IMG/VR virus record: IMGVR_UViG_3300045988_139610
Direction: 5' to 3' (one strand)
Length of the DNA stretch: 64,000 nt
Source: a virus
The translations under genes were made by a program, and so were the position numbers. Numbering within the stretch: the stretch's first letter is position 1; each line of letters begins with the position of its first letter. Shown here one piece after another: positions 1 to 64,000 of this stretch. The notes below the pieces were generated by a model. It had not been told where the DNA came from, did not search any database, and saw nothing but the letters and a program-made list of their open reading frames with translations.

Positions 1-43
1 ATGATATCTCCTTAAGCTACTAACTCAAATCTATATTCTAGTT

Positions 44-298
44 TTATTCCTTATAATTTTTAGGGTATCTATAAAATACCATCTTGGTTATAGCGTGGAA
101 GGTACAAGGCGCTCCCTTATCAACTGTTATAATATTCAATAATGGCACTTCTTTTTTATGATAATTTACTGGGTATAAATGTATATCATTATTTATTTCC
201 ATAAGAACAGATGTGTTAAATTCTACATATTTTATATTATCATTATAATAAAAACTAGGATTTAAAATATCTCCCTTTTTAAATACTTTATATTTCAT
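44..298 (-). CDS. hypothetical protein (84 aa)
   Basis: ORF-track ORF; AGGAGG 5 nt upstream of ATG at 298; no recognisable motif. Confidence 0.6.
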   Translation of the reverse strand: MKYKVFKKGDILNPSFYYNDNIKYVEFNTSVLMEINNDIHLYPVNYHKKEVPLLNIITVDKGAPCTFHAITKMVFYRYPKNYKE

Positions 299-443
299 AA
301 TAACCTCCTAAATAATATGTTTTACTAAATTATATCACAGTTCTAGTTGCAATTTCCACAGTTAAAGTTATTTTGAATAATAAATTTTATATTCACTTTT
401 CAATGTACGTTTTCTTACTAATCCACAGTTATAGTTTCATACC

Positions 444-554
444 CTATTTTTCTAAGTATTCTAAAACTTCCTCATTCTCATCTATTTTATATAATTGAAT
501 CAAATATAAATCTTTTGTATTGATATAATCAACATATAACTTCAACTCTTCCAC
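444..554 (-). CDS. possible small ORF (36 aa, GTG start)
   Basis: hand-translated; AGGAAGGAG 8 nt upstream of GTG at 554; below ORF-track cutoff. Confidence 0.2.
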   Translation of the reverse strand: MEELKLYVDYINTKDLYLIQLYKIDENEEVLEYLEK

Positions 555-571
555 ATTACCAACTCCTTCCT

Positions 572-591
572 AGAGGGAATTAATTCCCTCT
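572..591 (-). other. palindromic hairpin AGAGGGAAT/ATTCCCTCT ending exactly where the next SD begins
   Basis: perfect inverted repeat read in sequence; no U-tract on the transcribed strand, so not a canonical terminator. Confidence 0.5.
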
Positions 592-617
592 TTATAATTT
601 TATTAATTATTTTCAAT

Positions 618-1748
618 CTAAAAATCGAATAATTCGTCCTCGTCATCATCACCATCTGATAATATATCTAAATCTCCGTCCTCATCTAATAATTCTGGTT
701 TAGGTTCATTACCTTTACTTAATAACTCGTTTAATGTTAAAGGTACTGGTATTGCTCCTTTACTATATCCTCTACCTATTGAAGATATTTCCATTCTTCT
801 TTGCATAGACCCCATTCCTGCACCATATTGTTGTTTCAAATCTTCAATATCCATTAATCCGTACTTAACAAGTTCTTTTTCTTCATCGCTTAACATATCT
901 TCATTAAATGGCACTTCTTCATGTCTATTTATTAATCTAACTCTATACCCCATTTTACATAATTCATTATCGTCAAAGTTATCTAATAGCATTTTATCTA
1001 TTAATTTAGCCATTTTCTTAGCTTTCTCACTATCCTCACCTAATGGGTATTCAAATGATTGATAAAATCCTATATCAGCCTTTTTCTTAGAATTATACTC
1101 TGGTATATATCCATTTATAACTAATAGATTCTCTTCTTCTAATCTGCTATCGTCTAAACAATCTTCTGTTATATAAAATTCTACGTTTGCTAATGCTTTT
1201 TCTTCCGCCTCGTCATTTATAACATATATTCTTTGCACATTGTAATTTGTATAAATCTTTTCTTCGTGTGTTTTAGGATTAGTATAACTTGAATATTCTA
1301 TATTACCTTGTACTTTAAATTTTTTGTCTTTATAAGCATCTGATTTTAATATTGAGTGTACTGCCATTGAATAATCAAATTCATTACTGCACTCTACTCT
1401 TTCTTCGTTTTCGTCTACGAATACCAGTTTACGGAAGTTTGCGATTCTATCTTCATATTTTTCTCTGTCTTTATATTTAAAGTTAGTTGATTCAAATTTA
1501 CCGTCATTATCTAATATGGTATATATAGTTGAATCATTAACATTAAGTGTCCCATCTGAAGTTCTTTTGACATTATTCATGAAAGATTTTATTTGAAGAT
1601 TAAAGTTATCTTTATCACATTTCATATTCAAATTTAATTGTCTAATATTACAACCAGAATCTAATAGTTTATCACTAAAAGCTTTTCTATTTTCTCTATC
1701 TGGTGCTATTGATAATTTTCCAATCATAACAAAATTTAAATTACTCAT
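618..1748 (-). CDS. putative ssDNA-binding-type protein with acidic SSB-like C-terminal tip (…DDDEDELFDF)
   Basis: 376-aa ORF with SD AAGGAGAG; the CDS is solid, the function rests only on the C-terminal tail resembling the bacterial SSB tip DDDIPF. Confidence 0.45.
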   Translation of the reverse strand: MSNLNFVMIGKLSIAPDRENRKAFSDKLLDSGCNIRQLNLNMKCDKDNFNLQIKSFMNNVKRTSDGTLNVNDSTIYTILDNDGKFESTNFKYKDREKYEDRIANFRKLVFVDENEERVECSNEFDYSMAVHSILKSDAYKDKKFKVQGNIEYSSYTNPKTHEEKIYTNYNVQRIYVINDEAEEKALANVEFYITEDCLDDSRLEEENLLVINGYIPEYNSKKKADIGFYQSFEYPLGEDSEKAKKMAKLIDKMLLDNFDDNELCKMGYRVRLINRHEEVPFNEDMLSDEEKELVKYGLMDIEDLKQQYGAGMGSMQRRMEISSIGRGYSKGAIPVPLTLNELLSKGNEPKPELLDEDGDLDILSDGDDDEDELFDF

Positions 1749-1830
1749 ATATACATCTCTCCTTTATTAATCATTTTTATTAATATTTTATTTTGGCACT
1801 TCATATATTTTACATTTTAATCACCTCTTA

Positions 1831-1874
1831 TATTAGTATATTAACATAACCATATATAAAATTACCTATGAATT
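1831..1874 (-). promoter_or_regulatory. class-2 promoter-like two-box motif, copy a (ATAGGTAAT-N15-GTTAATA)
   Basis: minus strand reads TTCATAGGTAATTTTATATATGGTTATGTTAATATACTAATATAAGAGGTG; one of 8 copies with identical 15-nt spacing. Confidence 0.55.
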
Positions 1875-1875
1875 A

Positions 1876-2025
1876 TTATTTTTTATATCTTAAACTATAT
1901 ATTATTTCTCCTATTATTAATGACACTAAAACTACTACATAAGGAGTTACAAATTCTACTCGAAAAATTAATACTAGAGATAAGATTATAATAATACATC
2001 TTATAATCAAATCTTTTAAATTCAT
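1876..2025 (-). CDS. small hydrophobic protein (49 aa)
   Basis: hand-translated MNLKDLIIRCIIIILSLVLIF…; SD GGAGGTGAAGAG upstream; start overlaps the stop of the upstream small ORF (ATGA). Confidence 0.4.
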   Translation of the reverse strand: MNLKDLIIRCIIIILSLVLIFRVEFVTPYVVVLVSLIIGEIIYSLRYKK

Positions 2026-2198
2026 TTCTCTTCACCTCCTTCTATTAACTCAAAAAATTTACCGATACTATATATTCTATCACAATATTCAACTAAGTAT
2101 TTTTCTCTATCTCTTTGTCTTAAATCCATTCTTGCAGAATATATTGTGTTATAAACTTTCACTACTTTTAAACTACCATTAGTTATTAATTTTATCAT
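2022..2198 (-). CDS. small hypothetical protein (58 aa)
   Basis: hand-translated MIKLITNGSLKVVKVYN…; SD AAAGGAGAG upstream; below ORF-track cutoff. Confidence 0.4.
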   Translation of the reverse strand: MIKLITNGSLKVVKVYNTIYSARMDLRQRDREKYLVEYCDRIYSIGKFFELIEGGEEK

Positions 2199-2262
2199 AT
2201 TAACATCTCTCCTTTTTTTTATTAATTATTTTTATTTACTTCCTATTTCATATTAATTTCTT

Positions 2263-2427
2263 CTATTCTAACTCTTCCAATGTTCCTTCTACGAATACTG
2301 TCTTGACGCACTCTTTAGTGTCTTTATAATAAAAGAAACATTTCTCGCATTGTTTGTTAGATAACAACTCACACACTTCATTTGAATCAAGCTTTTTCAA
2401 TATATCTTTTAATTCTTCTATTGTCAT
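2263..2427 (-). CDS. small Cys-containing protein (54 aa)
   Basis: hand-translated MTIEELKDILKKLDSNEVCELLSNKQCEKCFFYY…; SD AAGGAGTGAG; TTGACG-N-TATACT promoter-like sequence upstream. Confidence 0.45.
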   Translation of the reverse strand: MTIEELKDILKKLDSNEVCELLSNKQCEKCFFYYKDTKECVKTVFVEGTLEELE

Positions 2428-2491
2428 ATTAAATCTCACTCCTTAACATAAATAAGTATATCATATTGTAAATATTCGTCAATACTTTTTA

Positions 2492-3265
2492 TTAATTATT
2501 TTCGGCTTTTTCTATTCTATTTTTAGCTATATTAAAGTAATTCTCATCTAGTTCAATTCCTATAAATTTACGATTAGTATTCATACAAGCAACCCCTGTA
2601 CTACCACTGCCCATAGTAAAATCTAATACTAAATCATTTTCATTAGTATATGTCTTAATCCAATATTCAAGTAATTTAATAGGTTTTTGTGTAGGATGTA
2701 TCCTATTTAAATTATTACATTCTCCTATAATTTTACTTAAACTATATAAATTTGTAGGATATCTTTTTGTATTATCATAATTTTTACTAAGTTTTGTAAT
2801 ATGTTTCCCATAATTATTGCTCGAATAACCTTCTTTGCTAATTGGTCTAATATTTTTTTGTTCTGCGTCAGTCATTTGAGGATTGTATATTGGTAATTTT
2901 TTATAAAAGACGCATATATCTTCTGTTCTTTTTAAAGGCATTCGTTTAGCATTAAGAAAACCACTTGGTAATTGTTTGTCCCATGTTATCCTATATTTAA
3001 ATTCTTTTAAATTACTACATATTAATTTACTTGTAAACGGCTCATCTGAAAATAATAATATAGGTGTATTTTTATTAATTAGTTTATGTATTTTTCCCCA
3101 CATACAATTAAAAGGAATTATTTCATCCCATTTATTTCTCGATGTTATTCCATATGGAATATCTGTAAATATCATATCAACTTTCATACCTTTTTCGATT
3201 AACATATCCATCACTTCTAAGCAATCGCCTTGATATAATTTATATCTTTCATTTTCTATACCCAT
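2492..3265 (-). CDS. DNA methyltransferase (N6/N4 type, DPPY-like motif)
   Basis: FTDIPYG (D/N-PP-Y/F-type motif) and LDFTMGSGSTGVA…IGIELD AdoMet-binding motif; paralog of 49537..50313. Confidence 0.9.
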   Translation of the reverse strand: MGIENERYKLYQGDCLEVMDMLIEKGMKVDMIFTDIPYGITSRNKWDEIIPFNCMWGKIHKLINKNTPILLFSDEPFTSKLICSNLKEFKYRITWDKQLPSGFLNAKRMPLKRTEDICVFYKKLPIYNPQMTDAEQKNIRPISKEGYSSNNYGKHITKLSKNYDNTKRYPTNLYSLSKIIGECNNLNRIHPTQKPIKLLEYWIKTYTNENDLVLDFTMGSGSTGVACMNTNRKFIGIELDENYFNIAKNRIEKAENN

Positions 3266-3277
3266 ATTAATACCTCC

Positions 3278-3439
3278 TTAATATAATCTCCTTTTATGTT
3301 TATCTTTTCTAGTATAAGTCTTTTTACTTTTCTTTATCCCAGTGCCTCTTTTAACTTCTTGTAGATGTTCATGTATGTTTTCTATTTTACCAACATGATT
3401 GAAATCCTTACCTTTTAATGTAAATTTTATCTTTTTCAT
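3278..3439 (-). CDS. small basic protein (53 aa)
   Basis: hand-translated MKKIKFTLKGKDFNHVGKIEN…; SD GGAAGGTGA upstream. Confidence 0.4.
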   Translation of the reverse strand: MKKIKFTLKGKDFNHVGKIENIHEHLQEVKRGTGIKKSKKTYTRKDKHKRRLY

Positions 3440-3510
3440 TCTTATCACCTTCCTATAAATACATTATATCACATTGAAATATAATATCGATACCTTTTAT
3501 TAATTATTTT

Positions 3511-4776
3511 CTATATTACAAACACATTATTTTTCTTATCTATTATAGTAACCTTTTTACTCATATCAGAGAATAAAAATGATTCTTCAGCTTTAAATTT
3601 TAATTGTTCTTTAGCTTCATTACTACCATGATGAATTAAAATTTTTTGGCAATTCAATCCTTTCATATAATTAATTAATTCATCTTGTTGAATATGTCCA
3701 CTGAAGGTTTTACAAATAACTATTTCACATCTTATATTCACTCTTTTGTTTTCAATAGTAACACTTTTAGCTCCTTGTTGTATTTTTCCTGCTAACGTTG
3801 CAGGTGAAGAATACCCAACAAATATGATGCAATCTTTGCTTTTACCTGCTATTTCTTTTAAATATTCAACGGAATGCCCACCACAAAACATTCCCGATGA
3901 AGATATAATCACACATGGTTCTTTTTGTTTGGCTAAAACTTGAGTTTTTTTATAATTGTCAACAAATATAAAGTTTTCCCAACTTAATACTCTTTTCCAA
4001 CGTTCAAGTAAATCTCCTTCTAATATATTCTCATACACTTTATTTATTTCATTAGTTAATCTACTATCCACTATAACTTTTACATTTTTAAATTCTTTCT
4101 CATCTTTAAACATATGATATAATAAATCCATTATAGACTGACTTCTATCGTAACTGAAACAAGGAATCAGTACTCTATTCCCATTATAGACAACTTCTCT
4201 TATTTTAGCCAATAAATTAAAGATTTCTTGTTTATGCTCTTTCTTTGTAAATCCATCACTTCTATCTCCATAAGTAGATTCTAAAATTGCTATATTACAT
4301 TTAGATACTTGCTTTCTATCAAAAGAATACGGTTTGGATAATTGATTATTATTACTACCTAAATCACTCGAATATAATAATTTAACCACTCTTCCACTAG
4401 GTTTTTTAATGTAAAGTATTATACTTGTACTTCCACAACAATGGTTATTATCTATAAATTGTACGGATAAATTACTATCTATTTTGTGAGTTTTATTTCT
4501 CTCTACAACTTTTATACGGTCTATAGCTTTATATGTGTCTGATTCATCGTATAACAATTCATACTTTTTACCTTTATTATTCATACTTATTACATTTCTT
4601 TGATGAATAAAAGCAGAATCTAATAACATAGGTTTCATTATTTCTGAATTTTCATAAGTTGTTATTATATCACCTTGAAAACCTCTACTTATTCCAGCTG
4701 GTATATTTGCTATATGGTCAGGCATGGCAGTGTGCAACAAGCACACAACTTGCAAGGTTAAATGGTATATTGTCAA
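3511..4776 (-). CDS. metallo-beta-lactamase / beta-CASP nuclease, C-terminal part of a frame-split gene
   Basis: contains …DHIANIPAG, ESTYG and HHGS motifs; the real reading frame enters at GAC (4717-4719), continuing HCHA from ORF 4718..5395. Confidence 0.75.
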   Translation of the reverse strand: MTIYHLTLQVVCLLHTAMPDHIANIPAGISRGFQGDIITTYENSEIMKPMLLDSAFIHQRNVISMNNKGKKYELLYDESDTYKAIDRIKVVERNKTHKIDSNLSVQFIDNNHCCGSTSIILYIKKPSGRVVKLLYSSDLGSNNNQLSKPYSFDRKQVSKCNIAILESTYGDRSDGFTKKEHKQEIFNLLAKIREVVYNGNRVLIPCFSYDRSQSIMDLLYHMFKDEKEFKNVKVIVDSRLTNEINKVYENILEGDLLERWKRVLSWENFIFVDNYKKTQVLAKQKEPCVIISSSGMFCGGHSVEYLKEIAGKSKDCIIFVGYSSPATLAGKIQQGAKSVTIENKRVNIRCEIVICKTFSGHIQQDELINYMKGLNCQKILIHHGSNEAKEQLKFKAEESFLFSDMSKKVTIIDKKNNVFVI

Positions 4777-5395
4777 TCATTTTTTTATTACTATTATAAT
4801 CTTCTACCATGTTATTAGTTTGAATTCCTCCAGATTCAAGTAATATTAAATTCCTATTACCATTGTCTAAAGGATATTCCACAGCTATACAACTACCAGT
4901 GACATCCTCTGTAGACCCACCAACACTCGTTATAATTATTTTATTTTTAAACTTTTTATTGTTAGCAAAATGATGCTTAAATTTTTTCTTTTCTATTATA
5001 TTTAAATTTTCTTTTCTATTATCTAATATATCACCATTCAGATATTCTATTTTATTATCTGAATTGGTTAAAAGGTTAGGTAAATCATAAGTATAATGCT
5101 CATCTTGTCCCACTATGTATTTACCACATCTTTTCCATATTTTATCTTTGACTAAATCTATGTCTTCAATATCTATTAAAATTGTTTCTCCTGTTTCTTC
5201 TGTGGTTAAATCGTCATACAGTACTATTTCAGCATAATTTTCATGTTTTATTATTTCATTAGCTTCATTTGAATCATGCTGATTATTTGATATACATATT
5301 CCAAATTCTCTATATTCATTCAAATGTTTATTACATAACATTTCTTTATTTTTATGTAATAGTTTTTTGCCACAAATTTTGCAGTGTCTATCCAT
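4718..5395 (-). CDS. Zn-ribbon / degenerate HNH-like N-terminal region plus start of the MBL fold (frame-split gene, N-terminal part)
   Basis: CKICGKK…C Zn-ribbon; IEYLNGDILDNRKENL resembles an HNH motif; ends …LVAHCHA then TGA inside the HxHxDH motif. Confidence 0.7.
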   Translation of the reverse strand: MDRHCKICGKKLLHKNKEMLCNKHLNEYREFGICISNNQHDSNEANEIIKHENYAEIVLYDDLTTEETGETILIDIEDIDLVKDKIWKRCGKYIVGQDEHYTYDLPNLLTNSDNKIEYLNGDILDNRKENLNIIEKKKFKHHFANNKKFKNKIIITSVGGSTEDVTGSCIAVEYPLDNGNRNLILLESGGIQTNNMVEDYNSNKKMIDNIPFNLASCVLVAHCHA

Positions 5396-5467
5396 ATCTT
5401 ATCTCTCCTTTATAGTTTTGTATGCTATTAATAAATCTTTTTGACACTTTATCTTTATAGTACACAA

Positions 5468-5599
5468 CTACTTCTTTGATATTTTTTCTTTTTCAGTTGT
5501 AAACATTCCTTTAGTTCTTAATTCATTATAACAACTTTCACAATAGCTAACTTCTCCATTTTTTAATTTCTTTCCACAATGAATACAATGTTTGCTCAT
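5468..5599 (-). CDS. small zinc-ribbon protein (43 aa)
   Basis: hand-translated MSKHCIHCGKKLKNGEVSYCESCYNEL…; SD AGAAAGGAG; N-terminus resembles that of ORF 4718..5395. Confidence 0.45.
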   Translation of the reverse strand: MSKHCIHCGKKLKNGEVSYCESCYNELRTKGMFTTEKEKISKK

Positions 5600-5617
5600 A
5601 TCTTTATTCTCCTTTCT

Positions 5618-5635
5618 AGGGAGGAATCCCTCCCT
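5618..5635 (-). other. hairpin AGGGAGG/CCTCCCT directly abutting the SD of 5468..5599
   Basis: inverted repeat read in sequence; no U-tract. Confidence 0.4.
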
Positions 5636-5664
5636 CTTCGTATTATAAAATTTATTAATTATTT

Positions 5665-6825
5665 TTAGTCATCCAAAGGTTCTTTTAAATATTCACAATC
5701 AAAGACGTCATCAGTGAATGCACATTTATGAAAGTCTGTACATTCATTAAAGTCTGGACAGAAATGGCAACAAATATTAGTTCCACGATGTAACCCACAT
5801 TCAGTTGGTTCCTCACATTCTTTTATATCTTCTTGTTTATTTTCTTTACAAGTGCAATCTTCACAAGGTACTTCACATTTACATTCATTATCTAATTCAT
5901 CTAATTTATTCTCCATATATTCACATATATCTGCTTTTTCTGCATATTCACATAATTTATCACATTTATCAAAGTTCTCACACGTATAACAACATCTATT
6001 TTCAAACTCGTCACATTTAACCTCTTCATTACATTTAAAGTCTTCACCTAATACTTCTTTGACAGCTTCTCCTAATGTCATATCTGGTTCTGTATTACCT
6101 TCTATTTCTTTTATTTTATCTTGTATTTCTTTTTCTGAAGGTTTATCTTCGTCTGGTATGATATTTACATAGGATTTCATCTCTTCGATAAAAGCGTTCC
6201 ATTCTGATTCTGTCATTTCTTCTTTTTCCATATCTTCTAATGCTTTTGCTAATCGCTCTTCTTCGCTAGGTTCTTCCTTTATTATTTTATATTCTAAAGC
6301 TTTATCAAAATCTATCCAAAAATCACGTCCTTTATATTTATCCAAAATTTCTTGAGTTAGACCAGTATCTCGAGTAACTATATCATCTAATATTTTTTGT
6401 ATTTTATTCATTCTTTTTGTTTCACTTTCTAAGTCGCTTAATTTATCCATCCTCATCATTGAAAGTTCATGATACATTAAACTACCAAATTTACTCATTG
6501 TTCTATAATCACAAGCACAAAACAAATACATACCTGCTGAAAATGCATGACTACTTACTCTTCCTTTAAATATTATACCTTGTTCCTCCTTCATTCTTTC
6601 CATTAGGTCATATATCTCTAAATATTTATATAAACTACCGCCGTTACTATTAATTCTAAATTCCACTTCATCACAATATAAAGGTAAATAATCAGATTGA
6701 TATTTTAATCTTTCATTTGTTTCAATTATAGCTTTATTTTTATCATATATATCTAATAGTTCATTAACTACATAATTTCCTAATTCATCATCAAGTTCCC
6801 CAGTAAAGTTTATTATTCTTTCCAT
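5665..6825 (-). CDS. ClpP/S14-like serine protease with long acidic Cys-rich C-terminal extension
   Basis: INSNGGSLY…IYDLM…FSAGMYLF…SLMYHEL pattern typical of ClpP-family proteases; about 21 Cys in the last ~115 aa by my count. Confidence 0.75.
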   Translation of the reverse strand: MERIINFTGELDDELGNYVVNELLDIYDKNKAIIETNERLKYQSDYLPLYCDEVEFRINSNGGSLYKYLEIYDLMERMKEEQGIIFKGRVSSHAFSAGMYLFCACDYRTMSKFGSLMYHELSMMRMDKLSDLESETKRMNKIQKILDDIVTRDTGLTQEILDKYKGRDFWIDFDKALEYKIIKEEPSEEERLAKALEDMEKEEMTESEWNAFIEEMKSYVNIIPDEDKPSEKEIQDKIKEIEGNTEPDMTLGEAVKEVLGEDFKCNEEVKCDEFENRCCYTCENFDKCDKLCEYAEKADICEYMENKLDELDNECKCEVPCEDCTCKENKQEDIKECEEPTECGLHRGTNICCHFCPDFNECTDFHKCAFTDDVFDCEYLKEPLDD

Positions 6826-6862
6826 AATATCTATCCTCCTAAATTTTATTAATTATTTTTAA

Positions 6863-7690
6863 TTACATATTTATTGTTAAATCATTTTCTTCATATAAAC
6901 CGTATTTAATTGCTAAATCTTTTATTACAATTAATATTGCCTCAATTAATAACTTGTCTTCGTTTATTATGTCTAATTTATTTATTTTATCTGCTTTTGT
7001 TTTACTTACACCATTTTTAATAGCATTATTTTTTCTATTTTTTAATCTAGTATTTAAATTAACTCCAAATCTGTTATCTATTTCTTTATATATTTCATCA
7101 TATACAACCTTATGATTTATACCAGTTTTATATGTTATCTTATTTACCATATTTTTCACATCTGCTCTCCAATTATCTTTCGATAATGATATTAAGTCTT
7201 GTATATTATCTAATGAATTTTGAAGTCCTTTTATATCTTTTTCCATTTGTTTCTGTTTTAATTCTTGTTCAACCATACTATCAAATAATATTTTGAATGA
7301 CTGAAGATTAGGTGATAATTCTGTTGTGTCTATTGCTTGCATTTGTGCTAATTCCATTTCGTTGAAACGTTTAACATATTTTGCTGTAAATATTATACCT
7401 TTTTCACCTGTCATTTTGTTTGCTAACATTTCACAACCCATTTTAGTACATTCATAAAACGGTTTTTTTCTATTCATACTATCTTTGTAACTTGATTTTA
7501 TAAAGTAATCAGATAGGTGTAATTCTGCACTTATCTCTATAGTCGGTTTTATACCAACTATCCCACGTTTTTCATTTCCTTCTATCATCCACATTATTTC
7601 CTTATGTTCTTTTCCCATCATCTTAGCTACTTCATAACTAGGAATTGTTTCAACTTTCTTTCCTTTATTTATATCAATTATATTACTCAT
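6863..7690 (-). CDS. Rha-family phage regulatory protein / antirepressor
   Basis: IPSYEVAKMMGKEHKEIMWMIEG resembles the Rha N-terminal domain; start moved to the ATG 8 nt after AGGGAGAG (track start 7699 is GTG). Confidence 0.7.
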   Translation of the reverse strand: MSNIIDINKGKKVETIPSYEVAKMMGKEHKEIMWMIEGNEKRGIVGIKPTIEISAELHLSDYFIKSSYKDSMNRKKPFYECTKMGCEMLANKMTGEKGIIFTAKYVKRFNEMELAQMQAIDTTELSPNLQSFKILFDSMVEQELKQKQMEKDIKGLQNSLDNIQDLISLSKDNWRADVKNMVNKITYKTGINHKVVYDEIYKEIDNRFGVNLNTRLKNRKNNAIKNGVSKTKADKINKLDIINEDKLLIEAILIVIKDLAIKYGLYEENDLTINM

Positions 7691-7777
7691 ATTTCTCACT
7701 CTCCCTTATTAATTATTTTTAATCCTTTACTATTTTTGTCGAGGTATTTCAATAAATTTACATTTTAATCACCTTCT

Positions 7778-7820
7778 TATTATAGTATTATCAAAACTGT
7801 TATTGAAATTACCTATAATT
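7778..7820 (-). promoter_or_regulatory. class-2 promoter-like two-box motif, copy b
   Basis: minus strand TTATAGGTAATTTCAATAACAGTTTTGATAATACTATAATAAGAAGGTG. Confidence 0.5.
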
Positions 7821-7860
7821 TAAAATTTATATTTCATATTATCTCCTCCTTATAGTAATA

Positions 7861-7888
7861 ATTATATCATACCTATATTATTTGTCAA
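7861..7888 (-). promoter_or_regulatory. sigma-A-type promoter (TTGACA-16-TATAAT)
   Basis: minus strand TTGACAAATAATATAGGTATGATATAAT, preceded by the 15-mer at 7895-7909. Confidence 0.6.
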
Positions 7889-7894
7889 TACATT

Positions 7895-7909
7895 TTATTA
7901 ATTATTTTT
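7895..7909 (-). repeat. representative copy of the gene-boundary 15-mer AAAAATAATTAATAA (UP-element position)
   Basis: exact copy; contains the stop codon of 7902..8441 and sits just 5' of TTGACA. Confidence 0.8.
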
Positions 7910-8441
7910 GCATTAAATCTAAAATAGTACATATATCAATATCGTTATTATTTTTTCGTAATTTATCACAATCTGGCTTATAGCAACAATTGTTACAACT
8001 GTCTATTACAAAATCTTGATACAATATGTTCAATATTCTATCTGCTTTATTAGCACACTGTGCTTTCATTCTTTTCATCATATTTTCTTCATTAATGCTA
8101 ATACTAATTTCATTCCAGCTAATTACATGACTTATTTGACAATAATTATTAAAATCTGTTCCCTTCCAATAAGGCTGTACTGAATGTTCTGTACCATCTA
8201 TAAGTTCTAATTCAATTTTCACTATATCATCAGACATAGACAATCTATTAAAAGGACTCAAGTCATTTGTAAATGAATGATATTCAATATTGTCCATCTT
8301 CTCAATAACACATTCAAAATTATAATATTCATTATCTACTTTTGATATATTCAATTTTGTAAAATTTTCAATCGGTATTTCAACATACTCACAATTTTCA
8401 CAAACGAATGTTACCGATTTTATTTCTTTTATATTATTCAT
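7902..8441 (-). CDS. hypothetical protein with Cys-rich C-terminus
   Basis: 179-aa ORF with SD AGGAGGGG; CNNCCYKPDCDKL motif. Confidence 0.7.
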   Translation of the reverse strand: MNNIKEIKSVTFVCENCEYVEIPIENFTKLNISKVDNEYYNFECVIEKMDNIEYHSFTNDLSPFNRLSMSDDIVKIELELIDGTEHSVQPYWKGTDFNNYCQISHVISWNEISISINEENMMKRMKAQCANKADRILNILYQDFVIDSCNNCCYKPDCDKLRKNNNDIDICTILDLMQK

Positions 8442-8453
8442 AAAAACCCCTCC

Positions 8454-9713
8454 TTAATTATAACTAACTTCTTTACCTGATTCTCTAATACATTTAAAAA
8501 CTGGAAACCTTAAAGATAATCCTCCTTTATCGTTATAGGTTTCTTCAAAGTATTGTATTTCAGCTATACGATTTAAATATTCTTCTTGATTATTCCAAAT
8601 TTGTTCTCTTTGTTTATCATCAAATCCACTACCTACACCAAGCTGATAACCTTTATAATCACATATGAGATTACCTAATGTACCTTTATATTTACCGTCA
8701 CCCTCTTCAAAACCTATGATTTTTAAATCACAAGAGTTCATTACTTTTAATTTTAATAATGTTTTACTTCTTTTAAATTCATATGATTTGTCAAGATTAA
8801 TCATACATCCTTCAGCACCATTTTGTCTACATTTATTTAAAATTTCTAAAACTTTATCGTTGTCATTACCATGATATAAAATTGGAGTTACTTTTAAAAA
8901 TTCAGTTTCTTTAATGTTCTCTAATACACTTCTTCTGATTGAATAAATATCAGTCTTTTTCTTATTTTCAAATTCGTCTAATGTAATAATATCAAACACC
9001 ATATACTTAACACCTGTTTTAACTTCACTTTTAGTAGATATTATTTTCATAGTGTCTTTATATACACTCTCATAATCACTATTTATTGCTAATAATTCAC
9101 CGTCTAAACAAACATTATTTAAACCTGTTTGTTTTATTGATTTTAATACTTCAATCAATCCTGTTATTTCCTTGTTTTGTCTACTCTTCATAGTTATTTT
9201 TCCATTTTTAATAATTGTAAAGCATCTTTGACCATCAAATTTCTCTGTTACAAATTTATCACCTTTAGGTAATTTATTTAAATCAGCTTTACTGCCAAGC
9301 ATTATTTCAAATGTAAAAATCAATCCAGGTATAACTTTATTAACCGTCTTAGCATCAGCACCTATTTTTAAACTCTTAGTAAGTAATCCTCTCACAAAAT
9401 CCTGTAAATCTTCATCTAATGAATTTATATATCCTTGCACAACACCTATATTTACATCTGTTCCCGAGTTATGTAGACTTAAATAAATAAACATATCTCT
9501 TATATCATCGCAAGTATTTTCATATACTTTTACTTTTTTATTTATTTTCTTTTTACTTAATCCAGTTGTTATATTACTATCTAATAAAAATTTCAGACAT
9601 TCTAAGAATAATTCATTATCCTTATTTTGTTTAATTATTGTTTCTTTACTTTTTTTACCACTTGTATTTGAAATTTTATCAAATATTTCTTTTACCCTTT
9701 TTAATTCATTCAT
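8454..9713 (-). CDS. ATP-dependent DNA ligase
   Basis: adenylation motif I KFDGQR (KxDGxR) at about residue 159; 419 aa; SD AGGAGGAA. Confidence 0.85.
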   Translation of the reverse strand: MNELKRVKEIFDKISNTSGKKSKETIIKQNKDNELFLECLKFLLDSNITTGLSKKKINKKVKVYENTCDDIRDMFIYLSLHNSGTDVNIGVVQGYINSLDEDLQDFVRGLLTKSLKIGADAKTVNKVIPGLIFTFEIMLGSKADLNKLPKGDKFVTEKFDGQRCFTIIKNGKITMKSRQNKEITGLIEVLKSIKQTGLNNVCLDGELLAINSDYESVYKDTMKIISTKSEVKTGVKYMVFDIITLDEFENKKKTDIYSIRRSVLENIKETEFLKVTPILYHGNDNDKVLEILNKCRQNGAEGCMINLDKSYEFKRSKTLLKLKVMNSCDLKIIGFEEGDGKYKGTLGNLICDYKGYQLGVGSGFDDKQREQIWNNQEEYLNRIAEIQYFEETYNDKGGLSLRFPVFKCIRESGKEVSYN

Positions 9714-9727
9714 ATATTAATTCCTCC

Positions 9728-10192
9728 TTAATTATATAAAAAAGAATACTTTACTTTATTGTCACTATATATTCCTATTTTTACAAACTCTCTATAAAAA
9801 TCCTCATCTTTTATATTTTTTATATCCTCTTTCTTATCTAAATCAATAACCCATGAATTATCTCTGTTTCCTCTTTCACATTTCCAATTATTATCTTTCT
9901 CTATATTAATTCCAGTTAGTACAATTTTCTTTTCTTCGTTATTAAGTGAAACATTATAAGTAATATATATTCTATCTCCGTATTTTTTAAATTTTATTTT
10001 TATAATTTTTTCATTTTCTATATTATGATATGCATTTTTTATTAATCTATCAAGGTTATTTGTCAAAACTCTTATACTAGCATATGGGTGTTTAACTGTA
10101 TAAGCTAAGTCTAAAATTAAATCTTCATAAAAATTTCCTTTATAGAATTCTCTATTGATTTTCATATCAAGATATTTATTAATTTTATTCAT
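9728..10192 (-). CDS. hypothetical protein
   Basis: 154-aa ORF with SD AAGGAGG. Confidence 0.7.
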   Translation of the reverse strand: MNKINKYLDMKINREFYKGNFYEDLILDLAYTVKHPYASIRVLTNNLDRLIKNAYHNIENEKIIKIKFKKYGDRIYITYNVSLNNEEKKIVLTGINIEKDNNWKCERGNRDNSWVIDLDKKEDIKNIKDEDFYREFVKIGIYSDNKVKYSFLYN

Positions 10193-10204
10193 ATTTATAC
10201 CTCC

Positions 10205-10279
10205 TTATTTATCACTTAATCTTACATCCAATATAGTTAATATAATAATCACTGCTAACAATATTAATAACCCATTCAT
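10205..10279 (-). CDS. possible 24-aa hydrophobic peptide
   Basis: hand-translated MNGLLILLAVIIILTILDVRLSDK after SD AAGGGGTGA. Confidence 0.3.
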   Translation of the reverse strand: MNGLLILLAVIIILTILDVRLSDK

Positions 10280-10356
10280 ATTATCACCCCTTATTAATCA
10301 TTCATCTATTCTATCTAAAAGTTTTTTCCATTTTTATATTCTTCCCTTTATTAATA

Positions 10357-10384
10357 ATTATATTATAAATATGTTATTTGTCAA
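10357..10384 (-). promoter_or_regulatory. sigma-A-type promoter (TTGACA-16-TATAAT)
   Basis: minus strand TTGACAAATAACATATTTATAATATAAT; the -35 overlaps the last codons of 10374..10619. Confidence 0.5.
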
Positions 10385-10619
10385 TACTTTTATTAATTAT
10401 TTTTATTTTATCTACTAAACAACTCAATTCATCCCAATTATGTAAATAAAACACATAATCATTTACATATACTTCAATTATTCCTTTTGAGAAAAAACTT
10501 CTCTCTCTAAAAATTATTCTTACTCTTAGTTGTTCATTTGCGAATATAGATATAAAATAGTTATCTTCAACTAATTTTAAATTTAGTTCTTTTTTCAGAT
10601 ATTCTATTTCTTTAATCAT
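10374..10619 (-). CDS. hypothetical protein
   Basis: 81-aa ORF, tightly packed behind 10623..11093. Confidence 0.6.
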   Translation of the reverse strand: MIKEIEYLKKELNLKLVEDNYFISIFANEQLRVRIIFRERSFFSKGIIEVYVNDYVFYLHNWDELSCLVDKIKIINKSIDK

Positions 10620-10622
10620 AAT

Positions 10623-11093
10623 TTAACACCACACCCTATGTTTCTCATGTATTTCTTCTAGCCCATCATAATCACTTATCTCCCATTCAACATCTTCTGG
10701 TATTTCTACTATTTTTAATGAGGCACAACGACCACTAGCTTTTTTACTTCCCATTTCTTCAAACAATTTTATTAAGTCTTTGTCATCTCTATCATATAAT
10801 TCATCACTTAGAAATGTACAATTCATTAACTCCTCGGGATTTTTACCTTGATATTCATATGTAACATAAATCATGTTCCAACTAGGGTTTTGATTCTCTA
10901 CAATTAAATCTCCATTTTCTTTAAATTTAAAATCTTGTATAAATTTAAAGGTATCATTGCAATCTTCGTCATACCCTCCACTATAGAAATATAATTTGTC
11001 GCATTCTCTATTTTTTATTTTACATAATTTTATTTTAAATTTATCTGATAGAGTATATCCTCCGAAACATCTATTTATTAATATTTTTCTCAT
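10623..11093 (-). CDS. hypothetical protein
   Basis: 156-aa ORF with SD AAGGAGGAA. Confidence 0.7.
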   Translation of the reverse strand: MRKILINRCFGGYTLSDKFKIKLCKIKNRECDKLYFYSGGYDEDCNDTFKFIQDFKFKENGDLIVENQNPSWNMIYVTYEYQGKNPEELMNCTFLSDELYDRDDKDLIKLFEEMGSKKASGRCASLKIVEIPEDVEWEISDYDGLEEIHEKHRVWC

Positions 11094-11193
11094 AATTATT
11101 CCTCCTTATAAATTAATTTTTTTATTTTTATAATAATTTACTTTTATTTTATTATTAGCATTTATATCAATAATTAAAACAAAATCACTTAGC

Positions 11194-11646
11194 TTAATCA
11201 TAATTTAACACTGAATCCTCCTTTGGTAATTCGCAATAATTCCATTTTTCAATGTCATTTTTCCCATTTTTAGACCATGATGTTCTACCAGTAAAATATG
11301 TATAAAAATTTCCATTTTCATATTTAAAAAAATGTCTCTTATACCATATTAATTGATTATCACTTACCCAAACTTTTGTATCTACGAGTACTTTGTCCCA
11401 ATCTGTTTCAATTCTTTCATATATGATTTTGCCATCAGCATCAATAACTTTCATTATATCTAATCCATAGTTAACAGCTTTATATCTCATATTTGATAAA
11501 TATAAATCTTTCATTCCTTCTAAGCTATAATCAAATTTTAACTGTCTCGCACTTTCTTTATGATATACTCCATTATCAATTATATATTTTTTCTCATTAT
11601 TTTTAAGTACTAAACACATACCATTTTTTAAATCATTTATATTCAT
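11194..11646 (-). CDS. hypothetical protein
   Basis: start moved to the ATG (MNINDLKNG…) 8 nt after AAGGAGG; the track start 11688 has no SD. Confidence 0.65.
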   Translation of the reverse strand: MNINDLKNGMCLVLKNNEKKYIIDNGVYHKESARQLKFDYSLEGMKDLYLSNMRYKAVNYGLDIMKVIDADGKIIYERIETDWDKVLVDTKVWVSDNQLIWYKRHFFKYENGNFYTYFTGRTSWSKNGKNDIEKWNYCELPKEDSVLNYD

Positions 11647-11711
11647 ATTATATTCCTCCTTTATTAATTTATACTTATATATTAACATAAACTAATTAAA
11701 AATAACCCTTA

Positions 11712-12206
11712 TTAATTATTTTTATCATCTAACAAATTAACTTCTTCAATATCATAATACTCGCAATCAGCACAACATGGAGATTCGCAACTTAATAAGC
11801 TATTCAATTCAGAAAGTTCAGATGGGTCTAAACTTTCTTTTCCATGAAGTTTACATTTATGAATTGTAAATTCAACTGAAGGTGTATTACTTTGTTGTAA
11901 AACACATATTCTTAAAAGAGTATAAACATCTATTATACCTTCATTACCTTCTGTAGTCATAGCTTGTATAATCTTATTTTTGTAATAATACGATATTGAT
12001 ATATTATAATTTCCATCTATTTTAGCTAATAATGTGAAATGTTTAGCATCTCCTATATTCGTATCTATATATTCGTATAAATCTTTAGATGTTAATTTTA
12101 TTGTCACCTCCAATACATTAAGTCCTTTTAATTTTTCAACCTTTTCCTCTACCTCGCTTATTATTAATTCTTCCAATTTATTTGCGAATAACTCATTTTT
12201 GTTCAT
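11712..12206 (-). CDS. hypothetical protein with C-terminal Cys cluster
   Basis: 164-aa ORF with SD AAGGGGG; CESPCCADCEYYD. Confidence 0.7.
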   Translation of the reverse strand: MNKNELFANKLEELIISEVEEKVEKLKGLNVLEVTIKLTSKDLYEYIDTNIGDAKHFTLLAKIDGNYNISISYYYKNKIIQAMTTEGNEGIIDVYTLLRICVLQQSNTPSVEFTIHKCKLHGKESLDPSELSELNSLLSCESPCCADCEYYDIEEVNLLDDKNN

Positions 12207-12230
12207 ATTATCTACCCCCTTATATTAATA

Positions 12231-12260
12231 ATTATACTATTTTTTTATTTATATTGTCAA
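12231..12260 (-). promoter_or_regulatory. sigma-A-type promoter (TTGACA-18-TATAAT)
   Basis: minus strand TTGACAATATAAATAAAAAAATAGTATAAT, 15-mer immediately upstream. Confidence 0.55.
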
Positions 12261-12355
12261 TACTTTTTATTAATTATTTTTATTAACTTTTCTTAATTTT
12301 TAACAATTAATTAGTGTGCTGTATGCACCTCCTCTATAGAAATGTATTTAATCCT

Positions 12356-12640
12356 TTAATTTTCTTCTATATCTATGTCAGTTATTGTTTTAAATATGTC
12401 TTTATTGAAGTTAGGTAATGAAGTAAATGCATTTTTTTCTTTATCATTTATATAATTCCACATATTTCTCCATGCCTCTTTATAATTTAATTCTTTTAAA
12501 TAACCTCTAGCAATTTTATAATTGGGATGTTTTTCTTTTTCTTCATCTGTCATTTCATATTCATTAACCCATAGAGTTAATTTAAAATAGTTATTTATTA
12601 TTTCAAATACACAACTTTTTTCCATGTGTCTAATGTCCAA
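12356..12640 (-). CDS. C-terminal part of a frame-split repeat protein (…MTDEEKEKHP…LPNFNKDIF…)
   Basis: no SD of its own; the frame joins 12598..13185 through a -1 shift at the A6 tract (T-run 12616-12621 on +). Confidence 0.6.
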   Translation of the reverse strand: MDIRHMEKSCVFEIINNYFKLTLWVNEYEMTDEEKEKHPNYKIARGYLKELNYKEAWRNMWNYINDKEKNAFTSLPNFNKDIFKTITDIDIEEN

Positions 12641-13185
12641 TCACTTTCTTTATTAAATAGTTTAATCGTTTCATGTTTATCATTATCGTCAGTGCAAAAG
12701 CATCCTAATTTTTTATTGCCTAAATTACAGTCTCCAATGTTATAATTACCTTTATTATAATTACCACTATTCCAATTTCCAGTATTCCAATCTCCAGTAT
12801 TCCAATCTCCAGGATTATAATCTCCAGTATTATAATTTCCAGTATTATAACTACCTGTGTTTTTAATACCTGTGTTACCTTCACCAGTATTAACCATATC
12901 TAATACTTCATGCCAGCTTAATTCTTTTATTATTTTTATTTCATTTGTTACACATTTATTATTTGAACAATCACTTTTTTCTATAATTTCACCAGTAGCT
13001 TCTATTATAGCTACTTTGTTTTCTGGGTCAAAAGTGTAATAATTAAAACAATCAACTAGCTTTTTACAAAAATGAAATCCTGCTTCACATATATCTATTT
13101 TCCCTTCATGTCTATATGTTTCTCCTACCTTATATTGAAAACCTCTGCAAGTCCAATCTGAATTAAATACTTTATATCCTTTCAT
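12598..13185 (-). CDS. repeat protein (N-terminal GFHFC domain plus NTGxxN hexapeptide-type repeats), N-terminal part of a frame-split gene
   Basis: YKVFNSDWTCRGFQY…AGFHFC domain shared with the C-terminus of 17793..18524; run of NTG(D/N)(Y/W)N repeats. Confidence 0.75.
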   Translation of the reverse strand: MKGYKVFNSDWTCRGFQYKVGETYRHEGKIDICEAGFHFCKKLVDCFNYYTFDPENKVAIIEATGEIIEKSDCSNNKCVTNEIKIIKELSWHEVLDMVNTGEGNTGIKNTGSYNTGNYNTGDYNPGDWNTGDWNTGNWNSGNYNKGNYNIGDCNLGNKKLGCFCTDDNDKHETIKLFNKESDWTLDTWKKVVYLK

Positions 13186-13203
13186 ATCTTTCTCTCCTTT
13201 TCA

Positions 13204-13272
13204 TTAATAATTTTCTTGCTCTATCCATTCTTTTTCTTCTTTATCCCATACCCTAAACTTTAAGTTTTTCAT
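13204..13272 (-). pseudogene. 22-codon remnant resembling the N-terminus of YopX-family proteins (MKNLKFRVWDKEEKEW…)
   Basis: hand-translated; strong SD AAGGAGGGTGG; KFRxWD is the usual YopX start; stops after 22 codons. Confidence 0.3.
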
Positions 13273-13285
13273 ATTACCACCCTCC

Positions 13286-13330
13286 TTATATTACTATATT
13301 AACATTAGCGTCATAAAAATTACCTATGAT
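13286..13330 (-). promoter_or_regulatory. class-2 promoter-like two-box motif, copy c
   Basis: minus strand CATAGGTAATTTTTATGACGCTAATGTTAATATAGTAATATAAGGAGG, nearly identical over ~50 nt to copy h at 48944-48995. Confidence 0.6.
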
Positions 13331-13360
13331 TATTATTTTATATTATTTTCATCCTCCTTT

Positions 13361-13388
13361 AAAAAATTAGAGGGAAATTAATCCCTCT
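13361..13388 (-). terminator. rho-independent terminator after the ParR-like gene
   Basis: minus strand AGAGGGATTAATTTCCCTCT followed by AATTTTTT. Confidence 0.7.
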
Positions 13389-13637
13389 TTATAAATTTAG
13401 GTCATCTAATGAAAAGTCAAATTCATCTTGTTTCCTTTCTTCTACCTTTACAGTTTCACGTGAAACGTCTGTTATTACTGTCGCTCCATTAGCTAAATAG
13501 CTTTGTTCAATCTGCATGTGTAATCTTAACAAATCTTTTATATATCCCGTTTTGCTAGTTTTCCCATTTAAAAATTCTATAATATCTTTATCTTTTTCAT
13601 TGAAGGTCAATCTAACCTCTTTAATAGTCTTCTTCAT
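13389..13637 (-). CDS. ParR-like / ribbon-helix-helix partition adaptor (82 aa)
   Basis: small ORF directly downstream of the actin-like ATPase; N-terminal KEVRLTFNEKDKDIIEFL fits an RHH beta-strand/helix; positional inference. Confidence 0.5.
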   Translation of the reverse strand: MKKTIKEVRLTFNEKDKDIIEFLNGKTSKTGYIKDLLRLHMQIEQSYLANGATVITDVSRETVKVEERKQDEFDFSLDDLNL

Positions 13638-13645
13638 AATATCAC

Positions 13646-14560
13646 CTACTTATATATTTTATTAGCTATATTTAATAAACCTTGTGCTTGTAAAGTTATA
13701 TCTTCAGATGATATTGTTTGTTGATATATCTTTTTCATTGTAGGTGATATAATTTTAGCTCCACCACCAATAATGAGAATATTTGAATTCTTGATGTTAT
13801 TTGCTTGCCCTTTTATTTCATTTACTAAATTAACTATAAATTTCTTAACTAACTCTTCTTTGTATTTGAAATCACCTACTAATAAAGATTCTTCATTATC
13901 AAATATTCTTTTTGTTTGTTCTAATGATAATGATAAATCATATGTTAAGTTAAGATATTCTCTACAAGAATTGTATAAATCAAACAATCCTAATCTTATA
14001 CTAAATCCATCTTTTAATTGCATTTTATTATCGTAGATTGTAATATCGCATGTATTCCCACCTATATCCACAACCATCGTGTCTACATTTTTATTTAATT
14101 TATTCATTATACCTTGTATAGATTTGATTGAATAAGACTCTGGAAGTATTGTAACATTCTCAATTACTATGCTTCTTTTAATCCCATTTATAATTATAGT
14201 CTTTTTATTATTCTTTTTAATATAATCTTCCATTTTATCTTTCTTTTTATATTGATTAACAGGACAACAAGTTACCAAATTGATATTGTTTTCCGTATCT
14301 TTTGTAGCATTTGCTATACAATAATAAAGTAATATTAAATAATTGTCTTTTTTATATTTTAAAAGTTCATTTTCATACTTTCCTTCACCAATTAAATAAC
14401 CCTCATCATCTATAGTGAATTTTTGATTTTGTGAAAAGTCATCTAAACCATTTTCGCATTGTTTAATTCTCGATTCACAAATACAACTCCCATTATTAGA
14501 TATAGCTATTGATGTTAAATTACCGATGTCTACTCCTATATTGATAATATTTTTACTCAT
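13646..14560 (-). CDS. ParM/Alp-type actin-like segregation ATPase
   Basis: GVDIGN (phosphate 1), VVDIGGNTCDI (phosphate 2), ILIIGGGAKI (adenosine) motifs; start moved to ATG (MSKNII…) after GGAGAGTG. Confidence 0.8.
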   Translation of the reverse strand: MSKNIINIGVDIGNLTSIAISNNGSCICESRIKQCENGLDDFSQNQKFTIDDEGYLIGEGKYENELLKYKKDNYLILLYYCIANATKDTENNINLVTCCPVNQYKKKDKMEDYIKKNNKKTIIINGIKRSIVIENVTILPESYSIKSIQGIMNKLNKNVDTMVVDIGGNTCDITIYDNKMQLKDGFSIRLGLFDLYNSCREYLNLTYDLSLSLEQTKRIFDNEESLLVGDFKYKEELVKKFIVNLVNEIKGQANNIKNSNILIIGGGAKIISPTMKKIYQQTISSEDITLQAQGLLNIANKIYK

Positions 14561-14845
14561 AATATCACTCTCCAAAATATTGATTATTATACACCTCTAC
14601 CCTATAGGTTATATAATAAAAAATACGACATAAATTAATAATGATTTTCAATTAATACATTACAATAATTTTATATCGTATTTACCTCCTTTACTTTAAT
14701 ATATGCTCTAATTACAAAAATGTTGACTATATATTCATATATTTTGTAAAAATATTTATCACAATCTCTTTCCCTGTTCTCTCTAGGATGTCCAAAATCC
14801 TTGTTAAATGCCATTCTAAGGGTTCTGCATTAGTTAAAGGAGTAA

Positions 14846-15520
14846 TTAATCCTCAAACATATTGATTTGAATACTTGGTTTGTAATCATTACAAATATCA
14901 ATTAATAATTTCACGTTATTTCTGGAATAATTTAAATCTTCCCATTTGGATACTCCGACCTCATAGAAAAACATTTCTTTTATAATATTATAATCTTTAT
15001 TAACTTTACTAATACCTAAATGTTCTTTAATTATTTTACCGTAATCAAATACATCTTTTGCTCTTATACCAACTAAATGTTTTATTTCTTCTATTTGTTT
15101 ATCTTGTTCCTCAATCTTATATTTCATATCTTCAACTAATTGATTCATATCGTTTAATAATTCTGGAAACTCATTAAAATCTTGTATTTCATATTTACCT
15201 GTTTTTCTTATTTGTGGTAATACTTCATCCATAACCCACTCTTCAAATTTTTGTGCTGAAGGTAATTTACTACCTATTATTAATCTGTATAAATCACCTT
15301 CATTGATTAAAGTTGTTTGAGTTTTAACCACCTTGCCATTTTGGCAATGTGATATCATTTCTTTTCTTTTATGTTTACACTTTTTAGATATAGTAGCACT
15401 TGGGTCTGAATATCCTAAAATCGACGCTATATCTTTACCTACAAACCAAGGTTCATTACTTATATTTATCACTCTTATTTTCCCAAATTCATCATTGTTA
15501 AATAACATTAATTCGTTCAT
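14846..15520 (-). CDS. Bro-N domain antirepressor
   Basis: FNNDEFGKIRVI…EPWFVGKDIASILGY is the classic BRO-N signature. Confidence 0.8.
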   Translation of the reverse strand: MNELMLFNNDEFGKIRVINISNEPWFVGKDIASILGYSDPSATISKKCKHKRKEMISHCQNGKVVKTQTTLINEGDLYRLIIGSKLPSAQKFEEWVMDEVLPQIRKTGKYEIQDFNEFPELLNDMNQLVEDMKYKIEEQDKQIEEIKHLVGIRAKDVFDYGKIIKEHLGISKVNKDYNIIKEMFFYEVGVSKWEDLNYSRNNVKLLIDICNDYKPSIQINMFED

Positions 15521-15626
15521 AATATCTCCTCCTATTTTATTAATTATTTTTACTTAAACTTTCTAAATCTCCATAAAATTCCATCATATCATCCTCTCAA
15601 ACCTAGTAATATCAATTGTTCGTATA

Positions 15627-15689
15627 AAAGTGTACCCGCTTTGCATGAAAGTGTACCTGCTTTACATAAAAGTGTACCCTAATAAATAG
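15627..15689. repeat. three tandem 21-bp repeats AAAGTGTACC(C/T)GCTTT(G/A)CAT…
   Basis: units start at 15627, 15648 and 15669 (exact 21-bp phase); flanked by the TTGATATTACTAG 13-mer at 15603-15615 (-). Confidence 0.7.
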
Positions 15690-15720
15690 ATAAATATATA
15701 AATAGATAAAAAAATAAATA

Positions 15721-16587
15721 TTAATCTCTTTTTTCTCTTTCTTCTTTTTCTCTTCTTCTTTCTATATATTCTTCATACGATATAAGTCGAATGTAAGTTA
15801 CAGAAGTATAAACTATCTTCCCATTTTTATTTTGTATTTTTTCTGTTTTCGTATATTTTTCAATTAAATCAATATCCCTTAATAAATCAAGAGTTTTATT
15901 AAGTTCTTTTTTATTTTTCCCACTATCTGAATTCAATCCAATATTATTGTTTATGCTTTCTTTTATTATTCTTGTAAAAGTTTTAGTGTTGCATCTATAT
16001 TTCAACAACATATAAACTTTTATAGTTGACGATTTTAAATCATTAAGTAATGTTTTTAATATTTCTTCTTCTATAGTAACATATTTACGTCCGTCTTTAT
16101 TCTTATAATTAATTATATATGTAGTTTTTCCATTTATAATTTTCGCAACAACTAAGCTACTTTCTAATTTGGCTAATTTCTTTATATTCCTTTTAACAGT
16201 GTCAAATTTATTTTTACTATACTCTTCAATTTTAGATTGGTTAAGTATTAAATCATCTTCTGTGATATATCTATGGTCTTCACCTTTAGTATATTTACTA
16301 AATAAGGTCATCAAACCATATGTGTTATAATCGCATTTCTTATCCTTCATGTTCTTTTCATCTGTACTTATTGGGAATCTAATAATATTGTCTTTAGACA
16401 TACCGATAGCAACTGTGTCTTTATCTATTATTAAATCTTTTATATCATCGTCTACACCAATCATTTCACCTATTAAATCATAATCTAATTCTCTTTGAGA
16501 TTCAGTATCATCTATATCTGGAATCTCATTAAACTGATTTCCTATTAAATCATAATTTAATTGTTTTTGATAATCTAATTCTTCCAA
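15721..16587 (-). CDS. hypothetical protein (acidic repeats LxYDLIG; possible winged-helix C-terminus)
   Basis: AGGAGGTG 5 nt upstream of TTG at 16587; the track ATG at 16617 lacks an SD and overlaps the upstream gene. Confidence 0.6.
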   Translation of the reverse strand: MEELDYQKQLNYDLIGNQFNEIPDIDDTESQRELDYDLIGEMIGVDDDIKDLIIDKDTVAIGMSKDNIIRFPISTDEKNMKDKKCDYNTYGLMTLFSKYTKGEDHRYITEDDLILNQSKIEEYSKNKFDTVKRNIKKLAKLESSLVVAKIINGKTTYIINYKNKDGRKYVTIEEEILKTLLNDLKSSTIKVYMLLKYRCNTKTFTRIIKESINNNIGLNSDSGKNKKELNKTLDLLRDIDLIEKYTKTEKIQNKNGKIVYTSVTYIRLISYEEYIERRREKEEREKRD

Positions 16588-16600
16588 GTTATCACCTCCT

Positions 16601-17008
16601 TTACCACCATAACGCATATTTTATTAAATCATATATTTTCCATATAGATTCTATTTTATCTATCACTTCTTGTTCTTTTCTCTTTTTATCAAAAGGTTCT
16701 AATGTTAGTTCTAATCTTAATCCCTCAAGAATTTTATTTATACATTCTTCTTGTGTTAATTCTTCCTCATTATATTTAAATGTGTGGAAACTTAAATTTA
16801 CTATTCCTTTAGTTATTTCTTTATATTTGCATAAACGTTCATATAATAATAAATTCATAGTAAAATTTAAATCCCATGTTTCTCTTTCATCAAAACCATC
16901 TTCATATATTTCCTCTGTCCAATATTTTTCTCTTGAATCACCTTTATTCCATCCCCACGGAGTTTCTTTTAATTCTATTCCTATTTCTTTAAGATATCTT
17001 CTGCCCAT
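16601..17008 (-). CDS. hypothetical protein
   Basis: 135-aa ORF with SD AGGAGGTA. Confidence 0.7.
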   Translation of the reverse strand: MGRRYLKEIGIELKETPWGWNKGDSREKYWTEEIYEDGFDERETWDLNFTMNLLLYERLCKYKEITKGIVNLSFHTFKYNEEELTQEECINKILEGLRLELTLEPFDKKRKEQEVIDKIESIWKIYDLIKYALWW

Positions 17009-17115
17009 TTTTTATACCTCCTAATAAAAATTTCATTTTATTTGACTTTATCTCTTTTAAAAATTATAAAATTTTACCTCTTTGTTTAATAGTATTAAGT
17101 TATTGCTTTTTTGTC

Positions 17116-17295
17116 TCAAGATAGTCTCTTTCCCTTATAGTTTATAGCTACATTTAAATAATCTAATGTTGTTTCTAAACATACATATTCTTCATAGTCT
17201 GGATTTATATCATTTTTCACTTTTTCAATAATATCATATGCTTTTCTTAATTCTTCTCTTTTATCTTCTTTTAACAAAATATAATTTTCATTCAT
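17116..17295 (-). CDS. small hypothetical protein (59 aa)
   Basis: hand-translated MNENYILLKEDKREELRKAYD…; SD AAGGGGTGG; one codon below the ORF-track cutoff. Confidence 0.5.
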   Translation of the reverse strand: MNENYILLKEDKREELRKAYDIIEKVKNDINPDYEEYVCLETTLDYLNVAINYKGKRLS

Positions 17296-17322
17296 GTCTT
17301 ACCACCCCTTTATTAATTATTT

Positions 17323-17508
17323 TCACATATCTGACTTTTCCATAAGTTGTTTAAAATCCTCAAATTCATCGAGTATTTTATTTATATCTTTATTTAATTC
17401 ACAATCATTACAGGAATGATTGCATATACTTTGACTATCACATATTGTTGCTATGACTAATTCTTTTATTTCTTCTAATTTATCTAACATTTCTTCTATA
17501 TACATCAT
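17323..17508 (-). CDS. small Cys-containing protein (61 aa)
   Basis: ORF-track ORF with SD AAAGGAGAA; CDSQSICNHSCNDC. Confidence 0.6.
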   Translation of the reverse strand: MMYIEEMLDKLEEIKELVIATICDSQSICNHSCNDCELNKDINKILDEFEDFKQLMEKSDM

Positions 17509-17536
17509 ATTATTATTCTCCTTTTATTAATTATTT

Positions 17537-17707
17537 TTATCTATCGCTTAATTGAGTAACAGATACATTTTCGATAACTCTTTCGTCTTTAGTTTCTAGT
17601 ATATATTTAAAGTTAACCAAGTCGTATGTTACCCCTGTAACTCTACATTTTATTTTCTTAGTTCCTTTCTTTGGTCGGTAATAAATCCAATCATTAATAT
17701 TAAACAT
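17537..17707 (-). CDS. small hypothetical protein (56 aa)
   Basis: hand-translated MFNINDWIYYRPKKGTKKIKCRV…; SD AAGGGGG; stop lies inside the 15-mer. Confidence 0.5.
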   Translation of the reverse strand: MFNINDWIYYRPKKGTKKIKCRVTGVTYDLVNFKYILETKDERVIENVSVTQLSDR

Positions 17708-17731
17708 AATATTTACCCCCTTATACTTATA

Positions 17732-17759
17732 ATTATAATACTTTTATTTATATTGTCAA
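17732..17759 (-). promoter_or_regulatory. sigma-A-type promoter (TTGACA-16-TATAAT)
   Basis: minus strand TTGACAATATAAATAAAAGTATTATAAT, 15-mer immediately upstream. Confidence 0.6.
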
Positions 17760-17792
17760 TGCTTTATTAATTATTTTTACTTCAATGTCTTA

Positions 17793-18524
17793 TTAATAAT
17801 TTATTGCATTTTCTTTATTCACAAAGAAATGTATTCCAGTACTGCATTCATTCCATCTATTATTATCAAAATTATCCACACTTACTATTTCTCCAACTTT
17901 GTATATGAAATTGCTGTCATAACTACTTCTTATTTCTTTTACTTTATCTCCCGTTTCAATGTTTTCTATATCTAATACTTTAGCTTTATCACATCTACAT
18001 TTTGCAGTAGTCGCACTACTTCTTTTAGAATCTTCTAATATCAATAACTTAACTATACATCCATTAGCTTTCTTATATCCTATAAAACTACCAGTTTCTG
18101 GACAAGCTAAATTATAACCAATAGTATGAATATTTGTTTTTATATCTTTTAAATTAGCACTACTTAAATCAGCACATCTCAAATTAGTATCTTTTAAATT
18201 AGAATAGCTTAAATTAGAATAGCTTAAATCTGCATTACTTAAATTAGTATATCTTAAATCAGCATATCTTAAATCTGCACATCTTAAATTGACACATCTT
18301 AAATCAGTATATCTTAAATTAGTATATCTTAAATCTGCATATTTTAAATTAACACATCTTAAATTAGTATTACTTAAATTAGCATTTTTTAAATTAGCGT
18401 TTTTTAAATTAGCACCACTTAAATCAACATTACTTAAATTAGCACGTTTTCCTCCTTCTCTTTTTAACCACAATTCATGTTCCTTTAATATTTTATTTAA
18501 TTCTTCTTGATTTATATTTTTCAT
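17793..18524 (-). CDS. pentapeptide-repeat protein with C-terminal GIHFF domain
   Basis: about 20 consecutive A(D/N)LxX pentapeptides (ANLKNANLSNTNLRCVNLKYADLRYTNL…). Confidence 0.85.
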   Translation of the reverse strand: MKNINQEELNKILKEHELWLKREGGKRANLSNVDLSGANLKNANLKNANLSNTNLRCVNLKYADLRYTNLRYTDLRCVNLRCADLRYADLRYTNLSNADLSYSNLSYSNLKDTNLRCADLSSANLKDIKTNIHTIGYNLACPETGSFIGYKKANGCIVKLLILEDSKRSSATTAKCRCDKAKVLDIENIETGDKVKEIRSSYDSNFIYKVGEIVSVDNFDNNRWNECSTGIHFFVNKENAINY

Positions 18525-18540
18525 ATTTATTTCTCCTTTA

Positions 18541-19113
18541 TTAATTATTTTTAATTTCTTTTATTATATCTTTAATTAAATTGATTTTTCTATTAATTGT
18601 CACACTACTTACATTTAATTTTTTAGATATATTTTTTTGCTTGTATCCATCCATTAACATATCCATAATTATATGTAATTCTTCTGCATTAATCTTATTA
18701 AATTTATTAATATTTCTTTTTTTTATTATACTATCAAATTCATTCATTAATTCTATATATTCGATATTTTGATATTCTAAATCTATTTTTCCTATAGTAT
18801 CTAATAGAGTAGTCTGTTCTTTATCATCGTCAGATATATTAACATCCATAGATATAAGCATATCTTTGTCTCTATAATAAGTGTTTCTTAAATAGACATT
18901 GTATGAATTGTATATAATTGCACAAATAAATTTTTTAATATCCCCTTTAGACTCATCAAATTTATTTCTAGATTCCCAAAGTTGTAGTAACGAATATTGA
19001 ATCATATCTTCTTTAATTTTGAAAAATCCATTATAATTTTTATTATATATCTTACCAGCTAATTCTAAAGATAAATTTACATATTCTGTATCACTTATCA
19101 TTGTTTTACTCAT
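18541..19113 (-). CDS. sigma-70-family (ECF-like) sigma factor
   Basis: C-terminal region-4 HTH GYKQKNISKKLNVSSVTINRKINLIKDII; paralog of 19194..19784; start set to the ATG after AGGGGG. Confidence 0.65.
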   Translation of the reverse strand: MSKTMISDTEYVNLSLELAGKIYNKNYNGFFKIKEDMIQYSLLQLWESRNKFDESKGDIKKFICAIIYNSYNVYLRNTYYRDKDMLISMDVNISDDDKEQTTLLDTIGKIDLEYQNIEYIELMNEFDSIIKKRNINKFNKINAEELHIIMDMLMDGYKQKNISKKLNVSSVTINRKINLIKDIIKEIKNN

Positions 19114-19193
19114 CACTTTACCCCCTATAGTTTATTAATTATTTTTATCTATACATAGATTGTATGATATTGTAATGATATTTGCCACCTCCT

Positions 19194-19784
19194 TTATTCA
19201 TTATTTTTTATTTCTGTAATTATATCTTTTATTCTATTGACTTTCTTATTAACATTCGTACTGCTTACTCCTAACATTTTGCTGATTTCGCATTTATTAT
19301 AGCCTTCATATAGTTTATTAATTATAAAATGTAACTCATCCAAATCTATTTTTCTACTTGTATGTTTATTTCTCTCTTCAACTATATTATTAAATTTATT
19401 TATAAACTCTTGTTTTTCAATATTTTTATAGTTGATATCTTCTTTAAGAAAATGACTAATTAATTTATTATATTCCTTTCTACAATCCAGTAATGTATCA
19501 TTCATTGTATATATTCCTTCAGCAGAAATAACTTTACCTTTATTTTTATATACAAAGTCTCTCACATATTTTGTCATGCTCTTCCATGCAATAGCATTAA
19601 GATAAGTATTTAATGAAACATTTTTGCTTTCATCATATCTTTTTATGGCACTACACATTTGCATATAAGCATATGATTGCATATCGTCTTTAAATAGAGA
19701 GAATGTTTTAAATCGTTTATTCCATATTCCCTTTGTTATTTTTATCATCAATCTTCCTTGTTCTTCTGAAATTTTTTCTTTCAT
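19194..19784 (-). CDS. sigma-70-family (ECF-like) sigma factor
   Basis: GYNKCEISKMLGVSSTNVNKKVNRIKDII region-4-like HTH; same architecture as 18541..19113. Confidence 0.65.
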   Translation of the reverse strand: MKEKISEEQGRLMIKITKGIWNKRFKTFSLFKDDMQSYAYMQMCSAIKRYDESKNVSLNTYLNAIAWKSMTKYVRDFVYKNKGKVISAEGIYTMNDTLLDCRKEYNKLISHFLKEDINYKNIEKQEFINKFNNIVEERNKHTSRKIDLDELHFIINKLYEGYNKCEISKMLGVSSTNVNKKVNRIKDIITEIKNNE

Positions 19785-19874
19785 GTTTTCTTCCCCTTGT
19801 TTATCTTATACTATATATCATATGAACTTACTTGCCAAAAGTCAATACCTTTGACAAGATTTTATTAATTATTT

Positions 19875-20486
19875 TTAATTATCTTCTTCCCTACACCATT
19901 TTCTAAATACAATATGATATTCATCTTCCCACAAATCTAAAACAAATCCTTTATTTACATCAGTTACATCGACAAGACTTTCGTTACAACAATACATCCA
20001 ATCTTTTATATCTTTTTTATCAACTAAATTTACGTCAAAATAATATTCCTTATTTTTATTAAATATAAGCTCTTTTGAATGATTATTTATAGGTTTATCT
20101 TCTAAATTATCTAATAATGAAAATCCTGCATCTGTCCAATGGTCATTTTTATCTATACCAAAAAATATTTTTCCTTCAAATTCTTTAGGTTTACTGCCTT
20201 TTAGACTTGATTTTGTTTGTATTGTTCCTATAACATCATTTATAATGTCATTCCCATATACATTTTCTGTTTCTGTGGATTTAACATCTACTTCTATTTT
20301 ATTGCAACTATAAGGAAATACAACGTATTCCTCACCTTCTACTTTAACAATGCCTATATATTCAGTTTCTGGCTCTACAATTAATCCATCACATACACTT
20401 GTCCAAGTAAATTTCTCACCATTATAAAGATAATACTTATTTTCACTAAAGACATATAATGCTTTTAAATCAAATTTATCTAACAT
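19875..20486 (-). CDS. hypothetical protein
   Basis: 203-aa ORF with SD AAGGAGGAG; N- and C-terminal motifs shared with 22196..22540. Confidence 0.7.
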   Translation of the reverse strand: MLDKFDLKALYVFSENKYYLYNGEKFTWTSVCDGLIVEPETEYIGIVKVEGEEYVVFPYSCNKIEVDVKSTETENVYGNDIINDVIGTIQTKSSLKGSKPKEFEGKIFFGIDKNDHWTDAGFSLLDNLEDKPINNHSKELIFNKNKEYYFDVNLVDKKDIKDWMYCCNESLVDVTDVNKGFVLDLWEDEYHIVFRKWCREEDN

Positions 20487-20540
20487 ATTTTCTCCTCCTT
20501 ATATTCGATTTTAAGACTTTCCACGTTGATACTTAACTAA

Positions 20541-20804
20541 TTAATCCTCGTATTTCCAATTGTCGCTTAAAAACTTTACTGATTCGTCACAACATAATTC
20601 AGCCTTAATCATATTCCAGCTTAATAAATTACATTCACTTAAATACATCATATTATTTGTATAATTATTTATTTGTTCCTCACTCATTCCTAATGTTTTT
20701 ATAATATATTTTTTTGAATACCATACTTCACCGTGATTAGATACATCTTCTGTTACATAATCTATTAAATTTAATATCTGTTTTAAACTTAATATTTCAT
20801 TCAT
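20541..20804 (-). CDS. hypothetical protein
   Basis: 87-aa ORF with SD AAAGGAGG. Confidence 0.65.
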   Translation of the reverse strand: MNEILSLKQILNLIDYVTEDVSNHGEVWYSKKYIIKTLGMSEEQINNYTNNMMYLSECNLLSWNMIKAELCCDESVKFLSDNWKYED

Positions 20805-20821
20805 ATTAAAACCTCCTTTTA

Positions 20822-21250
20822 TTAATTATTTTCTTCTACTTCTTTTGTTATACCTAAATAACTTCCTCCAATGCTTTCCACCCATGTTATAAATTCTTCA
20901 ATAAATCTTTCTTCGTCCATTTCAGATATAACAATTCCGTTTATTTCCACGCTGTGAGGTTTTCTTTCTTTGACAAAATCTTTCCAATCAATAATAGGTA
21001 AATGACTATAATTTTTCTTATAAAAATTAACGGTTCCATAAACTAAAGTTTTATGTTCTTCTTTATATTGATATCGTAAACAAGAGTTATATCCATATTC
21101 ATTATACATTGTGTATAATAATGAAAATAGATTTTCTTCTTCTGGTAAACAAACTTTACTTTGTTCATAAAAATCTCTTACATCATTAATTTCTTCAAAA
21201 TGGATTATTAATTCCCCATCTTTAAATTTTTTCCAATTTGCTTTGTTCAT
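20822..21250 (-). CDS. hypothetical protein
   Basis: 142-aa ORF with SD AGGGAGG. Confidence 0.7.
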   Translation of the reverse strand: MNKANWKKFKDGELIIHFEEINDVRDFYEQSKVCLPEEENLFSLLYTMYNEYGYNSCLRYQYKEEHKTLVYGTVNFYKKNYSHLPIIDWKDFVKERKPHSVEINGIVISEMDEERFIEEFITWVESIGGSYLGITKEVEENN

Positions 21251-21274
21251 AATATCTACCTCCCTATACTTATA

Positions 21275-21303
21275 ATTATATAACCTTCAATATCATTTGT
21301 CAA
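21275..21303 (-). promoter_or_regulatory. sigma-A-type promoter (TTGACA-17-TATAAT)
   Basis: minus strand TTGACAAATGATATTGAAGGTTATATAAT, 15-mer upstream. Confidence 0.65.
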
Positions 21304-21315
21304 TAAGTTTATTAA

Positions 21316-21900
21316 TTATTTTAGCTTTAAATTATGTAATTTTTTAATTTTTTCTTTTTTCTCACCATTGCTTTCAGTATAATACTTTTCATTATATCGT
21401 TTAATACTTGCCTCATCTTTTATAGGTTTTTCTTTTTGTATATAATTACTTAAAGCATCCAATATCGTATTGTAAGCTTTATCAAATCCGTATAATTTAC
21501 GATTTTCATTTTCTGTAATTCTACGCTTAGTTAATTGATTTTTCATATTATTTAAAAATTCTAATTGTTTTGTTTCTTCTAATTCTCCTAAGTCTAATTC
21601 TTCAAGTTGATGATATAATTTATTTTTAACATTACCATAATTATGTTCTTCTCTTGTTACTTCTACTTGGTATTTACCAAGCTCTATTAAGTCATCTATA
21701 AGATTATTATATAACTTTTCAAAAGACTTTTTACCTGTATGTTTTACGAATTGCACTTTATCATCTTTATAAACTGTTATTTCAGCAGGTATATTTGAAT
21801 ATTCTTGTTTAATTTCATTATATTTTTCCATACACTCTTTATAACTATCTGCTTTCAAAGAGAAACTGCCATATTTTAATCCAATTTTTATTTTATACAT
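21316..21900 (-). CDS. hypothetical protein
   Basis: 194-aa ORF with SD AAGGGGGAA. Confidence 0.7.
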   Translation of the reverse strand: MYKIKIGLKYGSFSLKADSYKECMEKYNEIKQEYSNIPAEITVYKDDKVQFVKHTGKKSFEKLYNNLIDDLIELGKYQVEVTREEHNYGNVKNKLYHQLEELDLGELEETKQLEFLNNMKNQLTKRRITENENRKLYGFDKAYNTILDALSNYIQKEKPIKDEASIKRYNEKYYTESNGEKKEKIKKLHNLKLK

Positions 21901-21937
21901 CTTCTTTCCCCCTTATACATTATTTTATTAATTATTT

Positions 21938-22156
21938 TTATACTTCTAAATCAAATCCCCTTAAATGATTATAATAACTTTCTCTTTTATCTGCTCTGTC
22001 TAACACATCCACTCTACATTGAAGAAAATCTATAACCTTTTCTAAAAAATCATCATCAAAATCTTGATTAATTTCTTTACAATATATAGCGTCTTCTTCT
22101 ACGCTATTTGCTACTATTTCGTACGCTTCTTTAACATTCATAGTACCTAATCTCAT
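21938..22156 (-). CDS. hypothetical protein
   Basis: 72-aa ORF with SD AAGGGGGAA. Confidence 0.6.
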   Translation of the reverse strand: MRLGTMNVKEAYEIVANSVEEDAIYCKEINQDFDDDFLEKVIDFLQCRVDVLDRADKRESYYNHLRGFDLEV

Positions 22157-22195
22157 ATTAATTTCCCCCTTTTATTTTATCTTTTGTATATTATA

Positions 22196-22540
22196 TTATA
22201 CTTCTTTGCACCAATTCACAAATACTATGTAGGCTTCACCTTTATCATTGAAACAATAACCATTTTTTTTATTTTCAACTTTAACAGGTTTACCATCTAT
22301 TTCTATTTGCCATCCACTCAACTCTCCTAGATGTTTTGATATTAATCTCTTATCAAATACATATTGTTTTCCTACTTCAAACTCTTCTACTTTGTTTCCT
22401 AAGCACATACATTGACTAGGTAAAATTATTTTTTCTTCACCGTTTTCTGGTATAATCCCAGTAAATTCATCCACAAGTGTTACAAGCTCTCCTTTGTATA
22501 TATAATTTTTGCTTGAATCAAATAAATCAACTTTCTTCAT
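22196..22540 (-). CDS. hypothetical protein (paralog of 19875..20486 termini)
   Basis: start moved to the ATG after AAAGGAG; the C-terminal …YIVFVNWCKEV matches …YHIVFRKWCREE. Confidence 0.65.
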   Translation of the reverse strand: MKKVDLFDSSKNYIYKGELVTLVDEFTGIIPENGEEKIILPSQCMCLGNKVEEFEVGKQYVFDKRLISKHLGELSGWQIEIDGKPVKVENKKNGYCFNDKGEAYIVFVNWCKEV

Positions 22541-22576
22541 ATTTACCAACTCCTTTTTATTTATTATTATGTATTA

Positions 22577-22606
22577 AGTATATCATAACCAAATTATCTT
22601 TGTCAA
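22577..22606 (-). promoter_or_regulatory. sigma-A-type promoter (TTGACA-18-TATACT)
   Basis: minus strand TTGACAAAGATAATTTGGTTATGATATACT. Confidence 0.5.
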
Positions 22607-22632
22607 TACTTTTTATTAATTATTTATAAAGT

Positions 22633-23409
22633 TTAATCATCTATTTCTACTTCATATTCATACATTGCATCATATAGCTTTTGTGGTATATGCTCTTTGT
22701 AATAATCTGCTACTTCTTTAATGTTACGTTCTTTATAATATTTATATACTTCAAATCCTTTTTCCTGTGTATCATATAATCCCAGGTATTTTAGTTTAGA
22801 TTTACCAGTGCTAGGGTTAAGTAATCTACAATGCACTATATATTTACCATTTACAGGAGTTGTACCTATAACTGATTCACCTCTTATATTATCGTTTTTG
22901 ATAAATAACTTGTTTATTGTTTGTGGTACATAAATACAAGTCTCTGGTGAATATATTTTGTTATGTTTAACTAAAATATCTTTATCAAGACACATTTGTT
23001 GCCCTTCTATTTGATAAAAATTATCTTTATTCCACATTCCGAAATTTTGAAAATTATGAAATTCTTCTGAAACGGTACAATTGATATAAGTAGGGTGTTT
23101 TTCATGGTATTTTCTATCATAACATCTTTGCATCATATTGTGCCAAACATTATAGATTCTAGTATTTTTACCATTTTCTCTTGCTTTATATTCCCCTTCT
23201 CCCAGATAACCAACTCCATATACGTTTCTCTCATAAGGGCAACTAATTTTACCATTTTTAAAATGGTCATATGTTACCCCTTTAGCAATCCAATCATACT
23301 CTGGAAAATATACATCAATATTCATACATCCATTATAGTCTACAATTACCATTTTGCTACCAAAATTATTTGTTCCCTCTTCTCTTGTTCTATTAATTTT
23401 AGTCGCCAT
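22633..23409 (-). CDS. AP2-domain / homing-endonuclease-like DNA-binding protein
   Basis: YxxWxxMxxRCYD… block and C-terminal GKY…YLGLYDTQEKGFEVY AP2-like motif; paralog of 46689..47465. Confidence 0.55.
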   Translation of the reverse strand: MATKINRTREEGTNNFGSKMVIVDYNGCMNIDVYFPEYDWIAKGVTYDHFKNGKISCPYERNVYGVGYLGEGEYKARENGKNTRIYNVWHNMMQRCYDRKYHEKHPTYINCTVSEEFHNFQNFGMWNKDNFYQIEGQQMCLDKDILVKHNKIYSPETCIYVPQTINKLFIKNDNIRGESVIGTTPVNGKYIVHCRLLNPSTGKSKLKYLGLYDTQEKGFEVYKYYKERNIKEVADYYKEHIPQKLYDAMYEYEVEIDD

Positions 23410-23430
23410 AATATATCATCCCCTTATTAA

Positions 23431-23742
23431 TTATTTATAAATTTTATAATATGTAAGAAGGTCGTACATTCCCTTTGTTCCTCTTATAATAAACCACTTT
23501 TTAAATTGCTTCTTACTTATATGAGTATATATCTTTACACATTCTGAATCTGGTACATCCTCAAATATAACATTATTGAATAAGAAGTTTTTAAATGTTT
23601 CATAATCTGATTGATTATAAAGTGTATCTATTATCTTGCAATTTCTTTGTTGTTGAATTTTTATATTTCTAATTCTTTCTTTATTTTTTTCAATTATATT
23701 CCCACCTGCACAATTAATAGGTTCTATTATCATATTTATCAT
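23431..23742 (-). CDS. hypothetical protein
   Basis: 103-aa ORF with SD AAGGGGGA. Confidence 0.65.
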   Translation of the reverse strand: MINMIIEPINCAGGNIIEKNKERIRNIKIQQQRNCKIIDTLYNQSDYETFKNFLFNNVIFEDVPDSECVKIYTHISKKQFKKWFIIRGTKGMYDLLTYYKIYK

Positions 23743-23809
23743 TCATCCCCCTTGTTTTTATTTTATATATATATTATATGATGTTTATTATAATTTATCA
23801 ACTGTTTTA

Positions 23810-23899
23810 TTAATTATTTTTATAATTAATTATGAATAATAAAAAGCCCATTGCCCCACCAACTAAACTTATAAACATAAATGCTAATACATATTTCAT
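23810..23899 (-). CDS. possible 29-aa membrane peptide
   Basis: hand-translated MKYVLAFMFISLVGGAMGFLLFIINYKNN; SD AAAGGGGTGA; stop inside the 15-mer. Confidence 0.35.
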   Translation of the reverse strand: MKYVLAFMFISLVGGAMGFLLFIINYKNN

Positions 23900-23920
23900 A
23901 TTTATCACCCCTTTTATATA

Positions 23921-23949
23921 ATAATAGTACATTTGGATATATTTGTCAA
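23921..23949 (-). promoter_or_regulatory. sigma-A-type promoter (TTGACA-17-TATTAT)
   Basis: minus strand TTGACAAATATATCCAAATGTACTATTAT. Confidence 0.5.
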
Positions 23950-23960
23950 TAAGAATGAGC

Positions 23961-23988
23961 AAAAAAATAGACTAGATAATTCTAGTCT
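23961..23988 (-). terminator. rho-independent terminator
   Basis: minus strand AGACTAGAATTATCTAGTCT followed by ATTTTTTTG, just after the stop of 24015..24755. Confidence 0.7.
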
Positions 23989-24014
23989 TTATATTATTAT
24001 TAATTATTTTTAGA

Positions 24015-24755
24015 TTATGCCAATTTCTTTAAATCCTCTTCTTCAAATTCTATTTCTAATAATTTACTTATCTCATACACACCTTTAGGTGAAAATTTTA
24101 ATTGTGAATAATTATGTTCATTATTACTTCCTACAATAAGTTTATACCATGATTTATCTACATCACTATAAGGTAACCAACTCGTTCCCTTTTTATATAT
24201 TATTTTATTTTCATTTAATATCTTGTTTAATTTTTGTGCTGATGACAATTTAAATAATTTAGCTACTTGCGTACTCGAATAACAACCATTTGAATTAAGA
24301 AAATCGTCAAACCAACTTGCCTTCTCGTCTCTTTGTTTTGACAGTTCGGCTCTTCGTCTTTCAATTTCAATTCTTTCTTCTTTAGTTAAATTTGGGTCTA
24401 ATGATTTCAATATCAATCTATCTAATTCAGAAACCTGCTCTTCTAGCGTATTTATATATTCAATCATTTTGGCTCTAACATAAACCGATTCACTAGCACA
24501 CATTTGCAATATACCATCTTTATTCATTTCATATGTAGGATATTCTTTACCTCTAGTATTTATATAAGTTGACTCCTTAAAATTTAGGAGTGAATCTTTT
24601 AACTTTAATTCTTGCAGAATATTAACTTCTTTTCTTATTTTAGTTAAGAAGTTATCTTCTCTCAACTCTTTTCTATTACCTTCCATTTTTCTTAATTCAT
24701 TAATTTTAGCACATAATTCTACGTGATTCATTTTACATTCTTTTAATTCTAACAT
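24015..24755 (-). CDS. antirepressor (KilAC/ANT-like C-terminal domain)
   Basis: C-terminal …YSSTQVAKLFKLSSAQKLNKILNENKIIYKKGTSWLPY… resembles the KilAC domain; coiled-coil middle. Confidence 0.55.
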   Translation of the reverse strand: MLELKECKMNHVELCAKINELRKMEGNRKELREDNFLTKIRKEVNILQELKLKDSLLNFKESTYINTRGKEYPTYEMNKDGILQMCASESVYVRAKMIEYINTLEEQVSELDRLILKSLDPNLTKEERIEIERRRAELSKQRDEKASWFDDFLNSNGCYSSTQVAKLFKLSSAQKLNKILNENKIIYKKGTSWLPYSDVDKSWYKLIVGSNNEHNYSQLKFSPKGVYEISKLLEIEFEEEDLKKLA

Positions 24756-24850
24756 ATTATCATTCTCCTTTTTATTTATTATTTTTATTGATATTTCATT
24801 AACTTTATTAATTATTTTTTATCAACACTCAATTTACATCAACTCCTTTC

Positions 24851-24893
24851 TTATATTACTATATTAACAATTAGTATTGAAAAATTACCTATA
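24851..24893 (-). promoter_or_regulatory. class-2 promoter-like two-box motif, copy d
   Basis: minus strand TTATAGGTAATTTTTCAATACTAATTGTTAATATAGTAATATAAGAAAGGAG. Confidence 0.5.
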
Positions 24894-24928
24894 AAAACAA
24901 AAAAAGAAACCAGAGATTTTCTAGTTTC
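24893..24928 (-). terminator. rho-independent terminator overlapping the stop of 24921..25793
   Basis: minus strand GAAACTAGAAAATCTCTGGTTTC (one G.U pair) followed by TTTTTTTGTTTTT. Confidence 0.65.
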
Positions 24929-25793
24929 TTGAAGAGTTCATACCATAATATAAACGATGATACTTTAAGCTTAGTTCGTTAGCGTTCATATTGTATCCAT
25001 TTATATCAAGATAACTCTTTGTATTTTGTATAGTCCATACAATATTATCTAATACTTGTAATACAAACATGTCATACATGATGCCTGATTGGTATATTCC
25101 TGTAGCTGTTAATGTAACATTTAATCCTCCATGTTGTAATTCTTTTGTTAAAACAGTCAATTTTCCACTCAAATTGCTACGTTTCATTGGTTCTAAACCA
25201 TTGTTAGTATATCTATTACATAATGTCTTGAATAAATACTCACTGCTCATGTTCAAGTCATAATACATAACATTTCGACTTCTTGTTGTATTAACATATA
25301 CTTCTTGTTCTATCGTGTCTTTAACTAACTCTTTCATTATATCGTCGCATAGTATTTTATTTCCATTTACATTAATATAACTGTAGTCTTCAGCTACGTC
25401 AGAAACCTTAATCTCTAATAGGTCTTTAAATCCTTTACCTAATACTTTATTAAATATCATGTATATTAATAATTTATCTTGTGCATTTATAAGTGAATTA
25501 ATTACATCTAATATTTGAGTTTTTGTGAAGTATTTAGATTCGTCAAAATATAAACATTTTTGCATTAATTCATCTTCTTTTAAATCGTATTTAATTCCCT
25601 TTGTATCTAATACTTCTTTTAAAATTCTAAATCCATCGTAGAAACTACTTCTATTAATTGTCTTTAGATTTTTTATAGCGAAATCTTTTATCACTTCTTC
25701 ATTTATATTTTTTTCACCTATTTCATTAATTAAATCGTTCACCTTATTTTCCATTCTATTCATTTTAATTTGTTTATCACACATCTTAGTCAT
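24921..25793 (-). CDS. hypothetical protein
   Basis: 290-aa ORF with SD AAGGAAGGAG; no motif I can name. Confidence 0.7.
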   Translation of the reverse strand: MTKMCDKQIKMNRMENKVNDLINEIGEKNINEEVIKDFAIKNLKTINRSSFYDGFRILKEVLDTKGIKYDLKEDELMQKCLYFDESKYFTKTQILDVINSLINAQDKLLIYMIFNKVLGKGFKDLLEIKVSDVAEDYSYINVNGNKILCDDIMKELVKDTIEQEVYVNTTRSRNVMYYDLNMSSEYLFKTLCNRYTNNGLEPMKRSNLSGKLTVLTKELQHGGLNVTLTATGIYQSGIMYDMFVLQVLDNIVWTIQNTKSYLDINGYNMNANELSLKYHRLYYGMNSSRN

Positions 25794-25935
25794 TTTAACT
25801 CCTTCCTTAGTTGTCTTGCTTAGTATATCATAAAATATATTTTAAGACAACTAACTTTATTAATTTTCTTTATATATTATACACAGATTGGAGTTTAAAT
25901 ATACCAACTTTTATTAATTATTTTTTAAAATAAGC

Positions 25936-25963
25936 AAAAAAAATAAGAGGTATAAAACCTCTT
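25936..25963 (-). terminator. rho-independent terminator
   Basis: minus strand AAGAGGTTTTATACCTCTT followed by ATTTTTTTTG. Confidence 0.7.
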
Positions 25964-25974
25964 GAAAGCAATAG

Positions 25975-26775
25975 TTATTTAATTCTGTTTTCAATTCCCT
26001 TCTCTCTTATTTGTAATTCTTCTTTATTAATTATTTTCAATATATTAAGGATGTCTTTGTTTTTATTTACTTGTTCTGCAAATTCACTAAAGAATATTAT
26101 ATTATTGTTTACTCCAATTCTGGCTACACCTAAATCAGCACATTTGTTAACAAAATTATCATTAGGTCTAAATCTTCTATTTTTGTTTATTATTGTATAA
26201 TCTCCTAAATTCAAATATTCATCTAGGTATCTAAATAATGTACTTGGCAACAAATTATCTATATTTATCTTTTTAACTATCTGAGTGACTCCATAAGCCT
26301 TTCTACGTCTTTCATAATGTAATCTATCCTTTAATTTATTAAGTTTATTTTGAAGTGAATCTAATTGTTCTTTAGATATATTGTTATCTATATAAAATCC
26401 ATTTCTTCTTATTTCATCTAAAAGATATATCATTTCTATTTTATATTCTGCACCAAGTCTACTGTTCATGATTATATAATTTATCATTGTAAAGTTTCCG
26501 AATATTTCACCTGCATTATTAACTTTGTCAAAGTTTCGGATTACATTTAATTTTACCTCTGAATTTGTTACCAATTTCGTGTTTTGTTCTAAGAAATTCG
26601 GAGTACATTTAGAATGTACGCTAAAATCCTCAAGTTTCTTTCTTGTGTTTGATAAAGTTTGTCTACTTAATGGTAAATCATTCATTGCATACCATGTTTC
26701 ATCACCTATTTTTATTGCTCTCAAATTATATTTTTCTATTAATTCATCAAATAAATTTTGTACTTTATTGCTCAT
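25975..26775 (-). CDS. hypothetical protein (possible DNA-binding/antirepressor-like)
   Basis: 266-aa ORF with SD AAGGGGTGA; sits in the antirepressor cluster; no firm motif. Confidence 0.65.
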   Translation of the reverse strand: MSNKVQNLFDELIEKYNLRAIKIGDETWYAMNDLPLSRQTLSNTRKKLEDFSVHSKCTPNFLEQNTKLVTNSEVKLNVIRNFDKVNNAGEIFGNFTMINYIIMNSRLGAEYKIEMIYLLDEIRRNGFYIDNNISKEQLDSLQNKLNKLKDRLHYERRRKAYGVTQIVKKINIDNLLPSTLFRYLDEYLNLGDYTIINKNRRFRPNDNFVNKCADLGVARIGVNNNIIFFSEFAEQVNKNKDILNILKIINKEELQIREKGIENRIK

Positions 26776-26793
26776 AATATCACCCCTTCTTTA

Positions 26794-27051
26794 TTAATTA
26801 TTTTTATCTATATAATTGAATACTAGAAAATCATTATCCTTTTTATTATACAGTAATTGTAGATGATGCCAGGTAAGTTGAGTGTTATAATATAAATCTT
26901 GAAAAGCCAATACTATCAATTCTTCATTATTTGGAATGTTCAGTATTTCAGAAAACTCTTCTAGAGTATAATTAACAATCAGAGTATCTTCCAATCTTTT
27001 TCTACTGTGTTCTATAAAGTCATTGACTTGTTTTTGTTTTAATATATACAT
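26794..27051 (-). CDS. hypothetical protein
   Basis: 85-aa ORF with SD AAAGGAGGAG. Confidence 0.65.
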   Translation of the reverse strand: MYILKQKQVNDFIEHSRKRLEDTLIVNYTLEEFSEILNIPNNEELIVLAFQDLYYNTQLTWHHLQLLYNKKDNDFLVFNYIDKNN

Positions 27052-27070
27052 AATATCTCCTCCTTTATTA

Positions 27071-27099
27071 ATTATATTATAATTTACAAATTAAGTCAA
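27071..27099 (-). promoter_or_regulatory. sigma-A-type promoter (TTGACT-17-TATAAT)
   Basis: minus strand TTGACTTAATTTGTAAATTATAATATAAT, 15-mer upstream. Confidence 0.6.
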
Positions 27100-27169
27100 T
27101 AAATTTATTAATTATTTTTATAGTCAATTTTGAATTATGAACTTGTGAATAATGAAAAAATTGTGACGA

Positions 27170-27198
27170 ATGAACTAATTGATTTTTGATTAGTTCAT
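27170..27198 (-). other. 10-bp perfect hairpin ATGAACTAAT/ATTAGTTCAT in a 240-nt ORF-free gap
   Basis: read in sequence; on the - strand a T6 tract follows 9 nt later; ATGAACT occurs a third time at 27138. Confidence 0.4.
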
Positions 27199-27361
27199 GA
27201 GGAATAGCTCACTGCAAGTGCAATTATAATTAATTATTTTATACTATTACTTTTTAATACCTCTACTATAAGAGATTGTAATTTTTACCTTTAAAATGTG
27301 CTATATTTATCGTATTATTTTAACTATGTATTTTTAAATTTATCACTTTTAAAGTACTATG

Positions 27362-28537
27362 TTATTGGTTTAACCAAGATTCTAATAATTTTCTCATTCT
27401 AATTGAAGGTATATAAATATTAATCTTTTGATTATCTCTAATTCTACTTCTAAACATCCATTGAATTAACATTGATAATGCATAGTCATTTTCTTCTATT
27501 GTCACTCCCTTACCTTTAAAGAATTTATTAATCATTGGGTTATTATAGATATTAATCAAATAAGCTAAATTTTCTTTATGTTTATAATCATTTGTTGCTC
27601 TTATATTTAAGGATACAAACCCTTTAGTATATCCTTTACCTTTGATTTGACTCTCAAAATCTTTAAATGTCGTATACATATTATCTGATGATTTTCCTTT
27701 ACATATATTTCTAAAATAATTTACAGTATTATTTTTAAGTTCCTTCATTATTTCTTTTTTATCTGCTTTCATATACCATGATTTAGATAACGCTGTTGTT
27801 TTATCTCCTATATTATTTAATTTTCCATCATAAATATTTATTAAATCTTTATATTTGTTTCCACCTTCCTCTTTGTAATTTTTTAATCTATATTGTCTAT
27901 CTCCTATATCTATAACTGACTTATATTCATATTCTACTTGATTCATATCATAGTAATAAGCTTGAATTTGACTTTTAAATTTATAAGTTAATATATAAAT
28001 ATGTTTAAATGCTTTAAATATGTTGACGGGAAATGTCCATAGAATCATCGTATTTTCAAATAAATATACATCTCCATTTTCGCAACTATTTTTTAAACTG
28101 GTAAATTTACCAACATAACCAGAATCTATCCAATGTACTTTATCTTCTTCGTCAACTTCTATTGTTCCATGCTCTAATAACATACTTATGTCAGATTTAG
28201 AGATTTTTAAATCTTCTATCACATCAAAGACTTCGTCGAGAAATAAAATATATTCTCCCTTTTCTATTTCATCTATAACCTCTTTTGATATTCCTTTAAA
28301 TAAACTATGCGTAGATACAATGTTATACCCTTCTTTTAATAATTCATAAAAATGATTCTTTTTACTTCCTTTCCCTAATCTTTCATTAGGTTTCTTAAAT
28401 TCTCTATTATCACATTCTTTTTCAATCCTATCTAGCTCTGTAAGAAATGGAGTTATAAAAATAAATCTATCAAATATTTCCTCCTTCATATATTGTATTG
28501 CGTAACTTGTTTTACCAGCTCCAGGTGGGACAATCAA
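27362..28537 (-). CDS. SF2-like P-loop NTPase/helicase-like protein, frame-broken at the N-terminus
   Basis: PPGAGKTS Walker A, ILFLDEV Walker B, QWMFRSRIR motif-VI-like; paralog of 47498..48697; the true ATG (28565, MNEQCKITVVD) is in another frame. Confidence 0.7.
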   Translation of the reverse strand: MIVPPGAGKTSYAIQYMKEEIFDRFIFITPFLTELDRIEKECDNREFKKPNERLGKGSKKNHFYELLKEGYNIVSTHSLFKGISKEVIDEIEKGEYILFLDEVFDVIEDLKISKSDISMLLEHGTIEVDEEDKVHWIDSGYVGKFTSLKNSCENGDVYLFENTMILWTFPVNIFKAFKHIYILTYKFKSQIQAYYYDMNQVEYEYKSVIDIGDRQYRLKNYKEEGGNKYKDLINIYDGKLNNIGDKTTALSKSWYMKADKKEIMKELKNNTVNYFRNICKGKSSDNMYTTFKDFESQIKGKGYTKGFVSLNIRATNDYKHKENLAYLINIYNNPMINKFFKGKGVTIEENDYALSMLIQWMFRSRIRDNQKINIYIPSIRMRKLLESWLNQ

Positions 28538-28660
28538 CCACCGTTATTTTACATTGTTCATTCATAATATCATCTCCTTTATATTATAATTTAATAAAGA
28601 GGATAAGTAACGTTGTTTTTAATTGTGACACAACAAAACCTTATCCACTTTATTAATTGT

Positions 28661-28704
28661 TATTATTGTATTAACATAACTTTAAGTAAAATTACTTATG
28701 AATT
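28661..28704 (-). promoter_or_regulatory. class-2 promoter-like two-box motif, copy e (ATAAGTAAT variant)
   Basis: minus strand TTCATAAGTAATTTTACTTAAAGTTATGTTAATACAATAATAAC. Confidence 0.45.
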
Positions 28705-28708
28705 AAAA

Positions 28709-29614
28709 TTAATCCCAAACATTATTTACCATTTTCTTTTTAGTATCTGTATTAGGATGGTAATAAAAAGAGTAGGTTGTTTGTGGATTACTATGTCCAG
28801 CTAGCTTTGCTGTTTCTGTAACATTAAATCCATTCTCCATATATGCCGTTAAACTTGTATGGCGTGCCGTATGAGGCGTAAAATTTGTAATTCCTACACT
28901 TTTAGTTATGTTTGATATTATTTTTTCAAGTCCACTTGAAGACAAACGTTGTTTATAACTTGATATAAATAGTGAATTATCTTTTGCATTTATTTTTAAT
29001 CTTTCATCAAGATATTTATTATATAAATCTAAAGCTTTATCGCTTAATACACATTGCTTTTTACTGCCACCTTTTTGAGTAATAGTATATTCTCCTGTTT
29101 CTCTATCTATTGTATCAACGTTTAAACTTCTTATTTCAAAATTTCTAAGTGCATTTTGGAATAAAATTTCTACAATTAAAATATTTCTTAAATTGTTAAA
29201 ATTCTTTTTCAAATTATATTCTGATTTTACATAATTTCTAATCTTTGTTATGTTTTTTGTATCTTCTGCGTGACCTTTAGATTCAATTCTTAATTGTTTA
29301 AGTTCCTTACTAGCATTAAAATCAATAATCCTAAATGCACATAGATAACCATAAAATGATTTACAACTAGCTATCCTTCTGTTAAGACTTTGATTAGATA
29401 ATCCTTCATTTCTTTTTTTGTTTAACCAATTTTGTAATTGGATTATAGTAGAATTTTGTATATCATCTATTCTTTTAAATCCACAATACTCAATCATTTC
29501 CTTTACTACTGGAATATATGATTTAATACTTTTAGGTGATAAGTTTTTTATATCCTTCAAGTATGCTATATAATTATTTATTAATCTTTCCATATTATTA
29601 ACTTTTTCCATCAT
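28709..29614 (-). CDS. tyrosine recombinase (XerC/D / phage integrase family)
   Basis: N-terminal SAM-like YLKDIKNLSPKSIKSY; catalytic …TPHTARHT… and …GHSNPQTTYSFYYH…. Confidence 0.85.
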   Translation of the reverse strand: MMEKVNNMERLINNYIAYLKDIKNLSPKSIKSYIPVVKEMIEYCGFKRIDDIQNSTIIQLQNWLNKKRNEGLSNQSLNRRIASCKSFYGYLCAFRIIDFNASKELKQLRIESKGHAEDTKNITKIRNYVKSEYNLKKNFNNLRNILIVEILFQNALRNFEIRSLNVDTIDRETGEYTITQKGGSKKQCVLSDKALDLYNKYLDERLKINAKDNSLFISSYKQRLSSSGLEKIISNITKSVGITNFTPHTARHTSLTAYMENGFNVTETAKLAGHSNPQTTYSFYYHPNTDTKKKMVNNVWD

Positions 29615-29647
29615 CTTTTCCTCCCTTTAATATCTTATATATGTATA

Positions 29648-29676
29648 AGTATATATCATATGGTATATTTTGTCAA
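29648..29676 (-). promoter_or_regulatory. sigma-A-type promoter (TTGACA-17-TATACT)
   Basis: minus strand TTGACAAAATATACCATATGATATATACT upstream of the recombinase. Confidence 0.6.
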
Positions 29677-29711
29677 TAGATTTATTAATAATTTTTACAA
29701 TCTTTTTGAAC

Positions 29712-29746
29712 TATAAAAGAATAGACTAGAATAAAATCTAGCCTAT
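29712..29746 (-). terminator. rho-independent terminator
   Basis: minus strand ATAGGCTAGATTTTATTCTAGTCTAT followed by TCTTTTAT. Confidence 0.6.
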
Positions 29747-29779
29747 CAATTAATATTATTTGTCATCATTTTAGTTCTT

Positions 29780-30262
29780 TTATTGATTCATGTTATCTGC
29801 TATGTTAAATACAATTTCACCATCTTTTATTATCAAATAACAAGTTCCCTCCCTATCCTTTGCGTCACAAATTTGAATTGTAAAGCTAACATTAGTGTAA
29901 CCTTTGTCGTTTAAGTATTCTTTTAAGGTACTAGATGTTTCTTTTAATGTATCTAACAGATTATCCCATTTACCAGTATATATAGCATTAGATACCTCAT
30001 CATATTGGAAATAGTTAGTTAATACTAAACCATCTTTTTCCATTTTATAAACGTAATCTTTTCCATAGAATATTTCATCCACCTTATTTTCGGTTAAATA
30101 ATATGCTATTTCTACCAGTTGTTGTTTTTGTTTATCTTTTGCTTCCTCATCCATTTGTTGAGTTGTATTTTCTGGCACAGAATCAAGTTCAACATCTTTG
30201 CATCCTATCATAGATATTGATAACATCCCTGTTAATATTAGTACTGATAATTTTTTATTCAT
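29780..30262 (-). CDS. lipoprotein
   Basis: MNKKLSVLILTGMLSISMIGC signal peptide with lipobox; start moved to the ATG after AAGGAGG. Confidence 0.75.
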   Translation of the reverse strand: MNKKLSVLILTGMLSISMIGCKDVELDSVPENTTQQMDEEAKDKQKQQLVEIAYYLTENKVDEIFYGKDYVYKMEKDGLVLTNYFQYDEVSNAIYTGKWDNLLDTLKETSSTLKEYLNDKGYTNVSFTIQICDAKDREGTCYLIIKDGEIVFNIADNMNQ

Positions 30263-30294
30263 AATTACCAACCTCCTTATGTTTTATATCATTA

Positions 30295-30324
30295 ATTATA
30301 TCATATTTCACTATCATTTGTCAA
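30295..30324 (-). promoter_or_regulatory. sigma-A-type promoter (TTGACA-18-TATAAT)
   Basis: minus strand TTGACAAATGATAGTGAAATATGATATAAT. Confidence 0.6.
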
Positions 30325-30332
30325 CAGTTTTA

Positions 30333-30944
30333 TTAATTATTTTCACCATCATTTACCATTATATTGTTTAATTTAATATATCCTTTTTCTTTATTATCAT
30401 ATATTCTTAATTTACCATAATCATCTTGATGTCTTCCATATAATAACAATTGAATTATTTTCTCTTTTGATAATCTATCTCTAGTGCCAACTAATTTTCC
30501 ACATTCATTACAATATATATGATAACGGTGATAATCTTTTTCTAATTCTAGATTAGGTGTAAAAAATTCATCATCATTCACTTTGTATTTACAGCAAAGT
30601 TCTTTCCATTCTTTATAATGACTTGTATTTCTACCATGTTTCTTGTCAGACAATAAATGGATTAATTCATGTTGGATAATATGTTTAACCGTATCATTAT
30701 CATATGAGTTAATACGTTTACTAAATTTAAATTTCACTGGTGATATAAACTCACCACTTCTCTTATATTTGCCACTAAAATAGCCCATGCTTGATTTAAG
30801 TCTACCGTCTATTGATATTGGAATAATATCAATTACATCACCAATTGTTTCTCTATCATCTTTATCCATTTTTAATACAAAATCCTTCATGTAATTTCTT
30901 ATTTCGTCTGATGTCCAGGTCTTATTAACACTTTTCCCCATCAT
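30333..30944 (-). CDS. SprT-like zinc metalloprotease
   Basis: HIIQHELIHLL (HExxH) plus Zn-ribbon YCNECGK; paralog of 32038..32607. Confidence 0.75.
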   Translation of the reverse strand: MMGKSVNKTWTSDEIRNYMKDFVLKMDKDDRETIGDVIDIIPISIDGRLKSSMGYFSGKYKRSGEFISPVKFKFSKRINSYDNDTVKHIIQHELIHLLSDKKHGRNTSHYKEWKELCCKYKVNDDEFFTPNLELEKDYHRYHIYCNECGKLVGTRDRLSKEKIIQLLLYGRHQDDYGKLRIYDNKEKGYIKLNNIMVNDGENN

Positions 30945-31006
30945 TCAATCCCCCAATATTATTTATTAATTATTTTTACTATCATTGCCAAGAGCTTTTA
31001 AAAAAT

Positions 31007-31033
31007 TTATTAATTATTTTTATTAATTATTTT
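31007..31033 (-). repeat. two overlapping tandem copies of the 15-mer
   Basis: + strand ttattaattatttttattaattatttt. Confidence 0.8.
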
Positions 31034-31046
31034 GATAATCTTTTTA

Positions 31047-31075
31047 GCAGGTTTTAAAGGATTACCTGCAAACCT
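31047..31075 (-). other. conserved-loop hairpin, copy C (GCAGGT-AATCCTTTAAA-ACCTGC)
   Basis: same loop and 5' flank AAAGGTTT as copies at 33988 and 35319, but a different, still complementary stem. Confidence 0.55.
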
Positions 31076-31081
31076 TTTATA

Positions 31082-31519
31082 TTATGGTAGTAATGTATAC
31101 ATACCACTTTTTAGCATCTTTATTAAACCAGTTAATGTTGTTGTGCTAGTGTATGGAAATACATGTACTGGATAATGTGCATAACCACCACTGTAGCTCA
31201 TACCTGTATAAGTAATAATACCAGTTGATGTTGTTGATACTATCAACAAAGATGTAGGAATTTTAGCACTATGCACACATACGTATTTGTGGTGAGTACC
31301 ACGCAATGCTATTTTATAACCTACAAGGTAAGGCAACATTGTTGCTGGAGTACTAGACGCTTTTAGAGTGCAAATTACTTTGCTTATGTGTGGTTTTACA
31401 GTTGCTGGAGTAATGTATGTTATTACTGGTGATGTTGATACTGGTTTACTTGATAAACTTTTTGCTAATGCTAAAGTAGTCATTGTTACTGTGCTTGGTA
31501 ATGTTATATATTTGCTCAT
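31082..31519 (-). CDS. compositionally aberrant T/S/P/Y/H-rich basic protein (145 aa, no D/E/N/Q)
   Basis: SD GAAAGGGG plus ATG and a consensus promoter upstream; visibly higher GC than the flanks; internal repeats. Confidence 0.55.
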   Translation of the reverse strand: MSKYITLPSTVTMTTLALAKSLSSKPVSTSPVITYITPATVKPHISKVICTLKASSTPATMLPYLVGYKIALRGTHHKYVCVHSAKIPTSLLIVSTTSTGIITYTGMSYSGGYAHYPVHVFPYTSTTTLTGLIKMLKSGMYTLLP

Positions 31520-31557
31520 ATTATAAAACCCCTTTCAATTATCTTAATCTTAATATT

Positions 31558-31586
31558 ATCATATATGATTTTAACTAAGATGTCAA
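31558..31586 (-). promoter_or_regulatory. sigma-A-type promoter (TTGACA-17-TATGAT)
   Basis: minus strand TTGACATCTTAGTTAAAATCATATATGAT. Confidence 0.6.
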
Positions 31587-31657
31587 GAGCTTTTTAAAAA
31601 ATTTATTAATTATTTTTACTATCATTTCAAGAGCTGGAAGGTTATTTAAAACCCTCC

Positions 31658-31969
31658 TTAATTACCATTCTTTTTCATATATTCAAAATCTCTAATTCTA
31701 TATTTTATTTCATATTCCATACCACACAATGCATCTGAAATCTTATCTGTTAAATCTTCAATTGTATTTTCTTTGTCAATTTCGACTATATCCTCTAATA
31801 AATAATCTATCATAATTAATTTTTTTTCTATTTTATTACGTTCATCATGAGTCAAATATCTAGCAGTAGCATATATGCATTTTTCTTCTTGTTCGTATTC
31901 ACAATTACCTCCCCACATCTTATTATAATCACAATTTACACATACATTTTTATCCATAATAATTATCAT
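31658..31969 (-). CDS. hypothetical Cys-containing protein
   Basis: 103-aa ORF; start ambiguous between two ATGs after AAGGAG. Confidence 0.6.
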   Translation of the reverse strand: MIIIMDKNVCVNCDYNKMWGGNCEYEQEEKCIYATARYLTHDERNKIEKKLIMIDYLLEDIVEIDKENTIEDLTDKISDALCGMEYEIKYRIRDFEYMKKNGN

Positions 31970-32037
31970 CTCCTTATATAAACAATATCATATTTAGCCA
32001 TCATTGACAAGAGTTTTATTAATTATTTTTCAACTAA

Positions 32038-32607
32038 TTATAAAGAAAACTTAAATTCAATATCTTTGCCTAATTTGTTATCATATATTCTTATATTTCC
32101 ATCATCAGTTCCATGTTTACTCATGTATATTAATTTCATCACTTGATTTTGTGATAATCTTGAATATCCTCCTAGATATTTACCACATAGCTTACAATAT
32201 ACATGATATCTATAAGCATCCTTTTCAATATCAATATCATTTTCAAAATACTGATTATCTGGAATACCATATTTATTACAATAAATTTTCCATATTTTAT
32301 TATGTTCCATATCTTTTTTATATTTTAAATTAACAAGTAAATGCATTAATTCATGCCCTATAACATGTTTAATTTCATCATCATTATAATAGAATAATCT
32401 TTTACTGAATTTGAATTGCACAGCATTAATTACCTCTTTTGTTTCAATATCTATACTCATCGATACATAAGCCATATTTTTAGTCAATCTACCATCTATT
32501 TTTATAGGTAATGTTTCTACATCTTTTAACACTATATCCCTATCTCTAGCAGTCATCTTATTAGCAACTTCTAACATATAATCTCTTATTTTATTTTCAT
32601 CCCACAT
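32038..32607 (-). CDS. SprT-like zinc metalloprotease
   Basis: HVIGHELMHLL (HExxH) plus YCKLCGK Zn-ribbon. Confidence 0.75.
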   Translation of the reverse strand: MWDENKIRDYMLEVANKMTARDRDIVLKDVETLPIKIDGRLTKNMAYVSMSIDIETKEVINAVQFKFSKRLFYYNDDEIKHVIGHELMHLLVNLKYKKDMEHNKIWKIYCNKYGIPDNQYFENDIDIEKDAYRYHVYCKLCGKYLGGYSRLSQNQVMKLIYMSKHGTDDGNIRIYDNKLGKDIEFKFSL

Positions 32608-32698
32608 AGTAACACCTCCAATTAATATATTTTATTATCATTCCAAGAGCTTAAGAGGATTAATTAACCCTCTTATTAATTATTTCTTACTTAAAATA

Positions 32699-33223
32699 TT
32701 ATATGATGTCCTTTAAATTTTCCATGACTGCATATATTTTGTATTCTATTACTTCTAAATCGTATTGTTCACACAGAGATTCCCAGACTTCCAATTGACA
32801 TTCTTGATATGTTTCATAATCGAATTCTGAATATTTTTGCCAATCATCATAATAGTCTTCTGCATATTCTTGTATTTCTTCTTCTGTTTCACAATCATAT
32901 TCATCTATAACTTCATCATGTAACCATTCAATGTATTCGTCATAATTCCAGACTTCTACTAATTCTCCTAAATCCTCATCTGTCACATCTGGATATTCAT
33001 CTATTGTTATTATAACTATGCTATCTCCATTATATACATCCATTCGTGTTTCATTGCCAACATAAGTTGTATAATCTACTGTGCCATCTTTAGATAAGAT
33101 TATATCATGTTTTACATAACCGTCAGTCCAAAGGTTTTTATGAAGTTCACAATACAATTCTTTAATTTCTTCTTGTATCTTTTCTTCTCTTAATAAATTT
33201 AAGAATCTTTCAGATTTTTTCAT
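32699..33223 (-). CDS. acidic hypothetical protein (paralog of 33368..33856)
   Basis: start moved to ATG (MKKSERFLNLL…) after AAAGGGGTGG; strongly D/E-rich. Confidence 0.65.
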   Translation of the reverse strand: MKKSERFLNLLREEKIQEEIKELYCELHKNLWTDGYVKHDIILSKDGTVDYTTYVGNETRMDVYNGDSIVIITIDEYPDVTDEDLGELVEVWNYDEYIEWLHDEVIDEYDCETEEEIQEYAEDYYDDWQKYSEFDYETYQECQLEVWESLCEQYDLEVIEYKIYAVMENLKDII

Positions 33224-33367
33224 ATTTACCACCCCTTTATTTTTATTATACTTAAAGTATAACATATTTAATTTTAAATTACAATAACTTTTTAATAATT
33301 TTATTAATTATTTTTATTATCTTTTCTATATGATAGTATAGATATATCTATACTATCATATAATGGT

Positions 33368-33856
33368 TTATATCATCATTTCTAGTTGATTTATCTTTCT
33401 TGATATAACATTATATATGAAATCTGCGTCTTCCATATCACAAATATAATTCCAAGCACATTGTTCTTCGTCTTCATAACCTAATTCATTGAAATCCTTA
33501 TATTCACTCCATGTCGCATTATCCCAAATATACTGTTGTTTATCTATATTGCTTTCAAATATTTCTTCACATTCTTCCATTAGATAGTCCACGAATTCTT
33601 GATAATCATCTTGTAATTCAATGTTACCAAATTCTGTCTCTGGTACTTCTACATATTCATTGAGTTCTATTATTAGTAATTGATTATCTTTTACTTCATT
33701 TGTAGCTGTTATTACTCCATTTAAATCTAGTACTATTTTAGTTTTTATTTTTCCATCATACCATGCTTGTTTATGAAGAGTGCAATAGCAGTCTATTATT
33801 TTGCCTTCTATTGTTTCGTCATTTAATAATTTTAAGAATCTTTTAATATTATTCAT
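33368..33856 (-). CDS. acidic hypothetical protein
   Basis: 162-aa ORF with SD GAAAGGGGA; KRFLKLLNDETIEGKI…CTLHKQAWYDG parallels 32699..33223. Confidence 0.7.
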   Translation of the reverse strand: MNNIKRFLKLLNDETIEGKIIDCYCTLHKQAWYDGKIKTKIVLDLNGVITATNEVKDNQLLIIELNEYVEVPETEFGNIELQDDYQEFVDYLMEECEEIFESNIDKQQYIWDNATWSEYKDFNELGYEDEEQCAWNYICDMEDADFIYNVISRKINQLEMMI

Positions 33857-33888
33857 ATCATTTATCCCCTTTCAATTATCTTGCTTAT

Positions 33889-33918
33889 ATTATAGCACTC
33901 AACTTATATAAAAGTCAA
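33889..33918 (-). promoter_or_regulatory. sigma-A-type promoter (TTGACT-18-TATAAT)
   Basis: minus strand TTGACTTTTATATAAGTTGAGTGCTATAAT. Confidence 0.55.
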
Positions 33919-33987
33919 GCGCTATCTTATTAATTATTTTTACTATCATTGTCAAGAATTTTTAAAAAATTTATTAATTATTTTTAT

Positions 33988-34018
33988 GCTGGTTTTTAAA
34001 GGATAAACCAATAAACCT
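33988..34018 (-). other. conserved-loop hairpin, copy A (TGGTTT-ATCCTTTAA-AAACCA)
   Basis: read in sequence, immediately after the stop of 34025..34879. Confidence 0.55.
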
Positions 34019-34024
34019 ATAATA

Positions 34025-34879
34025 TTATCCTATTAATTTATATTGATTTTGTAAATTTTCAAATACTATTAAAATATCTGAATCTCTTTTAGCATACCAA
34101 CATTTTTTATTTCTATTCCATCTAAATCCAAATTGTTTCAACATATTTCTAAAATCTTCTGATGGTTTACCTTCAAAATATAATTCTATTCCATTTTTTT
34201 CAAGGTTTTCTATTATATCAAATTTATTATTATTTTTATTATTTTTTTCTTGTCTTTTAGATTTTTTAACTTTTTCAACCACTTTGACTGTTTCATCATA
34301 ATTACCAAGGTTTAAAGATGGATAAAAATTAACGTCAAAATAATCTATTTGATAGTCACAATCAGAATATCTATATTGATTTATTATTTCCCAAACTCTT
34401 ATAACTAATTCTTTGCCATATATTGATAATTCTGGATATTCGATATATGGTGATATATCATAATTGATTATATTTTTATCATCATTTGCATAAACACTTT
34501 TAGGAGTTTCTTTTACAATTACAGTTAAACTACAACCTCCAGAAAATTCATGTTTTGTAACACTAAATTTACAATCTGGAAATTCTTCTTTTAATTGTTT
34601 TCTAACTAATTTTGCTATTGTTTTAATATCTAAATCTCTATTATATTTGTCACCCTTCCAACCATTTGCAGTATAAAATTCATTTCTTGTGCTTTCTGCT
34701 GTTTCCTCTGTTTTTATATTATCTCTATTTTTCCAAATAGGAAATAACATATCATATTCATTATTGACAGCTTTCATTGTTTCAGCGTCTCCACCTCTAT
34801 CTGGATGATGTTTAAAAGCTAATTTTTTAAATTGTTTTTTTAAGTCTTCTAAAGAGTTTACATTTTTAAAATATTTCAT
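34025..34879 (-). CDS. J-domain (DnaJ-like) protein
   Basis: LKKQFKKLAFKHHPDRGGDAETMKAVNNEYDML contains the HPD tripeptide in J-domain context. Confidence 0.8.
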   Translation of the reverse strand: MKYFKNVNSLEDLKKQFKKLAFKHHPDRGGDAETMKAVNNEYDMLFPIWKNRDNIKTEETAESTRNEFYTANGWKGDKYNRDLDIKTIAKLVRKQLKEEFPDCKFSVTKHEFSGGCSLTVIVKETPKSVYANDDKNIINYDISPYIEYPELSIYGKELVIRVWEIINQYRYSDCDYQIDYFDVNFYPSLNLGNYDETVKVVEKVKKSKRQEKNNKNNNKFDIIENLEKNGIELYFEGKPSEDFRNMLKQFGFRWNRNKKCWYAKRDSDILIVFENLQNQYKLIG

Positions 34880-34942
34880 ATCATTTGTCCCCTTTCAATT
34901 ATCTTATTAATTATTTTTAAGAGCTGGAAGGGATTAATTCCC

Positions 34943-35218
34943 TTACCATTTTTCATAATATTCATCATCTCCATATCTATCTAAATAAGTGTTTTTAGCA
35001 GTCATTTTAAAATCATATTCATTGTCTACATCACTTATTTCTATTATATATTTTTTTCTGTTTAAAGATACTTGTACGTCGGTAGCTCCAAAACATAAGT
35101 TGTCTAATACTTTTTTAATGTTGTTATAATTTAATTTATCCAATTGTTTATCCCAACAACCTATTATAAAACCTTCTTTATTTAATTTTTCTTCAATTCT
35201 TTGTTTATTTGTTTTCAT
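34943..35218 (-). CDS. hypothetical protein
   Basis: 91-aa ORF with SD AAAGGGGTTGA. Confidence 0.65.
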   Translation of the reverse strand: MKTNKQRIEEKLNKEGFIIGCWDKQLDKLNYNNIKKVLDNLCFGATDVQVSLNRKKYIIEISDVDNEYDFKMTAKNTYLDRYGDDEYYEKW

Positions 35219-35252
35219 AATATCAACCCCTTTTATTTATTATTATGCTTTA

Positions 35253-35282
35253 ATTGTATCACACTTTATTTTAATTTGTCAA
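35253..35282 (-). promoter_or_regulatory. sigma-A-type promoter (TTGACA-18-TACAAT, TGTG extended)
   Basis: minus strand TTGACAAATTAAAATAAAGTGTGATACAAT. Confidence 0.6.
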
Positions 35283-35318
35283 GAGCTTTTTTAAAAAAAA
35301 TTATTAATTATTTTTACG

Positions 35319-35349
35319 ACTGGTTTTTAAAGGATAAACCAGTAAACCT
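35319..35349 (-). other. conserved-loop hairpin, copy B (ACTGGTTT-ATCCTTTA-AAACCAGT)
   Basis: read in sequence. Confidence 0.55.
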
Positions 35350-35463
35350 TTTTATATTTATATAATATATGATTTTCTCATAACTTAATCACTCCTTAAA
35401 TTTATTAATTATTTTTATATTTCCCTAATTAATAGGGCTTGAGCTAGAGGACTTTAAGTCCTC

Positions 35464-35688
35464 TTATTTCCAATAACCTATAAAATACATATTATTATTT
35501 TCTAAAAAGTCTATAAAGTCTAAGATAAATTTATCTTTGTCTTTTACTTGCACTCCTCCTACTATATACAACTCCTTACCTTCATAGTCATCATATAATA
35601 ATATACCCTCATAATCTAGTAAATAGTCTACAACTAAATTATCATCTAATGTATCTAAAACATAACCATTAAAATTTAGCCATTCCAT
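35464..35688 (-). CDS. hypothetical protein
   Basis: start moved to the ATG (MEWLNF…) after AAAGGAGTGG. Confidence 0.65.
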   Translation of the reverse strand: MEWLNFNGYVLDTLDDNLVVDYLLDYEGILLYDDYEGKELYIVGGVQVKDKDKFILDFIDFLENNNMYFIGYWK

Positions 35689-35720
35689 AATTACCACTCC
35701 TTTATTTACTTATACTTAAT

Positions 35721-35749
35721 ATTATATACTATCATTTAAGATAAGTCAA
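35721..35749 (-). promoter_or_regulatory. sigma-A-type promoter (TTGACT-17-TATAAT) with ATGATAGTA half-operator in the spacer
   Basis: minus strand TTGACTTATCTTAAATGATAGTATATAAT. Confidence 0.6.
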
Positions 35750-35804
35750 TAATTTTATTAATATTATTCACTATCATTTTGATAGTATTGAGCAAAGGAG
35801 AAAA

Positions 35805-36317
35805 TTATTCCCCTAATTTACTTCTTATTTCTCTACAGTCTTGACAAATACCGTCGTTGTTGTTTAATTGTTTTCCACAAAAACCACAATAACTGGTATT
35901 TGTATATTCAACTGTATAATTATTATTAGTATCATTTTCATTGCTATTGTTAGTATTATTAGTATTGCCATTGTTAGTATTAGTATTACTATTACTATAA
36001 TTTTTATTATCATTACTATAATTTTTATTACTATTATTATAATTTTTATTACTATTATTGTATGTAGATTTTATTGTAGTTGTTTTTACAACATAATTGT
36101 TTTTACTATCATTATTGTTGTCTTCTTGTTGTCGTTCTTCTGGGTCTACTTCTTTTTCTTCTTTTACTGTTGTTTTTTCCATATAAACATATTGTTTTTT
36201 ACTATCATTTACAGTATTATCTTTTATGCTATCAAGTGTAAAAGCATGTACAAGCAATCCCGTAATTAACATACAATTAACCATTGCAACGCCTATAAAC
36301 CCTATATATTTTTTCAT
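35805..36317 (-). CDS. membrane-anchored Asn-rich low-complexity protein with C-terminal Zn-ribbon
   Basis: N-terminal TM helix; NNSNKNY repeats encoded by 3 x 21-bp DNA repeats (35994-36056); CGFCGK…CQDC. Confidence 0.7.
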   Translation of the reverse strand: MKKYIGFIGVAMVNCMLITGLLVHAFTLDSIKDNTVNDSKKQYVYMEKTTVKEEKEVDPEERQQEDNNNDSKNNYVVKTTTIKSTYNNSNKNYNNSNKNYSNDNKNYSNSNTNTNNGNTNNTNNSNENDTNNNYTVEYTNTSYCGFCGKQLNNNDGICQDCREIRSKLGE

Positions 36318-36378
36318 AATCTTATCACTCCTAATTAATATAATTTACTATCATTCTGATAGCTATGAGCTAAAGGGT

Positions 36379-36609
36379 TTAAAATAAACCCTTGTTGTAT
36401 TCTTCTAGTGTATGAGGGAAGTCGTATGCATACGGTCTATCTAATATATCATTTAATATTTCTTGTTTTATGCTATCGGTATCTACCCCTAATAAATCTC
36501 CTTCACTGTCATATACTAATTGATACTCTTGTTCTCCAGAAGTCCATTCATAAGTTTCTGTACTATCATTTAATTTAACTATTCTTCCATCAAATTTTTG
36601 TATTTTCAT
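36379..36609 (-). CDS. hypothetical protein
   Basis: 76-aa ORF with SD TAGGAGTGA. Confidence 0.65.
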   Translation of the reverse strand: MKIQKFDGRIVKLNDSTETYEWTSGEQEYQLVYDSEGDLLGVDTDSIKQEILNDILDRPYAYDFPHTLEEYNKGLF

Positions 36610-36673
36610 AACTTAATCACTCCTATTTAATATTATTTACTATCATTCTGATAGTTTTGAGCAAAGGAGAAAA

Positions 36674-37021
36674 TTATTCTCCTAATATAATTTTTTTACT
36701 GTTTTCTATATATTTTTTATCATCATTAGTGGCTTGATATTTTATTTCTTCTAAATAAACTTCCATAACTTCAACATTAACTCTTTTACCATCATTGTAT
36801 TTTTGAATTATATCGTTAATATTTTCATAAGTACTTGATTTTACACTACTTAATTCATTCTTCATATAATAAACTTCATTTTCTATATTTATCCTATCGT
36901 TGTAAAGTCCTAATTTGTCCAATAGATTTTTATAAAATCTAATATCCTTATCCATTAGTTGTTCTATTTGATATTGATATCCATATTCTTCTAATAATAT
37001 ATTTTTTTCTTTTTTAGTCAT
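36674..37021 (-). CDS. hypothetical protein
   Basis: 115-aa ORF with SD AAAGGAGTGG. Confidence 0.65.
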   Translation of the reverse strand: MTKKEKNILLEEYGYQYQIEQLMDKDIRFYKNLLDKLGLYNDRINIENEVYYMKNELSSVKSSTYENINDIIQKYNDGKRVNVEVMEVYLEEIKYQATNDDKKYIENSKKIILGE

Positions 37022-37110
37022 TTAAATCCACTCCTTTAATTCATTATATTTAATATTATATACTATCATTTAAGATAGTCTTGAGCTTAGAGGGATTATT
37101 TCCCTCTTAT

Positions 37111-37434
37111 TTATGCATCAATACCATTTTCAATTGTATTTTGTAATTCTAAAATATATTCTAATATTGTATTTCTGTTCACTCTTTTACTATCTTTTAT
37201 ATAATCCTTTAATTCTTCTATTACTCTTTGTGCATTATATAATTGACTTTTTGCATCATCAAATCTTAATTCATAATGTTCTTTTTCATATTTATAATAT
37301 TGCATATCTTTTTTAACTTCATTTACTTCTTCATTATGAAGCCCTTCCATAGCTTCGTATACATCATCAGTAACATTACCTTGTAAAGATTCCATATTAT
37401 TAATTATATTCCCGTTGTTTAAATAATACATCAT
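37111..37434 (-). CDS. hypothetical protein
   Basis: 107-aa ORF with SD TAGGAGTGA. Confidence 0.65.
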   Translation of the reverse strand: MMYYLNNGNIINNMESLQGNVTDDVYEAMEGLHNEEVNEVKKDMQYYKYEKEHYELRFDDAKSQLYNAQRVIEELKDYIKDSKRVNRNTILEYILELQNTIENGIDA

Positions 37435-37540
37435 AACTTAATCACTCCTATTTATTAATTATTTTTATGATTATATAATATCATGTTTTATTATTATTGT
37501 CAATAGTTTTATTAATTATTTTCGCCATCATTGCTTAATA

Positions 37541-37705
37541 CTATAAGTAGTATATTGTATTAAGCAAATCAATAATATCAACTACATTAACGTTGAATGC
37601 ATAACCTATACAGTCAACTACATACATCAATGCTATGGATATTTGATTTTTAAATATAACAATTCCTAATACTAACACTAATACAAATAACATTTTATTT
37701 TTCAT
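37541..37705 (-). CDS. small membrane protein (54 aa)
   Basis: hand-translated MKNKMLFVLVLVLGIVIFKNQ…; SD AAAGGAGATA. Confidence 0.4.
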   Translation of the reverse strand: MKNKMLFVLVLVLGIVIFKNQISIALMYVVDCIGYAFNVNVVDIIDLLNTIYYL

Positions 37706-37776
37706 AATCTTATATCTCCTTTTTATTAATATAATTTGCTATCATTCGATAGCTTGAGCTAGAGGAATAAATTCCT

Positions 37777-37923
37777 CTATTTAATAATTATTTTTCCTTT
37801 GCCTTCATATATTTTGTTATATAACATTTTAGTTCTTATTGCAAGACCTTTTGACTTTACTTTTGCTAAAAATTCTTCGCCTTCTTCTGTTACTAAATAT
37901 AAGCTATAATATACTTTCTTCAT
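37777..37923 (-). CDS. small hypothetical protein (48 aa)
   Basis: hand-translated MKKVYYSLYLVTEEGEEFLAKVK…; SD AAGGAGTGATGA. Confidence 0.4.
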   Translation of the reverse strand: MKKVYYSLYLVTEEGEEFLAKVKSKGLAIRTKMLYNKIYEGKGKIIIK

Positions 37924-37998
37924 AACTCATCACTCCTTAAATTTATTAATATTATATGCTATCTTTTTGATAGTCTTGAGCTAGAGGACTTTAATCCT

Positions 37999-38268
37999 CT
38001 ATTTATAATTTTCTATTAATTCTTTTTTATATTCTTCGGTGATATAGTAATTTAAATGTTCACCTAATTCAATGTTACAATTATAATACATATATTTACT
38101 ACATTCATTTTGAAACTTGTCGTATGAATTAGCTACTATCTTATAGGGACTTATCCATATATTATTTGTTCTTACTTTACAAGGTAATACATATATTTCA
38201 AAGTCTTTACTGTTTTTAACTTCTCTTCTTATTATTGCCTTCGCTTGATTAAATTTAATTTTTAACAT
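37999..38268 (-). CDS. hypothetical protein
   Basis: start moved to the ATG (MLKIKF…) after TAGGAGTGA. Confidence 0.65.
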   Translation of the reverse strand: MLKIKFNQAKAIIRREVKNSKDFEIYVLPCKVRTNNIWISPYKIVANSYDKFQNECSKYMYYNCNIELGEHLNYYITEEYKKELIENYK

Positions 38269-38332
38269 ATTTATCACTCCTAAGTTTTATTAATTATTTT
38301 TACTATCATTGGATAGCATTGAGCTGGAAGGA

Positions 38333-38776
38333 CTAGAATATAACTTCTAAGTCCTTGTTATATCTTTTCATATTCAAAGTTGCGTGAGTGTCGTCAACGC
38401 TATTGTAGTAAACTGTTATTATTTTCCCTGTTTTTGGTTCAACGACAACCTTCATGACACAATTAACTGTTTTTCCGTCAATATCTACTGGAAATGTTTC
38501 CCAACTTTCTAATAATATTCTTCCATTCCTTCTAGTGTAATTATACTCTATGATATCGTATGCTCCATCTTTTAACATTGAGCAAATAACCTTCATATTG
38601 TAGCTAACACTTGATTTTTTTCTTAAATGATAGCTTGCATATATTTTTGTATGTAGCATGTTGTTTATTGCTATAATGCATTTTTGATAGTCATCACCCT
38701 TGAATTGGCTCATATATTTTTTTTCTTGTCCTTCTGTTTTTCTTACTATACCTTTTTTTATTTCACCTTTTAACAT
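38333..38776 (-). CDS. hypothetical protein
   Basis: 147-aa ORF with SD GGGGAGGA. Confidence 0.7.
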   Translation of the reverse strand: MLKGEIKKGIVRKTEGQEKKYMSQFKGDDYQKCIIAINNMLHTKIYASYHLRKKSSVSYNMKVICSMLKDGAYDIIEYNYTRRNGRILLESWETFPVDIDGKTVNCVMKVVVEPKTGKIITVYYNSVDDTHATLNMKRYNKDLEVIF

Positions 38777-38817
38777 TTTTATATCCTCCCCTGTTTATTA
38801 ATTATATTTGTTAATTA

Positions 38818-39252
38818 TTAAATAAATCTTTTTATATAATTTATAACTCCTTTACTTGTTTTTCTTGTTATTCTGTTTTTATATTTATTTTCATCATTAT
38901 TATATTTATCAGCCATGTTTTTATTGTATGTATCCAATAAATATCCCTCACCGTCTATAAGTACGTTCACTATATAATTATTTCCTTCTATGTATACATA
39001 TGTATACTCGTCATAATTATCTACATCTATTTCAGCATTTACTTTTTCATTTATTAAATTTATTAATTCTTTAGTTTTTATTTCTATTTCTGTTAATTCT
39101 TCTGTTATTAAGTCTTCTTCTGAAACTATTGCTCCACATCTTGTTATACCTTTATACATGAAAAATACTTCAGTTTTTCCTTCTTCATATGGTTTTGATT
39201 CTATTACTTTTACTATTTTGTTATCTATTTTGGCTTTTGTTATTTTTAACAT
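38818..39252 (-). CDS. hypothetical protein (first gene of the leftward arm)
   Basis: start moved to the ATG (MLKITKAK…) after AAGGAGTGG. Confidence 0.7.
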   Translation of the reverse strand: MLKITKAKIDNKIVKVIESKPYEEGKTEVFFMYKGITRCGAIVSEEDLITEELTEIEIKTKELINLINEKVNAEIDVDNYDEYTYVYIEGNNYIVNVLIDGEGYLLDTYNKNMADKYNNDENKYKNRITRKTSKGVINYIKRFI

Positions 39253-39296
39253 AATCACCACTCCTTTAATTTATTAATTATTTTTATTATGTTATA

Positions 39297-39325
39297 ATAA
39301 TAGCATATATTTTTTATTTTGTCAA
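39297..39325 (-). promoter_or_regulatory. sigma-A-type promoter (TTGACA-17-TATTAT)
   Basis: minus strand TTGACAAAATAAAAAATATATGCTATTAT. Confidence 0.55.
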
Positions 39326-39441
39326 ATATTTTTATTAATTTTTTTTAAATACTCAATAGAGGATACCAGGTATTTAATTTTATGAAGTGACTTTATTTCT
39401 TATGATTTTACAAGGTTGCTAATTGATTTGATTATGCTTTA

Positions 39442-39471
39442 ATTATAATATAGGTAAGTGCTATTTGTCAA
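39442..39471 (-). promoter_or_regulatory. sigma-A-type promoter (TTGACA-18-TATAAT)
   Basis: minus strand TTGACAAATAGCACTTACCTATATTATAAT; about 120 nt ORF-free transcript before the next promoter. Confidence 0.5.
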
Positions 39472-39490
39472 GTACTTTTTATTAATTATT

Positions 39491-39584
39491 TTTTTTGTTA
39501 CTTAATGAACGATTGGGCGTTCTCCCTTGTCTAATATATTTTTTTGTTGCTTGATGGTTGATGGGCAACCTCCCTTGTCTAATA
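39491..39584 (-). repeat. two tandem ~46-bp repeats, each a small hairpin with covarying stem (candidate structured RNA)
   Basis: R1 …ATG-GAACG-ATTGGG-CGTTC-TCCCTTGTCTAATA; R2 …ATG-GGTTG-ATGGG-CAACC-TCCCTTGTCTAATA. Confidence 0.6.
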
Positions 39585-39595
39585 CTTATATTTTA

Positions 39596-39624
39596 ATGTT
39601 ATCACTTGTTGTTTATTTTGTCAA
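39596..39624 (-). promoter_or_regulatory. sigma-A-type promoter (TTGACA-17-TAACAT, TG-extended), outermost leftward promoter
   Basis: minus strand TTGACAAAATAAACAACAAGTGATAACAT. Confidence 0.5.
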
Positions 39625-39824
39625 CAACTTTTTTAAATTTATTTTTTCTAAAAAAATATATAGATAGAAAAATGATAAATAAAAACGCTACAAGTTATTA
39701 ATATCAACGGTTTAAGCTATATTTTAGATAGTTACAATAAAAATAAAAGTTTATATATAAATAAATTTTTATAGCTAAATACTTTAATATTTTAAGTAAA
39801 AGATAGATTCCACGTGCAATTATT

Positions 39825-40078
39825 AAAGTATTCGGCAAGTTTTACTTTAAAAAGTGATAGTAGAAAAAAGGGTCACTTTATTTATTTAAGTTTACGCCCT
39901 CTAAATAATTAATTCTTTACATAAAAAATAATTTATATATTAAAATATATTTGTATCATATTAGATAATTCTTACATAAAAAATAATTTATATGGTGAAA
40001 GCAAGTGTCGAATACTTTATATAAGTAAAGTGCATTGTGTCGAATACTTTACTTATTGATAGTAGAAAATAGGGTCAC
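39825..40078. repeat. cluster of short repeats (GTGTCGAATACTTT x3, GATAGTAGAAAAnAGGGTCAC x2, AATTCTT(T)ACATAAAAAATAATTTATAT x2)
   Basis: copies at 40005-40018, 40037-40050 and inverted 39825-39837; 39854-39876 and 40058-40078; 39911-39939 and 39967-39993. Confidence 0.7.
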
Positions 40079-40849
40079 AAATTTTATTAAAGTGGATAGT
40101 ACAATTTACTTATTTTAGTAAAGTCATAAAAAAGTATTTTATCGTACAAAATTATTTTTATGGAATACTCCATTTTAAAATTGATTTTAAAGTTTAATAA
40201 TTAAAGTTGGCATTAAATTAACAAGTTTAACTTAATTAAATAAAGCAGAATGATAATATCCCCTTTAAAATGATAAGGTAAATCAAGGATTAGCTTTATT
40301 TAATTAGGGAAAATATAAAGATTGTTTTATATTGTAAAGTTATTATAAAATACTGTAATCGTTGATATTACTAGCTTTAGAGTAATTCGACAAATATATG
40401 CATGGTTTATATAATAAAGAGAACAAAAGAGAATAGCTTAATTAGTTAATATAAATTAACATTATGCTTTATTATCTTAATTATCATAGGTATATTTATC
40501 AACTATCTAGCATTATCAAGCATTACAGGACTTGGGAAAATATATGGGAAAACAATAGAAGTGTTGATATAACTAGGATTGAATACCATACATAGGTATA
40601 CACAAATAGAAGAAATAGAAGAATGTAGCAGTTTCAACGGTTTCACGCTTTACAATATACCCACTATAGGTATAGGATACAGTTATTGCAACGGTTGTAT
40701 GGTATTGGGTAATAAAGGTAAACTGTGAAACAATTATAGGTAAACACTTTAGGAAAATAAAGGAAAATAGATAAATTACTTTAGATTATTAGGAAGAATT
40801 GAATAGATGGTAAAAAATGTAAAATGAAGGAATTTAGAAAAATTTTCCT

Positions 40850-41069
40850 TGTGGATAACTTAGATTAAGAAAAAAAGTGTATAAGTGTATGAAAGCGTTG
40901 ATATTACTAGATTATATAGACTTATAGGTTGTTAGCTTGAGATGTAGTCGGAAATGTAATTGTAAGTATTGGTAATACTTGCTTTCGTATATATATTTAT
41001 ATACTATTAATAGGCTTGTGGATAACTAGCAAAATATTTGTGGATAACTAGGGAATATAGTGTTGATAA
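40850..41069 (+). promoter_or_regulatory. DnaA-box cluster (3 perfect TGTGGATAA plus 1 TGTTGATAA, same orientation): candidate origin
   Basis: TGTGGATAA (reverse complement of TTATCCACA) at 40850-40858, 41017-41025 and 41039-41047; TGTTGATAA at 41061-41069. Confidence 0.65.
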
Positions 41070-41629
41070 CCACGTCACCTGGACAAGTTGTCAACTTTAA
41101 AAAATTAAGAATGTACGATTAATTAATACTTAATCGCACTTTTTGGAGAAGGAATTTTTTTTCAAGAGGCAAGAAATGTTGATATTCCAACATCTAGGGG
41201 GTGGTATCATATTCGGAGGGGCTTGACAAAAATTTTATTCTGTGTAGTAGTTTACCAACTATGTGTCGTAAAAAATACCGAATTAGATTTTTAGCAATTC
41301 CTACAAGCTCCTATATTTGCAACATAGCCATATTTGCAAATCAAGAATACTAGGAAATTAATACGTTTTTGTTATACTTCATTTTGCCTAATTTAAAAGT
41401 ATTAAAATTAAATGTTTCTATGTTGTGCTTATTCTCGGGAAATGGTATCATAAATATGTTATTTTACGTTTATAAATTAGTACTTGATTTAATGGGAATT
41501 TAATAGTATATTTAATATATTGGAAATAAATGGGAAAATATGGGTTTAATCAGATATAATACACCGCCATTACGCATTAATTTACCTATATAAACCCATT
41601 AGTTTTACCGTATCAAACCATTGAAATAC

Positions 41630-41675
41630 CAAATAAAAGAGTGTGTAGTACAAGCAATAGTTGTATCACACACTC
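41630..41675 (-). terminator. rho-independent terminator after the Replic_Relax-like gene
   Basis: minus strand GAGTGTGTGATACAA-loop-TTGTACTACACACTC followed by TTTTATTTGG. Confidence 0.75.
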
Positions 41676-41684
41676 AATTTTACA

Positions 41685-42278
41685 TTATAATATACACTTG
41701 TCTAAACACTCTAAGTTACAGTTTACACACATAGTTTTAAGAATTTTATTTCTAATCTTACCCTGTAAGTCGCTTATAATAAGTAGAGAAGGAAGAGTCT
41801 GCATACCTTGTTCTATAACATATTCTTTAATGGGATTAATATCTGTGTATTTATCTATACAATCTGATAATCTACCATGCAATTGAACTTCTATTAATAA
41901 GCCTTTCTTAATTATAGTATTGTCTTTTTTATATCTAATTATAATATAACCATCTGCTATAACATTACCTAATTGAACATTTCTATCTACGTATATTATT
42001 TCCACGCCTAGTAATAATAAATTATATACCAATTCAGTTATATACATATCATGCCTAAGTAATCTTTCATTAGGTTTATTTTCAATATAATAAATATATT
42101 CTCTATTATATATTCCACTTCTAAAGCGTTTTAATTGCTTATATTCTACTAATTTATTAGCTCTTCTATCCCAAGTGGTATTAGTTAATCCTGCAAAGAA
42201 TAAATTTCTTATATGTTCTGTTCTACACATAGTAACTAGATTAATAAAGTTTAATACTTGGATATCTCTTTCAGTCAT
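41685..42278 (-). CDS. replication-relaxation (Replic_Relax)-family-like protein
   Basis: N-terminal wHTH-like TERDIQVLNFINLVTMCRTEHIRNLFF…; divergent partner of an FtsK-like ATPase, as in small Firmicute plasmids/ICEs; recognition from memory. Confidence 0.5.
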   Translation of the reverse strand: MTERDIQVLNFINLVTMCRTEHIRNLFFAGLTNTTWDRRANKLVEYKQLKRFRSGIYNREYIYYIENKPNERLLRHDMYITELVYNLLLLGVEIIYVDRNVQLGNVIADGYIIIRYKKDNTIIKKGLLIEVQLHGRLSDCIDKYTDINPIKEYVIEQGMQTLPSLLIISDLQGKIRNKILKTMCVNCNLECLDKCIL

Positions 42279-42396
42279 ATTATCACCTCAATATAATATA
42301 TGTATATATTTAAATAATGTTACTAAAATATTTTTTTAATATTTAGGAAACATTTACTACACACTTGCATATAGTTAAGTAAAAGGAGATGATAAT

Positions 42397-43515
42397 ATGA
42401 GTAATGTGATAGAACCTTTAACAAATACTATTTGGGATACAATAACATTATTATGTAAATCAGCTTTAGATGTATTTAATATTAAACATATTGATTTTAC
42501 TGATTTCTTTAATAATATCAATATGAAGAATGCTTCTGGAGATATACCTAAGTTAAGAAATAAATGGGAAGACGAAAACTATAAAATATATGAGTTTATA
42601 ATACCTACAGGAATGACTATAGATGATTTTAATAATAATAAGAATAAGTTTTGTCATTTATTAAATAAAGAAAAAGAAGATGTTAGTTTTAAAAAGAATG
42701 GATATTATATTCAATTAAGAATTAAAAAAGAAGAGATAGTATGTGCTGACTTTGATTTAGAAAAACATAAAGCTAAAGGATACAAAATCCCTATAGGAAT
42801 CAATTTAGAAGATTGTAGCATTAGATATATTGACTTTAGCGAACCTTCTAATGCACATATGTATTTAGCAGGAGCTACTAGATGTGGGAAATCTAATTGT
42901 TTGAGAGTTATTATATCTCAATTAGTAATGAAAAGAAAATGTGATGTTGTGTTAGATTTAATCAATGAAAAGAGAGTAGATTTATTTGAATTTAGAAACT
43001 GTAAAAATGTAATTCATTATACGGAAAATAGAGATGAAGCTGAAGATATATTATTTGATGCTATACAAGATATAGATAAAAGATATGAACTGTTTACTTA
43101 TAGAAATTGCACTGATATATGGCAATATAGGAAGTTTAAAAAAATGCCTATTAGATTTATAGTGATAGAAGAGTTATCTTCTTATATGAAGAATAAGGAT
43201 TTTCATAATATGTTAGCTTTAATAGCTAGTAGAGGTGCAGGAGCAGGGGTGTTTCTAATACTAACTACCCAATTACCTTCTAAAGATATATTACCTAATA
43301 TAACTAAACAGAATATAAATATCGTTATAGGTGGTAAATGTAAAGATGAAATTAGGTCTAATATGATAATTAACTATGGATATTTGCATTTATTAAGAGG
43401 AGCAGGGAATATGAGAGTATTTGACTATGAAGAATATGGTACAGAAATACAAACTTTCTATATTGATAGAGAGACTGTACTTAAAATATGTGAAAAATAT
43501 AGTAAAAAGAAATAA
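42397..43515 (+). CDS. FtsK/SpoIIIE-family DNA translocase-like ATPase
   Basis: Walker A LAGATRCGKSN, Walker B RFIVIEELS, and LTTQLPS downstream. Confidence 0.75.
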   Translation: MSNVIEPLTNTIWDTITLLCKSALDVFNIKHIDFTDFFNNINMKNASGDIPKLRNKWEDENYKIYEFIIPTGMTIDDFNNNKNKFCHLLNKEKEDVSFKKNGYYIQLRIKKEEIVCADFDLEKHKAKGYKIPIGINLEDCSIRYIDFSEPSNAHMYLAGATRCGKSNCLRVIISQLVMKRKCDVVLDLINEKRVDLFEFRNCKNVIHYTENRDEAEDILFDAIQDIDKRYELFTYRNCTDIWQYRKFKKMPIRFIVIEELSSYMKNKDFHNMLALIASRGAGAGVFLILTTQLPSKDILPNITKQNINIVIGGKCKDEIRSNMIINYGYLHLLRGAGNMRVFDYEEYGTEIQTFYIDRETVLKICEKYSKKK

Positions 43516-43527
43516 GGAGGGGTAATT

Positions 43528-43710
43528 ATGAAATATGAATTATACGGATATATATATGATATAGATAATTGTTGTGAAACATTTTATAGAAAGAGAGCAA
43601 AACTTAAAAATAAAGAGGAACTCAAGGAAGAAATTGAAGAGTTAAAAGAACTATGTAATAAAAAACCACATTATGGATGTGAATATAATATAGTCAAAAA
43701 ATTATTTTAG
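43528..43710 (+). CDS. hypothetical protein
   Basis: 60-aa ORF with SD AAGGAGGGG. Confidence 0.55.
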   Translation: MKYELYGYIYDIDNCCETFYRKRAKLKNKEELKEEIEELKELCNKKPHYGCEYNIVKKLF

Positions 43711-43722
43711 GAGGTTGATGGT

Positions 43723-43917
43723 ATGAGAGAAATTTGGGAAGTAGAATGGGAAATGAAATCAAGAGATGGAAGAGAAATAGTTGGTGGAATAATCAGAGAA
43801 AACTCATTGAAAGAGTTAGAATCATTGATGGAAATTTATAAAGATAGGTCAATACGTGAGAAAATTTTAATGAAAGCTCCTAAATTTGGTGAAATTATTA
43901 AGAAAAAATACGAATAA
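43723..43917 (+). CDS. hypothetical protein
   Basis: 64-aa ORF with SD TAGGAGG. Confidence 0.55.
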   Translation: MREIWEVEWEMKSRDGREIVGGIIRENSLKELESLMEIYKDRSIREKILMKAPKFGEIIKKKYE

Positions 43918-43996
43918 AATGCTAAATTTTTAGCAAAAAAATGAGTAAAAATGCATAAAAAACATTAAAAAATTAAGAAAAATTGCTTATTTTTAT

Positions 43997-44028
43997 AAAA
44001 AACAAAAGAAAAAGCCCTAAAAAGGGCT
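43997..44028 (-). terminator. rho-independent terminator after rep (hairpin shared by convergent genes)
   Basis: minus strand AGCCCTTTTTAGGGCT followed by TTTTTCTTTTGTTTTTT. Confidence 0.75.
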
Positions 44029-44150
44029 GATTATTACATTTTGGAAATAAAATATAATAATTTAATTAAAGTTATATGCGATATTTGCAATTCTTATGAG
44101 AATGTACTATATCATGATAACATGGAAAATATATTTTGTCAATAGATTAA

Positions 44151-45107
44151 TTAAAAAATACTTGTCTTTATAAATAAGTCAGTATAATACTTAATTTTAT
44201 TATTTAACACAGCTTTAAAGTAAGGATATATATTATAATCTATTTTATCTACATTAAATTTAGATAATGTTATATTGACTGATTCAATAAAAGACTGTTT
44301 CATATCTTCATACGTGAAATCTATTAACTCAAAATCTTTTTGAAGAGACGACATACAATTATTTGATATTAAACTCTTATTAGGAATGTATGACAATGGT
44401 GAAATTTGTTCAGTTTGTTTCTTTTTAAAATATACTCTTTTATCTAAATCTTTCACATGAAATGTTATAGATTTTACACTTCGTCCCTTTTTATTTTCAG
44501 TATATGATAATTCAAACATTCCAGTATTATTTAATTCCTTTTTAGCTCGTTGAAGAACATTTCTTTTAAAATCAGCATACAAATTATATTTGTTGTTTAA
44601 CATTAATAAATCTTTTAATTCGTCTAGTTCATATGTTATATTTTCTTTTGTATTACTCCATAATCTAAGAAGGTCATATAATCTTTGGCTATATATTGAT
44701 TTTAAAGTTAAAAATATTTTCATATTAATAGGTGTATAAGCTTTGTAATTCATAAGAAGATGATAAACTTTATCAATGACAACTATTTTAAATAAATCTT
44801 CTTTTTTATTATATTCATACCCAGCTATAATACTATATTTACAGCTCCACTCACCATCTTCTCTAAAATATATTTTTTCATCTAGCATATTATCTAATAC
44901 TTTTTTAATACCTGGAACTGTTTTCTGTGTTTTATTTGAAATAAGATTTTGAAATTCTTGTTTGCTTATATAGCAATATGCATTGCCAGACTTAGCCTTC
45001 TGAAGTTTATACAATATGAAAATAAATATATTATTATGCATGAGAGATATGTTATATCTAGCACTAACTATCGTATTATTTTTCATAAGTATTTGATTTT
45101 TACTCAT
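44151..45107 (-). CDS. Rep_3-family-like plasmid replication initiator
   Basis: N-terminal …NTIVSARYNISLMHNNIFIFILYKLQK matches the Rep_3 signature (NxLIxARYxLSLxExRLxL); iterons directly upstream. Confidence 0.7.
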   Translation of the reverse strand: MSKNQILMKNNTIVSARYNISLMHNNIFIFILYKLQKAKSGNAYCYISKQEFQNLISNKTQKTVPGIKKVLDNMLDEKIYFREDGEWSCKYSIIAGYEYNKKEDLFKIVVIDKVYHLLMNYKAYTPINMKIFLTLKSIYSQRLYDLLRLWSNTKENITYELDELKDLLMLNNKYNLYADFKRNVLQRAKKELNNTGMFELSYTENKKGRSVKSITFHVKDLDKRVYFKKKQTEQISPLSYIPNKSLISNNCMSSLQKDFELIDFTYEDMKQSFIESVNITLSKFNVDKIDYNIYPYFKAVLNNKIKYYTDLFIKTSIF

Positions 45108-45143
45108 ATTAAACCTCCTTAATTTCTCATAGTTATATTATAA

Positions 45144-45312
45144 CCCTTAATATCTCGTATTAATAGCCCCTTATTTTAACATATTTAAAGTTATTATGAG
45201 TAATTAAGGAAATAAAATGCCCTTAAAAACACATATTTATAAACGAAATGATACTTAATTTAACATATATATCCCTTAAAAACACATATTAAGACCTTTA
45301 AAACTCATATAT
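45144..45312. repeat. iteron array upstream of rep (5 copies of CCCTTAnnnnnnC(A/G)TAT-like 18-mers)
   Basis: copies start at 45144, 45168, 45220, 45273 and 45295; 45220 and 45273 are identical (CCCTTAAAAACACATATT). Confidence 0.7.
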
Positions 45313-45403
45313 AATATGATGGACACAAGAAATATCAATAGAAGTAGCTTTCTTAAATACTATTAAATACTAAATTAAATACTATATATATTAAAAATAA
45401 TAT

Positions 45404-45452
45404 AATTCATAGGTAATTTTTCATTATTAGTTGTTAATTATATAAATATAAT
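45404..45452 (+). promoter_or_regulatory. class-2 promoter-like two-box motif, copy f
   Basis: ttcataggtaatttttcattattagttgttaattatataaatataat. Confidence 0.45.
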
Positions 45453-45526
45453 ACATATATTTGGAGTGTTTTTGTAATGGTGTCAAAGAAACTTAATAAA
45501 AAATAAGATGGACAAACATTTTTTTG

Positions 45527-45570
45527 TAATTCATAGGTAATTTTTTATACAGTTATGTTAATACATAAAT
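45527..45570 (+). promoter_or_regulatory. class-2 promoter-like two-box motif, copy g
   Basis: ttcataggtaattttttatacagttatgttaatacataaataag, 30 nt upstream of the SD of 45599..45829. Confidence 0.5.
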
Positions 45571-45598
45571 AAGAAATAAATAAAAAGGAGTTGATATT

Positions 45599-45829
45599 AT
45601 GTGGAGATATGCTGGTAAAAATAGTGCGACATTATCAGGAGCTGTGATAACTGCATTTGTATTATTTAAAGCTTTAAAATATTCAGTTATAGTTGGTGAA
45701 GCATTTGGAGAGGTGGCTTTCATAATAACATTAACAGGAATTATGTTTCTCCCTATGATTACATTACTACTAATGGTAGTAATTCACGATACTATAATTA
45801 AAAAGAGAAAAGATAAAAATCATAAGTAA
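45599..45829 (+). CDS. small membrane protein (2 predicted TM helices)
   Basis: 76-aa hydrophobic ORF with SD AAAGGAG. Confidence 0.65.
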   Translation: MWRYAGKNSATLSGAVITAFVLFKALKYSVIVGEAFGEVAFIITLTGIMFLPMITLLLMVVIHDTIIKKRKDKNHK

Positions 45830-45881
45830 TTTTTAAATAACTAATGTTAATATAATAATATAAGAAAGGAGGTGGTAGACC

Positions 45882-46100
45882 ATGAATGTCTTACAAAAGA
45901 TGAAAAAGATATTACTTAAGACATTCTTAAGTTTCGCTGATATTATATGCATATTGAGTGTAATATATGTTTTGTTATATATGATATACATTATAGGTGT
46001 ATCTCTTGCAACTGAAAACTTAACAGATGTTGCCATTGATTGTATTCTGCTTTTTGGAGCGTTAATGATTTTTTATATTTTTAGTGATATGATATCATAA
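45882..46100 (+). CDS. small membrane protein
   Basis: 72-aa hydrophobic ORF with SD AAGGAGGTGG. Confidence 0.65.
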   Translation: MNVLQKMKKILLKTFLSFADIICILSVIYVLLYMIYIIGVSLATENLTDVAIDCILLFGALMIFYIFSDMIS

Positions 46101-46116
46101 AAGGAGGATTAATAAT

Positions 46117-46398
46117 ATGAAGAGAAAATTTTTAGATGTTATTGAAAGTATAGTTTTAGGTGCTGTAGTATTATTAATAAGTTTTGCTGTAGGTATTACG
46201 ATACCATATATAGTGTATATCTTAATATCAAGTATTCATATATCTTGGAATATAAATTTAGAACCTATATTTAGATATGTAATTTTATTTTTAATTAGTT
46301 TAGTAACTATTTATGGGGCTTATGAAATAGGTAGTGATTTATTATGGGGTTATAAAAGAAAAAGAAATAATAAAGATTTTGGAAAAGATAATGAATAG
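46117..46398 (+). CDS. small membrane protein
   Basis: 93-aa hydrophobic ORF with SD AAAGGAGGA. Confidence 0.65.
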   Translation: MKRKFLDVIESIVLGAVVLLISFAVGITIPYIVYILISSIHISWNINLEPIFRYVILFLISLVTIYGAYEIGSDLLWGYKRKRNNKDFGKDNE

Positions 46399-46458
46399 AA
46401 AATGGATTGTATAAAAAATATAAGTATTATCAAAAATAATTAATAAGGAGAGGATAAT

Positions 46459-46671
46459 ATGAAAAAATGGAACTTAGAAAGTGCCAAAAAAGATTATTGT
46501 AAAACACATCATAAAAAATATAAAAAAGAAAAAATAGATTGCATGTATTGTGAATTTGCAGAATGGACTTATGATTGTGACATATATTGTCCTATAAAAG
46601 AAAAGGTGATTATTTTCTTTACAAATATACACGCAAAAAGATGTAAGTATTATCAACGTAGAAATAATTAA
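46459..46671 (+). CDS. small Cys-rich basic protein
   Basis: 70-aa ORF with SD AAGGAGAGG; ends RRNN inside the 15-mer. Confidence 0.6.
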   Translation: MKKWNLESAKKDYCKTHHKKYKKEKIDCMYCEFAEWTYDCDIYCPIKEKVIIFFTNIHAKRCKYYQRRNN

Positions 46672-46688
46672 TAAAAGGAGGTGATAAT

Positions 46689-47465
46689 ATGAAGAAAATA
46701 GATAGAACAGGTGAAATAAGTTATAACACTTTTGGTAGTAAGATAATTATAGTTAAATATAGAAATGCAAAAGATATAGATGTATATTTTCCAGAATACG
46801 ATTGGACTGCCAAAAATGTCCAATATAATAATTTTCAAATAGGTAAAATTGGATGTCCCTATGAAAGAAGAGTTTGTGATGTTGGTTATATTGGTGAGGG
46901 AGAATATGAGAGTAGAGAAAATGGCAAAAAGACAAAAGTTCATAACACTTGGAGTCATATGATAAAAAGATGTTATGATAAAAAATATAAAGAAAAACAT
47001 CCTACATATGTTGATTGCAAAGTTTGTGAGGAATGGTTAAATTTTCAAAACTTTGCTAAATGGTATTATGATAACTATTATGAGATAGAAGGACAACAAA
47101 TGCAACTTGATAAGGATATTTTGGTTAAAGGAAATAAAGTTTATTCACCAGATACTTGCATATTTGTACCACAAGCAATAAATAAATTATTTGTTAAAAG
47201 TAATAGCAGTAGGGGTGAATCGGTTATAGGGACACATCATGATAAAAATGATAGATATCAAGTAAATTGTCATATGATTAATCCTAAAACAGGAAAATCA
47301 AAAGGTAAATATTTAGGGATTTACGATACAGAACTAGAGGCATTTAAAGTATATAAATATTATAAAGAAGAGAATATTAAGGAAGTGGCAGATTATTACA
47401 AAAATTTAATTCCACAGAAACTATATCAAGTATTATATAATTATGAAGTAGAAATTGATGATTAA
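46689..47465 (+). CDS. AP2-domain / homing-endonuclease-like DNA-binding protein
   Basis: collinear paralog of 22633..23409 (FPEYDW, CPYER, GEGEY, RCYDKKY, EGQQM…LDKDILVK, EVADYYK…IPQKLY shared). Confidence 0.55.
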   Translation: MKKIDRTGEISYNTFGSKIIIVKYRNAKDIDVYFPEYDWTAKNVQYNNFQIGKIGCPYERRVCDVGYIGEGEYESRENGKKTKVHNTWSHMIKRCYDKKYKEKHPTYVDCKVCEEWLNFQNFAKWYYDNYYEIEGQQMQLDKDILVKGNKVYSPDTCIFVPQAINKLFVKSNSSRGESVIGTHHDKNDRYQVNCHMINPKTGKSKGKYLGIYDTELEAFKVYKYYKEENIKEVADYYKNLIPQKLYQVLYNYEVEIDD

Positions 47466-47467
47466 AT

Positions 47468-47482
47468 AAAAATAATTAATAA
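47468..47482 (+). repeat. representative + orientation copy of the 15-mer, 3 nt upstream of the SD
   Basis: aaaaataattaataaAAAGGAGG-N8-ATG. Confidence 0.8.
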
Positions 47483-47497
47483 AAAGGAGGAGATAAT

Positions 47498-48697
47498 ATG
47501 GAGAACCAATGTAAAATAACTGTAGTAGATGCACCATGTGGGTACGGCAAGACTTCGTTTGCAATACAATACATGAATAATGAGCTATTTGAAAGATTTA
47601 TGTATATAACACCGTTTTTATCTGAAATAAATAGAGTAATTAAAACTTGTGACCAAAGAGAGTTTAGAAAGCCAAATGAGAAACTAGGGAAAGGAAGTAA
47701 GACAAATCACTTCTATGAACTTGTAAAAGAAGGTTATAACGTAATTTCAACACATTCTTTATTTAGAGGGTTAAGTCAAGAAGTAATAAATGATATTCGA
47801 GAAGGTGAGTATATACTCATATTAGATGAAGTATGTGATGTTGTCGAACAAATTTCAATATCCAAGAGAGATATTGAAATATTAATAAATGAAAAAATAA
47901 TTGAAATAGACGAAGAAAATAAAGCCCATTGGATAGATGATACATATGAAGGTAAATTTAGTAGTATGAAAAATCCAATTAAAAATGGCGATGTATATTT
48001 CTTTAATAATTCACTAATGTTATGGACATTTCCAATTAATATATTTACAGCTTTTAAAGAGGTTTACATATTAACATATATGTTTAAAGGTCAAGTACAA
48101 AGATATTATTACGATTTAAATAACGTAGAATATGAATATAAATCAATAGATAAAATTGATAGCAAATATAATTTATGTGAATATCAAGAAATCAACGGTA
48201 GTAAATATAAAGACTTAATACATATATATGAAGGTAAATTAAATTCTATAGGAGATAAGACTACTGCACTGTCTAAAAGTTGGTATGATAAATCTAGCAA
48301 GAAGGAATTGATGAAAAAATTAAAGAATAATACAGCAAACTATTTTACACATATAGTTAAAGGAAAGGGTAAATTTAATATGTGGACTTGTTTTGAGGAT
48401 TATAAACAACAATGTAAAGGTAAAGGTTATACAAATGGATTTGTACCTTGTAATAGCAGAGCAACTAATGAATATAAAGATAAAACTAATTGTGCTTATT
48501 TAATAAATAGATATTATAAACCCACAATTAATAATTTCTTTGTTGATAAAGGAGTTAAAATAGACGAAGATATTTGGAGTTTATCTGAATTAATTCAATG
48601 GTTATTTAGAAGTGCAATAAGAGAAGAAAAAGAAATTAATTTATATATACCATCTAAGAGAATGAGAAATTTATTAATTATTTGGTTAGATAAGTAA
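47498..48697 (+). CDS. SF2-like P-loop NTPase/helicase-like protein (intact paralog)
   Basis: DAPCGYGKTS Walker A, ILILDEV Walker B, QWLFRSAIR motif-VI-like. Confidence 0.7.
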   Translation: MENQCKITVVDAPCGYGKTSFAIQYMNNELFERFMYITPFLSEINRVIKTCDQREFRKPNEKLGKGSKTNHFYELVKEGYNVISTHSLFRGLSQEVINDIREGEYILILDEVCDVVEQISISKRDIEILINEKIIEIDEENKAHWIDDTYEGKFSSMKNPIKNGDVYFFNNSLMLWTFPINIFTAFKEVYILTYMFKGQVQRYYYDLNNVEYEYKSIDKIDSKYNLCEYQEINGSKYKDLIHIYEGKLNSIGDKTTALSKSWYDKSSKKELMKKLKNNTANYFTHIVKGKGKFNMWTCFEDYKQQCKGKGYTNGFVPCNSRATNEYKDKTNCAYLINRYYKPTINNFFVDKGVKIDEDIWSLSELIQWLFRSAIREEKEINLYIPSKRMRNLLIIWLDK

Positions 48698-48834
48698 TTT
48701 TGTTACCTCTAAGGTTGCAAAATCAAAAATCGCACTTTAAAATAACATAGTTTTATCGCAATATTTTAAAGACAAAAAATTCATTTTCTTAAAAGAATAA
48801 AAGAAGAGTAAAAATAATTAATAAAGAGATAATT

Positions 48835-48854
48835 CCCCTTATTGAGATAAGGGG
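48835..48854 (+). other. hairpin CCCCTTAT/ATAAGGGG abutting an SD that leads only an 8-codon ORF
   Basis: read in sequence; followed by AAGGAGG and then TTG GTT TTT AAT TAT TAT GAC GAC TAG. Confidence 0.4.
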
Positions 48855-48943
48855 AAGGAGGAATAATAATTTGGTTTTTAATTATTATGACGACTAGGGG
48901 ATGAAGAATTATATTTATTCAAAGTGATAATAAAAATAATTTT

Positions 48944-48995
48944 AACTCATAGGTAATTTATATGACGCTAATGTTAATATAGTAATATAAGGAGG
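48944..48995 (+). promoter_or_regulatory. class-2 promoter-like two-box motif, copy h
   Basis: ctcataggtaatttatatgacgctaatgttaatatagtaatataaggagg, near-identical to copy c on the other arm. Confidence 0.6.
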
Positions 48996-49104
48996 TGGTG
49001 AAAATATCTAACGAAAGCTTTTGTAAGAGTTTTTAATTGAAAATAGGATTAGTTATTCAAGAAAGAGATAGAATTGCTTAAAATTGAATTTAGGAGGTAT
49101 AGAC

Positions 49105-49347
49105 ATGAAAGTATATATTGTCACAGAAATATATTTTAGTGAAGAAGGAGTTCATAGGGAAGTTAAATGTATTTGTAAAGATAAGAATACAGCTAGAGAT
49201 AAAATGAAAGAATATGCAAAGAAACAACTAGAGGAACAATTTGAATATGAAGATTGGGCAATAACAACGATAGAAGACGATAAATGTATTTTAGAGGGTT
49301 TATATGAAACACTTGTATTTAAAGTTAAAGAATGGGAGGTGATATAG
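49105..49347 (+). CDS. hypothetical protein
   Basis: start moved to the ATG (MKVYIV…) after TAGGAGG; the track start 49084 is TTG. Confidence 0.65.
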   Translation: MKVYIVTEIYFSEEGVHREVKCICKDKNTARDKMKEYAKKQLEEQFEYEDWAITTIEDDKCILEGLYETLVFKVKEWEVI

Positions 49348-49348
49348 A

Positions 49349-49507
49349 ATGAGTAGAGTTGTTAATACGGACAGGGTTATAAAAATAGAAGAAAAAATTA
49401 AACAAGCAATTGAAGAAGGTAAAAATAAAGAACATATAGAAAGATTGTTCTGGAGTTTAGAACGTATAGAGTATAAAATAGATAGAATAGATGATTATTC
49501 AAAGTAG
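49349..49507 (+). CDS. small hypothetical protein (52 aa)
   Basis: hand-translated MSRVVNTDRVIKIEEKIKQAIEEG…; SD GGGAGGTGA. Confidence 0.5.
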   Translation: MSRVVNTDRVIKIEEKIKQAIEEGKNKEHIERLFWSLERIEYKIDRIDDYSK

Positions 49508-49536
49508 AAAATAATTAATAAAAAGGAGGAAATGTT

Positions 49537-50313
49537 ATGAATATAAATTATAAATTATATCAAGGGGATTGTTTAGAAGTAATGGATGGATTAATTGAAG
49601 AAGGTATAAAATTTGATGCTATAATTGCAGACCCGCCTTATGGAACAACTGCATGTAAATGGGATTCAGTTATACCATTTGATGCAATGTGGGAGAGATT
49701 GAATAAATTAATAAAAGATAATGGAGCAATAGTATTATTTGGTAGTCAACCTTTTACAAGTGAGTTAGTCCATAGTAACATTAATAACTATAAACACTAT
49801 TGGATTTGGGATAAAGAAATATGTGGTGCTTTTGCATTGGCAAAGAAAAGACCAATGATTGTGACAGAAGAAATATTAGTATTTTCAAAAAATAATAATA
49901 GAATTAATTATTATCCTATAATGGAAGATGCAATTTCTAAAAATATTAGACCTGTAAATTTAGGAAGTTCAGTTAGTGAAGCAACCCCTGTTTCAAGTGG
50001 AATTGCTAAAAGTGATAAAAACTATAATCCAAAAAAAAGATACCCTAAAAACATAATTAAATATTCAAAGTATAATAAAGAGTGTAACCAATTAAATAGA
50101 GTACACCCAACACAAAAACCTGTGGAGATATTAGAATATTTAATAAAAACATATACTAATGAAGGAGATTTAGTATTAGATTTTACAATGGGTAGTGGTT
50201 CAACTGGAGTTGCATGCTTAAATACAAATAGAAAATTTATTGGCATTGAATTGGATGAGAAATACTTTAATATAGCTAAGGATAGAATAGAAGAATTAGA
50301 TAAAAATAATTAA
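49537..50313 (+). CDS. DNA methyltransferase (N6/N4 type, DPPY motif)
   Basis: IADPPYG and LDFTMGSGSTGVA…IGIELD; paralog of 2492..3265. Confidence 0.9.
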   Translation: MNINYKLYQGDCLEVMDGLIEEGIKFDAIIADPPYGTTACKWDSVIPFDAMWERLNKLIKDNGAIVLFGSQPFTSELVHSNINNYKHYWIWDKEICGAFALAKKRPMIVTEEILVFSKNNNRINYYPIMEDAISKNIRPVNLGSSVSEATPVSSGIAKSDKNYNPKKRYPKNIIKYSKYNKECNQLNRVHPTQKPVEILEYLIKTYTNEGDLVLDFTMGSGSTGVACLNTNRKFIGIELDEKYFNIAKDRIEELDKNN

Positions 50314-50332
50314 TAAAATAGGGGTGGATAAA

Positions 50333-51514
50333 ATGTCAAGAGTATATTTCAATAGATTTTTTAGTAAAATAGATAAAAAGGGTATATATGATTATGCAAA
50401 ATTAGATACAAATATAAATGATTTAGAAGAGAGAATACAATATGTATATGATTTATTAAATGTAGTGAAAGATGAAAATGGAACAGAATTTAGTAACGAT
50501 GAATTTTGGAATGAAATATTCGTTCAACGTATTAATAAAACAAGTTATATTGATTTAATGCCTAATTCAGAAACAGAATTATATTCTGAATCAAATATAG
50601 CAAAGACTTTAGAGGCTATAGCAAATTATATAATGTGGTGTGACCCTAATAAAAAAAAGAAAGAACATATTAAAATATATGACAATGAAAAGAAGTTTCA
50701 AGATGCTATATCTAAAGATAGAAAATATTTTGATACATATGGAGAATCGGTAGATGATGGTGTTATTATATTAAGGAGAAAAGAAAATTACAAGAAAGCT
50801 AAAGATGAAAAAGTTACAGCTGAAGATTTAAAAAATTATCCAGAGTTAAGAGAATATAAAAAAGAAATAGATAGATTGAGTTCTTACATAAGAGAAGATA
50901 GATTGGATGAGTTTATGGAGTACATGCAAAACAAAGGACACACTAAGATTAAAACGGAAAGACAGGCTAAATCATTTTTAGTAAATCACATAGGAGAACT
51001 TAAAAAAGACATGTTACAAGCAAAAATAGAATTAGCAAGACCTATTGTTTGGAAAGCTCCATTAAAAGATGCAGGAGAGGCTGATTGGGATGAACTTGAT
51101 GAATTGGATTCTACTCATATGAAAGCTTTATTACAATTATATAGAGAATTAGAAGTATATGATTTTCAAAGCGATTTAGGATGTATATTTAAAGATTTAG
51201 AAGATGTACTCAGTGAGGTTAAACTGACTGAAAAACAAGAAGAATTATTAAATTTATGGATGAAAGGTATGACGGTTAGTAAAATAGCTAAAGAGTTAAA
51301 TAAAAGCGTAGGTACAGTAAGTAAATATTTAGACAGAATAGTTAATAAAATAGTTGAGGTATATGAAGAAAAATTGGAAAATTGGTATTATTTAAATATA
51401 AGAAAAGGAGAATATAAACGTTGTAATAAATGTGGTGAAATTAAATTAATTAATAAATTTTATAAAGAATCAAATGGTGGATATAAAACTAAGTGTAAAA
51501 AATGTATGAATTAA
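50333..51514 (+). CDS. sigma-like / late transcription regulator with C-terminal Zn-ribbon
   Basis: LTEKQEELLNLWMKGMTVSKIAKELNKSVGTVSKYLDRIVNKI is a sigma region-4/LuxR-type HTH; start set to the ATG after AGGGGTGG. Confidence 0.55.
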   Translation: MSRVYFNRFFSKIDKKGIYDYAKLDTNINDLEERIQYVYDLLNVVKDENGTEFSNDEFWNEIFVQRINKTSYIDLMPNSETELYSESNIAKTLEAIANYIMWCDPNKKKKEHIKIYDNEKKFQDAISKDRKYFDTYGESVDDGVIILRRKENYKKAKDEKVTAEDLKNYPELREYKKEIDRLSSYIREDRLDEFMEYMQNKGHTKIKTERQAKSFLVNHIGELKKDMLQAKIELARPIVWKAPLKDAGEADWDELDELDSTHMKALLQLYRELEVYDFQSDLGCIFKDLEDVLSEVKLTEKQEELLNLWMKGMTVSKIAKELNKSVGTVSKYLDRIVNKIVEVYEEKLENWYYLNIRKGEYKRCNKCGEIKLINKFYKESNGGYKTKCKKCMN

Positions 51515-51660
51515 TATATAAAAAATACACTATTTTTATTATCGAAAAAATATGCTACTTTTTTCGTAGTATAAATAGCGTATTTTGTGTAAGGCTAAAA
51601 AAGCCTACAATATTTGTTATTTTTATTAATATTTTATAATTTATTAAGGGGGTATGTTTT

Positions 51661-51963
51661 ATGGAAATAAACGTAGTAAAAGAATTACAAGGAGCTTTAG
51701 AAGAAAGAGGCTTAAAAGTATCTCAAGCAGAGGCTAGAGAAATATTAAAAGGATTAGAAGATACTGTTTCTTCAATATATCAACAAATGGAAGTAGGAGA
51801 CACAGTTAGTATGGGAATGTTCCTAGTTGATAAGAAGATACAAAAAGGTAGAGAGGGTGTATTAAAAACTAAAGAAGGACAAGCTACACCTTATAAAACA
51901 GATGATAAAGTTACTGTAAAAGTTAGACTTAAAAAATCTGTAAAAGAAAGAATAGAAGAATAA
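51661..51963 (+). CDS. HU/IHF-family (type II) DNA-binding protein
   Basis: length and pattern (…LKVSQAEAREILKGLEDTV…GDTVSMGMFLVDKK…G…TPYKTDDKVTVKVRL) fit the HU fold. Confidence 0.6.
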   Translation: MEINVVKELQGALEERGLKVSQAEAREILKGLEDTVSSIYQQMEVGDTVSMGMFLVDKKIQKGREGVLKTKEGQATPYKTDDKVTVKVRLKKSVKERIEE

Positions 51964-51983
51964 TTAATAAAGGGAGGATAAAT

Positions 51984-52286
51984 ATGAAAATTTTAAGAAT
52001 GGATAGAGGAAATGGTAAAACTTTCCACTTGATAAAATTATCTGCTATCCTTGATTCTCCCATAATATGCGCTACAGAACAAAGTAAAAAATACATATTA
52101 GATAAAGCAAGAGAAATGTGGTTAGAAATACCAGAACCGATAGTGGTGAATAGAAATAATTTTGAAATAGTTATGAGAGGAAGAAACACAGATTTATTAA
52201 TAGATGATTTAGAATTAGTATTGAAAGGTTTGTTTGGAAGCGATGTGGTTGTTGCTACAACAAGTGAATCTGTTTTAGAATTTTAA
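51984..52286 (+). CDS. hypothetical protein
   Basis: 100-aa ORF with SD AAGGGAGGA. Confidence 0.65.
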   Translation: MKILRMDRGNGKTFHLIKLSAILDSPIICATEQSKKYILDKAREMWLEIPEPIVVNRNNFEIVMRGRNTDLLIDDLELVLKGLFGSDVVVATTSESVLEF

Positions 52287-52303
52287 ATGGGAGGAAAAGA
52301 GTA

Positions 52304-52585
52304 ATGTTTAATAAATATTATATTTTCAATGAAGATACAGACAATAAATTAAAAGAGTTGGGATTTGAATTAAATAAGGATACATTAACGTATGAAATGG
52401 TATGTTATGATTGTAATAGAATAATAGCATATACGGTAAATGATAAGAGTGCAGGGGTTCAAAGAATATACCCTACAGGTGTACGTAGTAAAATATTTAA
52501 AACAGATATATATCGTTTTTATAATTTTGAAGAGATAAAATCGTCGTTAAAATATATGCTTGAACAATTGGTTTGTAACAATTAA
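52304..52585 (+). CDS. hypothetical protein
   Basis: 93-aa ORF with SD TGGGAGGAA. Confidence 0.65.
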   Translation: MFNKYYIFNEDTDNKLKELGFELNKDTLTYEMVCYDCNRIIAYTVNDKSAGVQRIYPTGVRSKIFKTDIYRFYNFEEIKSSLKYMLEQLVCNN

Positions 52586-52603
52586 TAAATGGGGAGTGGT
52601 TCG

Positions 52604-52795
52604 ATGATATTTAAAGAAGGAAAAACATTAGAAATAAAAGTATCAAGAGTTAAAGAAACTGATAATGGTATTATTATTGAAGAGCTAGATAAAGATGGCT
52701 ATGGTTTAGAAACATTTTCATTAGAAGATTTATTTAGTAATTTTATTGGAGAGGATAAAGTTAAAATTAAGATAGAAAATGTAAATGAAAGATAA
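52604..52795 (+). CDS. hypothetical protein
   Basis: start moved to the ATG (MIFKEGK…) after GGGGAGTGG. Confidence 0.55.
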   Translation: MIFKEGKTLEIKVSRVKETDNGIIIEELDKDGYGLETFSLEDLFSNFIGEDKVKIKIENVNER

Positions 52796-52852
52796 TTAAA
52801 TAAGGGAGGTACAAAACCTCCCAATTATTTTTTTGTTTATTTGGAGGGAATT

Positions 52853-53980
52853 ATGAATAAAAAAGGATTAATACAGGATTGTTTAAATAAACTTAATAAA
52901 TTAAATGATATGTCATGGGAAGATATAAATAGAAAATATGAAACAGATTATTCAGATGACCATTTAAGAAAATTAGCATATGGATTTAAATTATATTCTG
53001 AAACTATAAATGAAAATGATATAGACAGCAAAACATTAGCTGAAATAAAAAAGGAAAAAATAAAGTTAACCGATTTAAGAACAGAAGTGAATAGACAATT
53101 AAGAGGGTTATCTAGGATGGAAAATGTAATGAATTTAATAAGTGAAGAAATCAATAATTTAAATTCAAGAAATCCATTATTGAATCGCTATGTTCCAAAA
53201 GAAGATTCTAGTGGGAAAGACGGAATTTTGATATTAAGTGATTTACATATTTCTATGACTGTAGAAAATTCAATAAATAAATATAATAAAGATATAGCTA
53301 TAAAAAGGTTAGATAAAATAATTGATAAAACAATAGAACATTGTATTGATAATAATATAGATAAATTACATTTAGTATTGAACGGAGATTTAATATCTGG
53401 TGAATTACATAATAGTATTAAATTATCTAATCAAGAATCTTTGGTAAAACAAATAGTAAGTGTTAGTGAAATAATATCACAGGTAATAGAAAAACTATCA
53501 AATTATTTTTATTTAACTGTAACTCAAAATAATGGTAATCATGAAGCAGTAGAAATGATTAAAGACGATAGAAGTAATGGCAATAATTATTCCATGTTAT
53601 TAAATGAAATGATTAAAATGAGAGTATCAAATTTATCAAATGTTGTATTTTTAAATTCAATAAATAACGGTGAATTATCTATAATGAATGTAAAAGAAAA
53701 TACAGTTGTTTCATGTCATGGTGACCAAGTTAATTTAAATAAAGTAAGTGAAGAACTATCTATGGTTATAGGTGGTGAAAACATAGATTTAATTTTATTA
53801 GGACATTATCATCAACCTAAAATGTTTTCACAATATAATACAGATATATATGTGAACGGAAGTTTGATTTCAACAGATGATTATGCTATGAAGAAAAAAT
53901 TATATAACAAACCTTCTCAAACATTATTAATACTTGATGAAGATGGAGTAGTTGCAAGTTATGTAATGAAAGTTGAATAA
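52853..53980 (+). CDS. calcineurin-like metallophosphoesterase
   Basis: LSDLH, NGDLISG, NGNHE, HGD and GHYH motifs in canonical order; start set to the ATG after GGAGGG. Confidence 0.8.
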   Translation: MNKKGLIQDCLNKLNKLNDMSWEDINRKYETDYSDDHLRKLAYGFKLYSETINENDIDSKTLAEIKKEKIKLTDLRTEVNRQLRGLSRMENVMNLISEEINNLNSRNPLLNRYVPKEDSSGKDGILILSDLHISMTVENSINKYNKDIAIKRLDKIIDKTIEHCIDNNIDKLHLVLNGDLISGELHNSIKLSNQESLVKQIVSVSEIISQVIEKLSNYFYLTVTQNNGNHEAVEMIKDDRSNGNNYSMLLNEMIKMRVSNLSNVVFLNSINNGELSIMNVKENTVVSCHGDQVNLNKVSEELSMVIGGENIDLILLGHYHQPKMFSQYNTDIYVNGSLISTDDYAMKKKLYNKPSQTLLILDEDGVVASYVMKVE

Positions 53981-53989
53981 TTAATTAAA

Positions 53990-54020
53990 CCACTCGAATA
54001 AGAGTGGTATTTTTATTTTA
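53990..54020 (+). terminator. rho-independent terminator
   Basis: CCACTC-GAATAA-GAGTGG followed by TATTTTTATTTT. Confidence 0.75.
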
Positions 54021-54106
54021 AGGATTGAAATGATATTGATAATTATATCAGTATTTTTTGAGTCTTTAAAATAAGGCTCAAAATTCATAATAAATTCTCC
54101 CCTTTA

Positions 54107-54150
54107 GGTTACGGCTAAAAACTCCTTCCATTAGTCGTAACCATTTTTTT
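54107..54150 (+). terminator. terminator-like 11-bp hairpin plus U-tract 25 nt before the packaging genes
   Basis: GGTTACGGCTA-14 nt loop-TAGTCGTAACC (one G.U pair) followed by ATTTTTTT. Confidence 0.6.
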
Positions 54151-54175
54151 CATTTTTTAAAGGAGAGTGATAAAA

Positions 54176-55021
54176 ATGGCAGACACAAAACAATGTTCAG
54201 CTACAGGTAAATTTAAACCTACCGTTAGAGATTTCTACTCTACACAATCAATGCTTTATGAACATGATAAGAAATTGCCTATGAGTAAAGAAGTGGTTGA
54301 CAAGTATTTTAAAAAGTTATTAAAAAATTACAATAACGACCATAGGTTGGCTTTCATACATTTATGTATGGTTTTAGATATGTATTATGACGAAGAAACG
54401 TATTTAAAGTGTGTTGAGAAATATGGTAATAATTTTTTAGGTAATTATACTAGAATAATTAATAGAGATAAAGCATTTAAAGGATTGACATCATTAGACA
54501 ATATGCTTACTTATGATGGTGTAACCAATATTATTACTGGAGAAACAGTTACTTCAAGTGAAATTGTTGACTTTTGGGGTAAGGGATTTCAAGATGACGA
54601 ATATGAGCTACTTCAAAGAAAATATGAACAATACACAGATAATTACCCATCTAAAACTACCCAAGAAGTTAATCTTATCAAAACCATATGTATGTTAGAA
54701 GTGCTTAGGGAAAGAGCCGTAGTTAAGAATGACCCAAAGGCATTTGAAAATTTAACTAATCAAATTTCCAAACGTATGGAAGAACTTAATATATTACCTT
54801 CTAAAATGAGTAAATATGGCGAAGACGATAATTTAAGTTATGGGAATTTAATAGCAATAATAGAGAAAAATGAACCTATCCCAGATGTTCATTCAGAATA
54901 TAATGATGTTGATAGAATTAAATGGTGGCTAAATCGTTATTTCTTAAATCCTATCAAGAAATTAATGAATAATGATTCAACTCCTTATACAGAGGAGGAC
55001 GAGCGTGGATATGGAGAATAA
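54176..55021 (+). CDS. putative terminase small subunit
   Basis: position immediately upstream of and overlapping terL; no motif; start set to the ATG after AAGGAGAG. Confidence 0.4.
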   Translation: MADTKQCSATGKFKPTVRDFYSTQSMLYEHDKKLPMSKEVVDKYFKKLLKNYNNDHRLAFIHLCMVLDMYYDEETYLKCVEKYGNNFLGNYTRIINRDKAFKGLTSLDNMLTYDGVTNIITGETVTSSEIVDFWGKGFQDDEYELLQRKYEQYTDNYPSKTTQEVNLIKTICMLEVLRERAVVKNDPKAFENLTNQISKRMEELNILPSKMSKYGEDDNLSYGNLIAIIEKNEPIPDVHSEYNDVDRIKWWLNRYFLNPIKKLMNNDSTPYTEEDERGYGE

Positions 55022-55484
55022 ATTAAAATGTAAACAAAGAAAAAACTTAAAAAAGGATTCATATGAAAATTTATTAGATGGTGTAAAAATATGGACTGAA
55101 TATTTTAGAAAGAATCCACATAGATTTTGTATGGATTTTTTAGGAATTAATCTATATTGGTTTCAACAAGTATTGCTTTATATGATGAATATATGCACTA
55201 ATTTCTGCTTCACAGCATCAAGAGGTCTTGGAAAGACATTCTTAACGGCTATATTTGTATGTTGTAGAGCAATATTATATCCAGGTTCTAAAATAATAGT
55301 TGCATCTGGTAATAAAGACCAAGCAGGATTAATTATAACCGAGAAAATTGAAGATTTACAAAGGAATTATCCCGCATTGGCAAAAGAGATTAAAAAAATT
55401 CAAAACAATAAAGATAATGTTAAATGTATATTTAAAAATGGTTCTGTAATAACTGCAATAGCATCTAATGATGGAGCTAGAGGT
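55011..55484 (+). CDS. terL: terminase large subunit, exon 1 (ATPase Walker A)
   Basis: FTASRGLGKT Walker A; frame runs …ASNDGARG and then hits TAA at 55485; start ATG 55011 (GTG 55005 also possible). Confidence 0.75.
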
Positions 55485-56738
55485 TAAAAATTTATTTTAA
55501 AGTCAAATTTTTACAAGGAATTTAAAGGAGTGTAAGCCTTTGTTCCTTCTCTTAAATAAATAAGAGAGAAGGTGTTTATAATGTCAAGATGGACTGATGA
55601 AGAAGAAAAGAAATTAGAAGAAATACATGACAAATATACAGTTAAGGAAATTGCAAAAATACTAAATAAAAGTGAAGCGTCTATTGATTGTAAGAAAAGA
55701 AGAATGGGATTGACTGTAAATATAAATTCTAAAGATAGGGGAGACCAATACTTTTTTGACAGTATAGATACTGAAGAAAAAGCATATTGGCTAGGGTTTA
55801 TATATGCCGACGGTTACATAATCTCTTCTGATAGAAATTATGAATTAGGTATCGAATTAAATTATAAAGATGTAGAACATTTGGAAAAGTTTAATAAAAT
55901 ATTCAATAACTATTATAAAATATCTGAGAAAATAGGAGCTTATAACTCAATAGAAAGATTTAATGGAAAAGAAGAGACAAATAGAAAGTCTGAAACTTGC
56001 TTAATAAGAGTATATAGCAAAACTATTTATGAAGGCTTAGCTAAAAATGGCATAGTCCAAAATAAGACATATTCAACTATTTTTCCTAAAATAGAAGATA
56101 AAGTTTTATTTCTTCATTTTTTGAGAGGGTATATTGATGGTGACGGGTCTTATTGCATTAAAAAAGTTAAAGGACATAAATATCCTAGAATATCAATACA
56201 GGCAAAGAATAAATTAGCACTTCAATACATAGTTGATAAATTAAATGAAGATTTTGGCATAAAAGCTTACATACACAAAGATAGAGAATGTTTTAAATTT
56301 GAAATAAGTAGAAAACATGATTGTTTAAAATTAATGGATTTAATGTATGATAATGCCACTGTATATTTAGATAGAAAATTTGACAAAGTTAATGAAATAA
56401 AAAGTATAGCCTAGTATTATGCAAATTCTCAAGTGCATAATACCGTAAACGGGATGTATCGGTCTAGCTGAAAGTACGTAAAAATTATAACCTTACTAAG
56501 TTAAGGAGGAATAAGCTGAGAAGAAAGGCTAAGTCCTAAAGGATAGTGCTGATACCGAGGGTAATAATATCTAATATTACCTGTAACGAATAGGAGATGA
56601 GCGTTAAGATGAAAGTAATAATTCTCCCACGAGCTTCCGTCACTCATTGAGAATTAATTATGAGAGTGAAAATTTATTCTGAGCTTGCAGGAAACTGTAA
56701 GAACTATAAGATAAAAAGCTTATAGGATAACAAAACTG
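55485..56738 (+). mobile_element. group I intron in terL carrying a LAGLIDADG homing endonuclease ORF
   Basis: exon 1 ends in T (55484) and the intron ends in G (56738); joining gives …GARG|QRCNILVADEY… (Walker B); the 3' 320 nt are GC-richer and hairpin-rich. Confidence 0.7.
55581..56414 (+). CDS. LAGLIDADG homing endonuclease (double-motif)
   Basis: WLGFIYADGYI and FLRGYIDGDGSY motifs; N-terminal HTH-like region. Confidence 0.85.
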   Translation: MSRWTDEEEKKLEEIHDKYTVKEIAKILNKSEASIDCKKRRMGLTVNINSKDRGDQYFFDSIDTEEKAYWLGFIYADGYIISSDRNYELGIELNYKDVEHLEKFNKIFNNYYKISEKIGAYNSIERFNGKEETNRKSETCLIRVYSKTIYEGLAKNGIVQNKTYSTIFPKIEDKVLFLHFLRGYIDGDGSYCIKKVKGHKYPRISIQAKNKLALQYIVDKLNEDFGIKAYIHKDRECFKFEISRKHDCLKLMDLMYDNATVYLDRKFDKVNEIKSIA

Positions 56739-58013
56739 CAAAGATGCAATATATTAGTTGCAGACGAGTATCGTCTTATAAAATTAGATGTAATTAATTC
56801 GGTTTTAAAGCAATTCTTAACTAATCCAAGAAAACCACCATTCTTAGAAAAAGAAGAATATAAAGATTATCCTCTTGAAAGCAACATGGAACTATATTTA
56901 AGTTCGAGTTGGCTGAAATCACATTGGAGTTATGAGAAATTCACCGGAATATTAACTAGAATGCTTGAAGGTGGTAAGGCATTTGCTTGTGCTATTCCTT
57001 ATTTAGCTTCTTTAGACCACAAACTTGTACTGAAAGATAAAATTGAAGAAGACAAAGAGGATATGGGTGAATTCGTATTTAATATGGAATATGGTTGTAT
57101 ATGGCATGGACAAAGTGGAGATTGCTTCTTTAATACATCTGATATGTTAAATGCTAGAGTTTTAAAGAATTGTTATTATCCATTAACGGATGACGATTAT
57201 AGAAATCCAGATAAAAAGAAAAAGGAATTAAAACAAATGCCTAAAAAGAAAGATGAAATAAGGATAATTTCAGTCGACGTAGCTACAGCAAAAGCTAACA
57301 AATCAAATAAAAATGATAACTCTATTTTTACTTTATGGAGATTACTTCCTAGTGGAAATAATATTATTAGAGAAGTTGTTTATATGGAATCACATAATGG
57401 TATGAAGTTTGAAAAACAAGCCACTAGAATTAAGAGATTATATACAGAGTTTAAAGCAGACAAAATTATCATAGACGGTGGTGGTTTAGGTATAGCTGTA
57501 ATACAAGAAATGGAAAAATCATCTTATGACGAAAATATTGATGAACATTACGAACCTTTTGGCATTTATGATATGAGTACGCAATCAAAAGATTTTCAAC
57601 CTTTAAAAAATGGTATAAATTGTATATATGTAATTAAAGGGAATCAAAAAATAAATAATGATTGTGCAGTATATCTTAAAAATGCTTTTAGTAGTAAAAA
57701 AATAAGATTATTAATAGAAGAAAATGAAAAAAGAGGAGATTTTAGTAAAGACTTAAAATATCATCAAGACGCAGAATATCATGCTAATAAAATAGCACCA
57801 TTTATTCAAACATCTAATTTTATATTTGAATCAATAAACTTAGATTATGAAACTATGGGGAATGGTGATATAGTTCTTAAAGAAAAAGGAAGAAATCGTA
57901 AGGATAGATATTCTTCTATTACTTATGGTAATTATTTAGCAGAATTGATAGAAAGAGATATAAGAAAGAAAAATAGGAATAAGAAAAAGAGACATATTTT
58001 CTTGGCTAATTAA
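56739..58013 (+). CDS. terL: terminase large subunit, exon 2 (Walker B plus nuclease domain)
   Basis: frame open from 56715; NILVADEYRLI Walker B; the track ORF 56886..58013 is the ATG-limited part. Confidence 0.7.
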   Translation, partial: QRCNILVADEYRLIKLDVINSVLKQFLTNPRKPPFLEKEEYKDYPLESNMELYLSSSWLKSHWSYEKFTGILTRMLEGGKAFACAIPYLASLDHKLVLKDKIEEDKEDMGEFVFNMEYGCIWHGQSGDCFFNTSDMLNARVLKNCYYPLTDDDYRNPDKKKKELKQMPKKKDEIRIISVDVATAKANKSNKNDNSIFTLWRLLPSGNNIIREVVYMESHNGMKFEKQATRIKRLYTEFKADKIIIDGGGLGIAVIQEMEKSSYDENIDEHYEPFGIYDMSTQSKDFQPLKNGINCIYVIKGNQKINNDCAVYLKNAFSSKKIRLLIEENEKRGDFSKDLKYHQDAEYHANKIAPFIQTSNFIFESINLDYETMGNGDIVLKEKGRNRKDRYSSITYGNYLAELIERDIRKKNRNKKKRHIFLAN

Positions 58014-58030
58014 AAAGGTGGTGAAAATGT

Positions 58031-59497
58031 TTGAACGAAGGGAAAGATAATAGAAAGAATAATTTAGAATTTGCACAGAAATCTTCTATGATTGATATAA
58101 ATAGTATAGATAAGGTAGCTAGTAGTAGAAAGAGAAGTAAAGTTGATACGGATACAATAGCTAGTGCCTTAGAAAATCCTTATTCTAATGTTACTACACT
58201 ACAACAACAATCTGAATTAATGAGGGTTATTAATGGTAATTTAAAAGAAATAATAAATTATAAATCGAATTTATTAACTTACGACCATTATTTAGTCCCA
58301 TTAGATGCGAGTAAATTTATAACTAAAGGACAAGATAACTTTTTTAAATCTTACAGAAAAGCCTGTTTAGAGTTAGAAAAATATAATTTAAAAACTCTTT
58401 GTCCCTGGATTTTAGAAAGCGAATTTAGAAAAGGAGAAATATATTTATATAAACAAGAAACAAGTGATAATATTACATTTGTTTCTTTACCAGAAGATTT
58501 ATGCAAAGTTACTTATACCGAATCTTTTATGTTAGGTTATAGTATAAAACTTAGTGGTATTAATACTAAACAATTAGGATATTACCCAATAGATATTCAA
58601 AATTTATACGCTGATTATAAAGCAGGTAAATTGAAAAATGATGAAAATTTCATAGACAACTATTACATGTTACCACTTGAAAATGCAATAGCTTTTCTTC
58701 CAGAAGTAATAGATAGTAAAGGTATTCCATATTATTCTGGATTACTTTTAGATTTAAGTAGAATAAAAGATTTATCAGACGCTAGTATGGAAAATATTGA
58801 AGCTAATAACTTCAAATTAATTCACCAATTATTACCTTCAGATGAAGATGGAGAATTAAGTATAGAACCAGAAACAGCAATATTTTATCATAAATCATTA
58901 GTCAAGAATGTTAGAGATGGTATAGGAGTTGTAAGTTCACCTTACCCAATAGATTCTGTTTCATTACAAACTAATAAAATTTCTGATTATGGAGAAATAA
59001 ATAATTTAACTAATAATGTATACGATACAGCTGGTATAGATAGCAATTTATTTAATGGAGATAACAAGTCTGGTACACAAATGACAATTTATAGTGGTAT
59101 CGTTGATAGTTTAATGCCATTAAATCTATTAGATAGAATTAAAATATGGTTGAATTATGCTTTTAGTAAAAATTCAGCATTAAAGAATTTCAAATTATGT
59201 TTTTGTGATACCACTAAATATAATAAAGAGGAAAAAATACAATCTAGTTGTAATAGATTGGCTACTTGGACTTCTAAATTTGAGTATTTAGCAATATGTG
59301 GATATTCTCCATTAGAAGCATTAAATATACTTCAAATAGAAAGTATATTAGACTTTGGTAACTTAATGTCTCCATTATTAAATGCACATACGATGAGTGG
59401 AACTGATGTTGGAGATGTGGGTGGCAGACCTACAGCTGGGGAAGAGTCTGGAAATCCAAATAAAGCACCAGAGGCAGATAACGCAGGTGATTATTAA
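58031..59497 (+). CDS. putative portal protein
   Basis: 488 aa, directly after terL; TTG start 8 nt after GGTGGTG; positional/size inference. Confidence 0.55.
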   Translation: MNEGKDNRKNNLEFAQKSSMIDINSIDKVASSRKRSKVDTDTIASALENPYSNVTTLQQQSELMRVINGNLKEIINYKSNLLTYDHYLVPLDASKFITKGQDNFFKSYRKACLELEKYNLKTLCPWILESEFRKGEIYLYKQETSDNITFVSLPEDLCKVTYTESFMLGYSIKLSGINTKQLGYYPIDIQNLYADYKAGKLKNDENFIDNYYMLPLENAIAFLPEVIDSKGIPYYSGLLLDLSRIKDLSDASMENIEANNFKLIHQLLPSDEDGELSIEPETAIFYHKSLVKNVRDGIGVVSSPYPIDSVSLQTNKISDYGEINNLTNNVYDTAGIDSNLFNGDNKSGTQMTIYSGIVDSLMPLNLLDRIKIWLNYAFSKNSALKNFKLCFCDTTKYNKEEKIQSSCNRLATWTSKFEYLAICGYSPLEALNILQIESILDFGNLMSPLLNAHTMSGTDVGDVGGRPTAGEESGNPNKAPEADNAGDY

Positions 59498-59518
59498 AAA
59501 AAATAAGGAGGTGATATA

Positions 59519-60370
59519 ATGGATTATAATATTTTATCAACAAATCCTTATGAAAATTATATATGTAAAGGAATACAACTTTCTAATATACAAGTTTTAC
59601 ATGAACAAGGATATAACGGAAAAAGACAAAGAGTTTGTATTATTGATACAGGTTCACATTCTCATTCATTTATAGTTAATAATATTGTATCAGGCAAAAA
59701 TTTTACAAATGAAGGAACTTCAGAAGATTATACTGATAAAAATAATCATGGTAGTTTCTGTATAGGTGAGGTAATACAAATAGCACCAGAGTGTGAAGTA
59801 GTAGTTGCTAAAGTACTAAACTCTAAAGGTGAAGGTGATATGAAAAGTATTATAAATGCTTTTAAATATGCCTTAGAACAAAATGTTCATGTAATATCTA
59901 TGAGTTTAGGAAGTACCAAAAGTGATGAAGAATTACATGAATTAGTAAAAGAAGCTAATACACGTGGTATTCTTGTTGTTACTTCAGCAGGTAATGACGG
60001 TGATGGAAATGCAAATACAGATGAATATGGATATCCTGCTAGTTATCAAGAATGTGTAAACGTTGGTGCAGTAAATCAAGATTTATCTATTGCAAAATAT
60101 AGTAATTCAAATGAATGGGTAGATATAGTAGCTTGTGGAACAAATATTGTTTCATGTTATTTTAATAATAAATGGTGTTTATCAAGTGGAACTTCAATGA
60201 GCGCACCTATAGTCGCAGGGACAGCATTATTATTAAGAGAAAAATTTATAAATAAATATGGTAGAACTCCTTCAGAAGAAGAATTATATGCAAGACTTAT
60301 TAAGCATACTAAAGACTTGGGTATAAGTTCAAAACTTCAAGGTGAGGGATTTTTATATATAAATGAGTAG
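59519..60370 (+). CDS. subtilisin-like (S8) serine protease
   Basis: triad contexts IIDTGS (Asp), NHGSFC (His), GTSMSAP (Ser) plus SAGNDG oxyanion Asn. Confidence 0.85.
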   Translation: MDYNILSTNPYENYICKGIQLSNIQVLHEQGYNGKRQRVCIIDTGSHSHSFIVNNIVSGKNFTNEGTSEDYTDKNNHGSFCIGEVIQIAPECEVVVAKVLNSKGEGDMKSIINAFKYALEQNVHVISMSLGSTKSDEELHELVKEANTRGILVVTSAGNDGDGNANTDEYGYPASYQECVNVGAVNQDLSIAKYSNSNEWVDIVACGTNIVSCYFNNKWCLSSGTSMSAPIVAGTALLLREKFINKYGRTPSEEELYARLIKHTKDLGISSKLQGEGFLYINE

Positions 60371-60380
60371 GTGATATATT

Positions 60381-60566
60381 ATGAATAAATTCATATATGC
60401 ATTTAATAAAGAAGATAAACATGAACTTTTAAATCGAGGATTAGTGTTTTTATCTGAAGGTATTATAGATAATAAAACTGTTTATATTTTTCTTAATAGT
60501 ACTAAAGTTAAATTCAGTAATGAAGATAAAAGAAAATTCATGTTTTCTAATAAATTATTTTTCTAA
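60381..60566 (+). CDS. hypothetical protein
   Basis: 61-aa ORF with SD TAGGTGA. Confidence 0.5.
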   Translation: MNKFIYAFNKEDKHELLNRGLVFLSEGIIDNKTVYIFLNSTKVKFSNEDKRKFMFSNKLFF

Positions 60567-60586
60567 GAAGAAAGGGGGTGTGAATT

Positions 60587-61579
60587 ATGTATTACAATGA
60601 GAATCATAATCAAAAAGTCTTAAAACGTAAGGATAATTATAAATATATAGGAAGTTATCGTGCTAATGAGATAACTATAGATGGTAAATGTAATAAAAGA
60701 AAAGTATTTATCCGAGTTAAATGTCCTTACTGTGGTAAAGAATATGATATAAGGTTAGATGGTTTCCAAAACGGTAATAAATGTACTAATTGTTGTAATG
60801 AATATGAAAATAGTTTTGCTTATTATATACAACAAGAATTACAAGAGCCTTTAAATAAATATTGGGATTGGGAAGAGAATAATAAGTTAGGTATTAACCC
60901 ATATTTAATTTATAAAACATCTCGAAAACAAATTTGGATAAAGTGTGATAAAATTGATTATCACGACAATTACAAAACAACTCCTGCCGGTTTTACTATA
61001 GGAAACAGATGCCCATATTGTTCACATAATTCTGGTAAAGTACACCCCAAAGATAGTTTTGGAGCTTTATACCCAGACAAGACAAAATGTTGGTCTCCTA
61101 ACAATAAAAAGTCACCTTATGAAACAACAGCTAAAAGTGGCAAAAAATATAAATTTATATGTGAAAAATGTGGAAAAGAATTTAAAATTAGTCCACATGA
61201 ATTAAATAGAAGAGGTTTAGGTGTATTGTGTAACGATTGCAATTCTTATAAAGGAGAATTTTATATTAAAAAATGGTTAAATAAAAATAATATTTACTAC
61301 ATTTATAATAGATGTTATTTCGATGACTTAACAGGTGTGAATGGAGGAAAATTAAAACCAGATTTTATATTACCAGACTATAAGATTTGGATAGAGTATG
61401 ATGGAGAGCAACATTTTGAATGGCAAGAAACTTGGATGAGTAAAGAAAAATTTGAAACATTACAAAAACATGACAGAATTAAAGATGAATATGCTAAAAA
61501 GCATAATTGGAAGATTATAAGAATCCCATATTGGGATTTTAATAATATAAATATCATTTTAGAAGGAGGTGTAAGTTAG
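60587..61579 (+). CDS. multi-Zn-ribbon protein with C-terminal PD-(D/E)xK (Vsr/DUF559-like) nuclease domain; homing-endonuclease-like
   Basis: repeated CPYC/CxxC ribbons and W-x-W…CPYCS blocks; C-terminal KPDFILPDYKIWIEYDGEQHF…HDRIKDEY…IRIPY. Confidence 0.6.
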   Translation: MYYNENHNQKVLKRKDNYKYIGSYRANEITIDGKCNKRKVFIRVKCPYCGKEYDIRLDGFQNGNKCTNCCNEYENSFAYYIQQELQEPLNKYWDWEENNKLGINPYLIYKTSRKQIWIKCDKIDYHDNYKTTPAGFTIGNRCPYCSHNSGKVHPKDSFGALYPDKTKCWSPNNKKSPYETTAKSGKKYKFICEKCGKEFKISPHELNRRGLGVLCNDCNSYKGEFYIKKWLNKNNIYYIYNRCYFDDLTGVNGGKLKPDFILPDYKIWIEYDGEQHFEWQETWMSKEKFETLQKHDRIKDEYAKKHNWKIIRIPYWDFNNINIILEGGVS

Positions 61580-61581
61580 AA

Positions 61582-62856
61582 TTGGGAGATAAACATTTAA
61601 AATTAAAAAGCAATTTAGAAGTTTTTAAATCTTCAAAAGATTCTCGTTTTGTAGGATGCAGAATACTTGTATGTCACGACCAAGATAATTTAAATGGTTC
61701 TTGGTTTGATTCAGAAACACAAATGAAATGTGCTGAAAAAAGTATTAGAGGTATACCCTTATTAGCTCATGTTTATAAAAATGAAGATGACAAATGGGTT
61801 TTAGGTGGACATGATACTAAAGTGGAGGCTACTGATACTACAGATGGTTACGATTATCAGTTAATATATCTTGAAAAAGCTTATGGATTCGTTCCAGAAG
61901 ATACTATAATTACACAAGTAGAAAAAGACGGTAAGAAATATTTATCTTGCACAGCATTAATATGGAGGGAGTATTCCCAACAATTACTTGATATATTAGA
62001 TTCTAACGATGGTGCATTAGAGGTATCTATGGAAATAGATGTTGACGATTTCAGCTTTAGAGAAGATGGATTCTTTGAAATAACTGATTTTACTTTTTTA
62101 GGTATAACAATGCTTGGTGTAGGTGTTAAACCTGCTATGGCAGGAGCTAACTTATCTCTGTTCACTTGTGGAGATGTTAAAACTGAATTAGAAGAAATGA
62201 AGAAAATTTATTCTTTAGAAAAGGGAGGTGAAACAATGGACAAAGAGTTTGAAAATCAAGAAGTTCAAGAAACTGAAGAATTTGAAAATCAAGAGGAAAC
62301 TCAACAAGAAGATTTCACTCCAGATGAAGAAGAACAAAAAGAAGAATGTTCTCAAGATAATTCTGAAGAAAAGAAAGAAGATTGTTCAGAAGAGGAAGAA
62401 GATAAAGATAAGGAAAATCATTCTGTTGAAGATAACACAGAAGATGAAAAATATGCACAATTAAAAACTGCTTTTGACCAATTAAAAGTTGAATATGAAG
62501 AATTAAAAACTCAATTAGAAAACATGAGTGATTATGAAGAATTAAAACAATTTAAAGCTGATAGCGATGCTAAACAATTTAAATTAGAAATTGATTCTAT
62601 AACTGAAAAATATTCTTTAGATACAGAAGATGCTAAAGCACTTCAAGACACAGTATTAAAACATGAAATATCTAAAGAAGAATATGAAGGGAAATTAGCT
62701 ATAATGTGGGCTAAACAAGTTAAAGAAGCTCAATCATTTAGTAAAACTAAAACTGGAAAGGCTAATTCAATAGGTATAATAAATCCAAATGAAGAATTTA
62801 TAGATTCTAATGCACCTTACGGTGGTAGATTAGAAAAATGGAGAACTAAAAAATAA
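61582..62856 (+). CDS. scaffolding protein with N-terminal XkdF/prohead-protease-like domain
   Basis: about 200-aa N-domain, then a very acidic low-complexity region and coiled coil; position before the capsid gene; TTG start. Confidence 0.5.
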   Translation: MGDKHLKLKSNLEVFKSSKDSRFVGCRILVCHDQDNLNGSWFDSETQMKCAEKSIRGIPLLAHVYKNEDDKWVLGGHDTKVEATDTTDGYDYQLIYLEKAYGFVPEDTIITQVEKDGKKYLSCTALIWREYSQQLLDILDSNDGALEVSMEIDVDDFSFREDGFFEITDFTFLGITMLGVGVKPAMAGANLSLFTCGDVKTELEEMKKIYSLEKGGETMDKEFENQEVQETEEFENQEETQQEDFTPDEEEQKEECSQDNSEEKKEDCSEEEEDKDKENHSVEDNTEDEKYAQLKTAFDQLKVEYEELKTQLENMSDYEELKQFKADSDAKQFKLEIDSITEKYSLDTEDAKALQDTVLKHEISKEEYEGKLAIMWAKQVKEAQSFSKTKTGKANSIGIINPNEEFIDSNAPYGGRLEKWRTKK

Positions 62857-62876
62857 TAAAACAGGAGGTAAAATTT

Positions 62877-63383
62877 ATGTATCAAATATTAACTTATGTA
62901 GAAGATAATTTTGCTAAATCAGCAATATGCTCTACTGAATTAAAAAATGGTGAAGTAGTATTAGTAAAAGGACTAGCTGATTCAACTCTAGCTAAAATAG
63001 ATAATATAGGAGTTGAAGGTGAATGTTATGAAGTGACAGACTTAGAAGATGACGCTAATAAAATATTAGCTATGGTAGCATCTGACGGTCATAGATATGA
63101 AAAAGAAACATCTTATAATTTTGGTGATTATGCAAACACACCAGCTGGAGAAGCAGTGAGAATTTATTTCTTACACAAAGGTATGGTTGTTGATATAGAA
63201 AAAATACTTATAGATGGAACTGTTGCTAAAGGAGACCAATTAACTGTTAAAGCTGGTTCACATAATCTTAAAAAATACACTGCTCCAACTGGTGATGAAG
63301 CAGATGCTAAAAGAATAGTAGGTGAAGTTATAGGTACTTCAAATTTAATGGGTAAAGATATGGTGCAAATATTATTCTATTAA
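62877..63383 (+). CDS. head-associated protein (possible decoration protein)
   Basis: 168-aa ORF between the scaffold and capsid genes (SPP1-like order); positional inference only. Confidence 0.35.
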   Translation: MYQILTYVEDNFAKSAICSTELKNGEVVLVKGLADSTLAKIDNIGVEGECYEVTDLEDDANKILAMVASDGHRYEKETSYNFGDYANTPAGEAVRIYFLHKGMVVDIEKILIDGTVAKGDQLTVKAGSHNLKKYTAPTGDEADAKRIVGEVIGTSNLMGKDMVQILFY

Positions 63384-63417
63384 GAATAAAATAATTAATA
63401 AAATGGAGGTTAAAAGA

Positions 63418-64000
63418 ATGATAGATAACGATGTTAGACAAATGGTAATAGACTTACATAACGGTGTGTGTTCTTATTCAAGAAAAGAAGCTTCAGATGT
63501 TATAAGAAATATGATATTTGAAAAAGTAGAACCACTTCCAGAAAAGAAATCTAATTATAGAAGATGGTTGAAAAGAAATGGTAATACAGTATTTGAATTA
63601 TTAGAAGAATTAATAACTGTAACTCATAACGAAATAACTGTTGAATCTTTTGGAGATTTAGTAGATGTTGAAACTTTCGATATAGGAGATAAAAAAGAAT
63701 TCTTAATTCAAAATGACGAATTGTTTAAAGTTGGTTTAATGGCTACTGGTGTTAAAACAGTTCATAGACAAAGAATCTATGATAAAAAGGTAGATACTAA
63801 AGCTTTCAGATTAGGCGTTAAAATCTATGCTGAAATGTTTGATTTCTTAAAAGGAAATATAGACTGGACTTTATTTGTAGATAGAGTATCTAAATCTTTT
63901 GATAAAAAAGTATGTACTTTAGTTACAAAAACTATATTTGGAGCTTATGATGCTTCTGGAAATCCAAATTTATGTAAAGCATCTAATGACAATGCTTTAT
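63418..64000 (+). CDS. putative major capsid protein (5' part, runs off the window)
   Basis: open frame from ATG 63418 (SD TGGAGG) to the window end, hand-translated MIDNDVRQMVIDLHNG…; position after the scaffold. Confidence 0.5.
   Translation, partial: MIDNDVRQMVIDLHNGVCSYSRKEASDVIRNMIFEKVEPLPEKKSNYRRWLKRNGNTVFELLEELITVTHNEITVESFGDLVDVETFDIGDKKEFLIQNDELFKVGLMATGVKTVHRQRIYDKKVDTKAFRLGVKIYAEMFDFLKGNIDWTLFVDRVSKSFDKKVCTLVTKTIFGAYDASGNPNLCKASNDNAL

What the first reader, a model, noticed from the sequence alone, without database searches (positions are those of the whole stretch)
600..63401. Gene-boundary 15-mer AAAAATAATTAATAA: about 55 strand-polar copies whose orientation flips with the two transcription arms
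What I saw:
- On the + strand of the left arm, the exact 13-nt core TTATTAATTATTT (reverse complement of AAATAATTAATAA) recurs at about 47 positions by eye. Starts: 600, 2219, 2489, 3497, 5652, 6846, 7706, 7895, 10390, 11709, 12267, 15537, 17310, 17524, 17764, 18538, 19132, 19862, 20819, 21309, 21925, 22613, 23424, 23807, 23997, 24805, 25911, 26791, 27105, 30330, 30963, 31007, 31020, 31603, 32016, 32673, 33301, 33927, 33971, 34904, 35301, 35402, 37452, 37509, 38287, 39271, 39479.
- There are also more than 10 one- or two-mismatch variants, for example at 1764, 19194, 24770, 29680 and 37785.
- In the right arm the word appears in the opposite orientation, at 46432, 46662, 47468, 48810, 49508, 50302, 51959 and 63388.
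- It is therefore always co-oriented with the local genes. I saw only one wrong-orientation copy (48671, inside a CDS).
- It is absent from the 39.6-46.4 kb centre/plasmid module and rare in the 52-63 kb structural genes.

Contexts:
1. It sits 3-12 nt upstream of the SD, as in AAAATAATTAATAAAAAGGAGG-N8-ATG.
2. It often supplies the upstream stop in the frame AAT AAT TAA TAA. At least nine predicted proteins therefore end in NN (ORFs ending at 2492, 11712, 18541, 20822, 26794, 30333, 46671, 50313 and 52585).
3. In roughly a third of copies it lies immediately 5' of a consensus TTGACA, the position of an UP element.
4. Overlapping tandem copies occur at 31007-31033.

Candidate roles (inference):
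- an UP element or translation enhancer;
- a site for a phage DNA- or RNA-binding protein, analogous to mycobacteriophage stoperators or start-associated sequences;
- a junction for cassette shuffling, like T4-type PeSL elements;
- a replication-polar motif (KOPS/Chi-like), because its orientation also points away from the candidate origin.
Basis: partly seen in the sequence, partly recalled or inferred. Interest (0 to 1): 0.85.

Follow-up and report, generated by a model that had tools for sequence, protein, structure and literature searches.

The report
Phage repressor boxes between early genes
An AT-only 15-17-base word that recurs about once per kilobase, always pointing the same way as the genes, in the early-gene arms of a gut phage-plasmid is most likely the docking site of the phage's own SPbeta-type (MrpR/SroF-like) master repressor, used about ten times more densely than in the studied relative SPbeta.

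Summary
The core AAATAATTAATAA occurs 56 times (0.27 expected), and 55 copies are co-oriented with the local genes. It carries 41 of 56 left-arm gene junctions and 7 of 9 right early-arm junctions. It is absent from the central plasmid module and from 9 of 9 late junctions. At least 12 related ~135-kb gut phage contigs carry the same word, never inverted, at 94-99% identity against ~82% in the flanks.

Copies fall into fixed contexts: 5-6 nt upstream of consensus -35 hexamers (about 35-40%), 0-5 nt upstream of the Shine-Dalgarno (about 40%), or just after a stop codon and before a hairpin.

The window encodes (24921-25793, minus strand) a recombinase-fold protein whose nearest solved structures are the SPbeta/phi3T master repressors MrpR/YopR/SroF. 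These bind, as monomers, asymmetric boxes dispersed over the phage genome. I located the SPbeta box (SPBRE) and found the same contexts and co-orientation.

More distant relatives with diverged MrpR-like genes, including C. difficile phage LIBA2945, carry different AT-rich polar boxes in the same positions.

Best reading: an operator/stoperator-like array for this repressor, and so a new, hyper-dense variant of a known system. Binding itself is untested.

The parts
24921..25793 (-). Gene for a 290-aa MrpR/YopR/SroF-family recombinase-fold protein, the candidate box-binding master repressor
   Evidence: PDB sequence hits are SroF 9rd5 and MrpR 8a0a. The AF2 model has pLDDT 90. The Foldseek top 7 are SroF/YopR/MrpR, E 8e-9 to 6e-7. 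Homologues carry PF22823 MrpR_C_cat. No invariant Arg or His in the CAT domain.
25911..25923 (-). Box, exact. It lies between terminator 25963-25945 and the TTGGTA-N17-TGTATAAT promoter of the MrpR-like gene (autoregulatory position).
600..612 (-). Box, exact; stop codon, then box, then hairpin, then SD
2219..2231 (-). Box, exact; class S (before SD)
2489..2501 (-). Box, exact; class P (6 nt before TTGACG); supplies the stop (NN*)
3497..3509 (-). Box, exact; 6 nt before the weak -35 TCGATA-N16-TG..TATAAT
5652..5664 (-). Box, exact; stop codon, then box, then hairpin, then SD
6846..6858 (-). Box, exact; class S
7706..7718 (-). Box, exact; class S (0 nt to SD)
7895..7907 (-). Box, exact; class P (6 nt before a 12/12 promoter)
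10390..10402 (-). Box, exact; class P (5 nt, 12/12 promoter)
11709..11721 (-). Box, exact; supplies the stop (NN*)
12267..12279 (-). Box, exact; class P (6 nt, 12/12 promoter)
15537..15549 (-). Box, exact; class S
17310..17322 (-). Box, exact; class S
17524..17536 (-). Box, exact; class S
17764..17776 (-). Box, exact; class P (4 nt, 12/12 promoter)
18538..18550 (-). Box, exact; class S; supplies the stop (NN*)
19132..19144 (-). Box, exact; class S
19862..19874 (-). Box, exact; class P (16 nt)
20819..20831 (-). Box, exact; class S; supplies the stop (NN*)
21309..21321 (-). Box, exact; class P (5 nt, 12/12 promoter)
21925..21937 (-). Box, exact; class S (12 nt)
22613..22625 (-). Box, exact; class P (6 nt)
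23424..23436 (-). Box, exact; class S (0 nt)
23807..23819 (-). Box, exact; class P (5 nt); supplies the stop of a doubtful 50-aa ORF
23997..24009 (-). Box, exact; stop codon, then box, then intrinsic terminator 23988-23969
24805..24817 (-). Box, exact; upstream of near-copy 24772 and of the antirepressor-like gene 24015-24755
26024..26036 (-). Box, exact; co-oriented but inside ORF 25975-26775
26791..26803 (-). Box, exact; class S; supplies the stop (NN*)
27105..27117 (-). Box, exact; class P (5 nt)
30330..30342 (-). Box, exact; class P (5 nt, 12/12 promoter); supplies the stop (NN*)
30963..30975 (-). Box, exact; class S; its 3' half also lies 17 nt after TTGGCA (the -10 position)
31007..31019 (-). 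Box, exact; tandem pair with 31020
31020..31032 (-). Box, exact; tandem pair with 31007
31603..31615 (-). Box, exact; class P (16 nt); also at the -10 position of an upstream TTGAAA
32016..32028 (-). Box, exact; class P (5 nt before TTGTCA)
32673..32685 (-). Box, exact; box followed by a hairpin
33301..33313 (-). Box, exact; context unclassified
33927..33939 (-). Box, exact; class P (8 nt); also at the -10 position of an upstream TTGACA
33971..33983 (-). Box, exact; 15 nt before TTGACA
34904..34916 (-). Box, exact; 11 nt before the SD
35301..35313 (-). Box, exact; class P (18 nt)
35402..35414 (-). Box, exact; class S
37452..37464 (-). Box, exact; class S
37509..37521 (-). Box, exact; class P (5 nt)
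38287..38299 (-). Box, exact; class S
39271..39283 (-). Box, exact; class S
39479..39491 (-). Box, exact; class P (7 nt, 12/12 promoter); first box of the left arm
46434..46446 (+). Box, exact; class S (0 nt); first box of the right arm
46662..46674 (+). Box, exact; class S; supplies the stop (NN*)
47470..47482 (+). Box, exact; class S
48812..48824 (+). Box, exact; box, then hairpin, then SD
49509..49521 (+). Box, exact; class S (before the DNA methylase gene)
50304..50316 (+). Box, exact; class S; supplies the stop (NN*); directly before the sigma-like gene 50324-51514
63389..63401 (+). Box, exact; class S; the only copy beyond 52 kb
48671..48683 (-). The only anti-oriented exact copy, inside the 3' end of CDS 47498-48697; probably not functional
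1764..1776 (-). Near-copy AAATGATTAATAA; class S; the orthologous site in L117 is exact
17790..17802 (-). Near-copy AAATTATTAATAA at the stop of 17793-18524
19194..19206 (-). Near-copy AAATAATGAATAA at the stop of 19194-19784
24772..24784 (-). Near-copy AAATAATAAATAA; class S, before the antirepressor-like gene
27065..27077 (-). Near-copy ATATAATTAATAA; class S; overlaps the -10 of promoter 27099
29682..29694 (-). Near-copy AAATTATTAATAA; class P (5 nt), upstream of the Xer-like recombinase gene 28709-29614
38795..38807 (-). Near-copy ATATAATTAATAA; class S
39332..39344 (-). Near-copy AAAAAATTAATAA; class P (6 nt)
51958..51970 (+). Near-copy GAATAATTAATAA; class S, before gene 51984-52286

Best explanation
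The box tAAAAATAATTAATAAa is the asymmetric DNA site of a phage-encoded, sequence-specific repressor. The most likely repressor is the MrpR/YopR/SroF-family, recombinase-fold, non-catalytic protein encoded at 24921-25793 (minus strand).

In SPbeta and phi3T this kind of protein clamps as a monomer onto a long non-palindromic box that is repeated across the phage genome, and so keeps the lytic genes silent.

In this element the box has been multiplied to about one per kilobase, so that almost every early or accessory gene unit is prefaced by one. About 35-40% of copies sit 5-6 bp upstream of the -35 of consensus sigma-A promoters. A bound clamp there would occlude sigma region 4 and the alpha-CTD, which is classical operator action. 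About 40% sit between co-transcribed genes, directly in front of the next ribosome-binding site. There a bound clamp would act as an orientation-dependent roadblock to read-through transcription, as mycobacteriophage stoperators do.

The central plasmid module (Rep3), the ParM-like partition operon and the late structural operon carry no box. The late genes would stay off indirectly, because the sigma-like gene at 50324-51514 is itself prefaced by a box.

Shown here: the anatomy, polarity, conservation and module restriction of the box; the identity of the protein's fold family; and the same site architecture in SPbeta, LIBA2945 and other relatives. Inferred: that this protein binds this box, that binding represses, and that in-operon copies act as roadblocks.
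For: 1. The box is a selected, strand-polar element.
- 56 copies against 0.27 expected, and 0.9 or fewer expected under order-5 Markov models of intergenic DNA.
- 55 of 56 copies are co-oriented in the window. In 17 loci from related contigs there are 13-28 copies per ~20 kb and none inverted.
- Identity is 94-99% in the core against about 82% in the flanks.

2. It has fixed geometry. Among 333 non-redundant contexts:
- 90 of 128 promoter-linked copies end 5-6 nt before the -35, and 22 more end 15-18 nt before it.
- 116 of 138 SD-linked copies end 0-5 nt before the SD.
- 16 of the 19 best sigma-A-like promoters of the left arm carry a box.

3. It is restricted by module. Boxes occupy 41 of 56 left-arm junctions, 7 of 9 right early junctions and 0 of 9 late junctions. 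There is none in the central module or upstream of the ParM-like operon.

4. A repressor of the right family is encoded in cis.
- Profile against PDB: SroF 9rd5, E 1.7e-6.
- AF2 model, pLDDT 90. Foldseek top 7 are phi3T SroF and SPbeta YopR/MrpR (E 8e-9 to 6e-7), ahead of Cre at 2.5e-4.
- hhalign against YopR: E 7e-5.
- Homologues are annotated PF22823 MrpR_C_cat.
- No invariant Arg or His in the CAT domain.
- The gene has its own box-bearing promoter and is flanked by terminators.

5. Published behaviour of that family.
- MrpR is monomeric, binds the 15-bp SPBRE at 10 dispersed early promoters, and represses PaimR and PyosX about 5-fold (PMC10516654).
- SroF binds as a monomeric clamp that reads 24 bp, at multiple dispersed sites, and the motif differs between phages (bioRxiv 10.1101/2025.11.27.690993).

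6. SPbeta has the same architecture. I located about 12 SPBRE copies. All are co-oriented with the downstream gene. They lie 6 nt before a -35 (aimR, distal yonX), 1-10 nt before an SD (yopM, yopV, proximal yonX, yonO), or overlapping the -10.

7. The box changes with the lineage while the contexts stay the same.
- MrpR-like protein at 60% identity: same box.
- 48-51%: wwAATAATTAATA.
- 40%: TAyAAAATAAATAA.
- 37%: AAATAAATATAAAATTAATAAA.
- 29% (C. difficile phage LIBA2945): AACTAAATAAAATACAAA, 15 co-oriented copies against about 0.35 expected.
Against: - There is no binding or expression data for this element. The protein-box link rests on homology and analogy.
- About 1 site per kb is roughly ten times the SPbeta density, so the system would need much more repressor. 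Dense sites might reflect some other use.
- The conserved length here (15-17 bp) is shorter than the 24 bp read by SroF.
- A relative whose protein is only 60% identical keeps the identical box, so protein-box co-variation is coarse. Shared descent alone could produce it.
- At promoter-linked copies the box plus the following AAAGTA matches the UP-element consensus in the correct register. Host alpha-CTD could therefore be what reads these copies, alone or as well as the repressor.
- Roadblock action at in-operon copies has not been shown for any MrpR/SroF protein.
- No LexA box or Sar-like switch was found.
Confidence: 0.55

Rival explanations
1. Host-read AT-rich enhancer. The box is an UP element for the RNA polymerase alpha-CTD at promoters, and an unstructured A/U-rich translation enhancer or stop-codon buffer in front of ribosome-binding sites. 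No phage-specific factor is involved.
For: - About 35-40% of copies end 5-6 nt before a consensus -35.
- With TTGACA placed at -35, the sequence from -57 to -38 matches 8 of 9 proximal and 8 of 11 distal positions of the UP consensus. The consensus is my recollection of Estrem et al. 1998; the sequences are.
- The secondary spacing class at 15-18 nt is one helical turn further out.
- The box carries TAA in two frames and ends 9 genes.
Against: - Alpha-CTD and ribosomes do not require a fixed 15-mer, yet every position is 94-99% conserved while the flanks drift.
- 20-25% of copies precede a hairpin or terminator, or lie far from any start signal.
- 0 of 9 late-gene junctions have a box, although those genes also need translation.
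- LIBA2945, with equal AT content, does not use this word.
- Relatives use different words in the same places.
- The SPbeta counterpart in the same positions is experimentally a repressor site.
Confidence: 0.12
2. Phage-specific promoter. The box is a -10-type promoter, comparable to T4 late TATAAATA, that is read by host RNA polymerase carrying one of the phage's sigma-like factors. Each early or middle gene would then get its own transcript, starting at the end of the box.
For: - Exact conservation, co-orientation and placement before nearly every gene of one temporal class fit a promoter.
- The box contains AATAAT, a 5/6 match to TATAAT.
- The window encodes three sigma-like proteins: 50324-51514 (phrog_5767), and 19194-19784 and 18541-19116 (weak Sigma70_r2/ECF hits).
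Against: - 37 of 138 SD-linked copies abut the SD with 0 nt between them. That leaves no leader ahead of the SD.
- Several copies are followed directly by an intrinsic terminator (23997; L124, L125, L126).
- The fixed 5-6 nt spacing to a host-type -35 is not expected for an independent promoter.
- A different element, CATAGGTAATTTT-N11-12-TGTTAATA, looks more like a two-block alternative-sigma promoter.
- The homologous SPbeta box binds a repressor.
Confidence: 0.1
3. Recombination linker. The box is kept because it provides short, identical, co-oriented homology at gene boundaries. That lets gene cassettes be exchanged between co-infecting relatives without breaking genes, like T4-type PeSL cassettes or Botstein's linker sequences.
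For: - 34% of 506 homology breakpoints between the window and relatives lie within 15 nt of a box, against 3.8% for uniform positions and 16% for intergenic positions.
- Alignment coverage rises at the box.
- Homology between the HNH-like paralogues in the two arms runs exactly from box to box.
- Relatives share only 52-84% of their sequence.
Against: - Any conserved element at gene boundaries makes alignments end at it, so the breakpoint signal does not show cause.
- 13-17 bp is short for homologous recombination.
- Selection for evolvability does not explain the fixed spacing to the -35 or SD, or the exclusion from the plasmid and late modules.
- The SPbeta box shares the architecture with only about 12 copies.
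Confidence: 0.08
4. RNA-level signal. The transcribed box is a cleavage or binding site (for example for the phage beta-CASP nuclease at 3511-4776, or for host RNase Y), or a termination-reinitiation signal that separates cistrons.
For: - Strand polarity and placement between cistrons fit an RNA signal.
- The phage encodes a beta-CASP/RMMBL protein.
- The box often overlaps the upstream stop codon.
Against: - The fixed 5-6 nt spacing to the -35 is a DNA-level constraint.
- Some copies lie between an intrinsic terminator and a promoter, where little RNA would be made (25911).
- The box is absent from late polycistronic operons.
- No Rfam family matches and the box has no conserved structure.
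Confidence: 0.06

Closest known systems
SPBRE boxes bound by the master repressor MrpR/YopR (= SroF) of Bacillus phages SPbeta and phi3T
   Same: - The cis-encoded repressor is of the same recombinase-fold, non-catalytic family.
- The box is asymmetric and AT-rich, of about 15-24 bp, and dispersed over a ~135-kb temperate phage genome.
- All copies are co-oriented with the downstream gene.
- The three positions match: about 6 nt before the -35, 1-10 nt before the SD, or overlapping the -10.
- A box sits at the repressor's own operon and before the late-transcription gene (yonO there, the sigma-like gene here).
- The box sequence differs between phages.
   Different: - About 12 boxes per 134 kb in SPbeta, against 56 exact copies in 64 kb here, a roughly tenfold higher density. 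Here 73% of left-arm early junctions carry a box, including junctions inside operons and on stop codons.
- The box here is 100% A/T, and its conserved length (15-17 bp) is shorter.
- The element is a plasmid-type prophage (Rep3, ParM-like, Xer-like) of uncultured gut Firmicutes, not an integrated Bacillus prophage.
- No arbitrium or LexA/Sar module was found.
- Binding has not been tested.
Stoperators/operators of cluster A mycobacteriophages (L5 gp71, TipsytheTRex repressor)
   Same: - The repressor is monomeric and the site is a 13-bp asymmetric sequence.
- There are more than 20 copies, in promoters and in short intergenic spaces.
- Orientation strictly follows the direction of transcription (PMC9283540).
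- This is the best functional analogy for the in-operon copies.
   Different: - The repressor family is unrelated (HTH plus a second domain, not a recombinase fold).
- The sites are GC-containing, the hosts are actinobacteria, and stoperators also occur in the structural arm.
- Roadblock activity has been shown there, not here.
C1 operators of phage-plasmid P1 (recalled from memory, not checked here)
   Same: It is a plasmid prophage silenced through many dispersed, asymmetric ~17-bp operators that are read by one repressor.
   Different: There are far fewer sites, they lie at promoters only, and the repressor is unrelated.
UP element of bacterial promoters
   Same: Promoter-linked copies occupy -41 to -57 and fit the A/T-rich consensus.
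   Different: UP elements are degenerate, are read by the host, and occur only at promoters. This box is exact, is lineage-specific, and most copies are not at promoters.
PeSL cassettes of T4-type phages
   Same: They are repeated regulatory sequences that flank small early ORFs in hyperplastic regions, and they coincide with mosaic junctions.
   Different: PeSLs are 40-70-bp promoter-plus-stem-loop units. Here the conserved unit is a 17-bp box with variable neighbours.

Membership tests
MrpR/SroF repressor with SPBRE-type operator system (SPbeta-like phages) | Phage encodes a tyrosine-recombinase-fold protein of the MrpR/YopR/SroF family | tested here: met
   9rd5 SroF, E 1.7e-6; Foldseek top 7 are SroF/YopR/MrpR. 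Homologues carry PF22823 MrpR_C_cat.
MrpR/SroF repressor with SPBRE-type operator system (SPbeta-like phages) | The protein has lost the catalytic Arg and His residues (it is a repressor, not a recombinase) | tested here: met
   Among 23 homologues there is no invariant or near-invariant Arg or His in residues 88-290. Lys189 and Tyr282 are kept, as K169 and Y304 are in MrpR. The Arg-I position aligns to a non-Arg residue against Xer 4a8e. Residue equivalence was not checked by structural superposition.
MrpR/SroF repressor with SPBRE-type operator system (SPbeta-like phages) | A non-palindromic box of about 15-24 bp, repeated at dispersed sites in the phage genome | tested here: met
   The conserved box is 17 bp and asymmetric, with 56 exact copies.
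MrpR/SroF repressor with SPBRE-type operator system (SPbeta-like phages) | Boxes lie in front of early or lytic genes, co-oriented with them, at or next to promoters | tested here: met
   The same geometry was found in the SPbeta sequence.
MrpR/SroF repressor with SPBRE-type operator system (SPbeta-like phages) | Box sequence is specific to the phage lineage and changes with the repressor | tested here: met
   Five different boxes occur in contigs whose MrpR-like proteins are 60%, 48-51%, 40%, 37% and 29% identical. The resolution is coarse: the 60% protein keeps the same box.
MrpR/SroF repressor with SPBRE-type operator system (SPbeta-like phages) | The repressor physically binds the box and represses transcription | not testable with these tools
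   Needs EMSA, ChAP-seq or reporter assays.
MrpR/SroF repressor with SPBRE-type operator system (SPbeta-like phages) | Repressor gene lies next to an integrase-like gene (yopP-yopQ-yopR synteny) | tested here: inconclusive
   The genes are adjacent in LIBA2945 and in L140-L143. In the window the Xer-like gene 28709-29614 lies about 3 kb upstream, with three genes in between.
MrpR/SroF repressor with SPBRE-type operator system (SPbeta-like phages) | Arbitrium (AimR/AimP) and a LexA-controlled Sar antirepressor | tested here: not met
   No LexA box above chance. No AimR-like hit among the scanned proteins, though not all ORFs were scanned. This feature defines the arbitrium subgroup, not the repressor-box pair.
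Stoperators (cluster A mycobacteriophages) | Asymmetric site, many copies, in promoters and short intergenic gaps, orientation tied to transcription | tested here: met
   definition from PMC9283540.
Stoperators (cluster A mycobacteriophages) | gp71-type HTH immunity repressor | not tested
   No such protein surfaced in the Pfam and PHROG scans. The candidate binder here belongs to a different fold family, so this is analogy, not membership.
Stoperators (cluster A mycobacteriophages) | Orientation-dependent block of transcription elongation | not testable with these tools
   Needs read-through reporters with the box in either orientation.
UP element | A/T-rich sequence at -38 to -59 of a promoter | tested here: inconclusive
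   Met for the 34-38% of copies that are promoter-linked. Not met for the SD-linked and terminator-linked copies.
Chi/KOPS-type replication-polar motif | Short polar word spread along the replichore irrespective of gene boundaries | tested here: not met
   41 of 56 copies lie wholly in the 19% of the window that is intergenic, and most of the rest overlap gene ends. Spacing to the -35 or SD is fixed. No copy lies in the late region (52.3-63.4 kb), which has the same polarity.
PeSL-type mobile regulatory cassette | Early promoter plus stem-loop unit that flanks ORFs and recombines | tested here: inconclusive
   Breakpoints cluster at boxes. But the conserved unit is the 17-bp box alone, hairpins are optional, and recombination was not observed.

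The most novel reading that the evidence does not exclude
The recombinase-fold protein, alone or together with the neighbouring bona fide Xer-like recombinase at 28709-29614, does more than repress. It would synapse the co-oriented boxes, so that box-to-box gene cassettes are excised, exchanged or captured. That would be an integron-like shuffling system built from a repressor and its operators, and it would explain why homology breakpoints and paralogue boundaries coincide with boxes.
Probability: 0.06. Interest if true: 0.9.

Novelty: new variant of a known kind. Interest (0 to 1): 0.6.

Why it matters
If the reading holds, it matters in four ways.

1. It extends the recently discovered recombinase-fold master repressors (MrpR/SroF) from Bacillus SPbeta-like prophages to ~135-kb phage-plasmids of gut Clostridia-type Firmicutes. 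That includes the large plasmid phages of C. difficile, whose lysogeny control is undescribed.

2. It shows the same repressor-box logic scaled up tenfold, to nearly every early gene boundary. This converges on the stoperator silencing of mycobacteriophages but uses an unrelated protein fold.

3. It gives a directly testable model, with one protein and one 17-bp box, for how a large plasmid prophage carrying some twenty consensus promoters is kept silent.

4. It offers a simple sequence signature, a polar and lineage-specific AT-rich box in front of the SD or the -35, for predicting immunity groups and early regulons in uncultured phages.

Tried and rejected
- Near-identical DNA in the phage and plasmid collections: none.
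- Literature search for the word itself: only unrelated hits.
- Rfam scan of the whole window: no match.
- Chi/KOPS-like reading: rejected because the copies are confined to gene boundaries and absent from the late arm.
- Box as the -10 of sigma-A promoters: only about 6% of 349 copies have a -35-like hexamer 16-18 nt upstream of TAATAA, and several of those are coding sequence.
- MotA-box-like reading (box at -30): the only -10-like hexamers downstream overlap the start codon. This rests on inspection.
- Iterons or origin repeats in 39.4-46.5 kb as an explanation for the flip in polarity: only weak repeats were found. The flip simply follows the direction of the genes.
- LexA box or SOS switch: nothing above chance.
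- Box-to-box homology of paralogues as independent proof of cassette mobility: judged uninformative, because the boxes abut both gene ends anyway.
- Link to the phage DNA methylases (the box contains ATTAAT, AATT and TTAA) or to the HU-like proteins: considered, but no test was available.
- The large sigma-like factor as reader of the box: unlikely, since LIBA2945 has the homologue but not the box, and the late genes lack the box.

Full report
**1. What the window is**

The window has 25% GC and two divergent gene arms. The arms are:
- minus-strand genes from 1 to about 39.5 kb;
- plus-strand genes from about 46.1 kb onwards.

Between them lies a central module with a Rep3 initiator (44151-45107) and an FtsK-like ATPase.

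The left arm holds many small genes. It also encodes a ligase, ClpP, a beta-CASP nuclease, a ParM-like actin, a Xer-like tyrosine recombinase, DNA methylases and several Rha/ANT/Bro antirepressor-like proteins.

The right arm runs through a sigma-like gene (phrog_5767, E 1e-76), HU-like genes and a metallophosphoesterase into terminase and portal. The portal is about 32% identical to those of the ~130-kb plasmid phages of C. difficile (phiCD211, LIBA2945), and LIBA2945 is syntenic.

No near-identical DNA is present in the phage or plasmid collections. IMG/VR does hold at least 12 related contigs of 133-140 kb, and a human-gut 'uncultured Firmicutes' MAG holds a portal that is 95% identical. 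The element is therefore a large temperate phage-plasmid of uncultured gut Firmicutes.

**2.

- The core AAATAATTAATAA occurs 56 times against 0.27 expected, and 73 times with one mismatch allowed.
- 48 copies are on the minus strand of the left arm and 7 on the plus strand of the right arm. One copy is inverted, inside a CDS.
- 41 copies lie wholly in the 11,950 nt of intergenic sequence. Markov models up to order 5, trained on that same sequence, expect fewer than one.
- The conserved word is 17 nt, tAAAAATAATTAATAAa. Flanking frequencies are T 76%, A 81% and A 90% on the 5' side, and A 89% on the 3' side.
- Ten ORFs end in NN*, nine of them through the box. The tandem pair at 31007/31020 exists.
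- LIBA2945, at 26% GC, has one exact copy in 132.5 kb and no 13-mer with more than 7 copies. AT-richness therefore does not produce the word.

**3. It is under selection and belongs to a family of phages**

- In 17 loci of about 20 kb from related contigs there are 13-28 exact copies each, and none is inverted.
- In BLAST alignments of these loci to the window, the core positions are 94-99% identical. The flanks are about 80-85% identical.
- The relatives are strongly mosaic: only 52-84% of each locus aligns.
- 34% of 506 alignment ends fall within 15 nt of a box. The figure is 3.8% for random positions and 16% for intergenic positions.
- I read this last result with caution, because any conserved boundary element makes alignments stop there.

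**4. Anatomy**

The distance from a box to the next start codon is bimodal. Among 333 non-redundant contexts from the window and its relatives:
- 128 copies precede a near-consensus TTGACA-N16-18-TATAAT promoter. The box ends 5 nt (58 copies) or 6 nt (32 copies) before the -35, with a second group at 15-18 nt (22 copies).
- 138 copies precede a Shine-Dalgarno, and 116 of these end 0-5 nt before it.
- 67 copies are of other kinds. These include stop codon-box-hairpin and stop codon-box-terminator arrangements, and weaker promoters.

In the window the split is 19 promoter-linked, 23 SD-linked and 14 other. Sixteen of the 19 best sigma-A-like promoters of the left arm carry a box. A small subgroup at 30-34 kb puts the 3' half of the box at the -10 position, 17 nt after TTGACA, but this holds for only about 6% of copies.

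Occupancy by module:
- left arm: 41 of 56 junctions of 15 nt or more;
- right early arm: 7 of 9;
- late region 52.3-63.4 kb: 0 of 9;
- central module: none;
- upstream of the ParM-like operon: none.

The sigma-like gene is itself prefaced by a box (50304).

**5. The lead that decided the interpretation**

The features listed above pointed to a sequence-specific DNA-binding protein:
- the word is exact and asymmetric;
- it always follows the direction of transcription;
- it lies both at promoters and inside operons;
- it avoids the maintenance genes.

The 290-aa product of 24921-25793 has no Pfam hit at E 0.01 or below, only a weak PHROG 'integrase' hit. It is 92-97% identical in ten relatives. 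Its best PDB sequence matches are phi3T SroF (9rd5) and SPbeta MrpR/YopR.

Several results strengthen the assignment:
- A profile of 23 homologues gives SroF at E 1.7e-6.
- hhalign against YopR gives E 7e-5 over 163 columns.
- All homologues carry a precomputed PF22823 'MrpR_C_cat' hit.
- An AlphaFold model (pLDDT 90) finds SroF, YopR and MrpR as its seven best PDB neighbours (E 8e-9 to 6e-7), ahead of Cre at 2.5e-4.
- No Arg or His is invariant in the catalytic domain of the family, while a Lys and a C-terminal Tyr are kept. MrpR shows the same pattern.

The gene is a separate unit. A terminator lies upstream (25963-25945). Next come a box (25911), a TTGGTA-N17-TGTATAAT promoter, the gene itself and a second terminator at 24930-24904.

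**6. What is known about that family**

MrpR is the master repressor of SPbeta. It is monomeric, and ChAP-seq gives ten peaks at the 15-bp 'SPbeta repeated element' (SPBRE) in front of early genes. It represses PaimR and PyosX about fivefold (PMC10516654).

The phi3T orthologue SroF binds DNA as a monomeric clamp that reads 24 bp, at multiple sites dispersed over the phage genome. Different phages have different motifs (bioRxiv 10.1101/2025.11.27.690993). A monomeric clamp explains why the site is asymmetric.

**7. Direct comparison with SPbeta**

I fetched the SPbeta genome and located the box upstream of the published MrpR targets. It reads about ACAAATACAAAWAATATGTATA. Its roughly 12 copies are all co-oriented with the gene downstream. 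They occupy the same three positions as the box studied here:
- 6 nt before a -35 (aimR, distal yonX);
- 1-10 nt before an SD (yopM, yopV, proximal yonX, yonO);
- overlapping the -10 of a TAGACA-type promoter (yonP, yorE, yorM, yorZ, yosX).

The yopM and yopV sites abut the SD and are among the published ChAP-seq peaks. PaimR, with its box 6 nt before the -35, is the promoter shown to be repressed. A copy also precedes yonO. From memory, yonO encodes the RNA polymerase that transcribes the SPbeta late genes. This parallels the box in front of the sigma-like gene here.

**8. The box changes with the lineage, the grammar does not**

Contigs that encode progressively more distant MrpR-like proteins carry these polar boxes:

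| MrpR-like identity | Box |
|---|---|
| 60% | same box (23 copies in 20.9 kb, none inverted) |
| 48-51% | wwAATAATTAATA |
| 40% | TAyAAAATAAATAA |
| 37% | AAATAAATATAAAATTAATAAA |

Each of these again sits directly before an SD or 4-6 nt before TTGACA.

LIBA2945 encodes a 29%-identical homologue (hmm E 4e-90) next to xerC. It has 15 co-oriented copies of AACTAAATAAAATACAAA against about 0.35 expected, in the same two contexts, including two at the promoter of the xerC/MrpR-like operon.

The co-variation is coarse, and common descent could mimic it. But a signal read by the host would not be expected to be replaced word for word between related phages.

**9. Mechanism proposed**

In the plasmid-prophage state the MrpR-like protein would occupy the boxes.
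- At promoter-linked copies it would block sigma region 4 and the alpha-CTD.
- At in-operon copies it would act as a polar roadblock, as shown for the unrelated monomeric repressors of cluster A mycobacteriophages. Their 13-bp asymmetric sites lie in promoters and in short intergenic gaps, and they work in one orientation only (PMC9283540).

Maintenance genes lack boxes and stay on. Late genes stay off because their sigma-like activator is box-controlled. The Rha/ANT/Bro-type genes, one of them directly downstream of the repressor gene, are candidates for antirepressors.

The steps from 'the protein is an MrpR homologue' to 'it binds this box, represses, and blocks elongation' are inferences.

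**10. Rivals**

- UP element: the register and the consensus fit for promoter-linked copies, and this may well contribute there. It fails to explain the exactness, the other contexts, the absence from late genes and the lineage specificity.
- Promoter for a phage sigma: this conflicts with boxes that abut the SD, with boxes followed by terminators, and with the fixed spacing to a host-type -35. A separate element fits a two-block alternative promoter better (section 11).
- RNA-level signal: this conflicts with the -35 spacing and with copies that lie between a terminator and a promoter.
- Recombination linker: this is compatible with the breakpoint data but is best seen as a consequence of the boxes, not the reason for them.
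- Chi/KOPS: excluded.

**11. Other things seen**

- A second co-oriented element, CATAGGTAATTTT-N11-12-TGTTAATA, with about 9 copies. It lies mostly where the box is missing.
- Repeated hairpin-AGCTC-inverted-repeat units at 36-38.3 kb.
- Two small ECF-like sigma candidates.
- Paralogous cassettes shared by the two arms.
- A 2-kb stretch at 39.5-41.6 kb with no ORF of 50 aa or more.

**12. Verdict**

The box is best explained as a hyper-dense SPBRE-type operator array for an MrpR/SroF-family repressor. That makes it a new variant of a known kind of system.

I found no description of such boxes, or of MrpR-like repressors, for the large Clostridial plasmid phages in the searchable literature.

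My confidence in the protein-box model is about 0.55. Interest is 0.6.

Noticed in passing
window 1839-1870(-), 13297-13328(-), 45532-45563(+); near-copies at 7806-7817(-), 24882-24893(-), 28689-28700(-), 45408-45419(+), 45821-45832(+), 48948-48959(+): A second, distinct co-oriented two-block element, (T)CATAGGTAATTTT-N11-12-(T)ATGTTAATA. It has 3 exact copies against 0 expected. It lies mostly in gaps that lack the main box, including the central module and the gap just downstream of the ParM-like operon (13297-13328). TCATAGGTAATT is also a top k-mer in relatives. It may be a promoter class for one of the phage sigma-like factors, or another operator.
   Followed up: partly
C. difficile phage LIBA2945 (MF547663.1; loci L135-L137): gene 106078-106971(-); boxes e.g. 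71445, 100782, 100880, 108114 (-) and 13594, 127723 (+): This published C. difficile plasmid phage encodes an unannotated MrpR-like protein (LIBA2945_00135, 29% identity, hmm E 4e-90) next to xerC. It has 15 co-oriented copies of AACTAAATAAAATACAAA (about 0.35 expected), lying before SDs or -35 hexamers. This is a candidate master repressor and regulon for this phage group.
   Followed up: partly
window 36348-36371, 37063-37087, 37959-37982, 38303-38325 (all -), with hairpins just upstream: Repeated units of the form hairpin, then AGCTCNNNNCTATC-N4-8-GATAG (an inverted repeat), then TATAAT-like hexamer, ATTAATAA and SD, in front of small genes at 36-38.3 kb. In several of these, TATAATATTAATAA replaces the canonical box. 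It looks like a second operator type inside early promoters.
   Followed up: partly
window 19194-19784(-), 18541-19116(-), 50324-51514(+): Three sigma-like genes: two small ECF-like candidates (weak Sigma70_r2/ECF hits below the Pfam cut-off) and one 396-aa phrog_5767 'sigma factor' with a C-terminal HTH and a zinc-ribbon/HNH-like tail. A relative (L138) has clearer Sigma70_r2 genes at the matching place.
   Followed up: partly
window 22633-23409(-) vs 46689-47465(+); 27362-28537(-) vs 47498-48697(+); 2492-3265(-) vs 49537-50313(+): Three paralogous gene pairs are split between the two arms: an HNH-like pair, a phrog_2467 pair and an N6/N4 DNA methylase pair, at 69-73% nucleotide identity. The HNH-like homology runs exactly from the upstream box to the downstream box.
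   Followed up: partly
window 39500-41640: About 2 kb with no ORF of 50 aa or more, between the left arm and the central module. It has only weak direct and inverted repeats and no Rfam hit. It could hold the origin or iterons, a centromere, or non-coding RNAs.
   Followed up: partly
window 39479-39504 and 46421-46446: The first box of each arm, with about 13 nt beyond it (TAAGTA...AAAAATAATTAATAA), forms a 26-nt inverted pair that is 85% complementary. The pair brackets the 7-kb plasmid module.
   Followed up: no
window 48671-48683 and 26024-26036: Two atypical copies. One is the only inverted copy, inside the last 27 nt of CDS 47498-48697. The other is co-oriented but lies inside ORF 25975-26775, read in the one frame of the box that has no stop codon.
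   Followed up: no
SPbeta NC_001884 (L146): 63898(-), upstream of yonO: A one-mismatch SPBRE-like copy lies 10 nt before the SD of yonO. From memory, yonO encodes the phage RNA polymerase. It was not among the ten peaks named in the MrpR paper, and it may be covered by the neighbouring yonP peak.
   Followed up: no
window 3511-4776(-), 5665-6825(-), 13646-14575(-): The early arm encodes a beta-CASP/RMMBL nuclease, a ClpP-like protease fused to a C-terminal extension, and a ParM/ALP actin-like partition protein. This is an unusual cargo set for a siphophage-like element.
   Followed up: no

Follow-up and report, generated by a model that had tools for sequence, protein, structure and literature searches.

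A two-box sequence element, ATAGGTAAT-N15-GTTAATA, recurs ahead of genes of a large phage, and it probably represents a phage-specific middle or delayed-early promoter class that is read by one or more small ECF/SigH-like phage sigma factors. The window, i.e. the whole 64,000-nt stretch of DNA analysed, belongs to a distant phiCD211-like phage of ~135 kb, the host of which is an uncultured gut Firmicute. The material covered comprised the window, which is half of the phage genome, and fragments of relatives, with those supplying motif instances being 70-95% identical to the window. From these sequences we infer the activity of the motif, its start site, the identity of its sigma factor and the regulatory cascade described below.

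At ≤2 mismatches, the motif matched nine times in the window versus 0.67 ± 0.84 expected from 100 dinucleotide shuffles of it, with a maximum of 3 matches in any shuffle. Neither box was enriched alone (ATAGGTAAT at ≤1 mismatch, 63 versus 56 expected; the box 2 side, TGTTAATA, 16 versus 14), and thus the signal consists of both boxes together at a fixed spacing. All nine copies were intergenic and co-oriented with the genes of two divergent arms. The first-pass annotation had listed eight copies, five on the minus and three on the plus strand, and each was found at its place, with the claimed invariant 15-nt spacing and box variants (ATAAGTAAT at 28669, GATAATA at 7786 and GTTAATT at 45409) and with copies c (13297) and h (48949) nearly identical, spacer included. 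A ninth copy (copy i, 45822-45852, +), reading ATAAGTAAT...GTTAATA, had been missed, and a weak tenth candidate at ~11680 (−) has an intact box 2 and 3 mismatches in box 1. Two claims needed adjustment: TGTTAATAT, assigned to five copies, occurs in only four of the eight listed (a, c, d and h) and reaches five once copy i is counted, and the downstream TAATATAAGGAGG, attributed to most copies, lies ~3-4 nt after box 2, in good form in 5 of the 9.

On the minus strand, copy a (1822-1872, core 1839-1869) lies upstream of the gene at 618-1748, with box 1 at 1861-1869, box 2 at 1839-1845 and a TAATAT at 1830-1835, then a ribosome-binding site and a start-stop ATGTAA at 1810-1815. Copy b (7769-7819, core 7786-7816; box 2 GATAATA) precedes an Ant-like gene (6863-7699), having a sigma-A-type promoter directly upstream and a ribosome-binding site and ATGTAA (7758-7763) after it. 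Copy c (13280-13330, core 13297-13327), which shares its spacer sequence with copy h, follows a terminator-like hairpin and is the candidate driver of a 22-codon YopX-like remnant and then the gene at 12598-13185. Copy d (24845-24895, core 24862-24892), with a hairpin plus T-run terminator immediately before it, is upstream of an Ant-like gene (24015-24755), and copy e (28652-28702, core 28669-28699; box 1 ATAAGTAAT) precedes the gene at 27362-28537 with a long, hairpin-containing leader. On the plus strand, copy f (45406-45456, core 45409-45439; box 2 GTTAATT) is followed by a 9-codon ORF, is kept in relatives and forms the first putative promoter of this arm, in tandem with copy g (45530-45580, core 45533-45563), which lies upstream of a small membrane-protein gene (45599-45829). 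Copy i (45819-45869, core 45822-45852; box 1 ATAAGTAAT) precedes the gene at 45882-46100, and copy h (48946-48996, core 48949-48979) precedes the gene at 49084-49347, a methylase gene (49537-50313) and a 396-aa sigma gene (50324-51514).

Conservation in relatives, a check that the first-pass annotation had suggested, was borne out by many copies per genome, amounting to 204 instances with 135 distinct sequences. Box 1 reads (A.TC)ATAGGTAATTT and box 2 (T)GTTAATA; beyond them, at fixed distances, come a third block, TAATAT, and then a strong ribosome-binding site. The spacer is free in sequence (~10 nt; positions 14-23 held no information over the 135 distinct copies) and rigid in length, being exactly 15 nt in 140 of 147 cases (14 nt, n = 2; 16 nt, n = 2). 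When box 1 alone was searched, 144 of 185 distinct matches had GTTAATA (≤1 mismatch) exactly 15 nt away. Bases outside the search pattern were conserved as well, namely A-3 (125/135), T-1 (113), C0 (115), T10 and T11 (133 and 131) and T24 (125). Box 2 varied to TGTTAATT, CGTTAATA and TGATAATA and never to TATAAT, and the copy h orthologues, a site kept in 10 sequence variants, have fixed boxes and flanks with a different spacer in nearly every relative. Among the 113 copies that have a ribosome-binding site (135 in total), it begins at position 40-45 in 105; the transcription start must be upstream of this site, and box 2 would accordingly be the −10 element. Over the 135 copies, the would-be −7 base was T 64 times, C 62 times and A 9 times, and it was T in 10 of 12 of the phage's own TTGACA promoters. 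Intergenic and co-oriented placement, fixed boxes with a free spacer, a constant ribosome-binding site distance, a box 2 never tending towards TATAAT and a −7 C as frequent as T all support the earlier proposal of a promoter class distinct from sigma-A. The four ATAGGTA(T/A)A occurrences in the ORF-free centre were likewise recovered (40486, 40592, 40666 and 40736), but their proposed link to the motif did not hold, with only a 7-9-mer in common and no box 2 in the centre; conservation there is uninformative, since the entire centre is 91-95% identical among relatives. With its DnaA-box cluster, this centre looks like an origin.

The genes following the motif encode NrdD, two DNA polymerases, DnaB, Sak4, a nucleotide kinase, methyltransferases, a transposase, HNH homing endonucleases (~22 of 131 downstream genes) and Ant-like proteins, and no structural gene was among them. 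In 185,579 reference bacterial genomes, the strict motif was confined to two fragments from this phage family and one chance site, the latter in a contig of 59% GC.

Three sigma-like proteins had been claimed for the window, and profile and family matches agree that they exist. The protein at 18541-19116 (−; 191 aa) has a sigma2 and a sigma4 domain with a disordered linker between them, matched TIGR02937 at 43.5 bits (cut-off 42.9) and had sigma factors as its PDB profile matches and as all Foldseek matches of its AlphaFold model. Its tandem paralog at 19194-19784 (−; 196 aa, 39% identical) has a similar region-4 helix, and both are candidate readers of the motif. These ECF/SigH-like proteins have homologs only in this phage family, and no sequence match to any phage of the INPHARED collection was detectable. 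A sigma-A-type promoter at 19817-19845 (−), TTGACT-17-TATGAT (TATAAT in relatives), lies before both genes; this conserved promoter marks them as early genes dependent on host RNA polymerase. The third protein (50324-51514, +; 396 aa) is a strong family match to phrog_5767 'sigma factor' with a region-4/GerE helix-turn-helix at residues 300-343, and its gene, located downstream of copies f-h and upstream of late genes, is a candidate late sigma gene. phiCD211 resembles the window phage in architecture and also has the 396-aa sigma (at 33% identity), but no intergenic motif copy at ≤2 mismatches and no homolog of either small sigma. The co-occurrence of motif and small sigmas, seen in one phage lineage and one contrasting lineage (phiCD211), would be a weak indication by itself. 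Together with the conserved sigma-A promoter of the early small sigma genes, this contrast circumstantially favours the small paralogs over the 396-aa protein as the motif reader.

Host sigma-A might instead recognize an extended −10 (TGnTAATAT) at box 2, with a phage activator at box 1 replacing the −35 contact, as at T4 middle promoters (MotA box plus sigma-70 −10) or with class II activators, a reading that we consider unlikely. T24 (125/135) and G25 (134/135) stand one base before TAATA(T/C) and could in this way serve host sigma-A at roughly half of the motif copies; G(G/T)TAAT is found in both boxes, at a distance of 21 bp (two helical turns); Ant/Bro-like and helix-turn-helix proteins are among the many DNA-binding proteins of the phage; and box 1, exactly at the would-be −35 place, is conserved over ~14 nt, a longer stretch than a region-4 helix normally requires, which counts against a small-sigma reader. 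Yet 71 of 135 copies have C or A at −7, the invariant G25, T27, A28, A29 and T30 are not the bases that sigma-A requires, with no drift of box 2 towards TATAAT, and near-consensus TTGACA/TATAAT promoters are used elsewhere in the same genome. Such a reading would also leave two family-specific sigma genes without a recognisable promoter class in the window, and there is no MotA/AsiA-like protein among the annotated ORFs, most early ORFs being without annotation.

Somewhat less plausible still is a reading of the motif by the 396-aa protein, for all its strong family match, or by an alternative sigma of the host, of either the clostridial TcdR/BotR or the SigH type. As the reader, the 396-aa sigma would depend on itself for its initial synthesis, its gene being located behind motif promoters and having no sigma-A promoter of its own, and phiCD211 has the protein and not the motif, although specificity could differ at 33% identity. 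The group 5 sigmas (TcdR/BotR/TetR/UviA) of low-GC clostridial hosts recognize a −10 of GTTATA or GTTAAT, the same as box 2, but with a −35 of TTTACA (PMC4031146) where the window motif has ATAGGTAAT, and the SRQ motif of region 4.2 typical of this group (PMC4031146) is absent in all three phage sigma-like proteins. At 8 of 9 positions, box 1 agrees with RNAGGAWWW, the −35 pattern of SigH (PMC8510167), whereas the spacing, measured SigH-style, is 2-3 nt longer than in SigH promoters. Against any host sigma, the strict motif is missing from all reference bacterial genomes apart from the phage fragments and the chance site, even from the rest of the MAG in which such fragments occur. The abundance of HNH homing endonucleases downstream, accompanied by multi-copy Ant-like genes or a transposase gene, and the acquisition by copy c of the spacer of copy h from the opposite arm could point to a repeat that serves chiefly as a signal for recombination or mobility, i.e. 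a gene-cassette end, homing-endonuclease-associated sequence or shuffling hotspot. This is highly improbable: the motif always has the orientation of the gene, keeps a fixed distance to the ribosome-binding site, consists of two boxes with a free spacer, has no partner repeat at cassette 3′-ends and also precedes core replication genes (DNA polymerase, DnaB and NrdD), and dispersed 50-nt repeats are expected to recombine anyway, which is compatible with promoter function.

Several known systems resemble the small-sigma promoter class favoured here. T4 middle promoters combine a MotA box with a sigma-70 −10, and, like those and the PeSL promoter cassettes of T4-like phages, the motif places a phage-specific box in place of the −35 before a −10-like element; as with PeSL, its copies are dispersed, sometimes right after a stem-loop and before accessory or homing-endonuclease genes, and able to recombine with one another. 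Unlike in T4, box 2 departs from the usual sigma-A −10, the phage infects a Firmicute and no MotA or AsiA homolog is known in it. The boxes of the SPO1 middle promoter, AGGAGA/TTTnTTT, are unrelated to those of the window motif, and the window phage differs further in its two tandem sigma paralogs and the fixed distance of the motif from the ribosome-binding site. The cascade of this Bacillus phage runs from host sigma-A (early) through gp28 (middle) to gp34 (late) (PMC13401047). The cascade that we infer for the window phage is alike in that a large Firmicute phage relies on host core RNA polymerase throughout, early sigma-A consensus promoters give a small phage sigma, a separate two-box class serves middle (replication) genes and the late-gene sigma is made from middle transcripts. 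ECF promoters have a −35 of GGAA(T/C) or GTAAC and a −10 of GTT or GAT, as for the group 4 SigH (GGAA(T/C)/GTT) and SigD (GTAAC/GAT) of C. glutamicum (PMC6338062). The motif shares with them a G-G/T-A-A −35 core with a T-rich tail, a GTT −10 core with a natural GAT variant (copy b and 5 relatives), a rigid spacer length and a two-domain sigma (sigma2 and sigma4). It differs in the GGTAAT-to-GTT distance (15 nt versus ~17-19, i.e. 2-3 nt shorter) and in a −10 box extending to GTTAATA; moreover, the phage sigma barely passes the generic sigma-70/ECF model and fits no specific ECF subgroup, and no anti-sigma partner of the small sigmas was identified.

In the mechanism that we propose, the small sigma genes would be expressed early from their host sigma-A promoter, and host core RNA polymerase with one or both small sigmas (18541-19116 and 19194-19784) would recognize box 1, (TC)ATAGGTAATTT, as the −35 element and box 2, (T)GTTAATA, as the −10 element. 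Transcription would start ~6-9 nt past box 2, within the TAATAT block, placing the mRNA 5′-end only ~4-8 nt before the strong ribosome-binding site. The class would serve DNA replication, nucleotide metabolism, methylases, homing endonucleases and Ant/Bro-like accessory genes. On the plus arm, motif promoters are the only recognisable ones ahead of the 396-aa sigma gene, which is itself followed by those for terminase, portal and other structural proteins. The phage would probably pass from host sigma-A to its small sigma(s), then to the motif promoters, including those of the 396-aa sigma, and finally to the late genes. The two-box signal is most likely a familiar phage strategy, a promoter class for the phage's own sigma factor, with a new box sequence.

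A search of the whole window for the two-box element ATAGGTAAT-N15-GTTAATA (box 1, 15 nt, box 2) with at most two mismatches yielded nine sites, compared with an expectation of 0.67 ± 0.84 (maximum 3) from dinucleotide-preserving shuffles. These included all eight copies of the first-pass annotation, i.e. a (1839), b (7786), c (13297), d (24862) and e (28669) on the minus arm and f (45409), g (45533) and h (48949) on the plus arm, and added a ninth, copy i (45822-45852, plus strand), absent from that list and reading ATAAGTAAT...GTTAATA; a position-weight scan returned one further weak candidate at about 11680 on the minus strand, with box 2 intact and three mismatches in box 1. Neither half was enriched by itself, box 1 (ATAGGTAAT, at most one mismatch) being observed 63 times versus 56 expected and TGTTAATA 16 times versus 14 expected; what stands out is that the two boxes occur together at a fixed distance. 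Each of the nine copies is intergenic and oriented like the local genes, five on the minus arm, where minus-strand genes extend up to about 39.3 kb, and four on the plus arm. Inspection of the copies bore out the box variants described earlier, the near-identity of c and h and the unlikeness of the upstream box to TTGACA, which the motif lacks, while the reading TGTTAATAT, previously ascribed to five copies, is found in four of the eight.

The window (∼25% GC) consists of two divergently transcribed arms flanking an ORF-free centre. Among its genes are those for a Rep3-type initiator, a partition protein, an FtsK-like ATPase, a DNA ligase, several HNH endonucleases, methyltransferases and Ant/Bro-like proteins, and the plus arm has terminase, portal and protease genes at its distal end. 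A 396-aa sigma-like protein (50324-51514, plus strand) is 33-35% identical to a protein of phiCD211 and phiCDIF1296T, 131-kb C. difficile phages with the same divergent layout, and from this homology and layout the window was taken to be a distant phiCD211-like phage or phage-plasmid. Megablast against phages gave a sole match, 214 nt of a methylase, and in blastn against plasmids only the rep gene and one other gene matched. The host remains an uncultured gut Firmicute, on the basis of two fragments binned in a MAG. Several genes occur as copies on both arms, such as paralogous HNH endonuclease genes (22633-23409, minus; 46689-47465 and 60587-61579, plus) and a gene of 390-400 aa with no assigned function (27362-28537, minus; 47498-48697, plus), and the relatives carry extra copies elsewhere, often behind a motif promoter. 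The large terminase gene is seemingly split into an N-terminal part (54972-55487, plus) and a C-terminal part (56886-58013, plus), with an endonuclease ORF (55572-56414) and non-coding sequence of higher GC content (∼470 nt) in between; the interruption may be an intron with a homing endonuclease, and no Rfam family matched it.

IMG/VR was scanned with a strict 20-base form of the motif, and 99 stretches matched. Almost all of them come from a dozen contigs, 133-140 kb in length and carrying many matches apiece, and these contigs are 70-95% identical to and syntenic with the window. The same scan of 185,579 bacterial and archaeal species, one genome each, gave only three matches, two of them in fragments of the window's phage family within a human-gut Firmicute MAG and the third a chance match in a contig of 59% GC, which argues that the motif is private to the phage family and not a host regulon signal. 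A literature search on the box sequences found no description of it. The first-pass annotation had proposed looking for conservation in relatives, and 204 instances (135 distinct) were recovered there. The motif is real, strongly conserved and phage-private.

A profile built from these instances opens with an A-rich tract before position -3, followed by box 1 at positions -3 to 13 (A-3, T-1, C0, ATAGGTAAT, TTT(T)), a spacer of free sequence at 14-23 with about 0 bits, box 2 at 24-31 (T24, then GTTAATA), C or T equally at position 32, a third block TAATAT at 35-40, and from 41 onward AAG and a strong ribosome-binding site at ∼43-48. Because the boxes searched for are conserved by construction, a second search used box 1 only: of its 185 distinct hits, 144 had GTTAATA (at most one mismatch) exactly 15 nt downstream, the remaining ones resembling chance matches, several of which recur identically across relatives. 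The box 2 variants in this search (TGTTAATT, CGTTAATA, TGATAATA and similar) never tended towards TATAAT. Among 147 pairs of box 1 and GTTAAT the spacing was 15 nt in 140, with two pairs each at 14 and 16 nt, and in ten variants of the copy h orthologs both boxes, the upstream tract and the leader were kept while the spacer differed in almost every relative. The ribosome-binding site is present in 113 of the 135 distinct copies, starting 9-14 nt after box 2 in 105 of the 113, and an ORF of at least 50 aa begins within 400 nt downstream in 131 of the 135. Copy c (13297-13327, minus) has the same spacer, ATGACGCTAA, as copy h (48949-48979, plus), in place of the ATAAAGTTTA of its orthologs in most relatives, which points to gene conversion between dispersed promoter copies, with c acquiring the h spacer. 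A 22-codon remnant of a YopX-like gene follows copy c.

The orientation, the intergenic position, the fixed-length free spacer and the terminator-like hairpins immediately upstream of copies c and d fit a promoter, and the two boxes with free sequence of fixed length between them, lying upstream of and co-oriented with genes, have the form of a sigma-70-family site. Since the ribosome-binding site stands at a constant distance, transcription would start upstream of about position 40, making box 2 the -10 element; the start would probably fall inside the TAATAT block, leaving a leader of ∼4-8 nt. Taking the TAATAT block itself as the -10 element was rejected, because the transcript would then lose its ribosome-binding site. 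The long ORFs that come first behind the 135 copies were clustered and scanned, giving two DNA polymerases (one PolIII-alpha-like), a DnaB-like helicase, NrdD, a Sak4-like ATPase and a nucleotide kinase, as well as a transposase and DNA methyltransferases, of which one contains an intein. Further products were HNH homing endonucleases (about 22), Ant/Bro-like proteins (11), YopX-like proteins and small unknowns, and no capsid, tail, portal or terminase genes were among the ORFs. By annotation, the genes behind the motif appear to be a replication or accessory (‘middle’) class. The most likely explanation of the motif is a promoter class that a phage-encoded candidate sigma would read.

If instead the host sigma-A read these sites, box 2 would serve as an extended -10, in which TGn precedes a TATAAT-like hexamer with A at -11 and T at -7 and the -35 is dispensable. 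Read as TGn-TAATAN, box 2 does have TG in ∼93% of copies, but its hexamer is TAATA(T/C) with no drift to TATAAT, and the -7 base is T in 64 of 135 copies versus 10 of 12 TTGACA promoters; near-consensus TTGACA-17-TATAAT promoters, often with TG, are abundant along the minus arm of the same genome. A middle promoter of the T4 MotA type depends on a phage-encoded activator and co-activator (sigma appropriation); among the ∼60 window ORFs scanned no MotA/AsiA-like annotation was found, most early ORFs being without any match. A known RNA element was rejected, since the whole window gave no match in either an Rfam scan (at gathering thresholds) or a tRNA scan, and a hairpin is not expected since boxes 1 and 2 are non-complementary.

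By contrast with sigma-A elements, the invariant bases of the two boxes (in box 2, G25, T27, A28, A29 and T30) resemble those of alternative sigmas, as judged from the motif sequence. ECF promoters carry GGAA(T/C) or GTAAC at -35 and GTT or GAT at -10 (PMC6338062), and those of ECF group 4 are similar to the motif in its cores, GGTAAT and GTT/GAT, and in the T/A alternation, whereas their spacing is about 16-19 nt and that of the motif 15 nt. In the clostridial BotR/TcdR group (group 5) the -10 is GTTATA and GTTAAT, in agreement with box 2 (GTTAATA), while the -35 TTTACA differs from box 1 (ATAGGTAAT) (PMC4031146), and the SRQ motif of TcdR/BotR region 4.2 is absent from all three phage sigma-like protein sequences. 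For SigH (RNAGGAWWW, 11-12 nt, RNNGAATWW), box 1 matches at 8 of 9 positions, but TAAT stands in place of GAAT in box 2 and the intervening gap measures 14 nt, against 11-12 (PMC8510167). Thus the motif appears to fit none of the three fully.

The phage does encode sigma-70-family proteins. Besides the 396-aa protein, two small sigma-like proteins are encoded by tandem paralogs at 18541-19116 and 19194-19784 (minus strand), the former (191 aa) scoring 43.5 bits over residues 27-187 against TIGR02937, a generic sigma-70/ECF model with a cut-off of 42.9, and the latter 37.1 bits, below the cut-off, with 39% identity to its neighbour and a similar region-4 helix. In the PDB, every hit of the small-sigma family profile at E < 0.01 was a sigma factor (8x6g_H, and 3mzy_A, a SigH). 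An AlphaFold model (mean pLDDT 75) comprised two helical domains joined by a disordered linker (residues 85-116), and Foldseek matched it exclusively to sigma factors, B. subtilis SigH and ECF sigmas foremost, at TM scores that are low because the domain orientation is free. Homologs 63-100% identical were found in protein and viral-contig searches only on contigs of the window's phage family, tblastn against phages and plasmids gave no match, and a search for distant homologs for sigma-motif co-variation recovered only this family and no independent lineage. Neither small sigma has a homolog in phiCD211, which keeps the 396-aa sigma, and the sole phiCD211 site within two mismatches of the motif has neither the extended box 1 nor the TAATAT block nor a ribosome-binding site; the motif and the small sigmas are thus both confined to the window's phage family and both absent from phiCD211, a comparison of one lineage with one.

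A sigma-A-type promoter, TTGACT-17-TATGAT (19817-19845, minus; TATAAT in relatives), precedes the small-sigma pair, which argues that these are host-dependent early genes. The -35 of this promoter is bracketed by an 8-9-nt inverted repeat (19817-19860, minus), also present in seven orthologs (L006, L021, L031, L079, L111, L112 and L114), whose sequence differs among relatives while its complementarity stays (TTGCCAAA/TTTGGCAA, TACTAGAA/TTCTAGTA, CTCATTAG/CTAATGAG); such a repeat might form a hairpin, or serve as a co-evolving operator for the control of sigma expression. On the plus arm, 45.4-51.5 kb holds the motif promoters f, g, i and h, with no convincing sigma-A promoter. The last gene of this stretch is that of the 396-aa sigma (phrog_5767 ‘sigma factor’, 1e-76), downstream of which lie exonuclease, terminase, portal and protease. 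The simplest scheme would lead from host sigma-A to the small phage sigma(s), from these to the motif class, including the 396-aa sigma, and from this to the late genes, a cascade that, as inferred from sequence, would parallel that of SPO1 (PMC13401047). In a k-mer survey of the oriented window for a second non-sigma-A class, e.g. late promoters, only the AAATAATTAATAA element and sigma-A-type early promoters were found, and no late motif was definable, the few late intergenic stretches in the window sharing nothing obvious.

AAATAATTAATAA is by far the most over-represented word of the window, with 56 exact sites versus 0.34 expected (for instance 18538-18550 and 19862-19874, minus; 46434-46446 and 63389-63401, plus). 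It lies at gene junctions, almost always co-oriented with transcription and immediately 5′ of a ribosome-binding site or a TTGACA promoter, and often forms the stop codon of the upstream gene, so that several proteins end in ...KNN*. In the early minus-arm region (30945-38000, minus), a repeated unit, hairpin - AGCTC(T/A)(T/A)GAC - ...TGATAGTA(T/A)ATAAT, was observed, and sigma-A-like promoters stand every 300-700 nt before small ORFs matching no known family.

The four ATAGGTA(T/A)A cores reported in the ORF-free centre are present as described, improbable by chance within 250 nt, and have 7-9 nt in common with box 1 and no box 2. One of the four was lost in one relative. The centre is 91-95% identical among relatives, so conservation is uninformative there, and a functional link of the cluster to box 1, such as a shared activator, found no support. 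The cores are unlikely to be Rep iterons, since clearer iteron-like direct repeats (45161-45290, plus) adjoin the rep gene, upstream of the Rep3 initiator gene (44151-45107, minus), with CCCTTAAAAACACATATT twice, 53 nt apart, and weaker copies at a 52-nt period. DnaA-box-like TGTGGATAA (40850-41069, plus) is found in three exact copies and another with one mismatch, the last three of the four being spaced 22 nt apart, and because these boxes lie where the GC skew changes sign, the centre is probably a replication origin.

In 31 of the 135 distinct copies, a start codon with an immediate stop (ATGTAA, ATGTAG or ATGTGA) comes after the ribosome-binding site at a suitable distance, such as the ATGTAA after copies a (1810-1815, minus) and b (7758-7763, minus), and 60-140 nt further on lies the real gene, which has a ribosome-binding site of its own. 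Where an ATG follows the ribosome-binding site, the second codon is a stop in 31 of 56 copies versus ∼5 expected from composition, many of these copies being orthologs. One speculative reading, which we consider unlikely, is that the selected unit is a ∼60-nt expression cassette of A-rich upstream tract, -35, -10, conserved start site and strong 5′-terminal ribosome-binding site. The phage could then copy this cassette between arms, placing it before replication and selfish genes; the 5′ ribosome-binding site or start-stop would load a ribosome that shields the mRNA 5′ end from RNase J-type decay, and would also tune the real gene 60-140 nt downstream. If true, promoter, mRNA stabiliser and translational pre-loading would evolve as one module read by a private sigma.

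The mechanism is once more the known theme of the phage sigma cascade, useful more than surprising: the kind is familiar from SPO1, T4 and other phage sigma regulons, while neither the sequence nor the sigma family nor the phage group has been described, and the attached ribosome-binding site, the start-stop leader and the copy-to-copy conversion add some interest. The 31-nt signature is specific enough to flag family members in metagenomes, and if sigma dependence is confirmed, the sigma and its promoter would be an orthogonal expression pair for low-GC Firmicutes. For the widespread, uncultured ∼135 kb gut phages distantly related to C. difficile phiCD211, the outcome is a testable regulatory map, which proposes the early genes (sigma-A), the middle genes (motif) and the position of the late switch.
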